Shown in pieces: positions 1-64,000 of a stretch of DNA of 64,000 nucleotides. A program made the translations under genes and the position numbers. Location of the stretch: NCBI GenBank assembly GCA_947492995.1, contig CANLOU010000007.1, forward strand, positions 6,900 to 70,899, given 5' to 3'. The notes under the pieces were generated by a model. That model ran no database searches, had not been told where the DNA came from, and saw nothing but the letters and a program-made list of their open reading frames with translations. This stretch comes from an uncultured Litoreibacter sp. GTDB taxonomy: Bacteria; Pseudomonadota; Alphaproteobacteria; Rhodobacterales; Rhodobacteraceae. The first letter of the stretch is position 1, and every line of letters begins with the position of its first letter.

Positions 1-742
1 CCGGATCATAGGATGGGTCAGAACGGCCACTTGCCAACCATTCAAGATAGGTCGCCCTGCTTCGTGCTGAAATATCAGAATACCCAGGCCAGTATGACAT
101 GCCCTCCCCTGCCCTGTCGTCCCCTGTCCTCGCGACGGAGAGAGAAGGGTCGATGTAAGCCCTGCATTTGTCGCGATAGCCATGGTGATTGAGCAAAGGC
201 GGCGTGCCGACATAAACCATTCCACCAATATCTCGCGCAGCAACACTCGCGGTCTCTGCCGCTGGTATCCAGCCATTTTTACGTGAATTTGATTGCGGCT
301 TGTGTGCTGTTGGCCGGGCGTTCTCATACCGCTTCGCAATGGCCGAAAGGGCTGGTGCCGCAGACTGGCCGGCACGCACGATTTCCGCGTAGTCCTGTTT
401 TGGTGGTTTGGGCGGCGCTGTCGACGATGATTGAATAGCATTCGCTTCGCGAGTTCTCTCTCGCTCACGTTCGAAGCGTTTTTCGTGGGCACTTACGCGG
501 GCCACTGGCTCGGATTGAGTTACTCTTGTGTTTGTGCTTTCCGCGGCAAGCACTTTGGCTTCCACTTTTCGGGATCGTCTCTTTTCTTGCCACCAGACCA
601 AAACGATAGGTAACCCGAAGGCGAAGAGCATTTGACCGCCAACGGGCCAGCCTTGCAACACGGTCACTACGGCAACCATGCACAACAAAAAATAGAGCGC
701 GTAAAAAAATAGAATTCGAAAAAGCTTTAGTATTGATGACAT
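1..742 (-). CDS. TerB N-terminal domain-containing membrane protein, N-terminal part only (ORF runs off the left edge)
   Basis: Hand translation of the minus strand shows an open frame from the stop at 920-922 down to base 1, with the first ATG at 742-740. The N-terminus is MSSILKLFRILFFYALYFLLCMVAVVTVLQGWPVGGQMLFAFGLPIVLVWW (two hydrophobic helices). Further on it reads ...GGMVYVGTPP...GMSYWPGYSDISARSRATYLEWLASGRSDPSYDP, the YWPxY..YLxWLaxGR pattern I associate with TerB_N. It is absent from the ORF track because it has no stop inside the window. Confidence 0.55.
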   Translation of the reverse strand, partial: MSSILKLFRILFFYALYFLLCMVAVVTVLQGWPVGGQMLFAFGLPIVLVWWQEKRRSRKVEAKVLAAESTNTRVTQSEPVARVSAHEKRFERERERTREANAIQSSSTAPPKPPKQDYAEIVRAGQSAAPALSAIAKRYENARPTAHKPQSNSRKNGWIPAAETASVAARDIGGMVYVGTPPLLNHHGYRDKCRAYIDPSLSVARTGDDRAGEGMSYWPGYSDISARSRATYLEWLASGRSDPSYDP

Positions 743-993
743 TAACAAAACCCTCTTACGAATTACTTTAGTTTGTGAGGTTTTCGATGCAATCACTATC
801 GCTAAAGTAGAAACGCAAATCTCAGCGATTTTCAAATACCGTTCGAAAATGTCTTCGGTTAGGTGCTCTCCTTCAAAAAAACTTCCGCGCTTGAGATATA
901 ACCATCTCAATGATCCGATTTACATGGGGTCCCGAAGGCAGTGCAAATTTCCCACTTTTCTGTCCAAGTGCCCAAACTAACAGGTCAATTAGC

Positions 994-2529
994 TCACTGG
1001 GAAAGAGAAGTTGACCATTGCATTCGATCCTCCATCAGTTTTGCGAACGGAACGATGTCGCCCCCAACACTCGCCGACTCCAAGGCAGACATATATGCTG
1101 CTCGATGCTCAACATCGATAACTGTCCAGGGGTAGCCGCCGGATGCAAACATTGCGTTCATCAAGAAACGTGCCATGCGCCCGTTTCCGTCGGGATAAGG
1201 GTGGATATAACCGAGTAGCCAGTGCCCAAGAACAGCGCGAACCGCTGCGGAATCTTCATTCTCGAGTCTTTTGAATAGGGTCTCCATACCGTCGGCAATA
1301 GCTTCCACGCGCGGCGGCGTGTGACGTGATCCCCGCAGATACACTGGATGATTTCGGTAGCCAGCCAATGCGCCAGCCTTCAGGATACCTGCCGTCACAG
1401 ACGGCCGGAATAACTCTTCATACCAACTATCATGATCTTGTTTGGCCGCCTGCCCTGCCGACACCCCCGTTAGTATTCTTTCAATCGACGCACGGACGGA
1501 TTGAAAGGCTTGCCAGTAACCGCGAGCCGCAAGCGCATCGACATCCTTCTTGTGTTCCACATTTCCAAGAGGGTCGAAGGACCCCTGTCGCACTTGCTCG
1601 ATCAACTCTGTAGTGACGGAATAGCCTTCAATGGACAGTGAGTGATAGGCATCGTTGACGTAGATGTCGTCGATCACCGCCAGATACGTATCTTTGTCGG
1701 CAGGCATACCTGGTTCGTCAGGAAATATGCCTAGAATGGCGTCGCGATGTGTGTCCCACGCAGCATTGATCCGAGCCGCAAGTGGCGAGCTGCCCACTTC
1801 GAGGGGTATTACGTGGGCACCATCCTCGAACGGGTTCCTCTCCCGGACATCGTAGTCAGCGGCCTTCATCTTCTTGAGAATTGTGTCGGCCTCATTGTCG
1901 CGCCCAACGCGACGCAACGCACCCGCAATCCGCCCTGCGGCCAAAACGTGCCCGCCGTCGAGCAATTTGACAAGCAAGGGACCTGTATTCCTCAAACCGC
2001 TCAAGACAATTTGCGCTTCCATTGCGTAGGAGCGGTAGAATGCTTCGGGGACGTTGATGAGCGCCGCTTCAACGGTGAGAATGAACAGCCCATCTTTTGT
2101 GACGATGTCGCTCTTTGGAGGCAGGTCCTTCTTGAGGTCGTATAGCGACGTGTCGAACGGCAGCGCCGTGTTGTTGCCAGACCCCTTGGGTGTCCAAACG
2201 ATCACTTGCTTCGGAATGTGGGTGCTTTCGGCGTGCAAAAGTAAAGATTGCTCGGACGAGAAGCACCACTCCACGCCATAGCGTTCGTGGCAGTACCGAC
2301 GACAGAAGTCCCAGAATGATGTGTACCAGAAGGTCGAGTCATGGGACTTGTCTTGTGGTCGAGTCACAATCAGCCAGCCCAGAATGACATCTGTTAGGAA
2401 ACCGTTTTTCTTGAGCCTCTCTCGGTGGGTCCGGCTAAGCTCACCGCTTCGAAGGACGTTGCCATGTTCCGCTTGTCGCTCCTTGAGAAGCTCGAGCGAG
2501 GCTGCAAGTTTTTCATTTGGGGTAGCCAT
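994..2529 (-). CDS. Fic/DOC family protein (putative AMPylase)
   Basis: 511-aa ORF with the canonical Fic motif HPYPDGNGRMAR (HxFx[D/E]GNGRxxR) near the C-terminus. Coding-like composition. Confidence 0.85.
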   Translation of the reverse strand: MATPNEKLAASLELLKERQAEHGNVLRSGELSRTHRERLKKNGFLTDVILGWLIVTRPQDKSHDSTFWYTSFWDFCRRYCHERYGVEWCFSSEQSLLLHAESTHIPKQVIVWTPKGSGNNTALPFDTSLYDLKKDLPPKSDIVTKDGLFILTVEAALINVPEAFYRSYAMEAQIVLSGLRNTGPLLVKLLDGGHVLAAGRIAGALRRVGRDNEADTILKKMKAADYDVRERNPFEDGAHVIPLEVGSSPLAARINAAWDTHRDAILGIFPDEPGMPADKDTYLAVIDDIYVNDAYHSLSIEGYSVTTELIEQVRQGSFDPLGNVEHKKDVDALAARGYWQAFQSVRASIERILTGVSAGQAAKQDHDSWYEELFRPSVTAGILKAGALAGYRNHPVYLRGSRHTPPRVEAIADGMETLFKRLENEDSAAVRAVLGHWLLGYIHPYPDGNGRMARFLMNAMFASGGYPWTVIDVEHRAAYMSALESASVGGDIVPFAKLMEDRMQWSTSLSQ

Positions 2530-2887
2530 AATAAGAAGGTAACCTTCCTAAAGAAGTTGCCGGTACTTCACGCGTATTAAGAGCTGTACATTTAGACGTA
2601 AAGCGTGTCGTTTGTATACACGTTTTTTAAGCCGTGCAATCACACGTAAAGTTAGATGTGCATCTTGACGGGTTTTATGCTGATCCCGCATGGGACCCGC
2701 AACTGAACGGGAGCGTTCGCCACCGATGAAAAGTCGAAGCCAGACCGATAGAAAGTGAAGAAATTCTGACGCCCCTGCCCCACTCACAAAGACAATAGAT
2801 GTCGCGACACACCGCACGATAAGACTTACGCTTTGAGTAGAAAAAATACTCGGTAGTATATCGCGTTCTTCACGGGGCCGATCAAAA

Positions 2888-2926
2888 ATCCAACTTTCGC
2901 GCATGTAAGATGCGCGAAAGTTGGAT
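2888..2926. repeat. Perfect 17-bp inverted repeat (hairpin), 5-nt loop
   Basis: ATCCAACTTTCGCGCAT (2888-2904), loop GTAAG, ATGCGCGAAAGTTGGAT (2910-2926). Read on the minus strand it is followed by TTTTGATC, so it could terminate a minus-strand transcript coming from the repA-divergent region. Confidence 0.8.
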
Positions 2927-3318
2927 CTCAATCTTGATCCAAGGCAAAATCGCTATCTGCCACAGAGCCCAAGGCCACCAAGCCGATTTTTTGTCCGCGG
3001 CAACAACTTACATAAGTTCCTACCATCCGACCGATTCGAGCCATAGACATGTTTGCTATCAATTGCGATCATGTGCCTAAGAGCTACAACATGTTGCGAC
3101 AATCCATCAAAAACCGATAAAATGTTTTTTTTCAACATGTTACCTAAGGTTCTTCGGGCATGACGGCTGAATTGAAGAATCCATTGCCACCGAAAAGGCC
3201 AAAAAATTGTTGCCTGGGGATAAGTTGCGTGTCATGAGTTCAATTGTCGCAATCTGACGTAAATCACGCCTTTTAGCGACGAAACACAGATGACCCACTA
3301 AGAGGTCGTGAGGGCAGC

Positions 3319-4521
3319 ATGAATTCAAACGCTAATATCGCGCAAACCAGCTCTATCGCCGCATCTATTGCGTCGAACGCTGCCCGCCTATCCGAAGCGC
3401 TTAACAACCATATGCGCAATAGCTTCCAGCCGGACAGCCGAAAAGCGCTACGTAAGTTTCATCCTGCGGAAGTATCAGAGCTCACCGGCATCAGTATGTC
3501 GAACCTTCGAACGCGGCATCAAGAAGGTGATTTCCCTGATGTAGAGACGGATTCCAGAGGTCGCAGGCTCTATACCGCCCAAGAGATTGACCAAATCCGC
3601 CATGTGATGGCAAAGACCGGTCGGAATGGCGAAACATACCTTCCCGGACGGCGCGAGAACGATGCCCTTCAGGTTATTTCTATAGTGAACTTCAAAGGCG
3701 GATCCAGCAAGACAACCAGCGCAATCCACTTGGCTCAACGCTATGCGTTGCGAGGCTATCGAGTACTTGCGATCGACATGGACCCACAGGCGAGCTTGAC
3801 CACGATGTTCGGGTACCGTCCTGAGATCGAGTTTGCTGAGAGCGGCACCGTTTACGACGCGCTAAAATACGAAGACCCTGTGCCGCTGAGCCAAGTCATC
3901 CGAAAAACATATTTTCACAACCTTGACCTCGCTCCGGCAGGTCTCTTGCTATCCGAGTACGAGACCGAAACTGCGTATGCGCTTCAGCACAAGATCGACC
4001 CGCCATTCACACAACGCCTTGCGATCGCTCTCGACGAGGTCGAAGCAGACTACGATCTCGTCATCATCGATTGCCCGCCTCAGCTTGGCTTCACAACAAT
4101 GACAGCTTTGTTGGCGTCTACCGGCCTTCTAATCACGGTTGTTCCTAGCATGTTGGATGTTGCATCAATGGCGCAATTCCTTGAAATGGCTGGAGAAACT
4201 GTCCAAACTCTCGAAGAGGCGGCGGGGCCTATCGACTGGAACTTCCTTAAGTTTTTGGTCGCTCGATATGAGCCAACGGACGTACCACAGTCACAAATGG
4301 CGGGTTTCTTACGTTCCATTCTCCTCGATCAGGTTTTGACCACACCGATGCTCAAATCCACAGCGATCTCTGACGCTGGCATGACACAGCAAACCATCTA
4401 TGAGCTGGATCCCTCGCAAGTCGTAAAAAAGACACTAACCCGCATATTAGAGTCTGTTAATGGCGTCGCGGATGAATTCGAAAAGACGATCCAGCAAGCT
4501 TGGGGAAGGGAAACTGACTAA
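3319..4521 (+). CDS. repA: RepA, ParA-type partition ATPase of a repABC operon
   Basis: 400 aa with the deviant Walker A VNFKGGSSKTTSAIHLAQ and DMDPQASLT. Directly followed by the repB and repC homologs. Confidence 0.95.
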   Translation: MNSNANIAQTSSIAASIASNAARLSEALNNHMRNSFQPDSRKALRKFHPAEVSELTGISMSNLRTRHQEGDFPDVETDSRGRRLYTAQEIDQIRHVMAKTGRNGETYLPGRRENDALQVISIVNFKGGSSKTTSAIHLAQRYALRGYRVLAIDMDPQASLTTMFGYRPEIEFAESGTVYDALKYEDPVPLSQVIRKTYFHNLDLAPAGLLLSEYETETAYALQHKIDPPFTQRLAIALDEVEADYDLVIIDCPPQLGFTTMTALLASTGLLITVVPSMLDVASMAQFLEMAGETVQTLEEAAGPIDWNFLKFLVARYEPTDVPQSQMAGFLRSILLDQVLTTPMLKSTAISDAGMTQQTIYELDPSQVVKKTLTRILESVNGVADEFEKTIQQAWGRETD

Positions 4522-5498
4522 TGGCCCGTAGAAACCTATTCCAGCCCCCTCCCCCACCCGATGCGGCCAGCACTGCGGCGCCGACCGAAGATCAAAAGTC
4601 GCGTTTCCCAAATACGGGCGCAATGAGCGGCGTGAAATCCACGCTGAAGGATGTTGCGAGCAATGCAGTGAGAGAAATCTCCGTTGATGTCATTGAAGAA
4701 GACGGCCCTAAGGACCGTCTCACTTTCACCGATGCCGATGTTGTAACATTGGCTGAGAGCATCAAGTCACACGGCCAACAAGTGCCGATTATGGTGCGCC
4801 CCATCGCGGACAAACCGGGACACTACAAGATTGTCTATGGTCGCCGCAGATTGCGGGCCTTGCGATCTCTCGGCCTCCCAGCAAAAGCACTCGTTAGGTC
4901 TCTTTCTGACGAAGAGGCGATACTTGCCCAGGGACAAGAGAACACTCAACGTTTGGATCCAAGCTTCATTGAAAAAGCGCTTTTCGCCACCGAGCTGGCT
5001 ACAAGCGGCTACGAACAAGCAATCATTCTAGATGCCCTCGCTGTGGACAAGCCAATGCTGTCGCGCATGACCAAAGTTGCACGGTCTATTCCAAAGTCAG
5101 TCATCGAGAAGATTGGCTCCGCGCATGGCATTGGACGCAGACGCTGGGAAGAGCTGGCAGACCAGTCGCGCAGCGATAGCGTCGATCTTGAACAGGTCAC
5201 CGCAACGCTTCAGTTTAATGCTGCCAAGAGCTCCGACGACCGCTTTGGCTTAGTCAGTGATGCCATTACTCAGGCGCTTAAATCTCAAGCGCCAGACAAA
5301 CCGGCTGCCCCCCCTACCCTCTCCATCAAGCTTAGCGATGGGACGGCTTTGGCCGAGGTAAAGGAAACGGCACGTGCTTTGACATTTAAGCTGTCAAAGT
5401 CTGATGCACCAGAATTTGCTCAGTGGATGCGCAACAACGCAGAAGCTGAGCTTACACGCCTCTATGAGGCGTGGCAGTCAGAGGAAAAGTCTGACTGA
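4521..5498 (+). CDS. repB: RepB, ParB-type centromere-binding protein
   Basis: 325 aa with ParB N-terminal motifs (HGQQVPIMVRP, YKIVYGRRRLRA). Its start overlaps the repA stop (ATGA-type junction). Confidence 0.9.
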   Translation: MARRNLFQPPPPPDAASTAAPTEDQKSRFPNTGAMSGVKSTLKDVASNAVREISVDVIEEDGPKDRLTFTDADVVTLAESIKSHGQQVPIMVRPIADKPGHYKIVYGRRRLRALRSLGLPAKALVRSLSDEEAILAQGQENTQRLDPSFIEKALFATELATSGYEQAIILDALAVDKPMLSRMTKVARSIPKSVIEKIGSAHGIGRRRWEELADQSRSDSVDLEQVTATLQFNAAKSSDDRFGLVSDAITQALKSQAPDKPAAPPTLSIKLSDGTALAEVKETARALTFKLSKSDAPEFAQWMRNNAEAELTRLYEAWQSEEKSD

Positions 5499-5725
5499 TA
5501 TCGACCGAGCAGTAAAACTTAAAAAAGGAGCACGACCAACAACCCAAAAAAGAAAGAGCCCCCCAAGGTTTCCCTAGGAGAGCCCAATCTGTTCTTTGCA
5601 CTTTCAGATTTACCAGCTTCTCCGCGCCAGTCAATAACAACCGATTCGGTTGACGAAGATTTGCGGCCTTTTTCCTGATTTTCAGAGATATCGGAGCCTT
5701 TCACATCAGGTTGTCGTGAAAAAAC

Positions 5726-6820
5726 ATGGCATTTATACAAGCAACTGCACCCACTGGGCTGCGGACCAGTGAAAGATTGTCCGCGGACAATTCCTTTCCA
5801 GAACGCCACATCGTTGTCGCAACGCTCCGAAAAGCAGCACCGCGACTCGGCCTCAGTGCATCGGTGATTTCGACTTTGGACGCGATGCTTTCGTGCCTCG
5901 CCCCAAAGCGCAACCACCACACCGTGTTTGCATCAAACTCAACTCTCACGTTCCGGCGCAATGGCATCTCAGACAGAACAATCAGACGCCACGCAGCGAC
6001 GCTTCAAGAAATTGGCCTGCTCGTTCGCCGTGACAGCCCCAATCGGAAACGATTCACAAAGCACAACAACCACGCCGGCCAAGCCCTTCGCTTTGGCTTT
6101 GACCTATCACCACTTTTCGAGCGTCTGCATGAAATTGCTTCAATGGCGGCTGAAGTCATGAAGGAACGAGAGCAAATTGACTATTTGCGTGCCAAAATCC
6201 GAGCGGCAGCCAATGCAAGCCTGGTCAACAACCCAAACGATGCGGTGGCTCTGAACGTCTTTCGTGTCCTCCGTCGGAAATTGTCCCTTAACGACTGTGA
6301 GAAAATTCTCTCAACCCTGCCAATCAAAGAAGTTGAGGCAGAGTCAGCAGATGATCAAACTACTAATTTAACGACTACATTGACCGCCAGTGACGGCCAA
6401 AATGTCCGGCACCATCATAAGTCAAATAAAGAACATATTGATAAAGAGAACATCCCACAAAAAAAACGAAACACTCCAATACCTTCAGATGCTCCAATCA
6501 CAATACCAGAATTGCTATCGGCATGTCCGGAAGCAGCCGAGTTTTTGCTGAGGAAAATAGAAACTGTTTCTGACGTCGTAGCTCACGCACGAACGTTGGC
6601 GCCAATGATAGGGATCAGCCCTCAAAGCTACGAAGCAGCTCATGAGCGACTGGGTGCGTTAAGAGCAGCGGCAACTGTTTGGGCCATCATGCAGTTCCAT
6701 GACAAAATCAAAACAGTTGGTGCGTATTTTAGATCACTAACCACAGGATCAAAGAGCGAAGGTTTTAGCCCAGAGAGACTCATCAGGCGTCTGGCTTTGG
6801 CGCAAAATCATGCGCCTTGA
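5726..6820 (+). CDS. repC: RepC replication initiator
   Basis: 364 aa with a RepC-like N-terminus (TAPTGLR...) and RHAATLQEIGLLVRRDSPNRKRF. It sits in the third position of the repABC cassette, after a 227-bp repB-repC gap. Confidence 0.9.
   Translation: MAFIQATAPTGLRTSERLSADNSFPERHIVVATLRKAAPRLGLSASVISTLDAMLSCLAPKRNHHTVFASNSTLTFRRNGISDRTIRRHAATLQEIGLLVRRDSPNRKRFTKHNNHAGQALRFGFDLSPLFERLHEIASMAAEVMKEREQIDYLRAKIRAAANASLVNNPNDAVALNVFRVLRRKLSLNDCEKILSTLPIKEVEAESADDQTTNLTTTLTASDGQNVRHHHKSNKEHIDKENIPQKKRNTPIPSDAPITIPELLSACPEAAEFLLRKIETVSDVVAHARTLAPMIGISPQSYEAAHERLGALRAAATVWAIMQFHDKIKTVGAYFRSLTTGSKSEGFSPERLIRRLALAQNHAP
5776..5791. promoter_or_regulatory. parS-like 16-bp palindrome (copy 1, inside the 5' end of repC)
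   Basis: ATTGTCCGCGGACAAT is a perfect palindrome. It fits the repABC parS pattern xTTNNCNGCNGNNAAx. Confidence 0.7.
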
Positions 6821-6827
6821 TTTCACA

Positions 6828-6843
6828 ATTGTCCGCGGACAAT
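6828..6843. promoter_or_regulatory. parS-like 16-bp palindrome (copy 2, 8 nt after the repC stop)
   Basis: Identical ATTGTCCGCGGACAAT. A degenerate half-copy, TTGTCCGCGGCAAC, lies at 2991-3004 upstream of repA. Confidence 0.7.
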
Positions 6844-7339
6844 ATTCCAAGCAACATCGCCAGTTTTAATGGACTGCCAGCCATTCAACGATAGAAAAGC
6901 TGCCAAGTCTTGCTGTTGGTAGCGGTACAAATTTCATTGCGTTCAGATGAGATCGGGCATGGCGGACTGATCTATAAACAGCCTGACACGAACCTTTGCC
7001 TATACATTGCGCCCATCATTTAGGCGCAAACCGTGTTTCAGTCACTATTGAGCCGAATTCAGTTACCCTGAGGTGATTTCCAGACGCGGGATTCACTTAA
7101 AATATTTAATTATCAATGAGTTAACTAAAAATTGCCTATGGTTTCTTGGTACAGTTATCTGAAGGCAGATTCTTTCCTGTCTTGAGATATTTTGCATTCC
7201 CTAAATTCAAATGCAACCTGATGTTATCTTAAAGTGAAAGTTTCCTTCTTGTTTTGAGACTGTCTGAAGGAACCCTTGTGGGTGTTCCTGACGGGTCCGG
7301 GTCGGTTTCCGGCCTGTCTGTCCGGACAAGGAACCTCTC

Positions 7340-7810
7340 ATGCAAACAGAAGTATTGCGCGTGCTGCGAACTGAAGCTCAGTCGTGGTGGCGGCATCGAG
7401 AGCTTAGAAGAACTGATGACCTTGATGAGGCTTGTCGGCTGGAACGCCAAACTATCCTACGTGACCTTGGCTACCTTCGGACTGCGATCAACAACCCCAA
7501 CGCTTATGTCAGCTGCGGTGGGGGAGGGACCATTATTCACCTCGGGCTGGCAACAGTCTCGCTCTATGCCCCCGTTGAACGCTTCCCGCTCGCCAGCTTG
7601 GCCATCCGGCTTGGAACGCCACTGATCGACTACCGTCCCGTCCGCGACATCATCGCTTTCGCAAACCTGCCCAGGGTCACAATGGACGGCCGGATCGATC
7701 CAGAGCCTTGGACGGCCTCAAGCCGTGTATCGCTCCTGACATATATCGACGCTGCCGAACGCCTCGGCGCTCGTATCGTCAACGATCCGTGCGCAGGTCG
7801 CGCGACCTAA
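7340..7810 (+). CDS. Hypothetical protein (first gene of the co-oriented block)
   Basis: 156-aa ORF with AAGGAA 6 nt upstream of the ATG. Coding-like composition. Its end overlaps the long upstream extension of the ardC frame. No motif recognised. Confidence 0.6.
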   Translation: MQTEVLRVLRTEAQSWWRHRELRRTDDLDEACRLERQTILRDLGYLRTAINNPNAYVSCGGGGTIIHLGLATVSLYAPVERFPLASLAIRLGTPLIDYRPVRDIIAFANLPRVTMDGRIDPEPWTASSRVSLLTYIDAAERLGARIVNDPCAGRAT

Positions 7811-7851
7811 CCCAACCTTCCAAATCAACCCCAACCGAAAGGAGGCCAGCC

Positions 7852-8784
7852 ATGGCCCGTTCCCGCACGTCCAAATTCGACGCATCCGAAGCCATCACCA
7901 ATGAACTCATCCGCATCATCGAACGCGGCGTTCTCCCTTGGCGCAAGCCGTGGACCGCAGGCGGCAGTGCGCGTCCATTGCGCCACAACTCTGAACCCTA
8001 TCAGGGCGTGAACAACTTCCTGCTCACCATGCGCACGGTGGTGGCAGGATATACCTCTCCGTTCTGGATGACGGTGCCGCAGGCGAATACGCTTGGAGCT
8101 AAGATCCGGAAGGGCGAACGATCGTCTGTTGTTGTTTACTATGGCCAGAGCCGAACGCGGTCGGACGATGAGCAAGGCACCAATGATGGCGATACCGCAG
8201 AAGCGCGCGTGTTTCGGTTCCAGAAATCATACCGCGTGTTCAATGCCGACCAAATCGAAGGGCTGCCCGAGGCGTTCCATCCAGATCCGGCGCCAACGCC
8301 AGAACACGCAACAGATCAGGCTATCCCGCATATGCAGAGTTTCTTTGACGCTATCGATATCACGACAGTCTTTGCAGGGGATGAGGCGCGCTACAGTCCT
8401 CCCGTCGACAAGGTGTTCATGCCGGGTATCTCCCGCTTCAAGAACCCGCTGAACTTCTACGGGGTCTGGGCGCACGAGCTTGCCCATGCCACCAAGGCGC
8501 CCCATCGCTTGAATCGAGACTACGGTCTCAGCCGATTTGGCAACACAGCCTATTCCCGCGAAGAGATCGTCGCAGAACTGACGTCCTGCTTTCTGGGGCA
8601 GGAGCTTGGGTTCACTGCGCATACGCTAGAGCTGAACGCGTCGTATCTATATCACTGGCTGCGTGTGCTGCGCTCGGACAAAACCGCGATCTTCAAACAC
8701 GCGGCGGACGCCCAGAAGGCCTGCGATTATCTGATCGCGAGGTCGGAAGCGGGCAGGGCAGGGGCCACCGATCAGGCCGCTTGA
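7852..8784 (+). CDS. ardC: ArdC-like antirestriction protein (ssDNA-binding N-domain + zincin metalloprotease)
   Basis: The internal ATG at 7852 is preceded by GGAGG at 7841-7845. N-terminal LPWRKPW / NSEPYQGVNNFLL (DUF1738-like) and a C-terminal HELAHAT metalloprotease motif. Confidence 0.85.
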   Translation: MARSRTSKFDASEAITNELIRIIERGVLPWRKPWTAGGSARPLRHNSEPYQGVNNFLLTMRTVVAGYTSPFWMTVPQANTLGAKIRKGERSSVVVYYGQSRTRSDDEQGTNDGDTAEARVFRFQKSYRVFNADQIEGLPEAFHPDPAPTPEHATDQAIPHMQSFFDAIDITTVFAGDEARYSPPVDKVFMPGISRFKNPLNFYGVWAHELAHATKAPHRLNRDYGLSRFGNTAYSREEIVAELTSCFLGQELGFTAHTLELNASYLYHWLRVLRSDKTAIFKHAADAQKACDYLIARSEAGRAGATDQAA

Positions 8785-8874
8785 GAGGTCTGGTGCTGTC
8801 GCTGCCTGCGGGTCTCAAAGAGTGAAAGCAAGCTTTTGGTTTTGTGTTTTCAATTTCCTAGAAAGGACAGCCCC

Positions 8875-9264
8875 ATGACCACTTCCGCACTCCCTCAAAC
8901 CGAAGACCCCGACATCGCAGCAATCGCGGCGCAGAATGATGCCTTCCGCAAACTCGCCTGCCTTGGCATCGCACCGGATCAGTCCATTGCCGGCCGTATG
9001 CATGTCACACGGTCTCTTGCTGAAGCCGAAGATGGCTTCATGGCTGAGGCGGTCAAAGCAACAGGTGAGTTCGACGTCTTTGAACCCGAGAATGATCCAG
9101 ACAGATGCCACGACTTCGGGGCCGTGGATATCCGGGGGCAAAAGGTCTTTTGGAAGATCGATCTTTATGAGGCGGATAGCGATTTCCGCTACGGCGCTGA
9201 GACCCCTGACAATCCTGCAACCACCATGCGCGTACTGACCATCATGATGGCATCTGACTGGTAG
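8875..9264 (+). CDS. DUF3768-like protein
   Basis: ATG at 8875 after GAAAGGA. The sequence ...FDVFEPENDPDRCHDFGAVDIRGQKVFWKIDLY... resembles DUF3768 as I remember it. The family name is tentative. Confidence 0.65.
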   Translation: MTTSALPQTEDPDIAAIAAQNDAFRKLACLGIAPDQSIAGRMHVTRSLAEAEDGFMAEAVKATGEFDVFEPENDPDRCHDFGAVDIRGQKVFWKIDLYEADSDFRYGAETPDNPATTMRVLTIMMASDW

Positions 9265-9289
9265 GGCAGGGACCCAACTACAATCCCAA

Positions 9290-9329
9290 GGCTCGCTGAC
9301 CCTCTCCAAAGGGAATGCGGGCCTTTTTT
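9290..9329 (+). terminator. Candidate intrinsic terminator
   Basis: GGCTCGC (9290-9296) pairs with GCGGGCC (9317-9323) with one G-U pair. An inner CCCT/AGGG stem is present, and T6 follows at 9324-9329. Confidence 0.5.
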
Positions 9330-9408
9330 CCATGTGATCCTCAAATCCGGGGATTGGTCAGGCCGTGTCGAATGTTCGGGGCGGCACAACATCTCAAAAG
9401 GATATCAC

Positions 9409-11391
9409 ATGACACATGCTCTCAAATCCATTTCTGTCACCATCGGCGATCTTGTCGCCCATCCCTCCAATGTGCGCAGCAATTCACCTGAAACTTACGA
9501 GACAGAGGCTATCGCCCACCTCACAGCCAGCATCGGCGTCCTCGGCATCATCCAACCGCTGCTGGTTCAAAAGATCGATGGCAAGTTCGGCGTTTTGGCT
9601 GGTGGTCGGCGCCATGCCGCGCTGAACGAATTGGTTGCTGACAAGTCCGCAAAGGGCTTTACCAAGAACACCAAGATCGAATGTCGTTTGGTGCCGGACA
9701 ATTGCGATGTGACCACGGCCCTGTCGCTGGCCGAGAACATCACACAAGCCCCGATGAACGCTATCGACGAGTTCGAAGCGTTTGCGCGAATGATGGAAGT
9801 CGACGGGCAATCGCCAGACACCATCGCCAAGACCTTCGGGACAACGACCGCAGCTGTCAAAGGCCGTTTGCGCTATGGTCTCATTCATCCCGACATCCGC
9901 GCGGCAGCCCGCGCCAAGACGATCACCCTCGATACGATGAAGGCCTTTGCGGACCATCCAAGCCAGGCCGTGCAGCTTGAAGCGTACGAGGCGCTGACGA
10001 GCGATGATAGCTATGTGCAGGCCTATACGGTGCGTCAGGCGCTCAAAACCCGCGGTGTGCAGGTCAGCGACGATATCGGAGCGTTTGTCCGCGAGGAATA
10101 TGAGGCGCGGGGCGGTCCCATCGCTGCCGATCTCCTCGAGGAGCATTCGGTGTTGGAAGACATCGCGCTTGTTGAAACCATCATGGTCGAAAAACTCACC
10201 GCCGCCGCCGAAGAGGCGCGGGCCCAAATGGGGTTTGCGTGGGCCGAGGCGTTGGTGCGTTACGATTATGCAACGATGGCAGAATATGGCCGCGTCTATC
10301 CCGGCCCGATCGAGCCCGATGCCACTGGTCAAAAGCGTGTCGATGCGATCACCGAGGAGCTCGAGAAACTGCAGATTGAGATGGAGGATGAGAGCCTAAA
10401 GACGGATGCCTACAATGCTCTCTACGACCGCGTGGATGCGCTCGAGGAAGAGGCGCGGGATCTGCAGGAGGCCTACAGTGCCGAAGATCTTGAGCAGGGT
10501 GGAGTCATCGCATCCTGGTCAAACAGCAAGATCACGCTGCATGTCGGTCTGGTACGGCCAGAGGACAAGCCTGAGGCGCCGGCGCAGACGACCAGCGCCG
10601 GCGGCACGTCCGGCGGCACAGAAGGGCAGGGCGCAGACGCAATCGTCTACCCAGCCTCGCTGACCCAAGACCTCAAGACCGAACGGGCTATGGCCCTCGG
10701 CGCTGCCATGACGCTGCATCCGGAGGCTACGCTTGATTTGACCTTGTTCAAGCTGGTCACGGACGTGCTTGGTGGCATCAGCACAACTCACGCCGTCAAG
10801 GTCGAGGCCCGCAAAGAATACCGCAGCCATGCCAAGATGGACGAGATAGATGGCACATCGCTGGAACAGGTCGCCGAGGCGCACGACGCACTCGATCTGT
10901 CTTGGGCGGATGAGGCGAAGTCTCCGGCAGATCAGTTTGCGGCGTTCCGTGCACTTGAGGCAGGCGAGAAGGCCAAATTGGTTGCCTATGCCACGGCCAG
11001 CACCACGCAATCCTGTTTTGCCCGCAGCGTTCAGAGCGACAGCCTAATGCATGACTTCGAGATCGAGGTGATGCCCGACCTTCGCGCGCATTGGACGCCG
11101 AATGCGGCGCTGTTTAACCGGTTCAAAAAGGCATGGCTGCTCAAAATCCTTGGTGAAGAGCTCGGCCTTGCGCAGGAGGCGGTGACACTGGCCTCCATGA
11201 GCAAGAAGGAGATCGTCGCCTTTTGCGACAAGCTCTTCGCCGAGCCCTTTGCGACCCTCACGGAGGCGCAGCAGCGGGCGGTTGCGGCGTGGTGCCCGCC
11301 GATGATGCAAACGACCGGGGACGCCAGCTTGGTTGTCGATGCGCAGAAAGACGCCGCTCAAGCCGAGACCGTTCAGGCGAAAGCCGCCTGA
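9409..11391 (+). CDS. ParB-like nuclease (ParB/Srx) domain protein, long C-terminal extension
   Basis: ATG at 9409 after AAAAGGA. N-terminal LVAHPSNVRS...IIQPLLV...VLAGGRRHAAL (ParB N-domain GxxRxxA). About 660 aa. Confidence 0.8.
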   Translation: MTHALKSISVTIGDLVAHPSNVRSNSPETYETEAIAHLTASIGVLGIIQPLLVQKIDGKFGVLAGGRRHAALNELVADKSAKGFTKNTKIECRLVPDNCDVTTALSLAENITQAPMNAIDEFEAFARMMEVDGQSPDTIAKTFGTTTAAVKGRLRYGLIHPDIRAAARAKTITLDTMKAFADHPSQAVQLEAYEALTSDDSYVQAYTVRQALKTRGVQVSDDIGAFVREEYEARGGPIAADLLEEHSVLEDIALVETIMVEKLTAAAEEARAQMGFAWAEALVRYDYATMAEYGRVYPGPIEPDATGQKRVDAITEELEKLQIEMEDESLKTDAYNALYDRVDALEEEARDLQEAYSAEDLEQGGVIASWSNSKITLHVGLVRPEDKPEAPAQTTSAGGTSGGTEGQGADAIVYPASLTQDLKTERAMALGAAMTLHPEATLDLTLFKLVTDVLGGISTTHAVKVEARKEYRSHAKMDEIDGTSLEQVAEAHDALDLSWADEAKSPADQFAAFRALEAGEKAKLVAYATASTTQSCFARSVQSDSLMHDFEIEVMPDLRAHWTPNAALFNRFKKAWLLKILGEELGLAQEAVTLASMSKKEIVAFCDKLFAEPFATLTEAQQRAVAAWCPPMMQTTGDASLVVDAQKDAAQAETVQAKAA

Positions 11392-11474
11392 TCGCCCCAA
11401 TGGCCCGCGCGAGGACCCAACCACGCGCGGGTCAGATCCTGACATTCCCTTGCAACACCAAGAAAGACATCCCC

Positions 11475-12068
11475 ATGGCTATTCTCAAATTCTCCGCGTC
11501 CGCTGTCGCGGCGCAAATCGCGCACGCGCGCTCGTGTGCAACCTTCCTGCCCAATTGGAACGGGCTCGTCGATAGGCCCGCCCTGATCCTCATCGTTGGG
11601 AACGGCGTGCATCTGCGCTCCAACGGCATTGACGGATCAACCACGCGCATCGTTACCACAGAACACTCTGCCCCTTCCTTTGCCTTTGCGAACGGTATCA
11701 ATCCGTTTCGGGACAGCGATTGGATGGCACAACGTCAAATGGCGTTCCGCGATCTGACCGGGCAGTTCTACACAGACATCCTTGACGATGTGCAGACACT
11801 CATTGATCGCGGGCAGGGGGCCATTCGACTGGCCACCGATGGGCATTCCATCCGCGTCTTTGTGCGCCGCGCCTCAGACTTTCTGGTCGGTGGGACCTAT
11901 GAGGTGCCATCAGGCTTGGGTGGCACATTCCGGGTGGTCATCAAGGACGCCTGCGACACCTTTGCTATCGTTCAGAACTGCGGCAACTGTGAGGACTTCG
12001 ATGCCATGCAGCCGTATCGCGTGCCCCTCGATGCGCTCATCGAACTTGAAGACCGGAGGGCCGCGTAA
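11475..12068 (+). CDS. Hypothetical protein
   Basis: MAILKFSAS... starts at an ATG in frame with the longer track ORF (11223). Its end overlaps the next start (TAATG at 12068). No motif recognised. Confidence 0.6.
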   Translation: MAILKFSASAVAAQIAHARSCATFLPNWNGLVDRPALILIVGNGVHLRSNGIDGSTTRIVTTEHSAPSFAFANGINPFRDSDWMAQRQMAFRDLTGQFYTDILDDVQTLIDRGQGAIRLATDGHSIRVFVRRASDFLVGGTYEVPSGLGGTFRVVIKDACDTFAIVQNCGNCEDFDAMQPYRVPLDALIELEDRRAA

Positions 12069-12724
12069 TGGGTTGGCTCTTTTACACCGACCGGCGAGTT
12101 CAGACCTACGCCGATGAGAAAGCAGAGATCACACGTCTCTGCACCTTCGAGACAGAGACGCGCCGCACGACACTGGTCAAAGCCAGTAAGGTTGGCTCGA
12201 CGTGGTATGCGGCAGCAAAAGTTGTGATCCTTGATGCCGCGCCTTTGAAGGATCAAACATATGTGATCGACAAGGATGGGTCGTTCACCTTCGGTGCAGT
12301 GTTTCTGACGCGGTACGACAACGGGTGCTGGGGCTACAAAGACATGGAGGAAAGCGCTGGCCCTTGCGCGTCCCGCGCGCCACTAAGCATCCTCAATCTC
12401 TTGTCCGAGTTGAAAGACTCCGACAGCTACGCCCACGCTTGGCGGCAGCGGTGTCGGGACTGGGCCGCGATCCCTGATTACGCTGAGGGCGACAAGATCA
12501 AGTTGGTTGCCCCTGTGACCCTCAGCGATGGCAGCACCTGTCAGATCGTCACCGCGACGCATTACGGGCGAGGGCGGCAAAAACGCCGCTGCTACCGCAT
12601 TGAGGAAACCGGCAGCCTTGTGCGGCTCTCAAAGGCGTCACTGGCGGGATCGACCCTCAACAGTCGCGAAATAGCTGAAGGCAGTGCGGTTTTGGCGGAG
12701 TTTTTTGCCCAGCAGACTCCATAG
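12068..12724 (+). CDS. Hypothetical protein
   Basis: 218-aa ORF, translationally coupled to the preceding gene. Contains CWGYKDMEESAGPC. No function assignable by eye. Confidence 0.6.
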   Translation: MGWLFYTDRRVQTYADEKAEITRLCTFETETRRTTLVKASKVGSTWYAAAKVVILDAAPLKDQTYVIDKDGSFTFGAVFLTRYDNGCWGYKDMEESAGPCASRAPLSILNLLSELKDSDSYAHAWRQRCRDWAAIPDYAEGDKIKLVAPVTLSDGSTCQIVTATHYGRGRQKRRCYRIEETGSLVRLSKASLAGSTLNSREIAEGSAVLAEFFAQQTP

Positions 12725-12766
12725 GAGGCCCCACAGCGCGTTCTTCGCCGTATTCTGGCCCTAGGG

Positions 12767-12803
12767 GCCTCCTCCGCGCTGCAAAGCGTAGAGGAGGCTT
12801 TTT
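12767..12803 (+). terminator. Intrinsic terminator
   Basis: GCCTCCTCCGCGCT, loop GCAA, AGCGTAGAGGAGGC (8 + 4 bp stem with a 2-nt internal mismatch), followed by TTTTT at 12799-12803. Confidence 0.6.
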
Positions 12804-12843
12804 GTCTTGTGGACCTTAACCCGGATCACAAAGGACAGAAATC

Positions 12844-15800
12844 ATGGCCCATCCCAACCCGACGCACTCCAATCAAACTCCATCTAACGCTCAGCTCAAA
12901 TCAGCCCTGTCCTTGATCGCCGCCGAGATCGCGCGCGGTCCTCTGCGCAGCTCCTCTCTCTCAAAGATCATGCGCGACACCTTTGGCGGCAGCGATGCCA
13001 GCGGGGCATGGAGTTGGCGCATGGCCTACGACATGATGCAGGCTGCTGCTGTTCAAGCGATCCTAACGGACGCCAGCGGGTCAGACCCAATTGGTGACGC
13101 AAAAAACCTCGCAACGCGGCTTTTGACCGAAACGCGCCGGTCCGAGCAACAGATCCGCCTGCAACAGTTCTCGACCCCGCTTCCTTACGCAGCCCTCGCC
13201 GTGCGCGCGGCTGCGATCCGTAACGGAGAGATTGTGTTGGAACCTTCTGCAGGAATCGGTTCATTGGCGGGGTTTGCCAAGCGGGCAGGGGCCAAGCTTA
13301 TGCTCAACGAAGTTGACCCGTTTCGCCAGCGGCTGCTCAATGTGGTGTTCGACGCGCAGGCGACGGCGCATGACGCCGAACACATCGATGATCTGCTGAC
13401 ATCAACAGCCGCCCCCAGCATTATCGTGATGAACCCGCCGTTTGCATCCTCGGTCGATCGATCCCGCGATAAGCACATTGCGGCCAAACATCTCATTGGC
13501 GCCGCGAAACGATTGGCACCCGGCGGGCGTCTTGTTGCGATCCTGCCGATGGGCTTCACCCCCGAGCGCGACGCAGCACATTGGGCGCGTGCGATGAGCC
13601 TTCTCACGCCGCGCTTGGCCCTCACCATCCCCGGCCATGTTTATCGCAAGCTCGGCACTAGCGTGGATACTCAACTAATGGTCTTTGATAAGGTCGATGA
13701 GGGAGTCGAGATGATCCGCACCTCCGTCGATGATCTCGACGCGGCGGTCAGTATCGTGGACCAGATTGCCAAAGCGCGTCCGATTGAAGCGCCAGTGAAG
13801 GCGGCACGTTCCTTGCACGTCGGGCTCCCCCTGTTGGGACCCGCGTCTCACAAAGCGCACAAGCCTGCAGTATCAAATCCATCTGGTGCCAAAACGCCAA
13901 AACACGCAGCAATACTGCTGTCATTCACTACGCTCGAGACCCCGCGCGAAAACACCCCCATCTCCGAGATCTATGCCCGTTATCGCCCGCAGCGGATCGA
14001 CATTGCGGGCGCACAGGAACACCCAACACCGCTGGTGGAAAGCATTGCCATGGCGTCGGTCGCACCCCCCGTGCCGTCCTTGCAGGCCGCCGAGGGACTG
14101 CGCCTGCCGAACCGACTGATTGCAGAAGGTCATCTCTCCGAGGCTCAACTGGAAACCATCATCATGGCCAACGATGCCCACGGGCGTGATTTGCCCGGCA
14201 AGTTCACCATCGATGACGACCAGACCAAGATGCTGCGCAGTGACGAGGATGCGGAGGCACGTGCCTACCGCTTGGGGTATTTCCTCGGGGACGGCACCGG
14301 CTGCGGCAAAGGACGTGAGTGCGCAGGCCTTATTCTGGTCAATTGGCTCTCCGGGCGGCGCAAAGCCGTCTGGGTGTCCAAATCTGCCACGCTGATTGAG
14401 GACGCCGTGCGCGACTGGACAGACCTCGGTGGCTCACCCGCAGATATCCAGCCACTCTCGAAATGGAAGCCCGACCAGCGTATCATCATGGGCGATGGCA
14501 TCTTGTTCGTGACCTATGCCACGCTGCGGTCTGCCGGCAAATGCGGTACGACACGTCTGAACCAACTGCTCGACTGGATGGGGGGCGACTTCGATGGCGT
14601 GCTCGCCTTTGATGAGGCCCACGCGATGCAAAATGCGGCCGGATCGGAGCAGGGCAGGGGGGCAAAACCGTCCCAGCAGGGTCTTGCGGGGCTGCGCCTG
14701 CAATTGGCCGCTCCGCGCGCTCGCGTCTTCTATGTCTCGGCGACGGGGGCCACATCTGTCCACAATCTCGCCTATGCATCCCGGCTTGGGCTTTGGGGCC
14801 AAGGGTCCGAATATCCCTTCCCGAGCCGCGAGAGCTTCGTCTCAGCGATGGAGGCGGGCGGTGTGGCCGCCATGGAAGTTGTGGCCCGCGATCTCAAAAC
14901 ACTTGGGTTCTATACGGCGCGGGCGTTGAGCTTTGACGGGGTCGAATACGATGTGTTGGAACATGCACTGACACCTGCCCAAACAGAGATCTACGACGCC
15001 TATGCGGGCGCGTTCCGCACGATCCACCATAACTTAGAAGCCGCACTGACCGCGACAGGCGTCAATGACGCATCGGGAGAGACAAATGCCTCTGCTGCAA
15101 AAGCATCCGCCAAATCGCGGTTTGAGAGCACAAAGCAGCGCTTCTTCAATCATCTGCTGATGGGCATGAAAGCCCCATCAATTGTCAGCGCCATTCAGCA
15201 GGACCTATCTGACGGCTATGCCTGCGTCATCCAGGTGGTCTCAACCGGCGAAAGCCTTTTGAAGCGCCGCTTGGAGATGATGGACCCTGACGATGAACTC
15301 GTCGAAGGCGCGCTAACACCGCGCGATTACGTGCTCGGCTACCTCGAACAGGCCTTTCCGATCCACACCCAGAAGCTTGTCGAGATTGACGGCAATGTCG
15401 TGGCCGAACCGCTGCGGGATGAAACAGGGGCCTTGGTCGTCTCCCGTGAAGCCTTAGCATTGCGGGACGAGGCGATGATGGATTTGATGGCGCTGGCCCC
15501 GATCCCCGCGGCACTAGATCAAATCCTCTGGGCGTTCGGGGATGAGGCAGTCGCTGAAGTCACAGGCCGGTCCATCCGCCCGCTCAAATCCAGCGACGGC
15601 GCGCTCTTCATCGAAAAGCGCAGCTCCAGCAGCAATTCCTCCGAGACGCAGGCGTTTATGGATGGCGAAAAAAACATCCTAATCTTCTCAGATGCGGGTG
15701 GCACAGGGCGGTCCTATCATGCGGCACAAACGGCGAAGAACCAGAAGCGGCGGCGGCACTACCTGCTGGAACCTGGCTGGCGGGCGGATGCAGCCATTCA

Positions 15801-17109
15801 AGGACTTGGGCGGACGCATCGCTCGGCGCAGGTCAGCGCGCCGTTCTTCCGGGTCTGCACCTCTGACGTGCATGGTGAGAAACGCTTCACATCCACAATC
15901 AGCAAGCGGCTTGATCAGCTTGGCGCGCTCACCAAGGGCCAGCGTGAGACAGGCTCGCAAGGCATGTTCCGCGAGGAGGATAATCTCGAAAGCCCCATCG
16001 CGCGGTCCGCACTGCGCGGATACTACGCCGATCTTGCCGCAGGGCGTGCGGAGGCAATGGGCTATGAGGTCTTCACCGATTGGACGGCATTGCGGCTAAT
16101 CGACAAGGATGGCGTGCTGCTGGAAGAACTGCCGCCGATCCAGCGGTTCCTCAATCGCGTCCTCGCACTGCCTATCCATATGCAGAACGCGCTCTTTGCA
16201 GAATTTATGCAGCGCATCGCGGACCAAACTGAACGTGCGCGGGACGCAGGTACGCTCGATCTCGGGGTGGAAACGCTGCGGGGCGAAACGATCAAGCAGG
16301 TTTCGGCGGAAGATCTTTGGACCTGCCCGCAATCGGGTGCAGTGACACGTATCATTGGATTGGAGGTAACAGATCCTGTTCACATTGCGCGCGCCGATGA
16401 TGCCCTTCGCAACAACGTCGACAAAATCCCTATGGTCAATCGGGCGTCTGGGCGGGCAGGGCTGATCTCAAAGCGTCCCATGCAAATGTATGACGAAGAC
16501 ATTGTCACCCTCATGCGCAAGGTGGTGCGCCCAACTGGTAAAACCTACCTCGAGGAGGCAAAGTTCGAAGCCTCGGCTTGGGAGGCGATTGACCAACCAG
16601 AGTTCATCCGGCTTTGGGATGAAGAGGCCAACAGCTTGCCCAAAACCACTACGACAAAACTCTACCTGCTCACGGGTCTGTTGCTGCCGATCTGGAAGAC
16701 CATCCCGACAAGCAACGAGCGTATTTATCGCGTCACGCCCGAGGGCTGTGCGAGCATGATCGGACGCACACTTAGTGAAGAGGGGGCCGCAGCCCTTCGG
16801 GCGCGGTTCATGACAGGGACGCCTAAAACACCGAGTGAAATGCTGACAGCTGCCCTTGGCACGACGGCACCCGTCGATCTGGGGCGCGGCCTGACGCTGA
16901 CGCGCCGCCGTGTTGCGGGTGATGTGCGCCTGGAGATCAACGGGGCGGATAAGGGTTCGATTGAGGGTCTCAAATCCCTTGGGTGTTTTACGGAGATCAT
17001 TGCCTTCCAGCTGCGGGTGTTCGTGCCGCACGGTGAAGGTGTCGATACCACTGCCATTTTGTCCCGCATCACTGGTGATAACGGCGGCAGCACGCGAAAC
17101 GCGGCCTGA
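12844..17109 (+). CDS. Giant N6-adenine methyltransferase / strawberry-notch-type SNF2-like helicase fusion
   Basis: 1421 aa. N-terminal amino-methyltransferase motif IVMNPPFASS. Central helicase motifs (GDGTGCGKGRE Walker A-like, LAFDEAHAMQNA DEAH box). Long C-terminal region. Confidence 0.85.
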   Translation: MAHPNPTHSNQTPSNAQLKSALSLIAAEIARGPLRSSSLSKIMRDTFGGSDASGAWSWRMAYDMMQAAAVQAILTDASGSDPIGDAKNLATRLLTETRRSEQQIRLQQFSTPLPYAALAVRAAAIRNGEIVLEPSAGIGSLAGFAKRAGAKLMLNEVDPFRQRLLNVVFDAQATAHDAEHIDDLLTSTAAPSIIVMNPPFASSVDRSRDKHIAAKHLIGAAKRLAPGGRLVAILPMGFTPERDAAHWARAMSLLTPRLALTIPGHVYRKLGTSVDTQLMVFDKVDEGVEMIRTSVDDLDAAVSIVDQIAKARPIEAPVKAARSLHVGLPLLGPASHKAHKPAVSNPSGAKTPKHAAILLSFTTLETPRENTPISEIYARYRPQRIDIAGAQEHPTPLVESIAMASVAPPVPSLQAAEGLRLPNRLIAEGHLSEAQLETIIMANDAHGRDLPGKFTIDDDQTKMLRSDEDAEARAYRLGYFLGDGTGCGKGRECAGLILVNWLSGRRKAVWVSKSATLIEDAVRDWTDLGGSPADIQPLSKWKPDQRIIMGDGILFVTYATLRSAGKCGTTRLNQLLDWMGGDFDGVLAFDEAHAMQNAAGSEQGRGAKPSQQGLAGLRLQLAAPRARVFYVSATGATSVHNLAYASRLGLWGQGSEYPFPSRESFVSAMEAGGVAAMEVVARDLKTLGFYTARALSFDGVEYDVLEHALTPAQTEIYDAYAGAFRTIHHNLEAALTATGVNDASGETNASAAKASAKSRFESTKQRFFNHLLMGMKAPSIVSAIQQDLSDGYACVIQVVSTGESLLKRRLEMMDPDDELVEGALTPRDYVLGYLEQAFPIHTQKLVEIDGNVVAEPLRDETGALVVSREALALRDEAMMDLMALAPIPAALDQILWAFGDEAVAEVTGRSIRPLKSSDGALFIEKRSSSSNSSETQAFMDGEKNILIFSDAGGTGRSYHAAQTAKNQKRRRHYLLEPGWRADAAIQGLGRTHRSAQVSAPFFRVCTSDVHGEKRFTSTISKRLDQLGALTKGQRETGSQGMFREEDNLESPIARSALRGYYADLAAGRAEAMGYEVFTDWTALRLIDKDGVLLEELPPIQRFLNRVLALPIHMQNALFAEFMQRIADQTERARDAGTLDLGVETLRGETIKQVSAEDLWTCPQSGAVTRIIGLEVTDPVHIARADDALRNNVDKIPMVNRASGRAGLISKRPMQMYDEDIVTLMRKVVRPTGKTYLEEAKFEASAWEAIDQPEFIRLWDEEANSLPKTTTTKLYLLTGLLLPIWKTIPTSNERIYRVTPEGCASMIGRTLSEEGAAALRARFMTGTPKTPSEMLTAALGTTAPVDLGRGLTLTRRRVAGDVRLEINGADKGSIEGLKSLGCFTEIIAFQLRVFVPHGEGVDTTAILSRITGDNGGSTRNAA

Positions 17110-17114
17110 TCAGC

Positions 17115-17181
17115 GGGGCAAGTGCCCCGTTTCCTAAGCAAATCCAGAATCCCAAAGCCCGCTCCAGTGCGCGGGCTTTGG
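17115..17181 (+). terminator. Two tandem hairpins after the methyltransferase-helicase gene
   Basis: GGGGC-AAGT-GCCCC followed by GTTT (17115-17133). Then CCAAAGCCCGC (17152-17162), N8, GCGGGCTTTGG (17171-17181). The second hairpin has no clean U-tract. Confidence 0.45.
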
Positions 17182-17215
17182 CTTCATGCCACCGGAAAAC
17201 GTATCGGAGACCACT

Positions 17216-17428
17216 ATGAACATTGAAGCTATCAAAGCCGCAGTGGATGCGGGTCAGACCGTCCACTGAGCGAACACGGGCTACATCGTGCACAAAGACG
17301 TCCTCGGCCAATACCTGATCACTAATTGCCATGGTGGCAGCACCATCGGTCTGACGGATTAGTCGGGAACCCGCTTGAACGGGGATAAGGCAGAATTTTT
17401 CGTTGCGGTTGCAAACAATGACCAGTGA
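17216..17428 (+). pseudogene. Small ORF disrupted by two in-frame stop codons
   Basis: GGAGA RBS, then ATG at 17216. The frame reads MNIEAIKAAVDAGQTVH-TGA(17267)-ANTGYIVHKDVLGQYLITNCHGGSTIGLTD-TAG(17360)-SGTRLNGDKAEFFVAVANNDQ-TGA(17426). All three segments are in one frame and look protein-like. Confidence 0.6.
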
Positions 17429-17642
17429 TCGAGGCTGGATGCGCCACATGAGATGGCCTCAAAAACGGGGGAGCGCGTTTGGCGACGCTACCTCTTCACA
17501 TCGTGGGACAGTGGATTTGGAGACCGAGGGAGAAAGTTGAAAGCAGGCTTTCTGTTCTGTGATCCCATGAGGGGTCAACAAAGCAATCTCGGATGGTCTG
17601 GCAAGATGTCAGGTCCCGATAACCCAAAGAAGGAACTATCCC

Positions 17643-18371
17643 ATGTTCGCAGGAACCCTTACCAAAGCCGCCGACACCGCAGCCGCAGTCTTCACCGGCA
17701 CAATCCACAACACGAAGTTCGACATCGCGATCCAGCTGGAAACGCGCCCGAAGATGTCCGAGCGCAGCCCGGACTTCGACGTTACCGCCGTCAATAAGTC
17801 CGGTCGCAAGGTGCGTGTCGGCACGGCTTGGAACGAAACCGGAAACACCAGTGGTAATCCCTACATTTCGATGCAGATCGATGTTGGTCTCGGCCCGTTC
17901 CGCGTAAATGCGGTGCAAACGCAGGAAGTCCGCAAAGCCAAGAGCGAAGACTTCGAGATCATCCCGTTGGTCTCAAACGGCACGATGAAATCCGGCTCAA
18001 TCTCAGGTGAGCTGACGGCGATGGATGCTGACAACGCCTTTGCAGGTTACATTGCCAACATGATGTTTGATCTGGACTTCATGCTCATCGAGAACGACTA
18101 CAAGACCGAAGAAACTCATCCCGACTACCGGATCGAAGTCAGCTCGCCGAAGGGCAAGGCGATCCGCGTCGGTTCCGCTTGGATGGCGAAAAGCACCCGG
18201 ACCGGCAATGATTATCTGTCGTTGCTGATCAACACGCCTGACGGTGATTTGCGGGTCAATGCCGTGCAGAACGAAGAGCAACGGGGTGGGCAGACGTTCT
18301 CGATCATTCCGTTTGTGCAGAGCGGGGATGAGCAGCCGGACGCAAGCGGTGGGTTGTCACTGGTTGCTTGA
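17643..18371 (+). CDS. Tandem double DUF736 protein
   Basis: 242 aa made of two homologous halves: VRVGTAWNETGNTSGNPYISMQIDVGLGPFRVNAVQ and IRVGSAWMAKSTRTGNDYLSLLINTPDGDLRVNAVQ. This matches the DUF736 pattern (GAAW...G..YLS..LD). Confidence 0.75.
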   Translation: MFAGTLTKAADTAAAVFTGTIHNTKFDIAIQLETRPKMSERSPDFDVTAVNKSGRKVRVGTAWNETGNTSGNPYISMQIDVGLGPFRVNAVQTQEVRKAKSEDFEIIPLVSNGTMKSGSISGELTAMDADNAFAGYIANMMFDLDFMLIENDYKTEETHPDYRIEVSSPKGKAIRVGSAWMAKSTRTGNDYLSLLINTPDGDLRVNAVQNEEQRGGQTFSIIPFVQSGDEQPDASGGLSLVA

Positions 18372-18400
18372 TCAGATCGTGACTATCGACAGACAGGGCA

Positions 18401-18433
18401 GGGGAGCCGCGGCAACGCGGTTCCCCTTTTTTT
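18401..18433 (+). terminator. Strong intrinsic terminator
   Basis: GGGGAGCCGCG, loop GCAA, CGCGGTTCCCC (one G-U pair), then T7 at 18427-18433. A second hairpin, GACGAGA-GAAT-TCTCGTC, lies at 18443-18460. Confidence 0.75.
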
Positions 18434-18531
18434 GTTTCTGCTGACGAGAGAATTCTCGTCTTAGACGTGCATGGACGACCAAATTCTACACTTGGCTGGG
18501 ATATCACTTCGAACATGCTAAACAGTTAGCT

Positions 18532-21500
18532 ATGAATACTAATCTTACTAAATTGTGCCTCTGGGCCTTCAACAAGTTCATCAAGATAGCAGAAACACTG
18601 CGCTTGAAATCCGCTTCGCCCGTAGGGCCATCAAAATTCGTCGATTTAGCTCCGACTGATGAGGCTGACCAAGGAGGAGTATATTCGGCTGCTTTGAAGT
18701 TCGCGACCGACAGTCCGGACGTGTCAAACATCGCGCTCACTGGGCCTTACGGCTCCGGCAAGAGCAGCATCATCCGATCTTTCCTGAAATCCTATCCTCG
18801 CGAAGCCCTGCATATCTCCCTCGCAGCCTTCTTGCCGGAAGCAGGTGATGAGCGACGCACAGTGACCAAACAGGAAATTGAGCGAAGTATCCTTCAACAA
18901 CTTCTATATGGCGCAGATTCAAACAAACTGCCCCTCTCGCGCTTTAAACGTATCCAATCACCGGGATTCTGGTCGATCTTCCGATCTTTCTACATTCTTT
19001 CCGGACTGCTCGCTCTTTGGCATACGTTCTACAATCGCGCAGCAATTTTTGAGGGATCGTATTTCGAGCCTTTCGATCTTACGAACTGGTTCAATATATC
19101 CTCAGCCGTTTTCGCTCTAATCTTCCTTTGGTCTGTGATCCATCACTTTTACGTCGCCAGCTTCGGTGTGTCTCTCAAGAGCATTTCGCTGAAGGACATT
19201 GAGATGCGGCCGTCTTCGGAAGACCAAGATTCAATCCTCAATCGTCATCTGGATGAGATCGTCTACTTCTTCCAATCTACGCGCTACGACCTCGTGGTCG
19301 TGGAAGATCTCGATCGCTTTGAAGATGCCGACATCTTCGTTACACTTCGCGAGATCAACAGTCTCGTGAACAGCAATGTAGGCGTGAAACGCCAAATCCG
19401 ATTCTTATACGCGCTGCGCGACGACATGTTCGCCAACACTGACCGGACCAAGTTCTTTGAATTCATCATCCCCGTTATTCCGATTATTAATAGCTCGAAC
19501 TCGATTGATATGGTGCTCGCCCAAGGTGAGCGGCTGGAACTGGACGGAAGGCTAGATCAGCAATTCCTGCGAGAGGTGTCTCGCTACCTCAGCGATCTCC
19601 GGCTGATCCATAACATTTTCAACGAGTATGCGATTTACGTCGCAAACTTGGAAACTGACGGTGAGAACGTACTTGACGCCACAAAGCTTCTTGCGGTGCT
19701 AATCTATAAGAATGTCTATCCTAGGGATTTCGAACAGCTTCATCGGGGCGAGGGGCATCTCGCTGGAATTTTGGGGCGTAAGGACGAGATCATCGCCACT
19801 CTTGAACGAGGCTATCGATCCGAGATCGCTGAACTCGAACGCGATATTGCAGCGGCTGAACAGCAAATTCCGAAAGATCGGCGCGAGCTCAACCGCATTT
19901 ATGCGATGGCCCTCCTCGAAACGCTTCCCGCCAATACCATTGGCGTTGGCAGGACCGTACAAGAGCGCATTTCGCTCACAAATTTATCCGAGCACGCAAA
20001 TTTCGAAGAAATTATCGCGACACCGAACCTCTACTATCATAGTGTCAATGGTCGCGCGCGGCATGACAATTCTAGCTTGGCAGACAGCGTAAACTCCGAA
20101 GCAAGTTATGGTGAACGGGTGCGAAGCATCGAACAGAAAGCGGACGCACACAAGAAGGCTGCACATCGGCGAATCTCCGTTCTGAAAAGCGAGATCAAGA
20201 CTATTCGAACGAGCAAGTTTAACGCCTTGCTGCGCTCAAGCGCGTTAGAAATCGAGAACCTCTTCGAAAATCTGGGTGAGGGCGGCGAACTCGCCCGGTT
20301 TTTGCTTCTGGAAGGCCATCTCGATGATAGTTACTACCAGTATACCTCCTTGTTCCACACTGGACGGCTTTCACCGAACGACAACAAGTTCCTGATTCAG
20401 ATAAGGGCTTTCCATACACCTGAACCCCTGTTTCCGATCGACAACCCGAATGAAGTTATCGCCGGAATGAGGGAGGACGATTTTGGCCTTGATTATGCGC
20501 TGAACGTTCGACTTGTCGACGCGCTCTTGGAGAGCGGGGAGCATAAGAACCTACTGGAAAAGGTTTTTGGATATCTTTCAAATGAGTTTCCCAATCAGCA
20601 GGAGTTCTTCGAGGCCTACTACGCGACGGGATTGCACATTAGCGAATTCATGAGGCAGTTCATTGACGCTTGGCGCGGTTTCGTACCCGCGGCAATTGAG
20701 GATTCCTCCGCAATTTTGCATATATCACGCCTCATCGAGCATCTTTCGCCAACCATGCTGGCCCGGGAACGCGAGGAGCACCCCGAGCTGCGAGCGTTCG
20801 CGGCCAACAATCTCCGGGACCTTCTCGACCTGTTAGAGGGGATGGACCCGGGCAAGCTTGAAGAGTTGCGGATCGAAACGAAGGATCTTGCTGCCATCGA
20901 TGAATATCCGAACGTTGCGCGCAAACTGTACGAGTTCGGTCATTACTGCCTGAACGCTGCTAACTTTGACTACATTTTCGGCTCTATCCTCGGAGTAGAA
21001 ACTGGCCCAAACTTGCGTAAGCGACATTACTCGAGGGTTCGAAACTCTGGAGCCGAACCGCTCCTCAACCGGGTGGAAAGCGATCTTTCAGCGTACTTCA
21101 CGAACGTACTGTTGGAGATGAATGAGGACGATGAGGAGGATATCGAAGCGATATTGGCCGTGATGTCACACGATCAGCTCGATGCCGACGATGTCGAAGC
21201 GTTCGTCCTACGACAAACCAAGCTTCTGCCAACACTGGAAGAAATACCCGAGCGCTATCAGCCCATGGTGCTCCGTGGGACACAGATCGCTCCTACTTGG
21301 TCCAACTGTCTCGCCTTCGTCCAGTCTGAAAATTTCGAGGGCGACGCTCTCATAGCTTTCCTTGGCGATGATGAGGTCCGTGCCGCTCTCTTGAAAACTC
21401 CAGTTCCAGAACCAAAAGAAGCACTCCCTCTCCGTCAGTTCCTCATCGATGCAGAAGGTCTCCCCGATAGCGTCTATCGTGATTATATCCGGGCGCTTCC

Positions 21501-22134
21501 TAAGGAATTCAAGGCATTTCCCAATGCAGTAAGCGCCGGCAAACGTCGAATACTCATCGAAGAGCGACGCGTCACCTTTAACGCCGAGAACTTGGCCACG
21601 CTTGACGGCGAGGCTGATATGCAAACGGCATTCGTCGCTCAGAATATCGCCTCCTATCTTCGCGACCCCAGCTCGTATTCGATTGACGATAGCTTCCGCG
21701 AGAGATTGCTTGCCACCGATATCTCGGACGATGAAAAGCGGGCGCTCATTGGTTTGATGGACTTGAGCGCTCTTCCCAACCTTCCAGAGCGCGCTGGCAT
21801 TGTCGGGCCAATCCTTTTGCGGGCAAATGGCGCGCTGCCTTCACTCACCCCTGAGATCGTCAAGGCAGTTGTTAAGAATACCAAGCCAGTCGCCACCCAG
21901 GTCCAGTTGCTCAATCTCCTCCATGAAACACTCGACACGAACGATATTCGTGAGGTCTTGGGACAGCTTTCTTACCCATATTCGAAAATCCAAACAGGAT
22001 ATGCTCGTCCCACTCTCAAGAGAACGAATGAAAACAGCGAACTTGTTAGGTGGTTGGACGAGCGCAACATCATCTCTTCAGCAGGGACACCGTTCTGGTC
22101 AAACGATATCATGGTTAATTTATATCGGTCATAA
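18532..22134 (+). CDS. YobI/KAP-type P-loop NTPase with membrane insertion (1200 aa)
   Basis: Walker A LTGPYGSGKSSI, then two hydrophobic helices (FWSIFRSFYILSGLLALW, ISSAVFALIFLWSVIHHFYV) inserted before Walker B DLVVVEDLDRFED. FVTLREINSLVN and FFEFIIPVIPIINSSNS follow. The roughly 750-aa helical C-terminus has no recognisable effector motif. Sampled lines are 43-50% GC, against roughly 58-73% in the flanks. Confidence 0.75.
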   Translation: MNTNLTKLCLWAFNKFIKIAETLRLKSASPVGPSKFVDLAPTDEADQGGVYSAALKFATDSPDVSNIALTGPYGSGKSSIIRSFLKSYPREALHISLAAFLPEAGDERRTVTKQEIERSILQQLLYGADSNKLPLSRFKRIQSPGFWSIFRSFYILSGLLALWHTFYNRAAIFEGSYFEPFDLTNWFNISSAVFALIFLWSVIHHFYVASFGVSLKSISLKDIEMRPSSEDQDSILNRHLDEIVYFFQSTRYDLVVVEDLDRFEDADIFVTLREINSLVNSNVGVKRQIRFLYALRDDMFANTDRTKFFEFIIPVIPIINSSNSIDMVLAQGERLELDGRLDQQFLREVSRYLSDLRLIHNIFNEYAIYVANLETDGENVLDATKLLAVLIYKNVYPRDFEQLHRGEGHLAGILGRKDEIIATLERGYRSEIAELERDIAAAEQQIPKDRRELNRIYAMALLETLPANTIGVGRTVQERISLTNLSEHANFEEIIATPNLYYHSVNGRARHDNSSLADSVNSEASYGERVRSIEQKADAHKKAAHRRISVLKSEIKTIRTSKFNALLRSSALEIENLFENLGEGGELARFLLLEGHLDDSYYQYTSLFHTGRLSPNDNKFLIQIRAFHTPEPLFPIDNPNEVIAGMREDDFGLDYALNVRLVDALLESGEHKNLLEKVFGYLSNEFPNQQEFFEAYYATGLHISEFMRQFIDAWRGFVPAAIEDSSAILHISRLIEHLSPTMLAREREEHPELRAFAANNLRDLLDLLEGMDPGKLEELRIETKDLAAIDEYPNVARKLYEFGHYCLNAANFDYIFGSILGVETGPNLRKRHYSRVRNSGAEPLLNRVESDLSAYFTNVLLEMNEDDEEDIEAILAVMSHDQLDADDVEAFVLRQTKLLPTLEEIPERYQPMVLRGTQIAPTWSNCLAFVQSENFEGDALIAFLGDDEVRAALLKTPVPEPKEALPLRQFLIDAEGLPDSVYRDYIRALPKEFKAFPNAVSAGKRRILIEERRVTFNAENLATLDGEADMQTAFVAQNIASYLRDPSSYSIDDSFRERLLATDISDDEKRALIGLMDLSALPNLPERAGIVGPILLRANGALPSLTPEIVKAVVKNTKPVATQVQLLNLLHETLDTNDIREVLGQLSYPYSKIQTGYARPTLKRTNENSELVRWLDERNIISSAGTPFWSNDIMVNLYRS

Positions 22135-22989
22135 GGCGGTTGCCTATGCTTTCGGCTCCTTCGCGCGCCCTAATGCGCCCAAGTTTCGGCATTTGACGGG
22201 TGTATGTACTGTAATTGATCGGAGATGCAGGTTTCTGCATTTTCACTGTAATGGTCAAATTTCCGAAACAAGGAGAGAGCGGGCTTTCATTCGTTGTTAT
22301 ATGGATTTCGGCTATGAGCCGAAATTTTGCGATTGATTTCACTTCTTCTCCCAAATTCAACCATCGTGCACCCCCCAGCATCAGCAATTATGGACTTGAA
22401 GCGGACATTTATGTGAGCGGCGCAATTAGGTCTGTCGGCAGTTTAGCCTAACGGCCCCACCCTGCTCGGCTTCGCGTGTCGCGGGTAAGAACGGCCCTGC
22501 GGCCCGTCGCGCATGCGGCCATGCGGCCTTACCGCGGCGTCGGCGCGTGGGTCCCGGTTTGCCCGTCTCACGAGCACGGCGGGTCTCGGCCACGCCTGCG
22601 GTTTCCACTCTGGTCTGTTTTGCTAAAGCAAAACGATCCCGCCGCTCCATCCGCCTGCGTGTCCCGCTCCCGCCGCTTGCCTGCTCGCGTCGGGCAAACC
22701 TCGCGTCAAAACACACACACATGAGTATGGAAGCATATCCTCCGGATGGCCCCCAAATCAGCCCGCCTCAAGGATCGCAAAACTTTTCGGCGAGGGTCAT
22801 GCGGGTTGCGAGGTCTATCGCGCGCGTGAGGTTGCGCTTGTTGTGAGCAGCTGCGCTTGGAAAACTTTTACGCCCAGCAAGCTGGCGGCTGCGCCGTCCC
22901 TGACCCGGACAGATTCGGTGAACCAGAAATCGGCCATGCCCCCACAATCACGTGGCGGTCCTCAAACTCAAACATCTGGAGATGAACAC

Positions 22990-23919
22990 ATGGCCTACGA
23001 TCAAGCGACAACATACGAGACAATCGAACTCTTCGGCCTTACGGAGAAAGATGCACACCTGCCAATCCCGCAGGACGATATGCTGAAAGACAGCATCATC
23101 CGCGAAGCCTTCGAGACCCTGCTCGGGCAATTGCGGAATACTGGACTTGAAGGAGAGATCGAACCTCTCGCGCACGGGTTGGCGACAATCCTGCAGCGCC
23201 GCAAGGTTGCCCTCGGCAAAGAAGCCGACCGCACAACTGACAAGATAGGTGCACTGGCAAAATGCCACGATGGATCAGAGATCGCAGAGACGGCTCTGGA
23301 AGAGGCACAAGCGCGCTTCGTGCAATTGCGCGAGATAGTGGACGCCATTGAGACGATGGGGGAGGCGGCAGCGGAATGCTACGAGGTCGAGACCGGCAAT
23401 GCCTTCATCCCGGCAGCGGGATCGCGCGCCAGCGTTCGGGCGCAAGAGACGGGTGCCGTCTTCGAAGCCAAGCAGCTTCTGGAGCAGCATGATCGTGAGA
23501 CCGCCGCCAAGTCGAAAGTCGAGGGAGTTCCTCTGATTGTCTCGGGAGCGACGGACTGGACTGACATCGACGTCATCTTCCAGACACTCGATAAGGTGCG
23601 CGACCGCATTAAGCAAAACCGCAATCAAGATATCTTCATCTGCCACAAAGGCGGCAAGCATGGGGCGGAAATGATCGCGGCGCGGTGGGCGCGTGCGCGA
23701 GGTATCAATCAAGCGCGCTTTGATCCGCGTTGGTCCGCACATGGACGCGCAGCACCCTTCAAGTGCAACGACGAGATGCTGGACGATAAGTTCGCCGCAA
23801 CTGGAGTTGTTCTCTTCGGCGGCAACGGGGTCGCAATGAACCTCGGCCAGAAAGCCGAAACGAAAGGACTGACGGTGATGCGGGTCGCGGATCCGGCCAA
23901 GACATCGGGCGAGGCATAA
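22990..23919 (+). CDS. DUF2493 (SLOG-like) domain protein with an unknown ~190-aa N-terminal domain
   Basis: ATG at 22990 with GGAGA 7 nt upstream. C-terminal LIVSGATDWTDIDVIF...ICHKGGKHGAEMIAARWARARGI...FDPRWSAHGRAAPFKCNDEML...VLFGGNGVAMNL matches the DUF2493 pattern. Confidence 0.7.
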   Translation: MAYDQATTYETIELFGLTEKDAHLPIPQDDMLKDSIIREAFETLLGQLRNTGLEGEIEPLAHGLATILQRRKVALGKEADRTTDKIGALAKCHDGSEIAETALEEAQARFVQLREIVDAIETMGEAAAECYEVETGNAFIPAAGSRASVRAQETGAVFEAKQLLEQHDRETAAKSKVEGVPLIVSGATDWTDIDVIFQTLDKVRDRIKQNRNQDIFICHKGGKHGAEMIAARWARARGINQARFDPRWSAHGRAAPFKCNDEMLDDKFAATGVVLFGGNGVAMNLGQKAETKGLTVMRVADPAKTSGEA

Positions 23920-23927
23920 GTCAGACA

Positions 23928-23959
23928 GGGTCACCTTCGGGTGGCCCCTTCTTCGTTCT
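23928..23959 (+). terminator. Candidate intrinsic terminator
   Basis: GGGTCACC, loop TTCG, GGTGGCCC (one G-U pair), followed by the T-rich CTTCTTCGTTCT. Confidence 0.55.
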
Positions 23960-24153
23960 CAAGATCGTGGGTAGACATTCAGATGCGTGGTGCTGATCTG
24001 CAGTAAAGGTTCATTTAGGTCATGACGGTAGATGTCCGATTTCCCAGTTTTCCGATTAGCTTGACCTTATCTCAATGTAATCCCAGTCTATTGTGTCCGC
24101 GCGGCAAATGACTTTTGTTGTGCAGCATATCACGCGCGCAGGTTTTTCAGTCG

Positions 24154-25230
24154 ATGCCCTTTTCTCCAGACCGCACCAAAGAGATTCAATCGCGCATTGA
24201 TGCGCGTTTGCAGTCTGGTCAGGCAAACGATTGGGAGGTGTCGTTTCTCACAAACATGGCCGAGCGCTTTCAGAAGTATGGAACCAATACGCGTCTGAGT
24301 AAGGCTCAATATGCCAGCTTGCACAAAGTCCTGAAGTTGGAACGTGAGCCATCATCGCGGGTCACTGCGCCGGCCAACGATCGCGTGCCGCGCTCGGCCC
24401 CGAAGCGCAGTGCCAAATCTTACCAACCAAAAACCCGACCGATGTCTGTAACCCGCGCAATCACTGCACCGCGGCGGGCGGTCCGTAGGGCTCAGCGACA
24501 AATCATGGTGCCGCTCGTTATTGCGGTGGCGTTCTTCGCGCTGATTGGATCCTTCTTCGATTCAACATCATCGCAATCCACATCTTACGGCTCACCAGCG
24601 ACGTCCGCACCACAAACAACGAGCACCGCTTACGTCTATGTGACGGGGACACGAGTCAATCAACGGGACGGGCCGTCCACGTCTGATCGGGTCATGGGCG
24701 TTTTGGTTGAAGGCACCCGTGTCCAGCTGCTTCGTGACCAAGGACAATGGGCGCAAATTAGGTCTGACTTGGGAACCGGCTGGATGTCCTCTAGCTTGCT
24801 GTCTCTCAATAGGCCGACCACGGCGCAACCCACAACACAGGATCGGGGTCTTCGTGCCAGCGATGTCAGGATCATTGATGGTGATACGATAAACGTGCGT
24901 GGGATTACTCCCAACGTACGCCTAGTCGGTTTCAATGCTCCCGAGACATGGCGGCCTTCTTGCACCGCAGAGCGTCAGGTCGGGGAACGCGCAACGGCGC
25001 GTCTGAGCCAGCTGGTGCGGAATGCGGCATCAATAGAATTTGAACGCGTGGCATGTTCGTGTCGACCCGGAACCGAAGGTACAGATCAATGTAATTTTGG
25101 CCGGCTTTGTGGCTCGCTGTTCGTCGACGGCCAGGATGTGGGGCGCACACTGATTGGTGAAGGACTGGCCGTGCCATACCGGTGCGGTCGGACAAGCTGC
25201 CCTCCGCGGCCTCAAGCTTGGTGCCGATAA
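24154..25230 (+). CDS. Membrane-anchored SH3b + staphylococcal-nuclease (thermonuclease) domain protein
   Basis: N-terminal soluble region and one TM helix (IMVPLVIAVAFFALIGSFF). SH3b-like YVTGTRVNQRDGPSTSDRVMGVLVEGTRVQLL...WAQI. SNase-like IIDGDTINVRGITPNVRLVGFNAPET...C...R. Confidence 0.8.
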   Translation: MPFSPDRTKEIQSRIDARLQSGQANDWEVSFLTNMAERFQKYGTNTRLSKAQYASLHKVLKLEREPSSRVTAPANDRVPRSAPKRSAKSYQPKTRPMSVTRAITAPRRAVRRAQRQIMVPLVIAVAFFALIGSFFDSTSSQSTSYGSPATSAPQTTSTAYVYVTGTRVNQRDGPSTSDRVMGVLVEGTRVQLLRDQGQWAQIRSDLGTGWMSSSLLSLNRPTTAQPTTQDRGLRASDVRIIDGDTINVRGITPNVRLVGFNAPETWRPSCTAERQVGERATARLSQLVRNAASIEFERVACSCRPGTEGTDQCNFGRLCGSLFVDGQDVGRTLIGEGLAVPYRCGRTSCPPRPQAWCR

Positions 25231-25591
25231 CGTCGCAGCCATCTCAACACCGAGAAACTGGACTTCGCCCGAGGCTGAAAACCCTCCCTGCTGTTCGTTG
25301 AGCGTGACGGACCAAATCCCAACACGTCACCTCACAGCGAACCCGACCTTCACCTCTATCGAGATCAACGAGAACCGTGGCGACTGCGATATGGGGGCAC
25401 ACATTTGGGTCTCTTCTTTTAGCTCATTGATGTGGATCGCACGGGGTCGGACCGCTCGTGCCCGCAGCATAGCTGCGGCAAGAACAAATACGGCTTCCAC
25501 GCCTTTGGCGCGGACCCTCCGCATTTGCGCTTGCGACCGGTCCTGGTCCCCCCGTGCCAAGAAATCCACATCGCAAAAAGGAGAGACCCAA

Positions 25592-25798
25592 ATGACCAAC
25601 CACTACGTCGCAACAGTTCCCGTCAAATACACCGATGGCGAAGGCCAGGAGCGCACCCGTTTCCAACGCGTCGGGGCCATGTTCCGCAACACCCGTAACG
25701 GGGATGGCTCCGAGTTCTTCAGCCTCAAGCTCGACTTCCCCGTCGGAGTCCAAGAGCTGGTGATGTTCCCACCAAGCTCTAAGGAACCCCAAGAGTAA
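25592..25798 (+). CDS. Small hypothetical protein (68 aa)
   Basis: AAAGGAGAG RBS 6 nt before the ATG at 25592. Sequence: MTNHYVATVPVKYTDGEGQERTRFQRVGAMFRNTRNGDGSEFFSLKLDFPVGVQELVMFPP. Followed by a clean terminator. Confidence 0.6.
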   Translation: MTNHYVATVPVKYTDGEGQERTRFQRVGAMFRNTRNGDGSEFFSLKLDFPVGVQELVMFPPSSKEPQE

Positions 25799-25813
25799 AT
25801 CCTCCCCGAGGAT

Positions 25814-25843
25814 GGGCCGCCGGAAGGCGGCCCTATCTCTTTT
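25814..25843 (+). terminator. Intrinsic terminator
   Basis: GGGCCGCC, loop GGAA, GGCGGCCC (perfect 8-bp GC stem), then TATCTCTTTT. Confidence 0.65.
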
Positions 25844-25906
25844 GCAGAGAACGCTTCGCGATCAGTTGAGACCCCTGCCATAGGCCGTGGTCACGGTTCC
25901 GGATGA

Positions 25907-25940
25907 CAGGACTGCAGGGCAGTCCTGATGGTTCCTGTTG
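25907..25940 (+). other. oriT candidate: 9-bp inverted repeat followed by a TCCTG motif
   Basis: CAGGACTGC, loop AGG, GCAGTCCTG (25907-25927), then ATGGT-TCCTGTTG (25933-25940). A second TCCTGTTG lies at 26156-26163. The nick position was not determined. Confidence 0.35.
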
Positions 25941-26295
25941 TCGCAGTACCTGTGCGGTGACAGGGCCGCCAGCCAGCCTCAAGGGGGCCATCCCCAAAAA
26001 CCTTTCGGCAAGAGCCTTCACGGTTTTTGCGGCGGAGAATTGGCAAGCAATTCTGGCCTCCCTTGACCCTGTCTGTCGGCCCTGTCGGTTGAGTTCTGTC
26101 CCGCCCCATCGCTTCTGTCCGAACATTACATGTTCAGACAGACCTCAGGTGCGGGTCCTGTTGAGGGTGGCTGATGTTGGAGCCTGCGGCTGTTGTTGGT
26201 TGGCGCCCTCTCGGGCGCGGCCTCGCACCTGCGGTGCTTGGGCCGTGAAACGGAATACAAGGCTGCCTGCGCACTAATTCACCGTAAGTATATTA

Positions 26296-26323
26296 TTGAC
26301 AAATTAGTATAGTTTCGTATGTT
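26296..26323 (+). promoter_or_regulatory. Candidate mobC promoter with conserved box
   Basis: TTGACA (26296-26301), 16-nt spacer, TATGTT (26318-26323), 50 nt before the mobC ATG. The spacer and -10 form TATAGTTTCGTATGTT (26308-26323), which recurs upstream of the virB operon. The region is bracketed by the 12-bp inverted repeat ATACAAGGCTGC (26255-26266) / GCAGCCTTGTAT (26328-26339). Confidence 0.45.
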
Positions 26324-26372
26324 GGGTGCAGCCTTGTATGAAGGTGGCAGGAAATAGGGGGTCTTTCTTCGC

Positions 26373-26966
26373 ATGTCTCGCTCAAAACGTCTCACTGGTG
26401 CGCAACGCATGGAGATCGTTCGCGAAGCTGCGGGAGGTGTGACTGGCGCTGAGCTTGCGGCGCGTTTCGATGTCACGCCACGTACGATCCAGTACACGCT
26501 AAAGAGCGATGCTGAGCGGCAGGCGGATACTCATGTGCCGACCGCAGCTGTGACGGTCAAGCTGACACCAGAGGAGCTCAGTGCCTTTGATGAGGTCTTG
26601 GCCGCCGTGGGTATCGAAACGCGCTCAGAGGGGCTGAGGCGGCTCATACAGGCCACTGGAGGGGTATTCGTGCCTGATGCTCAGCTTGCCGCCGAGATGG
26701 CGCGCTACAGAGCCTCTCTGCACGAGGTGGGCAATGGCGTCACGCAGGTCGCCAAACAGATGCAGAAGGCCAACCGGATGGGGCAGGGGCCTGCAGATAT
26801 CTCGCATGTCGAGTTCTCTGAATTGCGGCTTGCGCAGATACGCGGGTTAGCGCGGTTCATTCTGGATTCCGCTGATGAGATCGACTTGCTTGTGCGCCGC
26901 CGGCGGGATGCAATGCAGCTGGAAGCCAGCGCGACACTGAGGAAGTTTGCCCATGCCGCTGAATGA
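26373..26966 (+). CDS. mobC: MobC-type relaxosome accessory protein with N-terminal HTH
   Basis: N-terminal HTH (GVTGAELAARFDVTPRTIQYTLK), an RHH-like VKLTPEELSAFDEV, and the MobC-like LHEVGNGVTQVAKQMQKAN. Overlaps the relaxase start. Confidence 0.75.
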   Translation: MSRSKRLTGAQRMEIVREAAGGVTGAELAARFDVTPRTIQYTLKSDAERQADTHVPTAAVTVKLTPEELSAFDEVLAAVGIETRSEGLRRLIQATGGVFVPDAQLAAEMARYRASLHEVGNGVTQVAKQMQKANRMGQGPADISHVEFSELRLAQIRGLARFILDSADEIDLLVRRRRDAMQLEASATLRKFAHAAE

Positions 26967-28818
26967 TGCAGTTGATGCCGTTACGGGCGAAGTGTTTCGA
27001 GATGGCTGGAGCCGGATTCGGGGATCCATGCAGGGCCTGCATGCGTCTCGACAAAAGCAGCTTATTCGGGCTGCTGCAGGTCATCGCGCGGCGGTCTTCA
27101 AGGCAATCCGTAGTGGGGGCACCCACACCAAATCGCAGCTGTCCAATCAGCTTGGATACCTCACCACGAAGTCCACCCATATCGTCGACAGCAGTGGGTT
27201 CTTGGACGGCAAATCCAAGCTCGATAATCGAGAGATAAAGGACCTCACCGAACGGTTAGCAAAGCGTTGGAGTGCAGGGTTCAAACCCAAACTTGGGCAG
27301 ACGACGCATATGCTGATGTCCTTCCCGATTGGTACCAGCGGAGAGGATGTTCGCGACATCGCCTCGGATGTGGCCGAGCGGTTCTTCCAGAACGATGAAG
27401 GGCATTTTGATTATATCATCGCGGTGCACGAAGACCGCGATCACCCTCATGCACACATCGTTCTGAACCGCCGATCCCAAGAGGGTGAGTTCTTCTATTT
27501 GGCGCGGGATCACCGATTCAACTATGACGACTTCCGTCTGGCCATGGTTGAAGAGGCTGAGAAATACGGTGTCCGATTAGAGGCAACGCGGCGGATTGAC
27601 CGTGGTGTTGTCCATTACCCAGCCAGAACCCGCGAGGTCTATGCCGCGAAAGCCGAAGGGCGGGAGGCTGAGCCGCGTCCGCGCGTCGGCGCAGATCTGG
27701 ATTGTGCGCTGGAAGAGATCGCGAACACCCGCATCATTTATCAGTCCCTCGCTGCAGAGGCCTCGAGCGAGAACCACGAAGATATTGCCGATGCGTTGCT
27801 GCGTGCCGGAGAAATGCTGGCCAAGGGCGGACTGCTGAAGATGGAAGGAGAGGTCTACATGGCTGAGGAGCAATCATTTGATGATCTGAAGGTTCGCTAC
27901 GGCGAGCAGGTGGAGCGCGTTCAGGGTATGATCGCGGAGAAACCGGAGGCTGAGCGTCCACGGTTGGAACGCAGTCTCAATGACATCCAAGCACGGCTTG
28001 CGCATATGCAGCCGCTTGGCCTGCGGTCCCATACGCTGTCGGAGGCTCCCTCAGAGGGCGGGGTCTATTCTGGAATCAATATCGACCGAGAGCAATTGCA
28101 GCGGTTGCAAGAGCCCGAGGTGCGCGCGCAGATCGACACGGCTTTGCGCGGGACTGGGATCCGTTCGGGCGTTGTGATCGCACGGATGGAAACTGGCGCG
28201 CAGAACGCGGCCCTTGAGCGTCAATGGATCGCTGATGACCTCGCTCGCGTCGCTGAAACGGATGATCTCAATCTGGAGCGGCGCGCAGACTTAGAAACCG
28301 CCCGAGAAGCTCTGAACCGCGCCCATGTCCAACTTGGGATCATATTGGAGCGCAACCAAGTCTTGCGAGTGGATGGAGTGATCGATGATGCGGTTGATGA
28401 TCGTCTAGACATTCGGGACAGTTTGACTGCAGAGCGCACCGAGGAAGCGCCAATTGCCAGCGATGTCGTCATTGATGACGAGATCAGGCGTGTCATAGCG
28501 CACGAGCGAGACGGCAATCTATCATCTCCGTTCGAAGCTGACGAAGATCGGCAAAGCTATCGTGACGCCGTCGAGCGCGAGCTGGACGAGGGCCAGCTTG
28601 ATCGTTTGAAGGCAGGGGATGCAGATGTTCTGAAAGATCAGATAGAGGATCGCCTCGACCGGCTCTATGTCGCCAAGTCCTATCTGCAATCCGACGCAGC
28701 GACGGCCAATTCTGAAGCCGCCCGCGCGGTGGTCGAAGAGATCGCAGATCGCGAATACGAATTACACCGCGCCGATACCATCGACTCTGAGACAGATCGC
28801 GGCCCAACCCATGGGTAA
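26953..28818 (+). CDS. Relaxase / mobilisation nuclease (MobA/VirD2 family)
   Basis: Histidine triad region HFDYIIAVHEDRDHPHAHIVLNRR. The ATG at 26953 (or TTG at 26947) overlaps the mobC end. Long acidic C-terminus. Confidence 0.85.
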   Translation: MPLNDAVDAVTGEVFRDGWSRIRGSMQGLHASRQKQLIRAAAGHRAAVFKAIRSGGTHTKSQLSNQLGYLTTKSTHIVDSSGFLDGKSKLDNREIKDLTERLAKRWSAGFKPKLGQTTHMLMSFPIGTSGEDVRDIASDVAERFFQNDEGHFDYIIAVHEDRDHPHAHIVLNRRSQEGEFFYLARDHRFNYDDFRLAMVEEAEKYGVRLEATRRIDRGVVHYPARTREVYAAKAEGREAEPRPRVGADLDCALEEIANTRIIYQSLAAEASSENHEDIADALLRAGEMLAKGGLLKMEGEVYMAEEQSFDDLKVRYGEQVERVQGMIAEKPEAERPRLERSLNDIQARLAHMQPLGLRSHTLSEAPSEGGVYSGINIDREQLQRLQEPEVRAQIDTALRGTGIRSGVVIARMETGAQNAALERQWIADDLARVAETDDLNLERRADLETAREALNRAHVQLGIILERNQVLRVDGVIDDAVDDRLDIRDSLTAERTEEAPIASDVVIDDEIRRVIAHERDGNLSSPFEADEDRQSYRDAVERELDEGQLDRLKAGDADVLKDQIEDRLDRLYVAKSYLQSDAATANSEAARAVVEEIADREYELHRADTIDSETDRGPTHG

Positions 28819-30811
28819 GGCGCGACTGGTCATCGGCGTCATCTTGGTCACGCTTGTGGCTGTGGCAATGGGGTATGCACTGGCGTCGGCCGTTCTCACC
28901 TTCAAAGATCTGGGGTTCCAAGCTGAGATAGATTTCTTCTACATCGCTGAGAATTACCGCGCGATCCGAGTCATTCGACCCGATGATTTCCAGCTGATCA
29001 ACTTCATCATGGGCGGGGCAGGGGTGGCGGGTCTGATGATGAGCCTTGCCATGTCTGGCTCAGCACTGACACGGTTTGGCTACACCCACTGGCAAACCCA
29101 ACGCGAAATGAAGCGCAATGGCTTCTTTGGAAAACCCGGCACAGGCTTTGTCATCGGCAAGCTTGGCAAGCCGTCCAGTCGCGCGCCTCTTGTCTGCTCG
29201 CAAACCTTCCCGCATGCTTTGATCGTCGCCCCGACGGGCCGCGGTAAGACAACAGGCTTTGTCATTCCGAACCTGCTGACCTGGCAGGGGTCTGCTGTCG
29301 TTTTGGATGTGAAAGGCGAGTGCTTTGAGGCCACTGCGCGGCATCGGGCGTCCCAAGGTGACGAGGTGTTTCGCTTTGCGCCAACAGATTGGGAAGACAA
29401 GCGAACGCACCGCTACAATCCCCTTCTGCGCATCTTTGAATTGACGGATCCGGCACGCCAGCAGATGGAGCTGCAACTCTTGGCGACATTGTTCCTTCAA
29501 AACGACAATGACCGCGTGCAGGGGCTTCTCAAGGGTGGGATCGATCTCTTTGTTGCCGCTGGCCTGCTGGCGTTTCAACGTAAGAAACCAACCCTTGGCG
29601 AAATCTACCGGATCTCTGCCTCAGGCGGGAACAAGCAGAAGGAGTATCTCGCACGGTCTCACGAGGTCGGGAACAAGGCTGCAAAACTGATCTTCACGCG
29701 GCTTGCTTCGACCAACAACGACACGCTGACGTCCTATGTTTCGCTTTTGATGACATCGGGCCTCGATCAATGGCAAAACCCAGCGATTGATGAGGCGACT
29801 GAGGTGTCGGACTTTGACTTCCGGACCATCCGCAAGAAGCCGTTCAGTGTTTACCTGGTTGTTCAGCCATTGATGGTGAAACCGCTGGCACCGCTGATCC
29901 GGCTGTTCTTCTCAGATTTGTTGTCCGCATTGCAGGACAAAGAACCGGGCGCAGATGAGCCTTGGCCAGTCATGATCATGCTCGATGAGTTCAACCGGCT
30001 CGGCAAGATGCCGATCGTCGCGGAAAGCATCGAGGTCTTGCGGCACTATCATGGCCACTTGGCGGTGGTCACACAGACCATCCCCGCTATTGATGAACTC
30101 TACGGCGAGAACACGCGGCGCGCGTTGCAGGGTAACGCGGGCATCAAGCTCTACCTGACGCCGTCAGATGAGAAGACCGTTGAGGAATTGAGTAAAGCCG
30201 TCGGTAAGACCACCAAGACCGTTGTGACGCGATCGCGCTCTGTTGGGAAGAACCCATTTGAAGGCCGCAGTCAGTCGGAGCGCACGGAAGAGACGCCGCT
30301 TTTGCCAGAGGACGAGGCAAGGCGGCTGCCGCTTGATGAGATTGTGGTCGTCGTCGACGCCCAGATGCCGGTACGCGCGAAGCGGGTGGTGTACTTTGAG
30401 GACCCGTTTTTTAAGAAGATTCATGGTGCGCAGGCTGGGGAATTACCATTTCCGCAGACACCCAAGGACCCAGTTCTTGGAAACGCCACAGCGCTTAGTC
30501 GAAAAGCGAAGCCAAAAGAACCTGTGGGCAACGGAGAGAATGTGAAAGTTGGTTCCGTCACACACACGTCTACCACTCAAAAGGGGCAGCAACCAAAGCC
30601 ACGAAAAACTGTTGGCCGAATTGCGCGGGCATCGGTTTTGGCTGATGATCAGCGGCAGTTTGAAATGGACTTCAGTAACCAGTCGGACCTCTCAGTTGAT
30701 GCACCTGCAACAAGTGAGGTTGCGCAGGTGGAAGAGGCACTTGATGATCTGGATAAACTTGAGGAACAGATGAAGGACGTGGCGCAAACCGAAGCGACGT
30801 TGTTAGCTTAA
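28811..30811 (+). CDS. virD4: Type IV coupling protein (VirD4/TraG family)
   Basis: The ATG at 28811 overlaps the relaxase stop. N-terminal TM helices, Walker A APTGRGKTTGFVIPN, Walker B VMIMLDEF. Confidence 0.9.
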   Translation: MGKARLVIGVILVTLVAVAMGYALASAVLTFKDLGFQAEIDFFYIAENYRAIRVIRPDDFQLINFIMGGAGVAGLMMSLAMSGSALTRFGYTHWQTQREMKRNGFFGKPGTGFVIGKLGKPSSRAPLVCSQTFPHALIVAPTGRGKTTGFVIPNLLTWQGSAVVLDVKGECFEATARHRASQGDEVFRFAPTDWEDKRTHRYNPLLRIFELTDPARQQMELQLLATLFLQNDNDRVQGLLKGGIDLFVAAGLLAFQRKKPTLGEIYRISASGGNKQKEYLARSHEVGNKAAKLIFTRLASTNNDTLTSYVSLLMTSGLDQWQNPAIDEATEVSDFDFRTIRKKPFSVYLVVQPLMVKPLAPLIRLFFSDLLSALQDKEPGADEPWPVMIMLDEFNRLGKMPIVAESIEVLRHYHGHLAVVTQTIPAIDELYGENTRRALQGNAGIKLYLTPSDEKTVEELSKAVGKTTKTVVTRSRSVGKNPFEGRSQSERTEETPLLPEDEARRLPLDEIVVVVDAQMPVRAKRVVYFEDPFFKKIHGAQAGELPFPQTPKDPVLGNATALSRKAKPKEPVGNGENVKVGSVTHTSTTQKGQQPKPRKTVGRIARASVLADDQRQFEMDFSNQSDLSVDAPATSEVAQVEEALDDLDKLEEQMKDVAQTEATLLA

Positions 30812-31056
30812 GCGGCCGTTCGGGCATGGCGCAGAGAATGATGGGTTTGAGCCCAACCTGTGAATTCAACTATCGCGCTGCGTGCGCTCGCAGCACAAAA
30901 TTTGCCGCAGTTGCAGCGAACATGACGCTGTCATGCAGCGGACAAACCGGCCGTTCGTATTCTACTCAGCGGGAAACTCAGACCCAAATCATAAGTTGTG
31001 GAACATCCTCGCCGTTCCACTGAACTCTGTTGATGTCCGGATAGACTTATGAACGC

Positions 31057-31608
31057 CTACCTTATGAGCAGATACGAGTATCCCCTGGTTTCCGCGATGA
31101 TCTCTTTCGCAATGGAACACGGTGTCGGCCAGCTAGGGTGTAAGACTGCTTCAACAGTCTCACAGTCAACCAGGAGCCGCGCATTATGCTTCGCTGCGAG
31201 ATGGCGCATGTGGCTGTTTTCCTTCAAACACATCATTTCAATCGTCATCACACCCCTATTCCGTGCCATTGCGAACATCTGTTCAAAGAGGGCATCGCCA
31301 ATCCCGATGCTTTGCCACTCTGCCTCGACAGAGAAAGCGGCTTCGGTCCTTGTTGGCGAGGAATGAAAGAGGCCGCGCAGCTCTACAACTCCCCTCAGGT
31401 GCCCAGAGACAAATGCGCCACACGCGATGCTATCGTGCCGAAGAAGGTTTCGGGCGTATCTCAGGACCGACTCATCGCTCGCGCCGCCGCAAAACCTTGC
31501 CCGCCGCGTCTGAACATCCAGCCGAAGAAAATGCTCGCAAATATCTTCTTGGTCGGCGGAACGGAGTCGACGGACCACGAGGTCCTGTGGGGTTCTCTTA
31601 TCGCGCAT
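31057..31608 (-). CDS. GNAT family N-acetyltransferase
   Basis: The internal ATG at 31608 gives about 183 aa. Acetyl-CoA binding motif QSIGIGDALFEQMFAMARNRG. The upstream part of the track ORF is Pro/Gly-rich and unlikely to be coding. Confidence 0.65.
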   Translation of the reverse strand: MRDKRTPQDLVVRRLRSADQEDICEHFLRLDVQTRRARFCGGASDESVLRYARNLLRHDSIACGAFVSGHLRGVVELRGLFHSSPTRTEAAFSVEAEWQSIGIGDALFEQMFAMARNRGVMTIEMMCLKENSHMRHLAAKHNARLLVDCETVEAVLHPSWPTPCSIAKEIIAETRGYSYLLIR

Positions 31609-31791
31609 CCTTCGGGGCTCCTGCTTGGCAGGTTGGTTCGAGCCAGCACCCTCGGGAGGAGGTGAAGATGCTGGCCCTTTTTGCGTTGGCGCTCCCTGTT
31701 GGTGTGTTCGCCACCGCCCGTGCTGGCTTACTCTGGGAGGAGCGAGAACCAGCACTTTTCGTGTATGCTTCTGACTTGAAGGCGTGCGCCC

Positions 31792-32019
31792 TTATTCGTC
31801 AGCCATCAGTTTCTCGGCATATGCCGGGATTTCGGATCGCGAGATACCGATCTGAGCGAGCTGGTAGTCGCTCATATTCGAAAGCGTGGAGAGCATTCGA
31901 GCCATTTGAAGAGCCTTCAAGGCCGCCTTCGCTTTGGTTCCAATCCACGCCAACAACGCGATTGATGTACCGACGATGTGACCGCGTTCAGGTCCAGCTG
32001 TATGGGTGCTAAAGGCCAT
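31792..32019 (-). CDS. DUF1127 domain protein (copy 2)
   Basis: The C-terminus LSNMSDYQLAQIGISRSEIPAYAEKL fits the DUF1127 signature (L..LsD..L.DIGisR.dI). The ATG at 32019 overlaps the stop of copy 1. Confidence 0.6.
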   Translation of the reverse strand: MAFSTHTAGPERGHIVGTSIALLAWIGTKAKAALKALQMARMLSTLSNMSDYQLAQIGISRSEIPAYAEKLMADE

Positions 32020-32233
32020 AGGCCGCCTCCATCGCCAGTCTTTTGATATTGCTGCGCGGAATGCCCAGATCCCTGAGATCACGGTCGGACAGGACCGAGA
32101 GTTCGTGACAGGTTGCGCGATAGACCCGCCGCTTGGCCTGTGCCTTGCGAAAGTGATCCAGTTTCTGATGAAAGAAAGTGCGGCCAGCATCGAAAACGAC
32201 ATCCAGCCCACTGTTTAATTGTGTGATTGCCAT
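32009..32233 (-). CDS. DUF1127 domain protein (copy 1)
   Basis: 74 aa ending RRVYRATCHELSVLSDRDLRDLGIPRSNIKRLA, the classic DUF1127 C-terminal motif. Confidence 0.7.
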   Translation of the reverse strand: MAITQLNSGLDVVFDAGRTFFHQKLDHFRKAQAKRRVYRATCHELSVLSDRDLRDLGIPRSNIKRLAMEAAYGL

Positions 32234-32363
32234 GATAGTGCCTCGTCTATTGCCGCAGCGCAGTATTTATGCTGCACTGCAGAAGTACGCGCGTTTGGTA
32301 GCGCTCACAATCTGGCGACTTGGCATAGCCCCCGTGCCAGATTGGAACAGCAAAGGTCATGAC

Positions 32364-33275
32364 ATGGACATTTCTGCACAAATGCTGATCTTTGCGACAG
32401 TTGTCGAGCGCGGCAGTATTTCTGCGGCTGCGAGATCAATGGGGCAGACGCCTTCGGCCGTCAGCAAACAGATCGGACTCCTCGAGGATCAGGTGCATTA
32501 CCGCCTGCTCAATCGGACGAGCACCGGTGTATCGCCGACGCAAGAGGGCCAAGAGTTCTACGAAAAATGCAAGGCCATGGCTGAAAAGTTTAGAGAGGCC
32601 GAAGCGATGATACACAACTTGGATGGTGTACCGCGCGGAGAACTCAGAATCGCATCCACAGTTGCGTTTGGTAAGTCCCAACTGATCCCTGTGCTGCCTG
32701 AGTTCATGGAAGAGAACCCGGAGGTTCAAGTCTCGTTGGACCTGACGGATAGGGAAATCGATCTTCCAGCTGAAGGGTTCGACGCGGCCATTTGCTTTGC
32801 CGAGCAACGCAAGCATCCCGATATGGTTGTAAGGCGCATCATGCAGAGCCGCAGGGTGCTCTGTGCCTCGCCAACGTATCTTGAGCGGTTTGGCGTACCA
32901 ATAAATTTTGCCGAACTGGCCGAACACAACTGCCTCAGGGTTGCGGGTAAAAGCCAAAGGAACGCCTGGAACAGTATTGAACCGACGAACGGCGACAGAT
33001 TTGAAGCAACGGGCAGTTTTGAGGGCAACAGCACTGATGTTGTCTTTCGGGCCGCGCTTGCAGGGATCGGGGTCGCACGGCTGCCTTGCTACATGGCAAA
33101 TCGAAAGTTTGAGACCGGCGAACTCGTCCATGTCATGCCAGAGTATGCGCCGCCCAGCACCGATATCGTGGTAATGTTTGCCGACAGGCGCAACCTAGCG
33201 CCGAAAACGCGTGCATTCGTGGACTATCTGGTGCGGCGTTTTTTGGACGTTCAAAGCTATCAAATGACTGGTTAG
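32364..33275 (+). CDS. LysR family transcriptional regulator
   Basis: ATG at 32364. N-terminal wHTH FATVVERGSISAAARSMGQTPSAVSKQIGLLE, followed by a LysR substrate-binding domain. Divergent from the DUF1127 pair. Confidence 0.9.
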   Translation: MDISAQMLIFATVVERGSISAAARSMGQTPSAVSKQIGLLEDQVHYRLLNRTSTGVSPTQEGQEFYEKCKAMAEKFREAEAMIHNLDGVPRGELRIASTVAFGKSQLIPVLPEFMEENPEVQVSLDLTDREIDLPAEGFDAAICFAEQRKHPDMVVRRIMQSRRVLCASPTYLERFGVPINFAELAEHNCLRVAGKSQRNAWNSIEPTNGDRFEATGSFEGNSTDVVFRAALAGIGVARLPCYMANRKFETGELVHVMPEYAPPSTDIVVMFADRRNLAPKTRAFVDYLVRRFLDVQSYQMTG

Positions 33276-33312
33276 ATGGCAAATAGCTGATCAGATGCAC
33301 TGAGGTGACAAT

Positions 33313-33693
33313 TTGTCTGAGAACACCACTGACATTGGGCGAGAGCTGTCCGAGCAGCTGAACCCGGGGATGGAAGACGCCCTGAACGCGCGCTATGGGC
33401 ATTTGTTGCCCGGAATGGCTGAAGGCGTGGTCGATTTCGCCTATGGTCGCCAGTATGCGCGGCCGGGACTTGGCCTTCGCGACAGGTATTTGGCGACCAT
33501 CGCCGCTTTGGCGGCCTTGGGAGGACAGACCAAGCCTCAACTCAAGGTGAATATCGCGGGCGGGCGCAAGGCTGGCTTGACGCAAGAAGAGATCGCAGAA
33601 GTGATCTGGCAAATGGCGCTATACGGTGGGTTTCCGGCGGCGATCAATGCGTTGAACGCCGCGCTGGAGGTTTTTGAGGAAGAAGAGGCGTGA
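33313..33693 (+). CDS. Carboxymuconolactone decarboxylase (AhpD-like) family protein
   Basis: 126 aa. [55 protein letters not shown] is typical of the CMD family. Confidence 0.8.
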
Positions 33694-34091
33694 CCAGTCG
33701 ATCTCCCGATGCTCGACGCCCCGATTTCGAACCCCTTGCAACGATCAAAGCGAGTTCGCTCATGGCTGCGTCCGGGCCTTCCTAAGCTACCCATCTTGTT
33801 GCTAATCGTGCTTCCCAGTTTGGATGGTTGGCGGTCTTCGCCAGCTGTATCATTCGGCTCGGATCATAAGGCACGTGTCGAAACGCCGTTGCCCATCCGC
33901 CGGTTGTTTTCTCAGCGACGGCATAGCAGGGGTCGAGTGCGGCTAGGTGCTAGATCCCCCTTTAAGCTTTTTTTGGCAAAGCCGCCTTTCGTGCATAGCG
34001 CAGCGGATTCAACTAAAGAGCCCGTATTGACCAATGCTGCGAGTTGCACGAAGGTCAGTTTTAAGGCGATCAGTTTCGGAAAGGCCTTGAA

Positions 34092-34718
34092 ATGATTGAT
34101 TTTCAAACCCTGCTCGTTTTCATCCCAATCGCTTTAGCTCTAAATATGACCCCCGGTGCGGACATGCTCTTTTGCCTTGGTCAGGGGGCGAAATCCGGAC
34201 CAAAAGCAGGACTGTCTGCCTCGTTGGGAATTGCTACTGGATCGTTTATTCATGCTCTTGCTGGCGGTCTTGGTCTTGCTGCGTTGATCGCGGCGAACCC
34301 AATCGCTTTTGAGGTGATCCGTTGGGCGGGTGTCGCATACCTTCTATACTTGGCATATCTAACGCTCTCGTCGCCAATTGATCAGGTTGCGCCAACGAGT
34401 GTTAATCGTTCACACGCGGTGAAAGCATGGAAAGACGGCGTTTTTGTTTGCTTGCTCAATCCGAAGGTTGCGATTTTCATGCTGGCACTGGTTCCTCAGT
34501 TTGTTGATCCAGAACGCGGATCAGTTCTGATCCAGTTCTTATTACTTGGCACAATTCTAAACATCGGCGGCACTGTAATAAACGGTCTAATCGGCCTGTT
34601 CGCAGGCAGGATCAGCGGTGTATTGGCGAGAAATAGGCATATAGCGGCTGGCCTCCAGTATGCGACGAGCTTCATTTTTGTTGGGCTCGCAGCAAAGCTG
34701 GCATTTGACCGGCGTTAA
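34092..34718 (+). CDS. LysE/RhtB family amino-acid exporter
   Basis: 208 aa with about six hydrophobic helices. N-terminal LxPGADM motif (ALNMTPGADMLFCLGQG). Confidence 0.85.
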   Translation: MIDFQTLLVFIPIALALNMTPGADMLFCLGQGAKSGPKAGLSASLGIATGSFIHALAGGLGLAALIAANPIAFEVIRWAGVAYLLYLAYLTLSSPIDQVAPTSVNRSHAVKAWKDGVFVCLLNPKVAIFMLALVPQFVDPERGSVLIQFLLLGTILNIGGTVINGLIGLFAGRISGVLARNRHIAAGLQYATSFIFVGLAAKLAFDRR

Positions 34719-34886
34719 GCCAAAGCAGGCGTCGAATCCCCAAGGTCCGAAGGTAGCTCCAGTCCCGCGATGCAGGCATCGGATAGCCTTGCGGTAAAGG
34801 CCTCCTTCGAGCCCAATCCTACTGTCGCCTTAGGGTCGGAAAATGCTACCTTGGCTTAGAATCTAAAATCGGCGAAAGATGCCCGC

Positions 34887-35123
34887 ATGCAAAAGTACAT
34901 GGTGATTGAGTGGATTAAGGTTGGTTGTTGGGACGCTGCTTATACCAGATTTCACGAACAGGGCCGTTTCTTGCCTCCGGGATTAAATTATTTGAATTCA
35001 TGGCCAAACAAGGAGATTTCCGTTTGCTACCAGCTTATGGAAACAAGCAACCCAGAGCTTCTTGAGCTATGGATTTCACACTGGGATGACCTGACAGATT
35101 TCGAAGTTGTCCCAATTGACTGA
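34887..35123 (+). CDS. DUF3303-like small protein
   Basis: 78 aa, MQKYMVIEW...FHEQGRFLPPGLNYLNSW...CYQLMETSNPELLELWISHWDDL. The family name is tentative. Confidence 0.55.
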   Translation: MQKYMVIEWIKVGCWDAAYTRFHEQGRFLPPGLNYLNSWPNKEISVCYQLMETSNPELLELWISHWDDLTDFEVVPID

Positions 35124-35471
35124 TCTAAATTTGGTTGTCTTACGAAGCGGAAGACTTTGTCTGGGTTTGTTGTATTCGAACAGGACATAGCGAGCAGCCT
35201 TGTTTCTGGAAACTGACGTTCGAGGGTCGCGCGGCGAAGGTGTCATCAGAGCCGATTCTGTGAATCCGGATTTTTCGCTGCGTGCGCACGCGGCGTGAAA
35301 ATCGCTGCATGCGCGAAACATTCTATGCCGCAACGTAGCCAAAGTAGCAGCCATTGGTGCAAACCGTACGTTCAGTAGACGCTCAAGAACGAACCTTGGC
35401 ATTTGCTGATACGATCGCGTGGTCAGCACGGTGCTGATGATGGGCGCGGAGGGAGGATTGGAGGGCACATC

Positions 35472-36104
35472 ATGCCAAGAGTCCAACTTCCTGCAACCAC
35501 CCCAAAACGCAGAGCCTGGAACAAGGGGCGGATCATCGGTCAGAAACGACCCTTGCTTCCAAAACAGGTCTGGGCGATCCGGGCACGGCTGGAACTTGCT
35601 AACAATCTACGAGATCTGGCTTTGTTTAATGTCGCTATCGACAGCAAATTGCGCGGCTGTGATCTCGTCAAACTTGCAGTGTCAGATCTGATCAAAGATG
35701 ACCTCGTGCGCGAGCGGGTTTCCGTCATCCAATCCAAGACAGAACGACCCGTTCAATTTGAACTCACGGAAAACACACGCGAAACTGTCCTAGGTTGGAT
35801 CAAAGCGCCGGAGATGTTTTCTTGCCATTTCATGTTCCCGAGCCGCTTCCACGATCGCCCGCACATCTCAACCCGTCAGTATGGTCGGATTGTTCGCGAT
35901 TGGGTGACGGCGATCGGATTGGAACCGAGTGGGTACGGCACGCATTCTTTGCGCCGGACGAAGGCCGCGGAAATTTACCGCAAGACCGGCAACCTCCGCG
36001 CTGTCCAACTGCTGCTTGGTCACACCAAAATCGACAGTACCGTTCGATATCTGGGCGTCGAGCTTGAAGATGCTCTTACCATTTCAGAGCGTATAGACAT
36101 CTGA
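35472..36104 (+). CDS. Small tyrosine-type site-specific recombinase/integrase
   Basis: ATG at 35472. Catalytic-domain motifs LRGCDLVKL (Arg) and HSLRRTKAAEIYRKTGNLRAVQLLLGHTKIDSTVRYLG (H-x-x-R...H...Y). Confidence 0.85.
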   Translation: MPRVQLPATTPKRRAWNKGRIIGQKRPLLPKQVWAIRARLELANNLRDLALFNVAIDSKLRGCDLVKLAVSDLIKDDLVRERVSVIQSKTERPVQFELTENTRETVLGWIKAPEMFSCHFMFPSRFHDRPHISTRQYGRIVRDWVTAIGLEPSGYGTHSLRRTKAAEIYRKTGNLRAVQLLLGHTKIDSTVRYLGVELEDALTISERIDI

Positions 36105-36366
36105 CTTGCCTTGGCGAGCGGCTCCGCCGTTCGCCATTTCGAAGGGATTATTTGTCTTTCATGAGGTGATGGGCCGTATTGCGCACATCCTGTGAGTTCA
36201 CAGGAAGAGAACGTCAATTTGAAATGATTATCTCTTAATTGGCCGTTCGTTCACTTTGGTCGAGACTCAGCGCCGCCGAAGCCGTACGGTCCTCATCTGA
36301 AGCGATGTGATCGTGCCTCTACCATAGTACTTTCATGCATCGCTCAATCCCGCAGGGAGCCAATTC

Positions 36367-36783
36367 ATCACAAGTCTCATTCAGATCGTTTATGCGTCAC
36401 AGCCGTTTGGATACAATGAGCCGACACTGGCAGGCATTTTGCTCGATGCCAGACGCTGTAATAAGCGGGATGACGTGACCGGTGCGCTTGTTTGTAGACA
36501 TGACATCTACCTTCAACTGCTGGAAGGTCCGGAAGATGCAGTGCGCGCAGCCTATGCTCGGATTTGTCGCGATGACCGTCATGCTGGGATCAAAGAACTC
36601 GTTAACCACAAGATACAAAGTCGCTTGTTTGCAAGTTGGGCAATGCTTCATGATCCTGCAAAGACATGGATTTGGACGGAAGAAGAAATCGCGAATGCGG
36701 CACTTGATCGCGCGGAGCCGACAGAAATCATAAAAGTATTCAAAGACCTATCGGATCGGTCCGAGAAACCGGCTGCGCATTGA
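36367..36783 (+). CDS. BLUF (blue-light FAD sensor) domain protein, probable non-canonical ATC start
   Basis: The frame is open from the TAG at 36325. The BLUF beta-1 strand LIQIVYASQP lies upstream of the first canonical start (TTG at 36439). AGGGAG at 36354-36359 sits 7 nt before ATC at 36367. Conserved Y (IVYAS), Q (YLQLLEG) and W/M (SWAM) are present. Confidence 0.65.
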   Translation: MTSLIQIVYASQPFGYNEPTLAGILLDARRCNKRDDVTGALVCRHDIYLQLLEGPEDAVRAAYARICRDDRHAGIKELVNHKIQSRLFASWAMLHDPAKTWIWTEEEIANAALDRAEPTEIIKVFKDLSDRSEKPAAH

Positions 36784-36829
36784 TGCAACCCCTTCGCGCA
36801 GCAATGCATACGCGATCCACGATTTGTAA

Positions 36830-37393
36830 ATGGTGGGCGGAATGATGGCTGTGTACTCAGTGCCCGATGCGTTTACCACGCGAGAATGCGATCACATCGT
36901 TGCGGCAATTGCCAACGTCCCCACCAATGACGCGCTGCTTGTGGGCCGCAGTCGGGATCACAATCTGCGTCATGCGGAGCTCGTTTGGATGGACGATGTC
37001 GGAGACCTGAGCTGGGTTATGACCCGGTTGATTGAGCTTGTCAGTCATTCCAACAAGCAAAAGTTTGATTTCGATGTGCGCGAATTTGCGGAAAGCCCGC
37101 AAGTAGCCAAATATGATGCAACCAAAGGTGGCCATTTTGCCTGGCATTCTGACATTGGTCATAGTCTTGCCGCCGGCAAAAGAAAGCTCACGCTTGTGCT
37201 ACAATTGAGCAATCCGGACACCTACGACGGGGGTGACTTGGAGATCAGGCCAAGTGCTCAAATCCAAATGGCCAATCGGGCGCAAGGATCTGTAAGTGTG
37301 TTTCCGAGCTTTCTACTGCATCAAGTAACGCCGATTAAGCGGGGCATTCGGCGTTCGCTGACCGTCTGGGCGCATGGTCCCGCGTTTCGCTGA
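36830..37393 (+). CDS. 2OG-Fe(II) oxygenase family protein
   Basis: 187 aa. HxD (WHSDIG), a distal His (LLHQV), Arg (RRSLTVW), and LVLQLSNPDTYDGGDLEI. Confidence 0.75.
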   Translation: MVGGMMAVYSVPDAFTTRECDHIVAAIANVPTNDALLVGRSRDHNLRHAELVWMDDVGDLSWVMTRLIELVSHSNKQKFDFDVREFAESPQVAKYDATKGGHFAWHSDIGHSLAAGKRKLTLVLQLSNPDTYDGGDLEIRPSAQIQMANRAQGSVSVFPSFLLHQVTPIKRGIRRSLTVWAHGPAFR

Positions 37394-37732
37394 AGGCGGC
37401 GAGAACAGGTAAAAATGGTAGACCCATGGACGGTGTTGGGAAAATGGTCAGGTTAGCTAGCATTGTAAATCAGGCGCTAAGCGACTACGTACACCATACA
37501 AAGTTGTGGTCTTCTTCGGCAAAGGCGCATCGCCTGCCAGAGCCAGTTGCAATTATCTATCATTAAAATTCGATTGTCGCATGCCGTGACAGGAATCTGA
37601 CGCCTATGAAGGTTGCCGATGTTGTCGCTCACGACCATGCGTCATGTGCACCCGCTATGGCGGCCTGACGGACCAGCGATTTGCGACCAAGCATAGATTG
37701 CGTGTCGTCGGTCAAACGATCTCGAAACGGCT

Positions 37733-37752
37733 CTGACAAAATGTTTTGTCAG
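37733..37752. promoter_or_regulatory. Operator-like inverted repeat
   Basis: CTGACAAAA, TG, TTTTGTCAG (perfect 9-bp arms), 45 nt upstream of the ATG at 37797. Confidence 0.35.
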
Positions 37753-37796
37753 CGCAAAAACAGCGTGGCGGCGCATTCTCCGTCAAAGGATCAAAA

Positions 37797-38150
37797 ATGA
37801 CTTTTCCTGAATGGACGAAACCCGGCATCTACGGTGCTTTGGGTGGCGCGATTGCGGTTTCTATCTTGGGCTTCTCATGGGGGGGCTGGACAACAAGCGG
37901 CAGTGCCCAAACCATGGCACAGGACTTGGCTGCTGAAGAGGTGACTTTGGCGATGGTGCCGGTCTGCCTCAATATGTCAGCGGCTGATCCGGAACGCACA
38001 GAGAAGCTCGCAACTCTTCAGGATCTCTCTAGTTTTGGCCGCCGCAATGGAATGATGGAAACGGGCTGGGCCACGCGCCCAGGTACAGATACGCCAGATC
38101 GTGACCTAGCGGCTGCTTGCCTCGCGGGGCTTGAGTTGGATGGATCATAA
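37797..38150 (+). CDS. Hypothetical membrane protein
   Basis: ATG at 37797 after AAAGGA. One TM helix (GIYGALGGAIAVSILGFSWGGW). Its end overlaps the next ORF. Confidence 0.5.
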   Translation: MTFPEWTKPGIYGALGGAIAVSILGFSWGGWTTSGSAQTMAQDLAAEEVTLAMVPVCLNMSAADPERTEKLATLQDLSSFGRRNGMMETGWATRPGTDTPDRDLAAACLAGLELDGS

Positions 38151-38196
38151 TTCGAAAGTACCGCCGCAATCGTCAGAGACAGTTTGCGGGACATCG

Positions 38197-38967
38197 ATGT
38201 TGGCGGACGCTCGACCACTTTGGGTCGTTTTCATAGGTCCAATCATTGTTCTGCTACTCCTTGCAATGCCCGCCATGGCCCAGACCATGCCACAAAACGC
38301 CAGCGCAAAGAGCTATGGCGACGGTTGGGAATGCAATGTCGGGTATCGGCTCACGGACGAAACTTGTGCAGCTATTGTGGTCCCCGAAAATGCCTATGCG
38401 ACAAACCGCACCTATGGACCCGGATGGGAATGTTATCACGGATTTCGCAAAGTTGACGGGGTGGCCTGCGTTGCAGTGATTGTCCCCGATGGTGGCTTTC
38501 TAGACCCCTCTGGCGAACGCTGGCGCTGCCTACGCGGCTTTCTCAAGGTCAACGATACCTGCCAAGAGGTCATCGTGCCTGAAAATGCCTATCTGGTGGA
38601 TGGGTCCCTTGGGTCCACGTGGGAATGTAGACGCGGGTTTGATAAGGCGGAAGACAGTTGCGCGGCAATCACGGTTCCGATCAACGGATATCTGAACGGT
38701 TCTCGCTACGGTCAGCCTTGGTCATGTGAACGTGGGTTTTTCGAACAGGACGGTCTGTGCGAGGCCGTGATCATCCCTGAGTTCGCATATTTCGACGATG
38801 CGTCTTACGGTGAGGGGTGGAAATGCCAGCGGGGATATGCCGCTTCCGGTGCAGGCTGCCAAGTAATCGAAATCCCCGCAAACGCCCATCTCGACCGGTC
38901 GGGAAACCGTTGGGAATGCGACCAAAACTTCCAGAAATCCAAGGGGCTGTGCGTTCTCAATAACTGA
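38197..38967 (+). CDS. Secreted cysteine-rich tandem-repeat protein
   Basis: Signal peptide (LWVVFIGPIIVLLLLAMPAMAQ), then 7 repeats of about 30 aa with the pattern G..W.C..GF......C..I.VPENAY (for example YGDGWECNVGYRLTDETCAAIVVPENAY). Two Cys per repeat. Confidence 0.7.
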   Translation: MLADARPLWVVFIGPIIVLLLLAMPAMAQTMPQNASAKSYGDGWECNVGYRLTDETCAAIVVPENAYATNRTYGPGWECYHGFRKVDGVACVAVIVPDGGFLDPSGERWRCLRGFLKVNDTCQEVIVPENAYLVDGSLGSTWECRRGFDKAEDSCAAITVPINGYLNGSRYGQPWSCERGFFEQDGLCEAVIIPEFAYFDDASYGEGWKCQRGYAASGAGCQVIEIPANAHLDRSGNRWECDQNFQKSKGLCVLNN

Positions 38968-39037
38968 GCGCGTCGCACCAAGACGTCCGCCTCAACACCT
39001 CGTCGAACGACAGTCTCAGCATCAAAAGGATGACAAG

Positions 39038-40228
39038 ATGAAAACCGAAATCCAGACGGTAGATACCGTTCGCCGCCCCGTCAGGGGCGTTCAGGCGCCC
39101 CCCATGATACCTGACAAACAAGTACAATCCTCTTCGCTCACTCAAATCCCAACAGCGGTTGTCTACTGCGAAGGCAACTTTGCCAAAATTGACGGCAAGA
39201 CGGCCAACGGCCTCGTGCGTCATTCAGAGGCCTACAAGATCATCTCCGTCATCGACAGCGCTCGCGGTGGCGAGAACAGCGGGCAGGTTCTTGATGACGT
39301 GATCAACACCATACCAATTCTCGGAAGCCTAGATGCCGCTGTCGCCCATGCGACCTCTATGCCTGATACCTTCATCTATGGAATGGCTCCCTCAACGGGG
39401 CGACTGTCGAAAGCTGATCGTAGTGTTGTGCTGGACGCGATCGCGCGCGGCATGAACATTGTCAGTGGCCTGCATGAGTACCTCAGCGACGACACCGAAA
39501 TTGCGCAAGCGGCATCGGAACAGCAGGTTGCCATCCGCGATATCCGTAAACCCAAGCTGAGCAAAGACATGCGCTTATTCGATCGTAGCGTCGCAAGTGT
39601 TCATGCGCTTCGCATTGCCGTTCTGGGGACCGACTGCGCCATAGGCAAACGGACCACTGCGACGGTCTTAGCCCGTGCGTTGAACGCGAAAGGCATCAAG
39701 ACCGTGCTGGTTGGAACAGGCCAGACGGGTTTGATGCAGGGGGCAAAATATGGCGTGGCCATGGACGCCGTTCCACCCCAATTTTGTTGTGGCGAACTTG
39801 AGGGCGCAATTGTTGCGGCCTCAGAGGCCGAGCAACCCGATGTTATCTTGATCGAGGGCCAAGGCGCGTTGAGCCATCCCGCATTCTGTACATCAGCGTT
39901 CATCCTGCGCGGCAGCCAACCCGACGCGGTTATCCTTCAGCACGCCCCAAAACGCGCACATCGCTGCGATTTTCCCAACATGCCAATGCCCACACCAGCA
40001 AGCGAGATCGCTTTGATTGAGGCGTTTGCCGATACCAAGGTCATTGGTGTTACGCTCAATCATGAAGGCATGTCCGTAGCCGAGATCACTGGTACCATCG
40101 CTGCCCTAAGCGAAAAACTCGGTCTGCCTGTGACTGACGCGCTCAGCCGACCAACGGCACATTTACTTGCGATGGTTGTTGCAGCCTATCCCGGTCTGCA
40201 GCAAGGAACACCCAAGGTCGCGGTTTGA
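39038..40228 (+). CDS. DUF1611 family protein (DgcN-like putative N-acetyltransferase)
   Basis: 396 aa. AVVYCEGNFAKIDGKTANGLVRHSEAYKIISVIDS and the P-loop-like VLGTDCAIGKRTTA are typical of DUF1611. Confidence 0.7.
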   Translation: MKTEIQTVDTVRRPVRGVQAPPMIPDKQVQSSSLTQIPTAVVYCEGNFAKIDGKTANGLVRHSEAYKIISVIDSARGGENSGQVLDDVINTIPILGSLDAAVAHATSMPDTFIYGMAPSTGRLSKADRSVVLDAIARGMNIVSGLHEYLSDDTEIAQAASEQQVAIRDIRKPKLSKDMRLFDRSVASVHALRIAVLGTDCAIGKRTTATVLARALNAKGIKTVLVGTGQTGLMQGAKYGVAMDAVPPQFCCGELEGAIVAASEAEQPDVILIEGQGALSHPAFCTSAFILRGSQPDAVILQHAPKRAHRCDFPNMPMPTPASEIALIEAFADTKVIGVTLNHEGMSVAEITGTIAALSEKLGLPVTDALSRPTAHLLAMVVAAYPGLQQGTPKVAV

Positions 40229-41346
40229 GGTGCCCATGCATAGAAGTTGATCTGCGCAAGATACGCCACAACACGCAGACGATAGCTGAACGGTTGAAGA
40301 GACGTGGCATCCACGTGACCGCGGTGACCAAAGCCGTGTGTGGGCACCCGGCTATCGCGCGCGCCATGCTCGACGGCGGCGCTGCGGGCCTGGCTGAAGC
40401 GCGTTTGAGCAATGTGAAGCGGTTACGTCAGGCTGGCGTGACTTGTGCGATCACGTTGATCCGAACACCAATGCAGAGTCAGGTCGATGACGTCGTGCAA
40501 GCCTGTGAGGCGAGCTACAACACAGAGTTATCTGTGATTGCAGCGTTGGCCGCTGCTGCACGTCGGCAAAACAAGGTTCACGGCATCATCTTGATGGTCG
40601 AAATGGGTGATCGGCGTGAAGGGATCATGCCACACGACCTTGGCGACGTGGCACGGCGTGTTGTTGACATGCCCGGTGTGGCACTGAAAGGCATTGGGGC
40701 CAACTTCGCATGTCTCAGCGGGATCGCCCCGACGGCTGCAAAGATGCGGACATTGTCTGTGCTCGCGAATGATGTGGAGGGGCAGTGTGGCCCATTCATT
40801 GAGACCGTATCTGGCGGCAATTCTGCAAACCTGCCTTGGGCGTTTGGCGCGTGCACCACAGGCCGGATCAACGATCTGCGCATTGGCGAGGCCATACTAC
40901 TTGGCGTCGATCCAATCACAGGGAATCAGATTGGTGGCATGTATCGGGACGCTTTTACGCTTGTCGCCGAAGTGATCGAGACGGATGCCAAGTCTGTGCA
41001 CCCATCCATGAGCAATGCTGACCATACCTTAGCAAGAATTCGGCTTGTATCCGCCAACTTGGAAACGACGCGGATCATTCTTGCCATCGGGCATCAGGAC
41101 ACGGACGCAGCAGGGCTTTCAATGCCCCCCGGAAACACACTTATTGGTGCAACAAGTGATCATCTGGTCATTGGCACGAAAGATGCGGCGCTCTGCGTTG
41201 GATCGGAAATGCGGTTTCGGATGAACTATAGCGCATTGATGCGCGCCATGGCCGCTCCGGATATTGAGATAAATCGGCGCAATGACAGACCCGCGTCAAA
41301 CGCACACAAGGTCCATGGCCCAGGCAAACACCTGGCATTAGTTTGA
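40225..41346 (+). CDS. Alanine/ornithine racemase family PLP-dependent enzyme
   Basis: The TTG start overlaps the upstream stop (TTGA). The N-terminus IEVDLRKIRHNTQTIAERL...HVTAVTKAVCG carries the PLP-lysine context of the alanine-racemase fold. Confidence 0.8.
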   Translation: MRCPCIEVDLRKIRHNTQTIAERLKRRGIHVTAVTKAVCGHPAIARAMLDGGAAGLAEARLSNVKRLRQAGVTCAITLIRTPMQSQVDDVVQACEASYNTELSVIAALAAAARRQNKVHGIILMVEMGDRREGIMPHDLGDVARRVVDMPGVALKGIGANFACLSGIAPTAAKMRTLSVLANDVEGQCGPFIETVSGGNSANLPWAFGACTTGRINDLRIGEAILLGVDPITGNQIGGMYRDAFTLVAEVIETDAKSVHPSMSNADHTLARIRLVSANLETTRIILAIGHQDTDAAGLSMPPGNTLIGATSDHLVIGTKDAALCVGSEMRFRMNYSALMRAMAAPDIEINRRNDRPASNAHKVHGPGKHLALV

Positions 41347-41395
41347 ACAGTCCTGTTCAGACACGCCTGGATGAAATCAAAGAGGAGATTGCCAC

Positions 41396-41587
41396 TTGGC
41401 AAAGCTGACAAAAACAAGCGTATTCAAAGCGCAAGGCTCCAAAGCGGAAACACCATTGGACAAGACAACCCGTGTCGTTCGGAAAATGGTCGAAGAAGAG
41501 GCCGAGCAGCGACAAACCAAGATGAACCGTCTCCGCAACGCGCGCCTTGAACGAGAAGCCAACACTCCGATAAAACCGTCGCGCTAG
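41396..41587 (+). CDS. Small lysine/arginine-rich hypothetical protein
   Basis: TTG start with AGAGGAG 8 nt upstream. 63 aa: MAKLTKTSVFKAQGSKAETPLDKTTRVVRKMVEEEAEQRQTKMNRLRNARLEREA. Confidence 0.5.
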   Translation: MAKLTKTSVFKAQGSKAETPLDKTTRVVRKMVEEEAEQRQTKMNRLRNARLEREANTPIKPSR

Positions 41588-41691
41588 GGCATAGGGTAGC
41601 TTCAACCAGGGCGGCCGCAGTGGAACAACTTACGTTTCGTCTCCGTCTTTCAATCCAGCGGAGCAATCGGACATAATTGAAGGAACTACTC

Positions 41692-41973
41692 ATGACGCAC
41701 GCAGACGAGAGTACAACAAAAGTTCACTATATCTGTCAGACATATGTGGAACAGAAGCCCGGGCGCGACGGGCAAGCGAGCCTGAAGATTGGAAAACAGT
41801 TTCAGTATTCCACCGCAGCAGAAGCTCAGAACAGAGCAGAACGGGAAGCCCTGTCCGAGGATTGTGCCGGTGCGGATGCCTATATGATTGGTGAAGACCC
41901 TGAAAGTGGTGAGGTTGGATCACCGAGCTTTCTGGTCAGGCTTGGAAACGTCCCGGAAACGGATGACTTCTAA
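41692..41973 (+). CDS. Hypothetical protein
   Basis: ATG at 41692 after GAAGGAA. 93 aa with coding-like composition. No motif recognised. Confidence 0.5.
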   Translation: MTHADESTTKVHYICQTYVEQKPGRDGQASLKIGKQFQYSTAAEAQNRAEREALSEDCAGADAYMIGEDPESGEVGSPSFLVRLGNVPETDDF

Positions 41974-42293
41974 AACCACCCCTTTGGCAAAGTGCCTCCC
42001 AAGAGACGTACCCCACCGTGGGCCGAGTTTGTTAGAAAAGCGGCTAATGGCGAATCCGCAGGTAAGGCACCGACTGGCCTAACGCCATAAGTTTGAATGA
42101 CGGCTTTGATGATATCATCTGCATCACAGCGGCAACTATGCTGCAATTGCGAGAGAATGCTGCGTCAGCAATAGCTACAATTGCACAAGTCCGCTTCGTC
42201 CCGCGGTTCGCCCATTGAGTGAGACCGAAGCGAACGCTCAATTTGAGGCAGTAAGCGGTCATCGGCTTTATACTATGTTGGTAACCGAAATCG

Positions 42294-42599
42294 CTAACTC
42301 TCCGACAGCCCATCAATATCTGGATGATTTGGCAGTGGAGGAACCATACACCAATGACTTGGATTGACGGGTTCATGCTCGAACTGACCTGGTGCTGTCA
42401 GACGCAGAGCGTTGCTGAATATTTCAATAGCCCAAGTCTCTTCATCATCATCCCAAAATAATTTGCCGAAGTGGTCAGTTGTGAACTTTCCGGAGAGGCC
42501 CTGAATTCGAAAGTATCCCACGACTCGGTCGGTGTGCAGTTCCGCTTCGGTTGGCGGGCGATCTTCGAACTTGATCCATGAGGTTGCAGGGTCTGTCAT
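42294..42599 (-). CDS. Hypothetical protein (last gene of the T4SS operon)
   Basis: 101-aa ORF that starts 3 nt after the virB6-like stop. Acidic and Trp-rich. Confidence 0.5.
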   Translation of the reverse strand: MTDPATSWIKFEDRPPTEAELHTDRVVGYFRIQGLSGKFTTDHFGKLFWDDDEETWAIEIFSNALRLTAPGQFEHEPVNPSHWCMVPPLPNHPDIDGLSES

Positions 42600-42601
42600 A
42601 C

Positions 42602-43678
42602 TTATCTACGTCCCAATCTGCCTAACCGTGCGAGTTGCGCCAACATCTGCGATCCGGTCCCGGTCGATGGATTGCCCCCTGCGGATGTCACATTGGCCAT
42701 CCCCGGCCGTTGAGGCATTTGTTGCACCGCAAACATCTGCCGCGCTCTGAGTGCGGCGTATTCGGCCCCACTGGCACTCCCAACGAGATAGCGATTGTAC
42801 GCTTGCTGATTTCCCATGGCCGCGCGTGCAAATCCATAGCTTCCGCCCAAGCCGCCAGACAAGGCTGGCATCATGATGTTTCCGGAAATCGCCCGCACGA
42901 TGAACGGTGTCGCGATGATGAACCCTTTGGCCATCAACACCATCATAAAGAACGGGATAAGGGCCCCAATGTTCGTCGCCCCCTCAGGATCGCCAAGCTC
43001 TCCGATCAGTGCAGACGACACGCCAGTGATCGTTGCGAACACACCAGCCACGACAATCGGATAGATTGCAAAGGAAACCAGCGCCGAAAGCCACCGCGCA
43101 AAGTAGTCTTTGGTCACGTCAAAAAGCGTCAGGAAAATCATCACCGGCGCAATCCCGATCAGCAGGGCGATCATTAAGCGGGATGCGACCAAGATGAAGG
43201 CAGCTAAGCCGCCCAAAATCGACAGCATGAGCACGCCCACAATGTCGAGCATGGCCCCCGCCATCCAGTTGAGCTCTGACCCCGCAGCATTGAGATACTC
43301 GCCTAGCTCGGCAATCAGCCTGTCAAATTCCTCCGCGAAGGTCCCAGACGGGCCGGGCACGCCGCCGCCCACAGACGCGACGAGCGCCCCGGCAATACTG
43401 TCGATCCCCGCAAGGATGGCTCCCGAGAGCGCGTTGAACTGCACCCAATTGGTCGCAAATATCCCGATGAGCCCGATCTTGACTGCAAGCCAGAACGCCG
43501 TTCTTCCGTCCATCGCTTTGTATTGGTAGATCATGTTCAGGAAGACGAAGATGACGACAACCGTAGTTCCAAGGACGAGTAGCGTCCCCACCGTTGCAGC
43601 AACAGACCCGAACTGAGTTTCGGCGGCCGTGTCGAGATAGCCTTGGGAGGTTTCAACGAAGTAGGTGACAACGCTCAT
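42602..43678 (-). CDS. virB6: VirB6/TrbL family T4SS inner-membrane protein
   Basis: 358 aa, polytopic (at least 6 hydrophobic helices), with a Gly/Ser-rich C-terminal tail. Located in the T4SS cluster. Confidence 0.75.
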   Translation of the reverse strand: MSVVTYFVETSQGYLDTAAETQFGSVAATVGTLLVLGTTVVVIFVFLNMIYQYKAMDGRTAFWLAVKIGLIGIFATNWVQFNALSGAILAGIDSIAGALVASVGGGVPGPSGTFAEEFDRLIAELGEYLNAAGSELNWMAGAMLDIVGVLMLSILGGLAAFILVASRLMIALLIGIAPVMIFLTLFDVTKDYFARWLSALVSFAIYPIVVAGVFATITGVSSALIGELGDPEGATNIGALIPFFMMVLMAKGFIIATPFIVRAISGNIMMPALSGGLGGSYGFARAAMGNQQAYNRYLVGSASGAEYAALRARQMFAVQQMPQRPGMANVTSAGGNPSTGTGSQMLAQLARLGRLGRR

Positions 43679-43690
43679 TTCAGGAGTTCC

Positions 43691-44104
43691 CTACCAATTG
43701 CCTGCGGCTTCGCAGATCGCTTGGGCTTGAGATCGAAGTTCATTTGCACGACGGTTATAAAGATCCGAGGCTTGCAGCATGTCTGAACGGTCCGCATCGG
43801 AGTGGTTTTCTTGGAAGGTGTCTTCGGCTGAATCCCAAGTTGGGAAGCGCGTGGCGCAGTCGCAGGATCCTGTCTCTACGATCCGCTCCATGTTCTGTGC
43901 TCGGTAGATGTCCTGAACCAAGACACGCTGGTAGGCGTCTCGCAGTGCGATGTTTTCCATCCAAGCGGGCTCGTTTGGGCGTTCGGTGCAAACATCCGGA
44001 CTGCTCTCGAGGCTGGGGATCAGATTGCGTTCCGCCAGCAAGGGCGGTGCAATCAGGCCCAGAACAATCGTGAGACAAGTGAGGCGGACAATACGATGCA
44101 TCAC
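43691..44104 (-). CDS. Secreted hypothetical protein
   Basis: 137 aa with a signal peptide (MMHRIVRLTCLTIVLGLIAPPLLA) and four further Cys. Its start overlaps the stop of the DUF4177 gene. Confidence 0.55.
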   Translation of the reverse strand: MMHRIVRLTCLTIVLGLIAPPLLAERNLIPSLESSPDVCTERPNEPAWMENIALRDAYQRVLVQDIYRAQNMERIVETGSCDCATRFPTWDSAEDTFQENHSDADRSDMLQASDLYNRRANELRSQAQAICEAAGNW

Positions 44105-44304
44105 CCTTTGCCTCCAAAATCGGCGCCTTCGGAGGTTTCACGTTTCAGGAAAGCCGTGTGCCCGATACTGGCAAATTCGGACGAGCTGATTGAGACCACC
44201 TCCCAACCGACCTGGCCCTTCGCATTCAGCGCGGCCTGCATCTCGATCAGGCTGTTTTTGCGATCCATCGGGAACGACAGGATTTCGTATTCATAGGTTG
44301 TCAT
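44101..44304 (-). CDS. DUF4177-like small protein
   Basis: 67 aa. YEYEILSF...LNAKGQVGWEVVSI...AFLKRE fits the DUF4177 pattern (YEYK...LN..G..GWELV...FKR). Overlaps the virB11 stop. Confidence 0.6.
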   Translation of the reverse strand: MTTYEYEILSFPMDRKNSLIEMQAALNAKGQVGWEVVSISSSEFASIGHTAFLKRETSEGADFGGKG

Positions 44305-45287
44305 GCTATCGTTCCAATCTGTTCCATGCCGGGGAGGTAGAATTCGGTGATGCCGCGCGCGCCGTTATGACGCCCGGTTTGGATAATCACGTCGATAGAG
44401 TTTTCGATGTATCGAACCATGTCCGCATAGGTCATCGGGATCTCCGTCTTGAGGGCGGCGATCGCCAATCGCTGCACCGCCAATTGCGGGGTTTCGGCAT
44501 GTAGCGTGGTCATTGATCCGCCGTGACCCGTATTGATGGCTTCCAAAAAGGTCATGGCCTCTTTCCCGCGCACCTCGCCGAGGATGATCCGGTCCGGCCG
44601 CATGCGCAGCGTCGCGGTGAGAAGAACATCTGCGGTTTGGAATGCTGTATCGCGGTTGGCGATAAGAGTGACCGCGTTTGGTTGAGCGGGCAGAAGCTCG
44701 GCGGCCTCCTCGATCGTTATGATCCGCTCCTCAGCGCCGACATGAGAGAGGATTTTGCGGGCGGCCACGGTTTTGCCTGTCGACGTACCACCCGAGACGA
44801 TCATGTTGAGCCGGTTCGCAACGCAAAAGGCCAGTGCATCGTCGATCACGCCGGATGCCACGACTGCGCGCAATTCTTGGGTCTTCTCCTGCCGCATCTC
44901 TTCAAGCTTGCGTTCCTTGCCAAACAGAAACGACAGTTCGATGTTTTCGAGGGAAAGGCTTGAGAAGAACCGCAAGCTAATCGACATGGCCGATATTACG
45001 GCAGGCGGCGTGATGACCTGCGCGCGGATTGGGCGATCTTTGTAGGCAATCGAGACCGATACAATAGGCCTGTCCTTGCTCATAGTGGTATTTGCGCTGG
45101 ACGCAATCTGATTGCCAAGGTCTTTGACCTCCGTTTCAGTCAGCGATTGATCCAGAAGACGCATGAAGTGATCGCCCTGGAATTCACCCCAGCAGGTGCC
45201 GTCCGGATTGATACAAATCTCGATGACATCGTCGCGGGACGCGGCGTCCAGCTTATCAAGTGAGGTTTGAAGATAACTCAGCGACAT
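44301..45287 (-). CDS. virB11: VirB11 family T4SS ATPase
   Basis: ATG at 45287, 4 nt after the virB10 stop. Walker A SGGTSTGKTV, plus ILGEVRGKEA and TGHGGSMTTLHA. Confidence 0.9.
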   Translation of the reverse strand: MSLSYLQTSLDKLDAASRDDVIEICINPDGTCWGEFQGDHFMRLLDQSLTETEVKDLGNQIASSANTTMSKDRPIVSVSIAYKDRPIRAQVITPPAVISAMSISLRFFSSLSLENIELSFLFGKERKLEEMRQEKTQELRAVVASGVIDDALAFCVANRLNMIVSGGTSTGKTVAARKILSHVGAEERIITIEEAAELLPAQPNAVTLIANRDTAFQTADVLLTATLRMRPDRIILGEVRGKEAMTFLEAINTGHGGSMTTLHAETPQLAVQRLAIAALKTEIPMTYADMVRYIENSIDVIIQTGRHNGARGITEFYLPGMEQIGTIA

Positions 45288-45291
45288 AGGA

Positions 45292-46686
45292 TCAAAAGAT
45301 CTCCAGATCGCGGTCGACCATGACGGTGACACGCGCGCCTTGGTCGACGTCGATGACGGGACCGATAGAGAGATAGTCGCTGATCACGCTGTCAGTCGCA
45401 TCGGCCAGATCATCGCCAACATCCTCAAGAACACCTGCTGTGGCTTCGTCTTCTACAGAGGCTGCCGCCGCACTCGGGGCCGCCGAGATGAGCGAAATCA
45501 GAGCTGTGGAGCCAAACCTTTCTGCAAAGCGCGTATCGACAAACCCTGTCACGCCGGAGCGCCCCAACTCATCCCCACCAAAGGAACTGATCTGGATGGC
45601 TTGATGGTCCGGTAGGATGATCCGGTCCCAGGCAATGGTGACGCGCTGCTGTGCAATATCTAGCCCCGAGCGATAGCGCCCGATCAGGCGCGACCCGCGT
45701 GGGATGAGAAGGCGCGATCCGTCAAAGCTGAAGACGTCTTCTGAGACAACGGCGCGGACCTGGCCGGGGAGGGAGCTGTCGAGTGCGGTTTCCATGACAG
45801 CCTGTATCATCGTGCCTTGAATGATGGTGTTGGATGGGTTGGCGATGACTTCGGCTTGGGTGACGGAGGTCGGCAACGCGCCGTTCAGGACAAAATCTGT
45901 CACTTCGCCGAATGTGCGCTCTGCAAGCGGTGTTTCATTCGCCCCGGACGTTCCGCCAAATGCAATCGTAGGGGAGGTAACGCGGCGCTCCTGAAACGCA
46001 CGTTCTTCTGCTGCGCGTCGCTCAAGATCAGCCATGCGGCGTGCCTCCTCTTCGCGGCGCAACCGTTCTGCCTCTCTCGCAAGGAGGTCTTCTTCGGACG
46101 GTCCGATAGGAACCGGCGCAGGCACTGGCCGATTGGCCTCCAGTTGGGCCAGCTCTAGGTCCATACGGATTTGTTCCAGTTCGCGATCACGCGCCGCCAG
46201 TTCGTCCTGAAACAGCTGTTGGGCTGTTTCGGACGCAGTTTGCAAGGCCGCGATCTGAGCTGTCAGCCCATCAATGGCGTCTGCGGCTGCCGTATCTTCT
46301 TCGACTACAGGTTCTGGCGCGTTGCGCAATTCCTCGATCTGGGCCTGAAGAGCAGCCAATTGCGCGAGAAGCTCTGCGTTGGGCTCAGAAGGTGCGGCCG
46401 GCGCTACGACAATCTGGGTTTCCGGGGCAGGGGGCGGAGGTATGGCTTCGATCGCACCAAAGCCGTCACCCTCATTTTGAAACACATCAGGTGTGGCTGT
46501 TGGCAGAGCCGTTTCCTCAACTGGTCCGGAAACCATGTAGAGAACGGCGCCACCTGCACCAACGAGTGCGACGACAATGAGGGCCAGAAGAGGCGAGCGT
46601 CTAGCCTTAAGTGAATCTCCGCGATTTCCGCCCTTTTCTAGTGCGGCGAGGCGTTTTTCGAGCTCTGCGTCCCCTGTATCGCTCAT
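45292..46686 (-). CDS. virB10: VirB10/TrbI family protein
   Basis: The ATG at 46686 overlaps the virB9 stop (ATGA). TM helix, Pro/Ala-rich linker, coiled coil, and a conserved C-terminal TrbI domain. Confidence 0.9.
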   Translation of the reverse strand: MSDTGDAELEKRLAALEKGGNRGDSLKARRSPLLALIVVALVGAGGAVLYMVSGPVEETALPTATPDVFQNEGDGFGAIEAIPPPPAPETQIVVAPAAPSEPNAELLAQLAALQAQIEELRNAPEPVVEEDTAAADAIDGLTAQIAALQTASETAQQLFQDELAARDRELEQIRMDLELAQLEANRPVPAPVPIGPSEEDLLAREAERLRREEEARRMADLERRAAEERAFQERRVTSPTIAFGGTSGANETPLAERTFGEVTDFVLNGALPTSVTQAEVIANPSNTIIQGTMIQAVMETALDSSLPGQVRAVVSEDVFSFDGSRLLIPRGSRLIGRYRSGLDIAQQRVTIAWDRIILPDHQAIQISSFGGDELGRSGVTGFVDTRFAERFGSTALISLISAAPSAAAASVEDEATAGVLEDVGDDLADATDSVISDYLSIGPVIDVDQGARVTVMVDRDLEIF

Positions 46687-47480
46687 GATGATGCCCCCGC
46701 CGGCGGTGTCGCCTGAATGCAAACCACTTCATCCCCAAGACGCAGCACCCACTGCGTGTTCACGCCTGAGACGCGGATCACACCATCCTCGATGGCCTGC
46801 GTGTTTACCGTGCGCTCGCGGCCGCTGGAATATCGGAAGATGGCTGGCACCGGCGCATTTCGGGCAAACGCGAAATACGTAAACGTCCCATCATCCCAAA
46901 CCCGCGTCGGTGTGAACTCGGTTTGTGTGCTGGCCCCATAATTATAGTTGGGCGCTTGTTGGGCAATGGCACGGATTGGCCTCGCGTCATCATCCGGATA
47001 GCGAAACTGGACCACATAGAAGGTGGGGCTTTGGGTCTCTTGCACGTTGAAGTAATAGCTGCGCCGATTGGTATAGACGGTCACGTTGGTATGGACGCCG
47101 CGCGCAACTGGCTTAATTGCAAAGGCTTGCCCGCCGGGAACACCATCGATCTCAAAGCCTTCTGTGTCACCTGCGATGATGGAGCGGATGCTTTCACCTT
47201 CATCGAACTCCACCGTTGTCACATGTGTAAGGGAGACGTTGAGGCGATAGACCTCGGCCTCTTGATAGGTTGCGAACCGGACGCGGCTGTCATTGGGTCC
47301 GCCGCGTGGGATGGCTTCAGCAATGGCCAAACCCGGCATCACGGCAAGCATGAGAATACTGAATAACTTTGTAAGCAAACATGCGTTTTCGGAATGAGTT
47401 GTGTCGCCAATACCCTGCCGCGCTGCGCGCTCTCGGGACATTGGCGACAAGGTATTTTGAGATGAATTCCAGAAACGCAT
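46683..47480 (-). CDS. virB9: VirB9 family protein
   Basis: The ATG at 47480 overlaps the virB8 stop (TAATG). Signal peptide, then RFATYQEAEVYRLNVSLTHVTTVEF (VirB9/CagX N-domain pattern). Confidence 0.85.
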   Translation of the reverse strand: MRFWNSSQNTLSPMSRERAARQGIGDTTHSENACLLTKLFSILMLAVMPGLAIAEAIPRGGPNDSRVRFATYQEAEVYRLNVSLTHVTTVEFDEGESIRSIIAGDTEGFEIDGVPGGQAFAIKPVARGVHTNVTVYTNRRSYYFNVQETQSPTFYVVQFRYPDDDARPIRAIAQQAPNYNYGASTQTEFTPTRVWDDGTFTYFAFARNAPVPAIFRYSSGRERTVNTQAIEDGVIRVSGVNTQWVLRLGDEVVCIQATPPAGASS

Positions 47481-48133
47481 TAGTTCTCCAATCTGTCGGA
47501 GCGGATGGAATATTCCAGCACGGTGAAGCCAAAGGGATTGGACCAAACCTGATCGATGGATCGGCTGGTCTCGGGACGGAATTCAAAAAGGAGGGTGGCT
47601 GTAAAGAGCCCAGTCTGCACACCGTTGATCGAGTTCAGGCGTTTGCGCAGGCGGACCGTTGCGCGATTGATGCCGATCCGATTGATGCTGAGGACTTCGA
47701 CCTCCAAGCGTCCACTCGTGCCGTAAAGCGTTGGTGGGTAGTCCGCATTGGCACTGTTCCAGATTTGGCGCAAGGAGGCTTCGGCCGCGCCGTCTGATCG
47801 GCGCAAAACGCTGCGGACCCGAACATCATTGTCGAGTTGGTTGTAGACCTCGCGGTCACTAATATAACGGAAGACTTCCGCCTCAATGATCGCCTGGTTT
47901 TCCGTGACGGTCGTTGCCCCAACAGAGGCCTCCGGCAGGGCAAAGCCGGTCGCGGGATCATAAGGTACCACGACAGGCGGCGGATCGACATCGAGGATTG
48001 CGACGGCGGCAGCACTCAGACACCCGAGAATGCCAAAGATAAGGCCAATCAAGCCAAGCCGCTGCCAAAGACGTTCGCGCCGCAGCGCACCGTACACCAG
48101 CTCTTCTTCAATAATTTCTTGTTCACTCGCCAC
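47480..48133 (-). CDS. virB8: VirB8 family protein
   Basis: 217 aa with an N-terminal TM helix (LGLIGLIFGILGCLSAAAVAIL) and a periplasmic domain. Positioned before virB9. Confidence 0.8.
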   Translation of the reverse strand: MASEQEIIEEELVYGALRRERLWQRLGLIGLIFGILGCLSAAAVAILDVDPPPVVVPYDPATGFALPEASVGATTVTENQAIIEAEVFRYISDREVYNQLDNDVRVRSVLRRSDGAAEASLRQIWNSANADYPPTLYGTSGRLEVEVLSINRIGINRATVRLRKRLNSINGVQTGLFTATLLFEFRPETSRSIDQVWSNPFGFTVLEYSIRSDRLEN

Positions 48134-48143
48134 GCATCACACC

Positions 48144-48959
48144 TCAATTTGCACTGAGATCAGGCAAGGTAAAATCCATGAACCGCTGCTCTTCGGCGAT
48201 GGTTGCTGCATCGATCACCCCACCGGTGCCGTCACCGACGGTTTGAATAGCTTCAAGCTGCCACATGGCAACAAGCGCAATCGCAAGTTCTGCCGTCACA
48301 CGCGTGTTGAGATCGACGCTTTCCTTCAACTCATCCATGTCATCGATCAGGCCAACGAGCCGATCCACGCGTTCGAGAGATTGTCCCGCATCGCCGTAGC
48401 TGTTTTGCGCTGCGGCTGAGACCAGCGCGCCAGTTGTGGCTTGGGTCGCAATCCGGTTGGCGCTCGCGTTCCCGCTACTGGCCATTTCCGAGAGCGTATC
48501 GTCGTCAAACCCAAGATCGGCCAAAACGCGGTCCATCTGGGTTTCGATCTCGCCTGCGCCCGACCCGGACAGACCAGAAAAGTCCCCATTCTTGATGGCT
48601 TCGATGGTCGCGATGATGTCACCGAACTCTTGATCGAGGAGGCCGTTGAGCTCGTCCTCCATCTGCGTGCGGATGATTTCTGGCAACTCGGCGAGACGGG
48701 TGAGGGCCTCATAAGTGCGCTGCAGCTCTGCAAGTTGGTCCGTGAGTGTGGCAAGCTGTTCGCGCAACTGGGTCAGCTGTTCGTTTTGCAGAATTTCGTC
48801 TTCGATCATCTGCCGGAGCTGCTGGATGTTCTGGGCAATGTTTTGGGTGTCGACGACGGGCACGCCTTGGGCGAGGGCAGGGGCGGGGTGCGCGAAGTGG
48901 AGCCCTGCGACTAATGCGCCAACCAATGCAGTCTTTAGTGCCCAATTTGATTTTAGCAT
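48144..48959 (-). CDS. VirB5/TrbJ-like protein
   Basis: Signal peptide, then AQGVPVVDTQNIAQNIQQLRQMIEDE (TrbJ/VirB5-type N-terminus) and coiled coils. Confidence 0.65.
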   Translation of the reverse strand: MLKSNWALKTALVGALVAGLHFAHPAPALAQGVPVVDTQNIAQNIQQLRQMIEDEILQNEQLTQLREQLATLTDQLAELQRTYEALTRLAELPEIIRTQMEDELNGLLDQEFGDIIATIEAIKNGDFSGLSGSGAGEIETQMDRVLADLGFDDDTLSEMASSGNASANRIATQATTGALVSAAAQNSYGDAGQSLERVDRLVGLIDDMDELKESVDLNTRVTAELAIALVAMWQLEAIQTVGDGTGGVIDAATIAEEQRFMDFTLPDLSAN

Positions 48960-50113
48960 TAGTCCAGCTCCTCGATTGTGAAATCCATGAAATCCCCTTC
49001 GACCATCCGAGCGGAGGCTTGGGCCAGTTCTTCCGCACTCAAGACGCGGGTCCTTGTTGCTTGCAGCCGAATGCGAGCGGCGACGAGACGCACGAGTTCA
49101 GCCCGCGCATAGGTGTTGAGCGCAACACTTTCTTGCACGTCCTCGGTCGTAGATATCCGCTCAACGATATCGCGAATGCGCAGGGCGGCCTGGCGGATCG
49201 CAGCAGGGGAGTTGTTTCCGTAAAAAGCAGCGCCATGCCCTGTGATAGAGAGGTTGGCATTGGCCAATAGCGCTGGATCGATTGTTCCCAAGGCTTCGAT
49301 ACCGCCGATGCGGCTGAGATAGAGATTGTAGCGTTCAGGGATGACGGTGACGTAGTGCTGGGTTTCGCGAAACGGCGGCACGCCGCTGTATTCAAACACG
49401 CGGCCCGGTCCTGCATTGTAGGCGGCAAGCGCGTTGATGATGTTTCCATCGAAGGTGTTGAGTTGCGTGGCCAAATACCGCGCGCCGCCATGCACCTGAA
49501 GGTAGGGGCTATCGTAGTATTCCGGATTGATACCTAGATCGCTCGCGGTGCCCGGCATGATTTGGGTCAGGCCAAATGCGCCAACGGGAGACCGCGCACC
49601 AATTGTAAACCGACTTTCTTGCCAAATCAGAGCCTGTAGAAGGGCGCGCCATTGGACCACAGATAGTCCGGCGCGCCCGACACCCGCAAAGCCGCTGGTT
49701 TCTTGCGCGACGCGGATAATGAGTTGTTCGATATTCTGGGCCGCGTCGCCAAACATCTGCGTCCCCGCGGGATTGGGATCAACCGCGCCTGAGCCATATA
49801 CGGCCTCCACCGACCGGGCAGGATCGCCGCTGCCAGAATCCAAACTTGACACCATGGCGGGTAGGCCTTGGCCTCCAAAGCTGGTTTGGGCGTCGAGAAT
49901 ACGCGTCAGCGTTTCCAGTTGCTGGCGTTCGATTTCGGCAATGAGTTCGCGCACGGATAGCTTGTCGGCTTGTGTGGCCAGATCAACTTCACGATCACCG
50001 GTTTCCACGATGTCGCGTGCGGTCAGACCGCTATCGACCGTTGGCACGCCTTGAGCCAAGGCGAGACCGGGCAGCAAAGACACGCAGAGGATATAAGCGA
50101 GCTTAGACAGCAA
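48959..50113 (-). CDS. VirB5-like paralog with an embedded lytic transglycosylase (SLT) domain
   Basis: TTG at 50113 or GTG at 50119 follows GGAGG. Signal peptide, then AQGVPTVDSGLTARDIV (VirB5-like). Central SLT motifs are WQESRF...GLTQIMPGTA...AAYNAGPGRV. The C-terminus ends ...FMDFTIEELD, like its neighbour's ...FMDFTLPDLSAN. Confidence 0.7.
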   Translation of the reverse strand: MLSKLAYILCVSLLPGLALAQGVPTVDSGLTARDIVETGDREVDLATQADKLSVRELIAEIERQQLETLTRILDAQTSFGGQGLPAMVSSLDSGSGDPARSVEAVYGSGAVDPNPAGTQMFGDAAQNIEQLIIRVAQETSGFAGVGRAGLSVVQWRALLQALIWQESRFTIGARSPVGAFGLTQIMPGTASDLGINPEYYDSPYLQVHGGARYLATQLNTFDGNIINALAAYNAGPGRVFEYSGVPPFRETQHYVTVIPERYNLYLSRIGGIEALGTIDPALLANANLSITGHGAAFYGNNSPAAIRQAALRIRDIVERISTTEDVQESVALNTYARAELVRLVAARIRLQATRTRVLSAEELAQASARMVEGDFMDFTIEELD

Positions 50114-50270
50114 TGTCACCCTCCAGAGTGCCAAGAGGCGTGAAGGTGCAATCGGGATCAACCGGCGCAACTGCCGCAAGGAACGTAAAGCAATTGGCCT
50201 GCGGCTCTTGGTATTGTGCGCAGGAGGCAAGCATGCCGAGCGCGGCAATGAGGATCAGTGGTCGTGTCAT
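50103..50270 (-). CDS. Small lipoprotein (VirB7-like or entry-exclusion candidate), not in the ORF track
   Basis: The ATG at 50270 overlaps the virB4 stop (ATGA). The 55-aa product is MTRPLILIAALGMLASCAQYQEPQANCFTFLAAVAPVDPDCTFTPLGTLEGDIAV, with the lipobox LASC. The TAA at 50105-50103 overlaps the next gene's start. Confidence 0.55.
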   Translation of the reverse strand: MTRPLILIAALGMLASCAQYQEPQANCFTFLAAVAPVDPDCTFTPLGTLEGDIAV

Positions 50271-52630
50271 GTCAGTCTCCAGAAATCAGGTCGGTCGCGA
50301 TAATCAGCGCCAACAAGCGCTTCACCCTTCTCCATGCCGCCGAGGATGGTGAGATTGTGGCCAAGTGCGCTGAGATCGGCGTCAACGACGATCGATCCTT
50401 GGTCGTCGCGAATAAGCGCAAGCCGCGAATTGCTGCCCGTGTTCAAGAGCACGTCGAGTTCTTTCTCGAAGAGGTTCAGCATGGCGTAGTCAGACGCATA
50501 GGCGCGGATATTGGGCAGCAGGATTTGCGTCGGGACCGCTTCGACAATGGTTTTCCCGGTGCGTGTGCGTTCGAGCTGGCTGGCATATTGCGTCATCATC
50601 ACAGCAACGGTGTTTTGCTTTCGCGCGGTCACCAGCCAGTTTGACAGACGTTCGGCAAAATAAGCGTTGTCCAGCGCCTTCCAGGCTTCATCAATGACGA
50701 TGATTGTGGGGCGGCGGTCTTCGATTTCACGTTCAACGCGGCGGAACAGGTAGCTCAGGACAGCCATGCGTTCTTTCTCGGACTCAGAATCCAGAATACC
50801 CGTTAGATCAAACCCGATCACATCGCCTTCGAGAGAAAACGTGTCTTCCAAGGACTGACCAAATATCCAACCGTAGCGACCATCGCTGGTCCACTCGAGC
50901 AGTCGCTGGTGCAAATCGCCGCCATCATCGGTGGAGACAAAGAGCGAGGCGAAGTCTTTCCAATTACGCAAAGCTGGATCCGTTGCGTTCGCGTTCTGGC
51001 GCACGACCTCTTGGATGCGATTGGTTTGAATGGGCGTCAGCGGTTTGTCCGCGCGGTAGAGCAGGGTGGCCAGCCAGTCCGAGAGCCAAGCCGTGCCGCG
51101 ATCGTCCACCTCGGTCCAAAGCGGGTTGAGGCCGGTGGCTTGTCCAGCCTTCAATGCTGCATAGTTGCCCCCATTGGCGCGGACCGCCATCTCCATCCCA
51201 AGGCGGTAATCAAAGACGAAGATCCGCGCGCCCGCTCGACGGGCTTGGGTCATGAGGAAGGCAGAAAGGACGGATTTACCAGATCCAGGCCGTCCCATAA
51301 TTAAGGTATGTCCGCTGGTCGGCTCTTTGTCTGGGCTGCCTTGCTCGTGATAAGAGAACCGATAGGCACTTTGCTCAGGCGTCGGCAGCATGGTAATCAC
51401 CTTGCCCCATGGCACGTCATCGCCCTTCTTGCCGAGTTGCGTGCGATGAAACGCTGCAAAATCTGCAAAGTTGCGGTTTGTGATCGCACTGGCGCGCACG
51501 CGCTTGGGCTGATTGCCGGGATGTTGGCTGAGGTAATGTGCTTTCGCTGCGACCCGCTCGCCGATCATCTTCACGCCTTCGGCAGCGGCAGCGTTGACGA
51601 TTTCCGCGCTCAGCGTCTGCAGCTCATCCAGCGTGTCGCAGAAGATCGTCACGACCATGTGGTGCTCGCCAAAGCTTTGGCGTTTGGCTTCAAGATCATC
51701 GGCGGCGATATCCAGCGCTTCCATCAGCGACAAGGCAGCGTCCTGTGACGCCTGCATCTGTCGTTTCTGGCGCTTGATCCGTCCGGCCATGAGGTTGGAA
51801 TTGATTGGTGTGAACGAATGGGTGACGATCATGTCGACCGGTAGGTTGAGCATGTCGAACATCGTGCAAGATGTGGCCTCGGAATACTCGCCGATGGTGA
51901 AGCTTTTGCCGTAGCGATGACCAACGACGCCTTCTGACAGCTCAAAATGATCCTCTAGGAATGTCACGCGGGTGTTGGCGACATTAAACGACAGAAAACC
52001 GTAGGTATTGGCAGGAAAAAGCGGCAGCTCCTGGCCGGTATTGAGCGCCCCGAGGAACCCAACCAACTCGCCAGACTTCGCAGGCAACACACGCGGTTTG
52101 AGATCGGCCAGCCCCGAGGCAAAGACATTCACGGCCTCATTCAGCCGGCGAAGGCGTTTTTGAGTTTCTTCTTTGAGGCGCTCTGGTGCGCTGCGATTGA
52201 GAAAAGGAAGAAAACTCTTGGACGGCGGACGGTGCATGACTGTGAGAGTCAGTGTTTTGTCGCGCAGCCCGCTAGTCGCCAGCTTCTCGCGCCACTGGCG
52301 ATCCACTTCGCCTGCAAAGCTCTCGTCGCGCACTGGTTCAAGCTCCGGCGCAATCGCTTTTGAGACCTTATGTACATAGTAGCTGAATTCTGGACCTAGC
52401 TGGGCGACGATACGGGCAAAGAGGGACGTGACCTTGTCGAGGTAGGCATCATCAGTTGTATAACTGTTGACCCCATCCAAGCGGATGCATTGGAATAATT
52501 CGTTTACCCGCGTGCGCACCGTTTGATCATCGACCAAACTGACATAAGGCAACATATGCGCGAGGCGCGTTTCCCGGGCGTACCAGTCTGGCGTCAAGGT
52601 GCGGGTATCGAGTGTTTCATCACGGGGCAT
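50267..52630 (-). CDS. virB4: VirB4 family T4SS ATPase
   Basis: About 787 aa. Walker A GRPGSGKSVLSAF, Walker B TIIVIDEAWKAL. Start at ATG 52630 (after GGGGA) or 52645; either overlaps the virB3 end. Confidence 0.95.
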   Translation of the reverse strand: MPRDETLDTRTLTPDWYARETRLAHMLPYVSLVDDQTVRTRVNELFQCIRLDGVNSYTTDDAYLDKVTSLFARIVAQLGPEFSYYVHKVSKAIAPELEPVRDESFAGEVDRQWREKLATSGLRDKTLTLTVMHRPPSKSFLPFLNRSAPERLKEETQKRLRRLNEAVNVFASGLADLKPRVLPAKSGELVGFLGALNTGQELPLFPANTYGFLSFNVANTRVTFLEDHFELSEGVVGHRYGKSFTIGEYSEATSCTMFDMLNLPVDMIVTHSFTPINSNLMAGRIKRQKRQMQASQDAALSLMEALDIAADDLEAKRQSFGEHHMVVTIFCDTLDELQTLSAEIVNAAAAEGVKMIGERVAAKAHYLSQHPGNQPKRVRASAITNRNFADFAAFHRTQLGKKGDDVPWGKVITMLPTPEQSAYRFSYHEQGSPDKEPTSGHTLIMGRPGSGKSVLSAFLMTQARRAGARIFVFDYRLGMEMAVRANGGNYAALKAGQATGLNPLWTEVDDRGTAWLSDWLATLLYRADKPLTPIQTNRIQEVVRQNANATDPALRNWKDFASLFVSTDDGGDLHQRLLEWTSDGRYGWIFGQSLEDTFSLEGDVIGFDLTGILDSESEKERMAVLSYLFRRVEREIEDRRPTIIVIDEAWKALDNAYFAERLSNWLVTARKQNTVAVMMTQYASQLERTRTGKTIVEAVPTQILLPNIRAYASDYAMLNLFEKELDVLLNTGSNSRLALIRDDQGSIVVDADLSALGHNLTILGGMEKGEALVGADYRDRPDFWRLT

Positions 52631-52898
52631 AGCTGTCCCCACCATGAACTTGCCGGTTTCGGGTGGGCGGTGTTTCCTGCAGCGCCTTCATCATCACGTC
52701 AATGAATCGCGGATCCCAATCGGCTGCTTTCCACAAGACGGGATAGAGCACGATCGCAACCCCAAGGATCACGATGTGCTGGACCCAGACGAACAGCAGC
52801 ACCGAGCCAAAGAGCCAGACCATGGCGTACATGATGGGCAGGCCCAGTAGCTTCGGCGGGCGCACAAGGCCGAGGAAGAGTGGCGCGCGTTCAGCCAC
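52620..52898 (-). CDS. virB3: VirB3 family protein
   Basis: The GTG at 52898 overlaps the virB2 stop (GTGGCTGA). The product VAERAPLFLGLVRPPKLLGLP plus two TM helices is typical of VirB3. Confidence 0.8.
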   Translation of the reverse strand: MAERAPLFLGLVRPPKLLGLPIMYAMVWLFGSVLLFVWVQHIVILGVAIVLYPVLWKAADWDPRFIDVMMKALQETPPTRNRQVHGGDSYAP

Positions 52899-53184
52899 CG
52901 GCAAAAACCGCGGCGACGATTGTGGGGGCAGCCGCAACACCGGCGATGCCGACGAGGACCCAGAGTGCCTGGCGCAGATCGATGATGTTGAAGAACCAGC
53001 TGAGAAAGACGCCTAAGACAGCCAGCGTGGCGATCACGACACCAAGCGGTCCGGTCAGCGCATCGACGATGCCCTGTAGCAAACTTTGGATCGGGGAGAG
53101 ATCGATGCTTTGCGCAAGCGCAGGGTCGGCAATCAGCAAGAACAGCGCCAATGATGCCGCAAATATGGATGTCAGATGTCTCAT
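52891..53184 (-). CDS. virB2: VirB2/TrbC family pilin
   Basis: 97 aa with a long signal peptide ending ALA-QS, followed by two hydrophobic helices. Confidence 0.8.
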   Translation of the reverse strand: MRHLTSIFAASLALFLLIADPALAQSIDLSPIQSLLQGIVDALTGPLGVVIATLAVLGVFLSWFFNIIDLRQALWVLVGIAGVAAAPTIVAAVFAGG

Positions 53185-53915
53185 GGGTTTGTTCCTTTCA
53201 GTCGAGCGGCCACCGCCATGACGCGGGCCACATGATTTTGGGTTTCTCGGTAAGGGGGGATTCCGCCATATTGGCGCACGGCGTCGGGGCCGGCGTTGTA
53301 GGCAGCCAATGCAAGACGCGGATCGCCGAACAACTCCAGCATCATTGCAAGATAGCGGGCGGAACCATCGAGGTTCTGGAGGGGATCACGCGGATCGACA
53401 CCAAGATCGCGGGCGGTTGCCGGCATCAGCTGTCCAAGGCCAATGGCACCAGCGCTCGAAACGGCATTCTGGCGGTACGCGCTTTCAATTTCTATGTTGG
53501 CGCGGAAGAGTACGAGCCAGTCTGAAACCGAAAGTCCCGAGCTGCGCAAACCGGGATGGCTACCGTAACGTAGCGCTGTGGTCTCAATCGCCGTAAGAAC
53601 ATCCGGACGGGGCAGGGGAGCACGCGGCGCGATGGCCGCAATGCGGGTTTCTTCTGTTTCTGCGATATCATCAGGTGCGTCCAATATCGCGAGCGCATCG
53701 GCCGCCGTACCTTGACCCACACCGTCGTTGTAGTTCCGAGCAAAGCTGTTTTGGGATTGCGTGGCGGTCAGCGAGCCGTCGCTCTCCATGACCAGAACCA
53801 TTTGGGCTGCTGCGGGTGGAGCAAACAGCCAAAAGAAGAGAAGGCTAGTCGCTGCTGCCTTCGTTGCGGCTAGCGAGTTTGTGAGTTGTTCGCTGGCCTT
53901 CTTCGAGCGGAACAT
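53181..53915 (-). CDS. virB1: VirB1-like lytic transglycosylase
   Basis: The ATG at 53915 gives a signal peptide (ATSLLFFWLFAPPAAAQ). SLT motifs: IEIESAY, GLGQLMPATA, AAYNAGPDAV. Confidence 0.8.
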   Translation of the reverse strand: MFRSKKASEQLTNSLAATKAAATSLLFFWLFAPPAAAQMVLVMESDGSLTATQSQNSFARNYNDGVGQGTAADALAILDAPDDIAETEETRIAAIAPRAPLPRPDVLTAIETTALRYGSHPGLRSSGLSVSDWLVLFRANIEIESAYRQNAVSSAGAIGLGQLMPATARDLGVDPRDPLQNLDGSARYLAMMLELFGDPRLALAAYNAGPDAVRQYGGIPPYRETQNHVARVMAVAARLKGTNP

Positions 53916-54198
53916 CGGCGTGGGAGAAGCCAATGCCAACGAGGAACGAGACAACGCCCGTGATGGTTTTGAATTCGCGGATTTTGATATCGTTGTGAGT
54001 TGTGCGGGTCCGAGCCGTGACCAATAGCTTTTCCACGCCCTCGTCAGAGACGGCACGCATGATCCACACGCCGTAATAACTTGGACCTTTCTTGTGCGCA
54101 GTTTCCTGGCACAAGATCTCGGCGCTATAGCCGCTTTCCACGAGTTCGCGGAATCTAGCCTCAGTGACCACATTCGGTGCTTCTACTTCCCAGTTCAT
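53845..54198 (-). CDS. Hypothetical protein, first ORF of the virB operon
   Basis: ATG at 54198 (GTG at 54210 is also in frame). 117 aa starting MNWEVEAPNVVTEARFRELVESGY. Its 3' end overlaps the virB1 start by 71 nt, so the boundaries are uncertain. Confidence 0.45.
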   Translation of the reverse strand: MNWEVEAPNVVTEARFRELVESGYSAEILCQETAHKKGPSYYGVWIMRAVSDEGVEKLLVTARTRTTHNDIKIREFKTITGVVSFLVGIGFSHADVPLEEGQRTTHKLASRNEGSSD

Positions 54199-54261
54199 AA
54201 CTGCGATCACACTTCTCTATTCTCGAGACGTAGGATCGCACTGCCCACCATGGACATTACG

Positions 54262-54303
54262 AACATACGAAAGTATATTAACGAAACGCAAGGTATATTA
54301 TTG
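54262..54303 (-). promoter_or_regulatory. Candidate virB promoter/operator region
   Basis: Read on the minus strand, 54277-54262 is TATACTTTCGTATGTT, 15 of 16 identical to the mobC box at 26308-26323. GTATATTA lies at 54273-54280, and GTATATTATTG at 54293-54303 is identical to 26288-26298. Confidence 0.45.
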
Positions 54304-54387
54304 CGACTCTGATGTGGTATTTGCCCTCGGCCTGATCGGTACGAGGGCTTTGCCGTGCCGCGTCATATAAAGGATTCTTGGCAAAAG

Positions 54388-54669
54388 ATGAAGCTACTGC
54401 ATTTGGTCCCGCAGGTTATACTATTGAGTGCTGTGGTTGGGAGTTCAGCCAGCAGTGCAACCTGTCTCGCGCCAGAGCGGCCCTTTGTGCCGAGCGATCC
54501 GCAAGCTGCTCGAGAATACGCAGACCTCATCCAGAACGACTTCGAGATCTACATTCAGGATATACAGAGCTATTTCCGCTGCCTTGACGACGAACGGGCG
54601 CGCGCGTTTCAGGAAGCGCGGGAGGTCAGCGCAGAATATGGGCGGTTCTTGGGGACACTTGAACGTTAG
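54388..54669 (+). CDS. Secreted hypothetical protein
   Basis: ATG at 54388. Signal peptide MKLLHLVPQVILLSAVVGSSASSA, two Cys. Divergent from the virB operon. Confidence 0.5.
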   Translation: MKLLHLVPQVILLSAVVGSSASSATCLAPERPFVPSDPQAAREYADLIQNDFEIYIQDIQSYFRCLDDERARAFQEAREVSAEYGRFLGTLER

Positions 54670-54702
54670 CCTAGCCCGACAACCAGTCTAAATGCTGGGC
54701 AA

Positions 54703-54915
54703 TCAAATTCGAGGCTTAAGAAGTTCCTGCGCCTCAATATCCAAGGCCCTGGCGATAGCTTCAATCATGTCAATCGTTGCCGCATGCTTTGCGTTTTCAA
54801 TTTTGCCAATGTAGCCCCGATCAATGTCGGCGCGATGCGCAAGGGTTTCTTGGCTGAACCCTTTGGATCGTCGCGCTTCCTGAATATTCAAACCAAGTTG
54901 TATCCGTAGCTTCAT
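54703..54915 (-). CDS. XRE family HTH transcriptional regulator
   Basis: 70 aa. IQEARRSKGFSQETLAHRADIDRGYIGKIENAKHAATIDMIEAIARAL is a canonical Cro/C1 HTH. Confidence 0.85.
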   Translation of the reverse strand: MKLRIQLGLNIQEARRSKGFSQETLAHRADIDRGYIGKIENAKHAATIDMIEAIARALDIEAQELLKPRI

Positions 54916-54934
54916 GCCAAAGGCAGAGCCCAGA

Positions 54935-54967
54935 TGTAGAGTATATAACCACGCAATATATTCTACA
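54935..54967. promoter_or_regulatory. Operator-like inverted repeat upstream of the XRE gene
   Basis: TGTAGAGTATAT, N9, ATATATTCTACA (11 of 12 complementary arms), 19 nt upstream of the XRE start codon. Contains the GTATAT core also seen at the mobC and virB promoters. Confidence 0.5.
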
Positions 54968-55268
54968 TTCGGATGGTAGACTATTGTCTTCGGCTAATAA
55001 TTTCCCGAATTGGGGTCCAGCGCCAAGATAGGCGAGTACAAAGTGGAAATTGCACGTGAGGGTTGGGCATAAATTTTGACATCGTCATTTTTTCAAACAA
55101 AGGCCGAAGTGCCTCTCAGAATTCATGATCAATAGTATTCAAGCCAAGGCGGTCTCTAGCCCACGAATTTCTAGCACCGCGACACTAGGATAAACCCTCA
55201 ACCCCACAAAACCAAGTTGCTTTCTGGCGTCGCGACATCCGGCCAGCAAGTCCAAAGTGAATTAGATA

Positions 55269-55514
55269 GTGACCCATTTTAACGAAGAAGCATCACCCAT
55301 TGCTCGGCTGATTGGAACCGATGCCAAGCGCACGGTTGGTTGGGTGTACGCTTGGGAGACCTCGGAGTTGTCGATCCTATGGATCAACGAGCGAGATGCG
55401 GTCGCGTTTATTGACCCTCCATTGTGTCCTGAGAGATTGGCGAAGGCCAAGGCAACAACGCCTGAGGATGTGATTGCCTTCCTGACTGCGCTTTTGAATT
55501 TCAGTACCGAGTGA
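55269..55514 (+). CDS. Hypothetical protein (weak call)
   Basis: 81-aa ORF with a GTG start and protein-like composition. No RBS or motif recognised. Confidence 0.3.
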   Translation: MTHFNEEASPIARLIGTDAKRTVGWVYAWETSELSILWINERDAVAFIDPPLCPERLAKAKATTPEDVIAFLTALLNFSTE

Positions 55515-55858
55515 CGGATTGCAGCGGGGCAACCGGCTTGTAGAGATGTGGATTCATAGGCATTTGCGGAGGCACACTCCGGCAGGGGCCATGCTGTTGA
55601 GCTTCAAACCGGCCATTCATCTTACCTGCAGCTAACGGCAAGAAGGAGCCCGACTCGGCCATTATGATTTTGTGCTGCGTGCGCTCGCAGCGAGGAAAAT
55701 GCGGCATGAGCGAAAAACCTCATGCTGTCGCGCGGCGGGAGAAACCGCCATTCGAGGATGCCGCAGCATGGTTTTGGAGTCGAAATTACAGGTCGCGGGA
55801 TATTGATGCCGTTCCAGATCTGCATCCTAAGGCCCGCTTTGATTGCTGATCGCTAGTA

Positions 55859-56644
55859 TTAAATCATCAACCAAAGCATCACGACGGCCATACCAACCAT
55901 CATCAGGTTCTCGGTGAGGCTTACAAACCCAAGTGGTACGTTTGAATTTCCACCGACGCACGCGCATTTCAGCTCGCGTTTGTCGATGTAGACGGCTTTG
56001 AAGACGCTGATGGCTCCGATACTCGCAACCAGGAGCGCAGCGGGCGCGGACACCCAGGTCAGGATCATCCCGGTCATGAGGATACCCGCGCCGGTTTCTA
56101 TGAACGGATAGATATAGGCGTAAGGCACCCATTTTCGCGCGAGTAAATCGTAGTTGAGGAACATCGTGGTAAAGCCTTCGACATCGCGCAGTTTCTGCAT
56201 ACCGAGAAGGATCATCGACACCGAGATGAACCAGCCAAGTGTCTGCCATGTGATTGCTCCGAGAAATCCAATGGAAAGTGCCACTGCGGTAAGCGCTGCA
56301 ACAGCGAACAAATACAACACAGGTCGATAGGTTGTTGCTGTAGGATCCCAACCGGTTAGTTTCTCGCGCAGGTCTGTGTAGCCACCAACGCGTTCGCCCT
56401 CGATCCAGGCCTGGGGTGTCGTATTGACGTCGTGCTTAGCCTTGAAGGCATCCACTTCGGCGCGGGTTCGGAACAGCCGGTCATCGACGTCATAGCCCTG
56501 ACGTTCGAGAAGCCAACGCGCCTTTTGCCCGGATGGGCATAGATGATCTGGCAAGGCCATTCGGTAAAGCACAGCAGTTTTGCCAACCGCTTCTTCAGCC
56601 GGATTTGTTTCAATTTCAGCAACATCGCGTGCGTCTTTAGGCAT
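55859..56644 (-). CDS. Glutaredoxin-like domain fused to a MauE/DoxX-type membrane domain
   Basis: ATG at 56644. The N-terminus AVLYRMALPDHLCPSGQKARWLLERQGYDVDD...WIEGERVGGYTDL has a glutaredoxin fold pattern, followed by about 5 TM helices. Confidence 0.65.
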   Translation of the reverse strand: MPKDARDVAEIETNPAEEAVGKTAVLYRMALPDHLCPSGQKARWLLERQGYDVDDRLFRTRAEVDAFKAKHDVNTTPQAWIEGERVGGYTDLREKLTGWDPTATTYRPVLYLFAVAALTAVALSIGFLGAITWQTLGWFISVSMILLGMQKLRDVEGFTTMFLNYDLLARKWVPYAYIYPFIETGAGILMTGMILTWVSAPAALLVASIGAISVFKAVYIDKRELKCACVGGNSNVPLGFVSLTENLMMVGMAVVMLWLMI

Positions 56645-56707
56645 TGGCTTCTCCGTTTGCGTGCTTCGTATGCGGGTGCGGTGCTTGCGTTTGCACTGCT
56701 TAGCTCC

Positions 56708-56728
56708 ATATACCCCCCTAGGGTATAT
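56708..56728. promoter_or_regulatory. CsoR-type operator candidate
   Basis: ATATACCCCCCTAGGGTATAT, an AT-flanked C/G-tract dyad, lies in the 153-bp divergent region between the csoR-like gene and the glutaredoxin/MauE gene. Confidence 0.5.
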
Positions 56729-56797
56729 AATCAAGACCGCGAGATTTAATCCCGTGTTCTCTCGACTTTTTCTCCGCCACCATGCGAAAAGAAGGCC

Positions 56798-57070
56798 ATG
56801 CACAACAATCGCGTAGCCACTCTAAAACGTCTCAATCGCCTTGAAGGACAGGTCCGCGGGATCGCCCGGATGGTCGAGGAAGATCGCTATTGCGTTGATG
56901 TGTTGACGCAAATCGCAGCGGTGCGGGCAGCGCTCAAGGGCGTGGAGAAGCTCGTGATAGATGATCACGCATCACACTGCATTGAAGATGCGCTTGCATC
57001 GGGGGACCGAGAGGATCAGCGAGCCAAATTCACGGAACTGCTCGAATTGCTCGACAAGGCGCGAGGCTAG
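56798..57070 (+). CDS. csoR: CsoR/RcnR/FrmR family metal-sensing repressor
   Basis: 90 aa. RLNRLEGQVRGIARMVEEDRYCVDVLTQIAAVRAAL...HASHCIED contains the C-H-C ligand set. Confidence 0.85.
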   Translation: MHNNRVATLKRLNRLEGQVRGIARMVEEDRYCVDVLTQIAAVRAALKGVEKLVIDDHASHCIEDALASGDREDQRAKFTELLELLDKARG

Positions 57071-57074
57071 GTCG

Positions 57075-57953
57075 TTAGAGATTGACGGGTGGTGTGGTTA
57101 CACTCGTGATCGTTGCGGTTGCCAACAGGATCAGGACAACAGCTAGCATTTCAACTGAAATAGAACGGCGCAGAGCATGTGTTGCGCCAGGTTTCTCGGC
57201 GCGCATAGCAGGGACAAGCCTCACCTTATTGAAAGCCGCAAAGCCCAGAAGTACCGCAACAATCGCGACTTTGAACAAAAGCCCTAAGCCATAGGCTGTT
57301 CCGAACAGGGCAGCGACGGAACCTGAAAGGAGCCACGCGAGCGCTGTACCCGCAAGGATCAGGGCGGCCACTCCGAAAGCAGCGACATTGCCAAAGTGGT
57401 GCAACACATCAACGCCAGAGGGAGCAAGCGCCGCGCGGCGCAAAGGCAAAAGCGCACCAACCCATAAAGCTGCGGTCAGTAGGTGAAGAACAATCAAGAC
57501 AGCAAGAACCAATCTGGGGTCACCCAGGGCGTGGCCCACCTGAGCAAAAGATATGGCTACGGCAAGGCTGCCCACCAAAGCAATCCACTGCCCTATACGG
57601 GGGACCAAAACCGTCAGTATCGCAAGTTCGCCAAATCCACGCCAAATCGCGGCGGTGCCAAGTGGGCTTTCCCAAACAAACCCGAGCATCATTGGGTCCG
57701 TTGCTCCCTCAAAACCCATCCCGGATATGCGTGCCGCACGAATGCCGAAACGTGCAGCCAAGACCGCGAGGCCAACCAGTGCCGCACCGACCGCAAGCTG
57801 CCGAGCAAGGCGTAAGACAGACACCTCAGCGCGCTTCGCAAAGACGAAGGAAAACAGCACGCCCCCCATCGCGAGCAGAGCCGCGCCATAGCCAATCGCT
57901 TTGGCCACAATGGCTAAAGCGGCAAGACCGTCGATGGGAGCCAGTCCAGTCAC
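57075..57953 (-). CDS. copD: CopD family copper resistance membrane protein
   Basis: 292 aa with about 8 TM helices. Overlaps the copC stop. Confidence 0.8.
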   Translation of the reverse strand: MTGLAPIDGLAALAIVAKAIGYGAALLAMGGVLFSFVFAKRAEVSVLRLARQLAVGAALVGLAVLAARFGIRAARISGMGFEGATDPMMLGFVWESPLGTAAIWRGFGELAILTVLVPRIGQWIALVGSLAVAISFAQVGHALGDPRLVLAVLIVLHLLTAALWVGALLPLRRAALAPSGVDVLHHFGNVAAFGVAALILAGTALAWLLSGSVAALFGTAYGLGLLFKVAIVAVLLGFAAFNKVRLVPAMRAEKPGATHALRRSISVEMLAVVLILLATATITSVTTPPVNL

Positions 57954-58294
57954 TCTGCGACGGTAAAAGAGAAGTTACCCTGCATCGGGTGACCGTCTGA
58001 GGCCATGCCGCGCCAGTCGAAACGGTAGCTTCCAGGCGCAAGCTCTTCCAATGGCACTGCTCGGAATTCCGTTGTTGGTTCCATACCGGTCTCGCGTTCG
58101 ATTTCGATGTCATCATCGGTTGCAGTCAGCGTGACGGAAATGATGCGCATCGGATCATCGAACCGCATCGAAAGCTCTGAAACTTCCGTGACAGTCGCGC
58201 CATCAGCAGGTGTCGTTGCTTCGGATTTGGAATGCGCCGCAGCAACCATTGGAGCAATTGCGACGGCCAAGCCAAGAAGAAATTGTTTGATCAT
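57950..58294 (-). CDS. copC: CopC periplasmic copper-binding protein
   Basis: 114 aa. The signal peptide ends AAA-H, so His is the mature N-terminus. Beta-rich, with ...P.DGA.V motifs. Confidence 0.8.
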   Translation of the reverse strand: MIKQFLLGLAVAIAPMVAAAHSKSEATTPADGATVTEVSELSMRFDDPMRIISVTLTATDDDIEIERETGMEPTTEFRAVPLEELAPGSYRFDWRGMASDGHPMQGNFSFTVAE

Positions 58295-58306
58295 CTGAAT
58301 TTTCCT

Positions 58307-58774
58307 TTAATCGGACTGGGAATTGAGTCTGCCGTGATGCTCTCGAATATCACTGGGCCAGGTTGATTTAATGAAGGATAGCACGGCAATGATCTCTTCA
58401 TCGCTGAGCACTTCTTCATAGACAGGCATACCGGATGGGGGTGCATTCTCCATCAGTCCGGCAAGCCCATATTTGGTTAGGGTGAAGAGCGTTTCATCGT
58501 CGTGGTGCCACGTGTGCCCGGTCGCGTCATGCGGCGGTGCTGGTAGCAAACCATCTTCGCCCCGCGTCCGCCAGTTCGGTTGCCCTTCAAGGCGCGCCCC
58601 GTGGCACGCAGCACATTGAGCCACGTAGATGCCCTGACCAAGGGCGACCACTTCAAGGTCATCAGGTGACAACAGACCGACCCCATCGGAGGGTTGGGCC
58701 ATGACAAAGGCGGCGGCGAAACCGGCGAGCGCGAGCCCGCCGGTCATAAGAACTGCCTTGCGACTTGCCATCAC
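58307..58774 (-). CDS. Cytochrome c family protein
   Basis: 155 aa with a signal peptide and the haem motif CAACHG. Confidence 0.75.
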   Translation of the reverse strand: MMASRKAVLMTGGLALAGFAAAFVMAQPSDGVGLLSPDDLEVVALGQGIYVAQCAACHGARLEGQPNWRTRGEDGLLPAPPHDATGHTWHHDDETLFTLTKYGLAGLMENAPPSGMPVYEEVLSDEEIIAVLSFIKSTWPSDIREHHGRLNSQSD

Positions 58775-59238
58775 GTGTCGAAGGGCTGTGCAGTACCAGC
58801 TCGGTAGTACACCGTTCCGGTGCCCGCCTCTCCGCCAAATGCAATAACGTCGTAACGGGCGGACGGATCATCTCCCATGCCGGGGGAACCCATCGGCATG
58901 CCCGGAACGGCAAGCCCGGTGACGTCTGGGCGATCCTGTAGGACTGCTTCCAATGCTTCAAACGGAACATGCCCTTCGAAGACATATCCATCCGCTTCAA
59001 TGGTGTGACAGGATGCCAGTTCAAGCGGTATGCCGCGTTCTGACTTCTGCGCCTCGGGGTCGGTCAGCTCCGCGACAGTGACAGCGTAGCCGCGCGCGCG
59101 GGCCAAATCGGCCCACGCGTGACAGCATCCGCACCCGGGAGAGGCGAGAACGTGCATAGGCGTACCTGCGCGCGCAGGAAGAGCGGCCACGACAAGAGCC
59201 GCTGCGGAAAGATTAGTGAAGTGACGACGTGTGATCAT
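58771..59238 (-). CDS. DUF411 (CopG-like) metal-binding periplasmic protein
   Basis: 155 aa with a Tat/Sec-like signal (MITRRHFTNLSAAAL), the CGCCHAW motif, and GMPMGSPGM. Confidence 0.75.
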   Translation of the reverse strand: MITRRHFTNLSAAALVVAALPARAGTPMHVLASPGCGCCHAWADLARARGYAVTVAELTDPEAQKSERGIPLELASCHTIEADGYVFEGHVPFEALEAVLQDRPDVTGLAVPGMPMGSPGMGDDPSARYDVIAFGGEAGTGTVYYRAGTAQPFDT

Positions 59239-59296
59239 GTCTGTCGGTCCTTTGATTTGAAAGTTGAATGGATTGCGGACAAGCGCCCGTTACCGT

Positions 59297-59632
59297 TCAA
59301 ACTTTCGGAGGACCGGTCGGAACAGCCCGTGTTAGGTTCGAGAACTCGAAATCGGCATAAAGCACACCAATGACCATTTCGCGTGAGGGACTAACTGGCA
59401 AAATCGCCGCCGTGACTACAAGATCACCAAAACAGGGCGTTGATCCCATGCCGCCCGTGGTATCACAGCAGTCCGCAAGCGCCTTCTCTACATCAGCCAC
59501 CAGATCGTTTTCTGTCATTTCGGCGTGGTGATCAGTGTGATCCGGTCCATAGTTCAAGCCATGCATAACAGACGCGGTGGAAGCACCGGCGAACGCAACA
59601 ACAAGAATGATCGACAGCACTAAGCGAAACAT
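59297..59632 (-). CDS. Secreted His/Cys-containing hypothetical protein
   Basis: 111 aa with a signal peptide, HGLNYGPDHTDHHAEM and CCDTTGG. Probably metal-related, given its context. Confidence 0.5.
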   Translation of the reverse strand: MFRLVLSIILVVAFAGASTASVMHGLNYGPDHTDHHAEMTENDLVADVEKALADCCDTTGGMGSTPCFGDLVVTAAILPVSPSREMVIGVLYADFEFSNLTRAVPTGPPKV

Positions 59633-59637
59633 ACCAA

Positions 59638-59654
59638 ATACCTACTGGGGGTAT
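59638..59654. promoter_or_regulatory. Second CsoR-type box
   Basis: ATACCTACTGGGGGTAT, whose reverse complement is ATACCCCCAGTAGGTAT (13 of 17 identical to the core of 56708-56728). It lies between a TTGTCA and a TAGGTA hexamer on the minus strand, immediately upstream of the 59632 start. Confidence 0.4.
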
Positions 59655-59696
59655 ATGGTTTTGACAAGTCACGAGGATGTGTCGCCGTTGGACAAC

Positions 59697-60293
59697 CTAG
59701 TTGCACCCATTATGGTTGCGCCACATCTCCGGATCATGCCCGTCAGGAACGGCGTCACATGGGTCATCTGAGTAGCCGCGCAGCACCGAATACTGGGTCA
59801 CTTGAGTGTCAGTCAGCAATGGCAAAGTCAGCAGGTGCGCGTTGAGGTGAACTAGGCGCAAGTCTGCCCGCGCCTCACCTGCTTCCGCCACCAGCCGCTC
59901 AAGTGTCCCCGCATCCGGCGCACCAAGTTGAAAAGCTTCGTCCAGCGATTGTTCCGCCGCGACGAACCGCTCCCCAGCAGTTATGGCGTCTGCCCGCATC
60001 TGTACCCGGATCACCTCGATGTCGGCGCGCTGCTGTTCGGTCAGACCGATTTCACCGGCAAGCTCAAGGAGATGCGTTGGTCCGGGAACGCCATTTAGCT
60101 CGGCGGCGCGTGCAAGACCCCAACCGCCGCCACGTGCGATCTCTTCCAAGTCGTCCTCAGAAAGGGATTTGATAAGGCGCGTTTCTTGTCCTGCATAGTC
60201 CGATGGAGCTGAGCCGTGGTTTCCAGAGTGGTTTTGAGCAAAGGCAAAGGTGGGCAAGAACAGCATGAGAAATGCGAAGCGCTTGGTTGTCAT
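59697..60293 (-). CDS. Periplasmic Spy/CpxP-like helical protein
   Basis: ATG at 60293. Signal peptide, His-rich NHSGNHGS, then long helical repeats (LTEQQRADIEVIRVQMRAD...). The family assignment is tentative. Confidence 0.5.
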   Translation of the reverse strand: MTTKRFAFLMLFLPTFAFAQNHSGNHGSAPSDYAGQETRLIKSLSEDDLEEIARGGGWGLARAAELNGVPGPTHLLELAGEIGLTEQQRADIEVIRVQMRADAITAGERFVAAEQSLDEAFQLGAPDAGTLERLVAEAGEARADLRLVHLNAHLLTLPLLTDTQVTQYSVLRGYSDDPCDAVPDGHDPEMWRNHNGCN

Positions 60294-60370
60294 GTTTGAA
60301 ATCCTTGTTTGATCCGGTATTTGCGCAAAGACATTGCATATGATGAGCAACATGAAACATGATATAAATC

Positions 60371-60913
60371 ATGTTAGATCATTGGCTCACTTCATTCGAA
60401 GCCTCATCTGTTCGAACACTAGACGCAGGCGAGTATCTTTTTCGGCGTAACGATAAGGTTGAAATGGCCTTCCTTGTAAGAGAAGGCCATGTGCTCCTTC
60501 GCCGTGCTCTGAAAGATGGGGGGCTTCTCACATTGCATATCGCCAATGGGGGCGATCTGGTCGCTGAAGCGTCCTTGTTTGCAGATCAGTACCACTGCGA
60601 TGCGGTCACGGATCGGGCGACAAAGGTTTCGGCCATACCTAAGGCGCAGCTTCTGAAGGACTTTGAGAACGGTTCTTCGGGGAAACAACTTTCAGTGAGG
60701 GCATTGGAGCGAACGACCAAAGAACTTCAGGCACTCCGGACGCGCATTGAGATCATGCGTTTTCGAAAGGTAACAGATCGGTTGGATGCCTATCTCGAAC
60801 TTAATGGACCTCCAAAAGAAGGCGGGTGGGTGCACGTCGCCGATTGGATTGGGGTGACGCCACCCGCTCTTTATCGCGAACTTGCGAAGCGTCGACGGGA
60901 CGATCGGGCATGA
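60371..60913 (+). CDS. Crp/Fnr family transcriptional regulator
   Basis: 180 aa with an N-terminal cNMP-binding-like beta-barrel (YLFRRNDKVEMAFLVREGHVLL) and a C-terminal HTH (VADWIGVTPPALYRELAKR). Confidence 0.8.
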   Translation: MLDHWLTSFEASSVRTLDAGEYLFRRNDKVEMAFLVREGHVLLRRALKDGGLLTLHIANGGDLVAEASLFADQYHCDAVTDRATKVSAIPKAQLLKDFENGSSGKQLSVRALERTTKELQALRTRIEIMRFRKVTDRLDAYLELNGPPKEGGWVHVADWIGVTPPALYRELAKRRRDDRA

Positions 60914-61039
60914 ACCTAAACGCAAATACCCATTTTCAGATAGCGGACTTTCTTTGCCCTGCAGCAACCAGGTAGGTAAGAACTATGAGTTGTTGCGAAG
61001 TTGGTTCTCCTTCCTAAAATGAACTGGAGAGGAAAGATT

Positions 61040-61456
61040 ATGTTGCCTGAGCAGTTTACCGGTGGGTGCGCGTGTGGAGCAGTCCGATACAAATCCGAAG
61101 GTGTTGCCCGCTACATGGGTAACTGCCATTGCCGCGATTGCCAGCAGGCCACTGGAAGTGCCTATTTTCCAGCTGTGCTAGTGAAACAGACTGATTTCAG
61201 GCTTGAGAAAGGTGAACCAAAGTGGTTCGAGCGCCAAGCTGATCGCGGCCATGCAATGCTTCGCGGTTTCTGCGCTGAATGTGGATCACCGCTGTTTCTG
61301 ATCAACAAAGCAAGCGAAGGAGCAATGATCCTGTTCGCGGGTAGTTTGGATGATCCAAGTTGGTACCAGCCAAGCCGTGACATTTACGTGAAGAGCGCAC
61401 AGCCTTGGGACCAAATGGACCTCAGTCTCCCGAAAGCTGATGGGATGCCTACCTAG
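61040..61456 (+). CDS. GFA (glutathione-dependent formaldehyde-activating / CENP-V) family protein
   Basis: ATG at 61040. Zn-Cys motifs GGCACGAVRY, CHCRDCQ, CAECGSPLF. Confidence 0.8.
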   Translation: MLPEQFTGGCACGAVRYKSEGVARYMGNCHCRDCQQATGSAYFPAVLVKQTDFRLEKGEPKWFERQADRGHAMLRGFCAECGSPLFLINKASEGAMILFAGSLDDPSWYQPSRDIYVKSAQPWDQMDLSLPKADGMPT

Positions 61457-61517
61457 CTTTTTAGCGTTGTTACATTTTTGGTGTCAGCCGCAATCCGACT
61501 TTGGCTCGTTGCGTACC

Positions 61518-62069
61518 TCAGAAGAACCTCCCCACACGTGTCGCGTACTGTTCAAACGCGCTTCCGTATTTATCCTTGAGCCAAGGTTCCTCAGAAAATG
61601 GTGCGGCGATAAGCACTGTTATTCCCGCTAACCCGACGACCATTGCCCAAGGCGCTGCTGACAAGATCATCCAGCCACTTACGATGCCAATATCAGCCAT
61701 GTACTGCGGGTTCCGAGAGTAACGATACATGCCCTCAGTGCGCAGGGTGCATTTGGCTCCACCGGTCTGCGGCACCCCAAAGTGCGAGACTTCCATCCAT
61801 ACCACAATGCTGCCAAGGAGGATGAGAGGCAGGCCAACGCAAAACCGCACCCAACTTGGAATGGCCAGATCAGCCCAACCCAAGACACCAAGCAAGATGA
61901 GAACACCGAACAGCGTGAATGTCGGCACCCAGACAAGGAAAGGGGTAAGTGCCGTATAGCGTTTGGGCGGCCATATCCGCCGCGCAGGAAAGGCGATTGA
62001 CCAAAGGATCGCGGCCAAGGTCATAGCCGCAATGCCCAGACCTAGAGCAACAAGCATGCTATGCATCAT
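61518..62069 (-). CDS. Isoprenylcysteine carboxyl methyltransferase (ICMT)-family membrane methyltransferase
   Basis: 183 aa with 4-5 TM helices and the YRYSRNPQYMADIG motif. Confidence 0.7.
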   Translation of the reverse strand: MMHSMLVALGLGIAAMTLAAILWSIAFPARRIWPPKRYTALTPFLVWVPTFTLFGVLILLGVLGWADLAIPSWVRFCVGLPLILLGSIVVWMEVSHFGVPQTGGAKCTLRTEGMYRYSRNPQYMADIGIVSGWMILSAAPWAMVVGLAGITVLIAAPFSEEPWLKDKYGSAFEQYATRVGRFF

Positions 62070-62701
62070 ACCTCTACGTGGCCGTGGTCGATCACTTCCC
62101 GCCGTTCCGCAAGGGCTTGGCGCACGATCTGGAATGCGGACGACAAGAACAGACCCGCCATGATCGTAGCGACAATCAAATCAGGCCAGCCCGTTGCTGT
62201 ACCCCAGACGCCCAAGGCTGCGAACATGACGGCGACGTTGCCGATGGCGTCATTGCGCGAGCATAGCCAGACAGAGCGCACGTTGGCGTCACCGTCCTTG
62301 TAGCGCACCAGCAGGAACACACTGGCAAGGTTGGTGAGCAAAGCCAGAAAGCCAACAGCGCCCATAATCTCGGCTGCGGGGACCCCGACGTAAAAAACGC
62401 GGTAGACGGTGGAGCCGAAGACCCAAAGCCCCATTAACAAGAGGCTGAAACCCTTGAACAGCGCGGCATTTGTGCGCGCGCGAAGTGAGGCACCAATGAC
62501 GGCCAGAGAAATGCCATAGGTCATCGCATCACCAGCGAAGTCGAGGGCGTCGGCCTGCAACGCCTGCGACTTGGCCAAGTGGCCCGCAGTCATCTCAATC
62601 GCGAACATTGTCGCGTTCACGGCAATGACGACCCAGAGCCGTCGTTTGTAGTCATCTGATACGCCGTCAAACTTGGCGTCATGTCCGCAGCAACCTGCCA
62701 T
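62066..62701 (-). CDS. Cation diffusion facilitator (CzcD-like) transporter
   Basis: ATG at 62701. Cys/His-rich N-terminus MAGCCGHDA, and SQALQADALDFAGDA (the CDF TM2 signature). Confidence 0.85.
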   Translation of the reverse strand: MAGCCGHDAKFDGVSDDYKRRLWVVIAVNATMFAIEMTAGHLAKSQALQADALDFAGDAMTYGISLAVIGASLRARTNAALFKGFSLLLMGLWVFGSTVYRVFYVGVPAAEIMGAVGFLALLTNLASVFLLVRYKDGDANVRSVWLCSRNDAIGNVAVMFAALGVWGTATGWPDLIVATIMAGLFLSSAFQIVRQALAERREVIDHGHVEV

Positions 62702-62732
62702 TGGGAATCCTCTTTCATCTGATGTTGATGAT

Positions 62733-62763
62733 AGTGTAGTGTCTCTAGTGACTAGAGGTTCAA
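62733..62763 (-). promoter_or_regulatory. MerR-type promoter with 19-bp spacer and dyad operator
   Basis: On the minus strand: TTGAAC (62763-62758), a 19-nt spacer containing the perfect dyad CTCTAGTCACTAGAG (62757-62743), and TACACT (62738-62733). This sits 32 nt upstream of the CDF start and is divergent from the merR-family gene. Confidence 0.7.
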
Positions 62764-62774
62764 GGGGTATTTTC

Positions 62775-63191
62775 ATGTTTTCTATTGGGGAGCTTTCAAA
62801 GCGCACAAAGGTCAAGGTTCCAACCATTCGTTACTACGAGGAAATGGGACTTTTGGCAGAGGCCGAGCGAACAAGTGGCAACCAAAGACGCTACGATAAG
62901 GAAGGATTGGAACGACTGAGTTTCATTCGTCACGCTCGTGATCTGGGATTTTCGATTGAGGCGATATCATCGCTCATCGAGTTACAGGATCATCCAGACA
63001 GATCGTGCGAGGCCGCAACAGACATTGCTGTTTCGCAGCTTGCAGATGTTCGCGCGAAAATCAAACGGCTCAAGCTTTTGGAAAAGGAACTCACGCGAAT
63101 TTCGAAGGGATGTGATGGGCACGGCGTTTCTGAAGACTGCTATGTCTTGGCGTCTCTGGCTGATCATGAACTTTGTGAGAGGGAGCACTGA
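62775..63191 (+). CDS. MerR family metal-responsive regulator (ZntR/CadR-like)
   Basis: ATG at 62775. FSIGELSKRTKVKVPTIRYYEEMGLL...RRY is the MerR HTH. A C-terminal Cys cluster (GCDGHGVSEDC...C) is present. Confidence 0.9.
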   Translation: MFSIGELSKRTKVKVPTIRYYEEMGLLAEAERTSGNQRRYDKEGLERLSFIRHARDLGFSIEAISSLIELQDHPDRSCEAATDIAVSQLADVRAKIKRLKLLEKELTRISKGCDGHGVSEDCYVLASLADHELCEREH

Positions 63192-63297
63192 TATCGATAA
63201 CCAGAATTACAGTTGCGGAAAAAGGGTGTTAGCCAACCTGCTAAGTCAGTCACTTGACTGACTGGTATTGGTAGTTGGTTATGGCAATAGTCGTAAG

Positions 63298-63699
63298 ATG
63301 AACACTGAAGAAATCCCTTCCTCTTGCTTCCAACGAACCGCCGCAGTGCTACAGGTGAACAGCCGCACAGTAAGACCGATGCGGGACTTTTTTGTAGAGC
63401 GGCTCGGATTTGAACTTGGTACGGAGATTGGGACTGGTCCAAAATTTGTGACTTTGGACCGAGATGGTCAGACAATCATGCTTGCTTGTCATCGAACATT
63501 TGGATTCCGAAAACATGGGTGGGCGGCCTATTTCTGGGTAGAAAACATAGAAGCGCTGCATGACGAATTCGAGCGCCGAGGCGCAAAGCTCAAAAGCCCG
63601 ATCACCGACAAGCCATACGGTTGCCGAGAGATTGTAGCTATGGCACCAGATGGCCGAGAAATCGTATTCGGCGAGATAACAGGTACCCAAGCAGATTAA
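63298..63699 (+). CDS. VOC (glyoxalase/bleomycin-resistance) family protein
   Basis: AAVLQVNSRTVRPMRDFFVERLGFEL...YFWVENIEALHDEF...PYGCREIVAMAPDGREIVF. The start is uncertain (63268, 63298 or 63379). Confidence 0.65.
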   Translation: MNTEEIPSSCFQRTAAVLQVNSRTVRPMRDFFVERLGFELGTEIGTGPKFVTLDRDGQTIMLACHRTFGFRKHGWAAYFWVENIEALHDEFERRGAKLKSPITDKPYGCREIVAMAPDGREIVFGEITGTQAD

Positions 63700-63711
63700 G
63701 CCCGTGCATAC

Positions 63712-63939
63712 CTAAACACCGCAGCAGGACTTGCCTTCTTGGATTGGTGGACATGGAACCGTTGCGTAAGAACAGTAGACGCAGCAATCCCCCTCTAGCG
63801 GTTTCAAGACGGTCTGACATGACTTGCATTCATAAAACCACTGGCAGGCATCGGTCGGCATAGTCTCGGTTTCAACGTGCCCGCAAGATGGACAGGTGAG
63901 AGTCGATTGCAGCACTACTTTTGCGTCTTCTGTCGCCAT
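63712..63939 (-). CDS. GDCCVxC domain metal-binding protein
   Basis: 75 aa. CPSCGH...C..FYECKSC...LKPLEGDCCVYCSY contains the eponymous GDCCVxC motif. Confidence 0.7.
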   Translation of the reverse strand: MATEDAKVVLQSTLTCPSCGHVETETMPTDACQWFYECKSCQTVLKPLEGDCCVYCSYATVPCPPIQEGKSCCGV

Positions 63940-64000
63940 ATCGCGTACCCCGTGAGTATGAGAAATCCTGCCAATATCGGCAGCAAGACAGCATCGCTGT
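63915..64000 (-). CDS. C-terminal fragment of a membrane protein (gene continues beyond the right edge)
   Basis: A minus-strand frame entering from the window edge reads ...SDAVLLPILAGFLILTGYAIWRQKTQK and stops at TAG 63917-63915. It overlaps the GDCCVxC start by 25 nt. Confidence 0.3.
   Translation of the reverse strand, partial: SDAVLLPILAGFLILTGYAIWRQKTQK

Follow-up and report, generated by a model that had tools for sequence, protein, structure and literature searches.

The 18.5-kb block of genes that lies between repC (5726–6820, plus strand) and the relaxase operon is likely a leading region, the part that enters a recipient first and helps the plasmid to establish itself, in a family of Rhodobacterales repABC plasmids whose conjugation uses VirB/VirD4 and a VirD2-like MOBP relaxase. 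The window (the whole 64-kb stretch of DNA analyzed) belongs to a Rhodobacterales repABC/VirB-T4SS plasmid, most likely from a marine roseobacter, and the block's backbone is common, in the same gene order, to 216 plasmids. The leading-region assignment of the sequence-only reading, which gave no evidence on the direction of transfer, is supported by two independent lines on that direction, the polarity of a predicted nick core and strand-specific hairpins in the first kilobase, and by gene families listed in a published survey. From gene order, strand, conservation, nick-core homology, strand-specific structures, and protein homologies, all computed in silico, we infer the nick, early expression, and anti-defence activity. 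The block is a fresh example of an already known type of region, not a novel one.

As that reading had proposed, the block is co-oriented: the ORF listing, matches in Pfam, NCBIfam, and PADLOC, and the annotation of relatives assign to the plus strand all 12 credible genes, as well as one pseudogene, in the interval from repC to the relaxase operon. None of the block's minus-strand ORFs has a family match or an annotated counterpart in relatives, where backbone genes are always on the plus strand and minus-strand genes occur only in variable slots or mobile-element insertions (a recombinase trio in locus L009, for example). Co-orientation is not specific to the block, as the run of plus-strand genes begins at repA (3319) and continues to about 41.3 kb. 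Strong terminators (hairpin plus T-run) directly after stop codons close the units. The terminators said to split the block were recovered by a scan at 18400, 23928, and 25814 and by eye, as hairpin plus T-run in the sequence, at about 9290, 12767, and 17115/17154; overall, terminator-like sites are no more numerous than expected by chance (18 versus 20.5).

The relaxase operon (26373–30811) is colinear with that of relatives. Matches in Pfam and NCBIfam identify its plus-strand products as an HTH accessory protein (26373–26966), a VirD2-like MOBP relaxase (26947–28818), and a VirD4 coupling protein (about 28827–30811). The relaxase matches VirD2 (E 2.9e-23) and MobP1 (E 5e-8) in NCBIfam and PF03432 in Pfam, and is 32–34% identical to Ti-plasmid VirD2 in tblastn. 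Upstream of the operon, conservation is highest in a predicted nic core of the T-DNA-border/RP4 type, CCTATTTCCTG|CCACC, on the minus strand at 26343–26358. The predicted nick, 26348|26347, falls just to the right of the 25.9–26.3 kb range previously proposed for oriT. This core sits within a 31-nt run that is invariant across 10 loci, and over 12 loci, whose relaxases are 38–100% identical, the sole conserved block is GGCA(G/A)GAAAT on the plus strand, or ATTTC(C/T)TG|CC on the minus strand. Since 15–30 nt separate the core from the start codon of the downstream HTH gene, part of this conservation could reflect translation signals. The minus-strand oligonucleotide for the predicted nic is GACCCCCTATTTCCTGCCACCTTC. 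Searchable literature describes no native oriT or mapped nick for this plasmid family.

VirD2 and RP4 TraI require 5'-ATCCTG-3', with the consensus YATCCTG|Y, and both remain on the 5' end. The predicted core matches the T-border core TGGCAGGATATAT at 11 of 13 positions and YATCCTGY at 7 of 8. Around the nick it reads TTTCCTG|CCA, compared with ATATCCTG|CCA in the T-border and TATCCTG|CCC in RP4; it thus resembles these sites, as its relaxase resembles VirD2, but departs from the MOBP hexamer by one mismatch (TTCCTG, not ATCCTG). A further difference is a 12-bp inverted repeat, ATACAAGGCTGC (26255–26266 and 26328–26339), that flanks the sigma-70-like promoter of the relaxase operon (26296–26323) and lies 8 nt from the predicted nick on its 3' (leading) side, whereas the repeats of RP4 and tfs4 lie on the 5' side. 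In distant lineages the arms co-vary and remain 8 nt from the nick core; the repeat is probably an operator and a binding site for the relaxosome accessory protein, which here is of the HTH_28/HTH_23 type and not VirD1 or TraJ. Because the core reads on the minus strand, that strand would be the T-strand, bringing the block in first and providing the template for its backbone genes.

Conserved hairpins in the first kilobase on the block side of the nick fold much better as the minus strand. Element A (25392–25604, minus strand) is a near-continuous hairpin of 200 nt whose base takes in the RBS and start codon (ATG) of the gene for a 68-aa protein. It forms 76 pairs; 97.6% of its cells are paired (59 cells being G.T) versus 37–42% in slid controls. 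Its consensus energy is -50.2 as the minus strand versus -34.0 as the plus strand, 10 of 10 sequences are more stable as the minus strand, and it is the most stable 200-nt window in 2.8–31 kb (z -7.4). Compensatory changes are visible in the alignments of elements B and C (together 25950–26142, minus strand), both biased toward the minus strand: B is a conserved branched hairpin with outer 27-nt arms at 25959–25985 and 26060–26086 (inverted repeat I1), and C is a hairpin at 26114–26142. Minus- versus plus-strand energies are -34.7 versus -26.7 for B and -9.8 versus -4.1 for C, again with 10 of 10 sequences stabler as the minus strand, and their region has the largest strand asymmetry in 3–42 kb (z -4.0). 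Windows with z < -2 account for 7 of 21 at 25.2–26.0 kb versus 16 of 954 elsewhere in 3–42 kb. A non-coding stretch of about 550 nt ahead of the DUF2493 gene (22440–22989, minus strand), structured and highly conserved, also folds better as the minus strand (consensus energy -89.4 versus -63.2 as the plus strand in alignment A6), its single-window strand bias being modest (z down to -2.2). Inter-unit regions distant from oriT have no strand-biased structure. For the part of single-strand promoter, priming signal, or conversion roadblock, these minus-strand-specific hairpins ahead of the first units are the foremost candidates. A similar minus-strand bias, without explanation, occurs in the 5' part of repC. 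An ORF at 25903–26277, earlier read as mobC, was rejected as a gene: it has no Pfam match, is unannotated in all relatives, and aligns with frame-breaking indels.

The first gene to enter under this model (25592–25798; terminator 25814–25833) encodes the 68-aa small beta protein, which 10 of 15 loci share at 85–100% identity and whose family comprises 73 clusters, with named members all from Rhodobacterales. Its model (pLDDT 85) has four strands; it has no Pfam match, and fold searches gave no significant match. Next lies a gene for an SH3 plus staphylococcal-nuclease-like protein (24115–25230; SH3_3 E 4e-10, SNase E 9e-5 in Pfam) that probably starts at 24154 and is limited to about a third of the relatives in the presence/absence map. 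The DUF2493/YAcAr SLOG-domain protein (22990–23919, terminator at 23928) matches PF10686 (E 1.1e-19) at amino acids 230–300 of a long ORF, with its N-terminal half outside the match. A variable slot (18430–22440) that holds defence or other cargo in relatives contains a large gene (18532–22134), passed over in the sequence-only reading, whose product matches Tmn in PADLOC (E 4.4e-74) and YobI-ATPase in Pfam (E 1.9e-121). This region has a GC content of 0.51 versus 0.57–0.61 for the backbone, and the gene has no DNA match in 15 relatives. The product resembles the single-gene Tmn anti-phage defence in its HMM match, its YobI-like P-loop NTPase domain, and its single hydrophobic segment (amino acids 186–213), but the match spans only the N-terminal 640 of 1200 amino acids; this is a putative defence gene in a cargo hot spot.

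Beyond the slot, a DUF736 protein (17643–18371; PF05284, E 3.6e-24) is followed by a strong terminator (18400–18427). Tblastn with the products of loci L001 and L004 revealed a pseudogene of a conserved 71-aa backbone gene, with two in-frame stops, at 17216–17425. A large gene (12844–17109) encodes an orphan N6-methyltransferase (NPPF) fused to a Strawberry-notch-type helicase (GCGKGR, DEAH); it matches AAA_34 (E 5e-114), Helicase_C_4 (E 2e-94), and, weakly, MTS in Pfam, as well as the mad2 methyltransferase in PADLOC (E 3e-13), and no endonuclease gene is adjacent. The slot after the preceding terminator (12767–12803; 14-bp stem plus TTTTT) holds toxin-antitoxin pairs in loci L001, L002, L003, L012, L014, and L015. 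Upstream lie genes for a DUF6927 protein (12068–12724; PF21992, E 1.9e-28) and a conserved 197-aa protein (11475–12068) that NCBI names "regulator" and some members of which match DUF3085; the poor model of the latter (pLDDT 62) gave no significant match in a fold search.

The gene at 9334–11391, whose true start is probably 9409, encodes a large HerB/YfjB-like ParB-family protein (ParB_N and HTH_ParB in Pfam) with a ParB N-domain that contains a GGRRH box, an HTH, and a long C-terminal half. It matches phrog_7783 along its full length (E 1.5e-54), and its C-terminal 445 amino acids are 25% identical over 78% to the ParB-like gene between ssb and psiB in an IncF leading region (E 4e-6), to which the protein is related along its entire length. 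The F homologue HerB is zygotically induced and acts by reprogramming the host, not by blocking a defence. The ParB-like protein and the methyltransferase-helicase are candidates for establishment functions. A DUF3768 gene (8875–9264; PF12599, E 3.9e-29) is kept in relatives. ArdC (7852–8784, with an RBS at the 7852 start) matches ArdC-N, the ssDNA-binding domain (E 7.6e-33), and the zincin metallopeptidase domain MPTase-PolyVal (E 3.2e-36) in Pfam and contains the HExxH motif as HELAH. A 156-aa backbone protein at the block's distal end (7340–7810) is found in close relatives and forms a family of 121 clusters at 50% identity, with no match in Pfam, PHROG, PADLOC, or PDB. The ORFs lacking an assigned function, previously put forward as anti-defence candidates, recur across related conjugative plasmids and lack any housekeeping homologue; none could be tied to any function, and PADLOC and PHROG gave no functional match.

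The arrangement resembles the F/IncF leading region (ssb, yfjB/herB, psiB, psiA, with the ssDNA promoters Frpo/ssp) in that genes all point toward oriT and run in the direction of the transfer operon, in its large HerB-type ParB-like protein, orphan methylase, and anti-restriction gene, and in its stem-loops that precede early genes on the transferred strand. It differs in its VirD2-like MOBP relaxase (F is MOBF), in lacking psiB/psiA and, throughout the lineage, ssb, in a gene set that consists mostly of DUFs, and in hairpins that have no Rfam match or recognizable sigma-70 -35/-10 pair. On the same side of oriT and in the same orientation, a related lineage has ssb, DUF4942, and ArdC. Like the leading-region anti-defence islands (Samuel et al. 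2024, PMC11541004), the block adjoins oriT in T-strand-template orientation, has ArdC, methyltransferase, ParB, and DUF736 families, and has toxin-antitoxin pairs in relatives. The survey's supplementary table includes ArdC, ParB, DUF736, and Strawberry-notch/methylase; the first three are among its top 100 enriched families, all in T-strand-template orientation, at median ORF positions from oriT of 10, 11, and 5–8 (PMC11541004), compared with ranks of 11, 9, and 5 here. The MOBP2 (VirD2) class showed no anti-defence enrichment in that survey and was left out for this reason (PMC11541004). The earlier label of anti-defence island holds in part: ArdC is the sole block gene with a relative of demonstrated anti-restriction activity, and the hot spot embedded in the block carries a predicted defence gene. 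The predicted ArdC shares with that of IncW pSa/R388 the ArdC-N and HExxH metallopeptidase domains and the establishment/leading-region placement, but its gene is at the block's far end, 18 kb away from oriT.

Could the block instead enter last, as an ordinary maintenance backbone behind a relaxase operon that leads from a nick on the plus strand, opposite the predicted site or elsewhere? MOBT-type systems send the relaxase gene first, and the plus-strand geometry (repeat arm GCAGCCTTGTAT, 8 nt, cleavage position) is canonical, as in RP4. The weak plus-strand nic-like sites, GGCTGCCTG|CGC at 26259–26270 and TTGACCCTG|TC near 26065, are not conserved in loci L004–L008, however, and the MOBP core reads 5'-3' on the minus strand, the single-stranded sequence that relaxases of this class recognize. 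With the hairpins on the minus strand as well, and gene content and ORF positions in agreement with leading regions, we consider entry of the block last very improbable. The hairpins themselves might act as antisense or regulatory RNAs, or solely in translational control at the mRNA level, rather than as ssDNA promoters or priming signals. The pairing of element A's base with the translation start (RBS and ATG) of the 68-aa gene would suit an antisense RNA, a TTGACG hexamer lies on the minus strand just inside that gene, and both the missing sigma-70 hexamer pair and the comparable bias in repC point the same way. Against this, no minus-strand promoter or terminator was called at the hairpins, and several separate non-coding elements, all proximal to oriT, favor the very strand that was independently predicted to be transferred; a role as RNA seems unlikely to us.

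It is also conceivable, although we lean against it, that the block enters first but serves mainly replication, partition, and stability, with genes of unassigned function devoted to maintenance or transfer regulation instead of anti-defence. The single characterized anti-restriction relative, the missing PADLOC and PHROG functional matches, the "regulator" name of the 197-aa family, and HerB's action on the host all fit such a role, as do the toxin-antitoxin modules and a ParB-family protein. That protein has no ParA partner beside it, however (RepAB is located elsewhere), an orphan methyltransferase and ArdC are typical counter-restriction tools, and the published survey found the block's families enriched at leading ends.

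Under the leading-region reading, we propose the following course of transfer. Binding of the HTH protein to the inverted repeat that flanks its promoter would help the relaxase nick the minus strand. Because this strand would exit 5' end first, DNA at lower coordinates would enter ahead: the structured non-coding kilobase, then the 68-aa, nuclease, and SLOG/DUF2493 genes, the cargo slot, DUF736, the methyltransferase-helicase, DUF6927, the 197-aa gene, the HerB-like ParB gene, DUF3768, ArdC, and the 156-aa gene, with the relaxase operon last. As the T-strand would be the template of all backbone genes, transcription could in principle begin before the complementary strand is made. The block most likely combines conserved establishment and anti-restriction genes, conserved genes without known function, and one swapped-in phage-defence gene. 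Its products would protect and establish the plasmid, with ArdC countering restriction, the methyltransferase acting by self-methylation, and the HerB-like ParB acting on host DNA.

The 20 kb around the block of genes that lies between repC and the relaxase operon (7340-25798) match 216 plasmids with 77-89% identity. These plasmids come from Sulfitobacter, Pseudosulfitobacter, Phaeobacter, Roseovarius, Paracoccus, and related genera, and most of them are typed as conjugative, MOBP, and MPF_T. The window contains repA, repB, and repC (3319-6820), an operon that encodes an HTH protein, a VirD2-like relaxase, and VirD4 (26373-30811), and a complete virB1-virB11 set on the minus strand (42.7-53.8 kb). 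The plasmid matches together with these genes identify the window as a repABC plasmid of the roseobacter group that encodes a type IV secretion system. Conjugation across genera has been demonstrated for D. shibae plasmids of the same family. A gene for a Fic-domain protein of 511 amino acids (994-2529) lies upstream of repA on the opposite, minus strand; a Fic protein is likewise encoded near the relaxase operon of a Martelella relative. Cumulative GC skew across the whole window drops from 1 to ~21-25 kb and then climbs, with a turning point near the predicted oriT rather than near repC.

The sequence-only reading had proposed that all credible genes between repC and the relaxase operon point the same way. 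Indeed, 12 of 12 credible genes and one pseudogene lie on the plus strand. Annotation of the relatives contains the same genes, gene for gene, with backbone genes always on the plus strand. The plus-strand run is wider than the block, extending from repA to ~41 kb. The intrinsic terminators assigned to the block are real hairpin-plus-T-run structures directly past stop codons; counted overall, terminator-like sites are no more frequent than in shuffled sequence. The proposed mobC gene (25903-26277) did not hold up. This ORF has no family match, is unannotated in every relative, and is broken by indels in alignments; we therefore dropped it as a gene. The region 25799-26372 is non-coding over its full length.

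The conservation map, in which the window was compared with 15 fetched loci and read together with locus annotation, reveals one backbone order from a 156-aa gene through VirD4. The order is the 156-aa gene, ArdC, (DUF6330), DUF3768, ParB-like, a 197-aa "regulator", DUF6927, a first slot, MTase-Strawberry-notch helicase, (DUF6878 and two small genes), DUF736, a second cargo slot, DUF2493/SLOG, (SH3-nuclease or nucleotidyltransferase), a 68-aa gene, 570 nt of non-coding DNA, HTH, relaxase, and VirD4. Most relatives carry the DUF6878 gene and a neighboring 153-aa gene between helicase and DUF736; both are absent from the window. The pseudogene (17216-17425, plus strand) derives from a conserved 71-aa backbone gene and has two in-frame stop codons. 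In D. shibae pDSHI03 (L009, 161-6076), three tyrosine recombinase genes in a row, inserted on the opposite strand, appear to truncate the Strawberry-notch helicase gene.

The searchable literature yielded no native oriT for plasmids of this family. The relaxase matches the NCBIfam VirD2 model with an E value of 2.9e-23, a match that falls short of the equivalog cut-off, and Pfam PF03432 (MobA/VirD2 nuclease domain) with an E value of 1.5e-14. It shares 32-34% identity with VirD2 of Ti plasmids, and relatives are typed as MOBP by PLSDB. By these comparisons, the enzyme is classed as a VirD2-like relaxase of the MOBP class. Relative to its homologs, the relaxase (26947-28818) is shorter by ~120 residues, in frame, within the variable middle part, such that amino acids 487-641 of one related relaxase (L001) correspond to ~32 amino acids in the window; the N-terminal nuclease domain and C-terminus are intact.

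Both VirD2 and TraI of RP4 depend on the core 5'-ATCCTG-3' in single-stranded form (consensus YATCCTG/Y, where the slash marks the cut). They cut 3' of the G and remain attached to the downstream DNA at its 5' end. We aligned the DNA upstream of the relaxase operon from loci with relaxases that are 38-100% identical. Inverted repeats and all other sequence in this region drift or are replaced. The single block kept in 12 of 12 loci is plus-strand G(G/T)TGGCA(G/A)GAAAT, which is located 15-30 nt before the HTH start and falls, in the ten closer loci, within a 31-nt invariant run that is the longest of the region. On the minus strand, the predicted nic core (26343-26358) reads CCTATTTCCTG/CCACC, and the sequence at the predicted nic is GACCCCCTATTTCCTGCCACCTTCATAC. 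The motif TTTCCTGC agrees with the MOBP core 5'-YATCCTG/Y-3' at 7 of 8 positions, the difference being A to T at hexamer position 1; it is conserved in 10 loci, with CTTG instead in two distant loci. The predicted core also matches the T-DNA border core TGGCAGGATATAT at 11 of 13 positions. In T-DNA borders, the cut strand reads ...CCTG/CCA, and transfer starts with the DNA that lies 3' of the cut on the same strand. Applied to the minus-strand core, this rule predicts a nick on the minus strand between 26348 and 26347, and the minus strand would be the T-strand, with the block leading and the relaxase operon entering last. The sequence-only reading had called the block a likely leading region with the incoming strand as template. 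Nick-core polarity, as predicted in silico, likewise puts the block on the first-entering side of oriT, and the predicted minus T-strand would be the template of all backbone genes, including the 12 of 12 plus-strand genes of the block.

A 12-bp inverted repeat (26255-26266/26328-26339) encloses the relaxase-operon promoter and lies 8 nt from the predicted nick, on its 3' side. In MOBP systems, the nicked strand is expected to carry an inverted repeat immediately 5' of the nick; contrary to this expectation, no conserved repeat was found there, and the repeat-to-nick geometry is reversed compared with that of RP4. This reversal is the main reason for keeping in view the opposite polarity, which would remove the block from the first-entering side and which we consider improbable given the minus-strand core. 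T-DNA borders are likewise not known to have a 5' inverted repeat. In distant lineages the 8-nt spacing is kept and the repeat arms co-vary, which suggests that the HTH protein binds there. Both strands were searched for the RP4-style layout (repeat, 8 nt, nick). Plus-strand nick candidates GGCTGCCTG/CGC (26259-26270) and TTGACCCTG/TC (~26065) were rejected for lack of conservation in more distant loci, and TCGCACCTGCGGTGCT, which may resemble part of the RP4 oriT, was not used as evidence. A T-border-like site in ardC (8042-8054, plus strand; TGGCAGGATATAC, 12 of 13 positions) is absent from all 11 relatives compared and is probably due to chance; it is oriented like the predicted nic core at 26345-26357, and the two sites would bracket nearly the whole block like a border pair. 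In two relatives with a divergent ParA cluster that adjoins oriT, dozens of short repeats rich in GT (TGTCCGGTGTTGC-like) fill the intergenic region (L005, 7682-8200; L006, 7658-8250) and probably form a centromere or iteron array.

The leading-region concept and several of the gene families in the block have been described previously. ArdC contains an ArdC-N domain and a zincin peptidase with an intact HExxH motif. In the 1421-aa MTase-helicase, an NPPF methylase motif is accompanied by a P-loop and a DEAH box; a partner endonuclease for it was not found. The ParB-like protein comprises ParB_N, HTH_ParB, and a GGRRH (CTP-binding) box. Its C-terminal 445 residues, which lie outside the ParB domains, match 3,534 plasmid records that are mostly enterobacterial. 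In the one record examined, the match (E value 4e-6) is a gene of the ParB family, flanked by ssb and psiB within a textbook IncF leading region, where every gene points to oriT and traM. YfjB/HerB, the F homolog of this IncF protein, has the same architecture and is induced at once upon entry. The N-domain, box, and HTH, together with a long C-terminal part homologous to the IncF protein, fit a HerB/YfjB-like leading-region ParB.

A published survey of plasmid leading regions (Samuel et al. 2024, PMC11541004) lists among its top 100 families, with median ORF positions from oriT in a supplementary table, ParB (11), ArdC (10), and two DUF736 families (8 and 5) with members from Ti/Ri plasmids and Mesorhizobium. 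All are in the T-strand-template orientation, and a Strawberry-notch/methylase family appears in the same table (PMC11541004). Counted from the predicted nick in the window, DUF736 is ORF 5, ParB ORF 9, and ArdC ORF 11. Toxin-antitoxin pairs and ssb are found in relatives; in the lineage with the ParA cluster beside oriT, ArdC, DUF4942, and ssb still point to oriT on the same side. The co-oriented block is real, and its reading as a leading region held up under the tests possible in silico. The further description of the block as an anti-defense island was borne out in part: ArdC and the orphan MTase-helicase are present, but only one gene has a characterized anti-restriction relative.

The ORFs without known function are all conserved backbone genes present in related plasmids, which removes one ground for rejecting the sequence-only reading. 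The 68-aa protein belongs to a small family (73 clusters) whose named members are all Rhodobacterales. Its structure model is confident and all-beta; Foldseek revealed no significant match to known structures, the best being uncharacterized small phage proteins, and no relationship to the DUF736 protein was detectable. The 197-aa protein is distantly related to DUF3085, and its poor model gave no significant Foldseek match. Profile searches of the PDB with both proteins were uninformative. The 156-aa protein belongs to a wider family (121 clusters at 50% identity) with no Pfam or PDB relative. None of these ORFs gave a hit in PADLOC or to a functionally named PHROG. The ORFs are anti-defense candidates, ranked by position only.

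We scanned 2.8-31 kb for stable structures in 200-nt windows, using DNA energy parameters and GC-corrected z scores. The most stable structure (25400-25600) has a z of -7.4 on the minus strand and is followed by 25900-26150. A strand-asymmetry scan of 975 windows across 3-42 kb gave a mean between-strand difference of +0.5 kcal/mol (sd 3.5), with the largest minus-strand excess at 25960 (-13.6, z -4.0). Windows with z below -2 made up 7 of 21 within 25.2-26.0 kb versus 16 of 954 elsewhere, a contrast that is descriptive only because the windows overlap. Element A (25392-25604) is a single long hairpin of 76 pairs. Across ten sequences, 97.6% of cells are paired versus 37-42% with slid partners; three pairs are changed on both sides, and 59 G.T cells would become C.A mismatches on the plus strand. 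The consensus energy is -50.2 for the minus versus -34.0 for the plus strand, and 10 of 10 sequences are more stable as the minus strand. At its base, element A covers the ribosome-binding site and start codon (ATG) of the 68-aa gene. The same minus-strand behavior is seen in element B (25950-26100), a branched hairpin that has variable loops and shows compensatory changes, and in hairpin C (26114-26142); two neighboring control segments lack it. Upstream of the DUF2493 gene, a stretch of 550 nt is highly conserved, non-coding by indel pattern, and better folded as the minus strand (-89 versus -63); its single-window bias is modest. Other inter-unit regions further from oriT have no bias except for one minus-strand window at the DUF736 start (17600, z -2.9).

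Strong minus-strand-biased folding, comparable to that of the oriT-proximal elements, also occurs in the 5' part of repC (5720-6080, z -2.8 to -3.4). This bias was rejected as a positive control in the form of the repABC antisense RNA, because the biased windows lie inside repC and not in the repB-repC spacer, the expected site of that RNA.

The strand preferred by the hairpins is the strand independently predicted as transferred. In the F plasmid, stem-loops of the incoming strand serve as promoters on single-stranded DNA, as primers, and as roadblocks to conversion, and by analogy the oriT-proximal hairpins would play the same roles. Alternatively, the minus-strand hairpins could be antisense RNAs. 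A visual search recognized no -35/-10 hexamer pairs in the hairpins, which favors this alternative; we give it serious weight and judge it rather unlikely. Rfam at gathering thresholds returned no match in the 64 kb, and a search for direct repeats common to the non-coding elements produced nothing convincing. If the hairpins are instead T-strand signals, they may express or prime the first-entering genes, and element A, until unwound, may hide the start of the gene that enters first of all.

The first slot, empty in the window, carries toxin-antitoxin pairs in six relatives; an IS110 element lies 3' of DUF3768 in two relatives. The contents of the second slot, between DUF736 and DUF2493 (18430-22440), vary from plasmid to plasmid, and this slot is an insertion or cargo hot spot in the window and nine relatives (L001-L004, L009, and L012-L015). 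Defense cargo in relatives comprises ABC-three-component systems, NotI-type R-M, CBASS plus VapC/XRE, SIR2 plus ATPase, and TIR proteins; other cargo includes an S8 peptidase plus ATPase, an imuA-imuB-dnaE2 mutagenesis cassette, and metabolic genes. Cargo genes are often on the minus strand and backbone genes never are. In the window, the slot holds a gene for a YobI-like NTPase of 1200 amino acids, which matches the PADLOC Tmn defense profile over amino acids 39-644 (E value 4.4e-74) and has one hydrophobic segment. The gene has a lower G+C content, and no DNA match to it was found in any of the 15 fetched loci. The profile match and the combination of an NTPase with a membrane segment fit assignment of this protein to Tmn.

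It is tempting to speculate that roseobacter VirB/VirD2-type plasmids possess their own class of T-strand hairpin signals with no visible likeness to Frpo, new anti-defense backbone proteins, and a hot spot that spreads defense systems, a combined proposal that we advance tentatively and hold to be possible rather than probable. New anti-defense proteins may be found among the 68-aa beta, 156-aa, DUF3085-like, DUF6927, DUF3768, DUF736, and SLOG/DUF2493 proteins; the SLOG protein could bind or destroy nucleotide immune signals. The leading region may double as an insertion hot spot that spreads defense systems. Measured against the searchable literature, the predicted nick and transfer polarity for this Rhodobacterales plasmid family, the strand-specific hairpins outside any known family, and a leading region that also hosts a defense-cargo hot spot are new.

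Roseobacter-group plasmids with this backbone are numerous, the block being common to 216 records. In the searchable literature we found neither an oriT nor a leading region for these plasmids; the predicted nick therefore provides a concrete target for mapping, and the predicted direction of transfer can be checked by mating. Three or four strand-specific structures are candidate single-strand promoters outside enterobacterial models, and seven conserved proteins without known function, ordered by entry, are candidates for anti-defense or establishment. Defense systems (Tmn, CBASS, SIR2, TIR, R-M, and ABC-3C) are carried within the leading region as predicted here, and a relaxase class without reported enrichment in a large survey may still have a typical leading region.

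Follow-up and report, generated by a model that had tools for sequence, protein, structure and literature searches.

We find that the 1200-aa gene in this stretch of DNA probably encodes a functional single-protein anti-phage defence of the Tmn family, which would be carried as exchangeable cargo in a hotspot between a DUF736 and a DUF2493 gene. The window, by which we mean the whole 64,000-nt stretch that was analysed, comes from a conjugative plasmid of the RepABC type, which belongs to the roseobacter group and has genes for a type IV secretion system. This marine-bacterial relative of Tmn is a further example of a known system and not a new kind of system. The features of the gene and its surroundings are listed in Table 1.

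Table 1. Features of the tmn-like gene, its insertion slot and the flanking backbone, with positions in the window
Feature	Position	Strand	Evidence
DUF736 family gene, left backbone gene	17643-18371	+	Pfam PF05284, E 3.6e-24
Intrinsic terminator hairpin (18400-18427) and T-run, left slot border	18400-18431	+	terminator scan
Upstream part of mobile cassette, presumed promoter and 5' leader	18460-18531	+	homology to copies elsewhere
tmn-like YobI-type NTPase gene	18532-22134	+	1200-aa ORF
Walker A GPYGSGKSS (aa 71-79)	18742-18768	+	motif scan; alignment to Tmn-25
Two predicted transmembrane (TM) helices and short loop between Walker A and B	18967-19194	+	hydropathy, AF2
Walker B region LVVVEDLDRFED (aa 254-265)	19291-19326	+	motif; alignment to Tmn-25
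Proximal arm (aa 411-640)	19762-20451	+	AF2 pLDDT about 80-87
Distal arm (aa 641 to about 1150), alpha-solenoid, then C-terminal unit	20452-22131	+	AF2 pLDDT about 85-94
AT-richer unique filler, two local hairpins	22148-22445		no match in 96 loci
Ultra-conserved structured non-coding block, right slot border	22446-22989	+	alignment
DUF2493 / YAcAr (SLOG-family) gene, right backbone gene	22990-23919	+	Pfam PF10686, E 1.1e-19

The 1200-aa reading frame described in an earlier sequence-only reading was found at its place and is uninterrupted. The order of Walker A, two inserted TM helices and Walker B that had been read from the letters was borne out by motifs, hydropathy and the AF2 model. Walker A is invariant across 62 homologues, and the Walker B region is invariant in the homologues as well. 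Hydrophobic helices were detected at aa 146-167 (mean Kyte-Doolittle 0.98) and aa 186-211 (1.42), and the AF2 model places the TM helices at aa 146-167 and 183-221. The hydrophobicity of the first helix is moderate. In both the BLASTP and the hhalign alignment, the predicted pair falls on the TM segment of the E. coli Tmn protein. When comparing the protein to Pfam families, we observed that YobI-ATPase (PF20693) matches aa 51-410 over profile positions 1-362 of 363 (E 1.9e-121), and close homologues are named 'YobI family P-loop NTPase' in NCBI and UniRef. Of the KAP/YobI type suggested before, the YobI part is thus retained; the strict KAP part is not, as the match to KAP_NTPase (PF07693) stays below the cut-off of 20 bits (15.1 bits, E 0.014). 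The NCBIfam profile search of the protein gave no match. Relatives in Gamma- and Deltaproteobacteria have 54-56% identity, and the host clade is marine Alphaproteobacteria.

The PADLOC profile of Tmn also matches the protein (E 4.4e-74), covering only positions 29-684 of 1273; with this model, the 'anti-phage transmembrane ATPase' WP_064055658 of an E. coli F plasmid reaches 2057 bits. This protein, whose residue numbering matches Tmn-25, served as the E. coli comparator. With BLASTP, 29% identity was found over aa 39-648 (E 8e-70), and the distal arm has no detectable identity. Profile-sequence alignment with hhalign yields a probability of 100% (E 4.9e-57) and 942 collinear columns, which extend to aa 1053 of the profile and to position 1091 of 1273 in E. 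coli Tmn; in the protein described here, the collinear part runs to about aa 1030. Furthermore, every residue reported as essential in Tmn-25, i.e. those whose mutation abolished defence (PMC13001434), is conserved in the alignment. G66/K67 correspond to G76/K77, Y262 to Y245, D276/R279 to D259/R262, N297 to N280, K325/F326 to K307/F308 and R374 to R357; in the arm, F506 corresponds to F491 and Y541/R544 to Y526/R529. Most of these counterparts are invariant in the 62 homologues.

Tmn is an experimentally validated single-gene anti-phage system, the tested variants of which are anti-phage; ten clades have been published, with Tmn-25 in clade Ib (PMC13001434). A mechanism has been proposed in a 2026 preprint, in which Tmn forms a decameric membrane complex with solenoid arms to which the phage protein RIIB binds; ATP turnover and Mg2+ export follow and result in plasmolysis (PMC13001434). 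This model is based on a single preprint and a map of 11.6 Å (PMC13001434). The previous statement that the family has no demonstrated mechanism is thus outdated.

The AF2 model has a pLDDT of 77, with 80-94 for the arms and 30-80 for the NTPase and TM part. In the proximal arm, long coiled-coil helices (409-464 and 526-560) surround a small beta domain (469-512), an architecture that agrees with the published description of the Tmn proximal arm (PMC13001434). The distal arm, which is presumed to be the trigger-sensing domain, is built of short helix repeats and followed by a small alpha/beta unit at aa about 1151-1200. A Foldseek search with this arm resulted in weak ARM/HEAT-type matches (She4p, PP2A-A, importins and CAND1); Avs4 was among the weak matches as well and was not significant. 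The distal arm is the most variable region, with 41% identity compared to 76% for the NTPase domain.

The mechanism that we suggest is carried over from E. coli Tmn-25 by analogy. An oligomeric NTPase hub would be fixed in the inner membrane by the two helices within the P-loop domain, and the arms in the cytosol, a coiled coil (proximal) and an ARM/HEAT-like solenoid (distal), would bind a phage-encoded early protein. Binding would then stimulate ATP hydrolysis coupled to the export of an ion (Mg2+), and plasmolysis of the cell together with collapse of the ATP pool would arrest phage replication; systems that sense ATP depletion may also be triggered. The helical C-terminus had been noted before as lacking an effector. 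The helices stand; on the Tmn model, the C-terminus would be the sensor and the membrane NTPase hub the effector. We infer anti-phage activity in the host, the oligomeric state, the exported ion and the identity of the trigger, which is almost certainly not the RIIB of T-even phages.

The alignments show that the gene is a true insert in the plasmid backbone. Its borders are sharp: in blastn comparisons with eight related plasmids, matches to the backbone break off at 18431/2 and begin again at 22445-22460, close to the indel of 18401-22440 proposed for the DUF736-DUF2493 junction. Across 165 related conjugative plasmids, the gap in backbone homology runs from 18431/2 to 22445/6. The terminator after the DUF736 gene (12 pairs, 9 of them G-C in the scan) is conserved in the eight plasmids, and the sequences diverge completely beyond it. 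Homology to copies in other contexts starts at 18460, 18484 or 18490 (loci L003, L001 and L005, respectively), so that the mobile cassette common to different contexts consists of the ORF and about 70 bp upstream. Within this upstream part, TT.GAACATG is a conserved block that lies some 20 nt ahead of the ATG. Since the promoter scan found no sigma-70 consensus upstream of the ORF, the promoter placed there is a presumed one; a recognisable Shine-Dalgarno sequence before the ORF is likewise missing. On the other side, the filler has no match among the 96 loci compared, and a 90-aa antisense ORF (22115-22387) has no Pfam match. The hairpins at 22225-22240 and 22305-22325 that had been taken as a boundary together with the terminator do exist, but in contrast to the terminator they do not qualify as such, and the 311-nt stretch that contains them folds no better than shuffles (z -0.24). 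The right border is a block of about 550 nt with 88% mean column identity in 32 species and compensatory changes at 11 base pairs, for which the Rfam search found no family. The start of the adjacent DUF2493 gene was taken from relatives, where the genes are 930 nt long, and a conserved ATGGC start is seen in the alignment; the ORF list has a longer GTG ORF from 22843.

A DUF736 annotation is present to the left of the slot in all related plasmids. Comparing the backbone to 165 Roseobacteraceae/Paracoccaceae conjugative plasmids, we observed that one of the 165 carries the gene, which is absent from all 80 related species loci; the gene is not conserved at this site in relatives. In other species, the slot contains GajA and GajB (Gabija), IetS and an ATPase (IetAS), a type IIG R-M enzyme, QatA, an LmuB-like protein, TIR proteins, and matches to a CBASS cyclase and capP. 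The slot is a defence hotspot, and we found no mention of it in the literature searched. Location alone is no proof of defence, since the slot also holds non-defence cargo (adh and a GAF protein; a PEMT methyltransferase and a cation transporter; VOC and SRPBCC proteins). Consistent with the earlier observation that the gene has no partner, it is a solo cassette, and homologues likewise stand alone beside transposases, integrases, toxin-antitoxin clusters, or TniQ, SNF2 and an Eco57I-type methylase.

The AT-richer island described before is real in direction: the gene has a GC content of 51.1%, with 56-60% in the flanks (58-59% on average), and among 3.6-kb windows across the 64-kb stretch, only 2.2% have a value as low. 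Its size was overstated, as 60-nt lines range from 45 to 58% GC in the gene and from 50 to 68% in the flanks (10th-90th percentile). GC2 (0.37) is the lowest of 39 genes (z -2.4), whereas GC3 (0.585, z -0.34) and synonymous codon usage do not stand out. The low GC content stems from amino-acid composition and not from foreign codon usage, and the compositional argument is thus weak.

Four other explanations have to be weighed against a Tmn-family defence. The gene might act in conflicts between plasmids or mobile elements, or in plasmid establishment, with early expression after transfer; it would then sense a protein of a competitor element, or penalise plasmid loss or invasion and thereby keep the plasmid stable. 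The putative leading region proposed before is plausible, as about 4-8 kb separate the slot from the presumed oriT and the relaxase is on the other side, and the gene is co-oriented in the window with its neighbours (ArdC, ParB-like, strawberry-notch methylase/helicase and DUF736). For conjugative (F) plasmids of E. coli, Tmn and Gabija have already been described in the leading region, where the two were suggested to aid plasmid maintenance. Against an obligatory early expression from one strand, however, stands the identical cassette of a plasmid of Roseovarius sp. S88, which lies in reverse orientation to the backbone. Slot cargo is often on the opposite strand, with no consistent strand across relatives. 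The strong terminator insulates the gene from upstream transcription, close homologues also occur on chromosomes and non-conjugative replicons, and the tested Tmn variants act against phages. We consider this explanation unlikely.

A non-immune role, such as ion homeostasis or envelope signalling, for a YobI-family membrane NTPase that hitch-hikes as cargo is quite improbable. Most YobI family members are functionally putative and the slot carries metabolic and transport genes; a transport-type role is conceivable because Mg2+ export has been reported for E. coli Tmn (PMC13001434). Yet the solo cassettes beside mobility, toxin-antitoxin and R-M-like genes, the patchy distribution, the high variability of the sensor-like arm and the conservation of defence-essential residues, including those in the arm, all argue against it.

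The sequence-only reading had left open defence or exclusion and anti-defence, possibly with early expression. Single-gene defence is best supported, whereas nothing was found in favour of anti-defence or early expression, given the inverted cassette and the mixed strands. An anti-defence factor that shields the incoming plasmid from recipient immunity would resemble the neighbour ArdC; other neighbours are of the anti-restriction/establishment type too, and leading regions are enriched in anti-defence genes. Small cytosolic anti-defence proteins are known, whereas this is a 1200-aa membrane protein with whole-length homology to a defence protein, of unconserved orientation and present in one of the 165 related plasmids and none of the 80 species loci, which makes such a role very improbable. 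Lastly, a decaying remnant left after insertion is effectively excluded: beyond the missing Shine-Dalgarno and sigma-70 signals nothing points to it, all catalytic residues are intact, and the gene is intact and under purifying selection, with a dN/dS of 0.13-0.15 against three orthologues (0.09 in the NTPase domain, 0.14-0.20 in the arms).

Of the known systems, Tmn is the closest. In both proteins, two TM helices separate Walker A from Walker B in a P-loop domain of the YobI type, the proximal arm consists of coiled coil and alpha/beta domain, and the distal arm is an alpha-solenoid. Their lengths are similar (~1200 and 1273 aa), both are encoded by a single gene with no operon partner, and both are often found on conjugative plasmids, including the leading region; in PLSDB, 480 of the 642 records that match the protein are conjugative. 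They differ in that the N-terminal half is 29% identical and the distal arm aligns by profile only, in the host clade, and in the trigger, which must differ. With the family of YobI of Bacillus subtilis, the match extends over the whole 363-position domain profile, although PF20693 covers the NTPase domain alone and is silent on arms and function. KAP P-loop NTPases (Kidins220/ARMS and PifA) are likewise membrane-associated signalling or defence NTPases with helical repeats, but their Pfam match is sub-threshold. Tmn was first called a KAP NTPase. KAP proteins have been set apart from it by four TM helices outside the P-loop domain (PMC13001434). Avs and other bacterial STAND NTPases are also single large polypeptides with a repeat sensor of a phage protein and NTPase-dependent activation; in contrast to these, the protein belongs to another NTPase family, has no separate effector domain and is membrane-embedded. 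The slot itself resembles the defence hotspots of other mobile elements (P2/P4, plasmid leading-region islands and ICE cargo slots) in having a fixed site between two conserved backbone genes with varied defence systems. It is distinguished from them by its DUF736|DUF2493 site on Rhodobacterales plasmids with a type IV secretion system, and by its borders, which are the terminator on the left and the ultra-conserved structured non-coding block on the right.

When comparing the window to related plasmids, we found that the tmn-like gene is part of an insert in the cargo interval, here termed the slot, between the backbone genes DUF736 (17643–18371) and DUF2493/YAcAr (22990–23919). This backbone is common to 165 Roseobacteraceae/Paracoccaceae plasmids (megablast), which are mostly typed as MOBP/MPF_T and conjugative. 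In eight related plasmids that were examined in detail, homology to the window stops at 18431/2, where the conserved terminator ends, and restarts at 22445–22460; the segment 18432–22445 is an indel at the DUF736–DUF2493 junction. Furthermore, a YobI gene is absent from all 80 species-level loci with DUF736, i.e. the gene is not conserved in all relatives. We consider this comparative evidence for the tmn-like gene as an insert decisive, and it bears out the single-gene island that had been proposed from the sequence alone.

The base composition is weak evidence for an island. The tmn-like gene has a GC content of 51.1%, compared to 55.4% for the window and 56–60% for the immediate flanking genes, and 2.2% of the 3.6-kb windows have a GC content as low as this. 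The gene is thus AT-richer, as the sequence-only reading had described, but its synonymous codon usage and its GC3 (0.585, z −0.34) are ordinary, and the deficit lies in GC2, which at 0.37 is the lowest of 39 genes (z −2.4). The orthologue on the Roseovarius sp. S88 plasmid has a GC2 of 0.364 within a flank of 63.5% GC, and low GC2 with typical GC3 was also observed in orthologues on replicons of 59–64% GC. As the deficit occurs at codon position 2 and is the same in S88, the dip stems from the amino-acid composition of the protein rather than from foreign codon preferences. With GC3 and codon distance ordinary, codon usage is rejected as evidence for an island. GC dips that arise from codon position 2 can mimic signatures of 'foreign DNA'.

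The borders of the slot differ in kind. It had been suggested that the gene is bounded by a terminator and by hairpins: the upstream terminator is real (see the table), but the two hairpins found downstream fail terminator criteria, and the 311-nt stretch around them folds no better than shuffled sequences (z −0.24). The filler at 22148–22445 has no homologue among the fetched loci and folds ordinarily; it includes an antisense ORF of 90 aa without a Pfam match. The non-coding block at the right border has a mean column identity of 88% across 32 species (among the related loci L014–L089), compared to ~80% in the adjoining coding DNA, and it contains hairpins with compensatory substitutions, amounting to 11 covarying base pairs. 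No Rfam family matched the whole window or the region 18300–23100. The block is possibly new, and it could act as a leader or a non-coding RNA, a promoter or priming site on single-stranded DNA, or a recombination site.

Features of the plasmid region, with positions in the window
Feature	Position	Strand	Remarks
repA, repB, repC	3319–6820		RepABC plasmid
ArdC	7708–8784		upstream of the slot
Upstream terminator	18400–18427, then T-run		12 pairs, 9 of them G-C
tmn-like ORF	18532–22134	+	1200 codons, frame intact
Non-coding block	22446–22989		~550 nt; precedes the DUF2493/YAcAr gene and borders the slot on the right
AT-rich core TATATTATTGACAAATTAGTATAG and 12-nt inverted repeat ATACAAGGCTGC ... 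GCAGCCTTGTAT	~26290–26370		directly upstream of the operon of an HTH gene (26373) and the relaxase (26947)
VirD2-type relaxase	26947–28818
VirD4 coupling protein	28667–30811

The large ORF has the features that had been read from the sequence, namely Walker A and Walker B, two helices between them and a helical C-terminus, as seen in motifs, hydropathy and an AF2 model. Walker A (GPYGSGKS) is found at aa 71–78 and Walker B (LVVVEDLDRFED) at aa 254–265. Between them are hydrophobic segments at aa 146–167 and 186–211, the first of which is only moderately hydrophobic. These segments match AF2 helices at 146–167 and 183–221, and the transmembrane region of the E. coli Tmn aligns there; two transmembrane helices are thus predicted inside the P-loop domain. 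The AF2 model has a mean pLDDT of 77, with 85–94 in the arm. It shows an alpha/beta NTPase core followed by a C-terminal part of ~790 aa that is nearly all helical, including a coiled coil (409–464 and 526–560) that encloses a small beta domain (469–512), a solenoid of short helices (~640–1150) and a small terminal alpha/beta unit. Searching the PDB by sequence gave no match. Foldseek against the PDB gave nothing at E≤0.001, its weak matches were all ARM/HEAT-type solenoids, and no solved homologue was found. Of the proposed YobI/KAP assignment, the YobI part stands: PF20693 (YobI-ATPase) matches aa 51–410 over profile positions 1–362 of 363 (Pfam, E=1.9e-121). Membership in the KAP family (PF07693) does not, as KAP_NTPase reaches 15.1 bits (E=0.014), which is below the gathering cut-off of 20. 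An NCBIfam scan, which had been suggested as a check on YobI, returned no family at E≤1 except generic P-loop noise and confirmed nothing. No promoter was assigned to the gene because sigma-70 matches were fewer than in shuffled sequences.

Several comparisons place the protein in the Tmn family, a single-protein membrane ATPase system against phages. The PADLOC Tmn model (PDLC02220) matches aa 39–644 over profile positions 29–684 of 1273 (E=4.4e-74, 248 bits), i.e. in the N-terminal half only. A tblastn search of PLSDB with the tmn-like protein yielded 642 plasmids, of which 467 are from Escherichia and 480 are conjugative; the E. coli copies among these matches carry the PGAP name 'anti-phage transmembrane ATPase'. 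For closer comparison we used WP_064055658 from an E. coli IncF plasmid, which matches the PADLOC Tmn model over its whole length (2057 bits) and whose residue numbering equals that of Tmn-25 at 15 of 15 mutated positions. It shares 29% identity with the tmn-like protein over aa 39–648 (BLASTP, E=8e-70). A profile of 62 homologues aligns with it at a probability of 100% (hhalign, E=4.9e-57) in 942 collinear columns that extend to position 1053 of the profile and to residue 1091 of 1273 in Tmn; thus the homology runs deep into the C-terminal arm. Furthermore, all 12 residues whose mutation abolishes defence in Tmn-25 (PMC13001434) are conserved (G76, K77, Y245, D259, R262, N280, K307, F308, R357, F491, Y526 and R529), and in the alignment of the 62 sequences most of them vary little or not at all. 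We conclude that the tmn-like gene is a divergent addition to the already known Tmn family, and the result at the gene level is mainly a correct annotation and not a discovery. The sequence-only reading was therefore right about family, island status and a defence role, but its claims on novelty and mechanism do not hold: it took the family to have no demonstrated mechanism, which is outdated, as Tmn has been validated and a mechanism has been proposed for it (PMC13001434).

Among the PLSDB matches, we also observed a group on E. coli, Klebsiella and Salmonella plasmids (H46–H89) in which only aa 27–415, the YobI domain, aligned at ~33% identity. These genes are labelled 'pcar' or hypothetical and are commoner than the 'anti-phage transmembrane ATPase' group; they look like a different, possibly shorter lineage of the YobI family.

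The tmn-like gene is under purifying selection and belongs to a large family. Compared to three orthologues, dN/dS is 0.13–0.15 (0.09 in the NTPase domain and 0.14–0.20 in the arms), and this purifying selection excludes a pseudogene or decayed remnant. The protein has >3700 matches at E≤1e-5, and relatives of full length (1201–1203 aa, 54–56% identity) are found in Alpha-, Gamma- and Deltaproteobacteria. The unit common to different contexts consists of the ORF with ~70 bp upstream and ~10 bp downstream. In eight contexts the neighbours are unrelated, and no constant partner was detected, as had been noted for the window; for instance, the gene lies beside an HTH 'transposase', beside IS66 and other transposases, beside integrases and toxin–antitoxin clusters, or beside TniQ with an SNF2 protein and an Eco57I-like methylase. 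Within the window no recombinase adjoins the gene. A search for terminal repeats, direct or inverted, at the borders of the cassette or the slot gave only chance-level matches of 13–17 nt, and no transposon-like ends were found at these borders or in five-copy alignments of the cassette ends. Among related plasmids, that of Roseovarius sp. S88 (NZ_CP146070.1, locus L001) alone carries the tmn-like cassette in the DUF736|DUF2493 slot, at 6912–10578 and with ~92.7% DNA identity. There, the cassette is inverted relative to the backbone, the filler DNA differs on both sides, and an extra gene for a hypothetical protein of 183 aa is present. This arrangement points to an independent capture or an inversion, without recognisable recombination sites.

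We then analysed what else the slot contains. DUF2493 lies within 10 kb of DUF736 in 52 of the 80 species-level loci, and in these the cargo spans ~0.8–9.0 kb, with 227 ORFs in 137 clusters on either strand. The cargo of the examined plasmids differs and includes adh with a GAF protein, a TIR protein with DUF2188 and an HTH/ImmA pair, an S8 peptidase with an ATPase, RadC with a thermonuclease, a PEMT methyltransferase with a cation transporter, and VOC with SRPBCC proteins. A search with PADLOC models (loci L006–L010 and L012–L091, equivalent to 18432–22445 in the window) detected GajA and GajB of Gabija (L077), a type IIG restriction–modification enzyme (L080, E=1e-250), QatA (L047) and an LmuB-like ATPase (L050). 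IetS was found in L085 and four other loci as well as in the plasmid matches H13 and H15, and IetAS in L085 and L007. A TIR-containing 'Aga_TIR-PNTD' protein occurs in three loci, TIR proteins occur in L041 and L006, and there are matches to a CBASS cyclase, capP and RmrA. Since metabolic cargo is present too, the slot is a general cargo site that is strongly enriched for immunity genes. Two large proteins, of 1314 aa (L079:12753–16694, +) and 1165 aa (L088:6701–10195, −, in two loci), have no PADLOC match at E≤1e-8 and are candidates for undescribed defence genes. Our literature search for a DUF736/DUF2493 hotspot returned no mention of either domain; this precisely bounded hotspot of roseobacter plasmids may be new, and it could be mined for new systems.

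To place the slot within the plasmid, we considered its surroundings. Besides ArdC, the genes upstream of the slot encode a ParB-like protein, DUF6927, a 1421-aa strawberry-notch methylase/helicase and DUF736; downstream, DUF2493/YAcAr is followed by an SH3-SNase protein. A 511-aa Fic/DOC-domain protein (994–2529, −) adjoins the repABC module. The AT-rich region with the inverted repeat is plausible as an oriT or promoter region. The RP4/Ti-type nick motif ATCCTG does not occur near the relaxase on the + strand, and CAGGAT has three matches, which fall within the SH3-SNase gene. Relaxases are usually found in the lagging region beside oriT (PMC11541004); by this rule and the candidate oriT, the slot would lie 4–8 kb into the leading region.

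Judging from homology, the tmn-like protein most likely serves in Tmn-type anti-phage defence, which supports the earlier guess of a single-gene defence factor. Tmn-25 is reported to form a decameric membrane assembly in which a trigger stimulates ATP turnover, Mg2+ export and plasmolysis (PMC13001434). By analogy, the tmn-like protein would form an oligomeric NTPase hub anchored in the membrane, its cytosolic arms would bind an early phage protein, and the stimulated ATP hydrolysis would be coupled to Mg2+ export. Each of these steps is carried over from Tmn-25, and the tmn-like protein has the sequence and structural prerequisites for them. The trigger must differ from RIIB, the trigger of Tmn-25, since BLAST cannot align the sensor arms and RIIB is a protein of T-even phages.

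A rival reading is a role in establishment or in conflicts between elements through early expression from the leading region. This reading is weakened: the cassette is inverted in S88, the terminator insulates the gene and homologues occur on chromosomes. A fixed orientation, with the transferred strand as template, was not observed, as the cassette is co-oriented in the window and inverted in S88. That the protein is a membrane NTPase without an immune role appears very improbable to us. The suggestion of an anti-defence factor is contradicted by the patchy occurrence of the gene and by its product being homologous to a defence protein.

For Tmn-type defence in its plasmid setting, we offer a speculative extension, which we regard as unlikely. 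Instead of an ordinary variable region, the DUF736|DUF2493 junction might be a dedicated platform for cassette exchange and expression in the first-transferred part of the plasmid, where a mechanism not yet recognised would capture solo, promoter-bearing defence cassettes in either orientation, and the present clade would sense a protein of marine phages. If so, an incoming plasmid would equip the host it enters with an immune system that differs from lineage to lineage, and the platform's borders would be the conserved terminator and a ~550-nt structured non-coding element whose conservation exceeds that of the coding backbone.

Lastly, we compared the tmn-like protein to the known Tmn systems. 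Tmn has a proximal coiled-coil arm with an alpha/beta domain and a distal ARM/HEAT-like alpha-solenoid arm, and the AF2 model has the same architecture. Tmn has no conserved operon (PMC13001434), and the tmn-like gene likewise stands alone across its contexts. In contrast, its sensor arm could not be aligned by BLAST to that of the E. coli Tmn. Within the clade, the more distant members share 76% identity with the tmn-like protein in the NTPase domain and 41% in the distal arm, which agrees with the variable sensor arm described for Tmn (PMC13001434); the divergent arm is thus material for asking how trigger specificity is encoded. Tmn has so far been studied only in Enterobacteriaceae and is here extended to a well-populated clade from marine Alpha-, Gamma- and Deltaproteobacteria, whose proteins have ~1200 aa and are homologous over the full length. 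On conjugative plasmids of E. coli, Tmn together with Gabija has already been noted in the leading region, and the link between Tmn and conjugative plasmids, with Gabija in the same class of locus, recurs here in an unrelated plasmid lineage.
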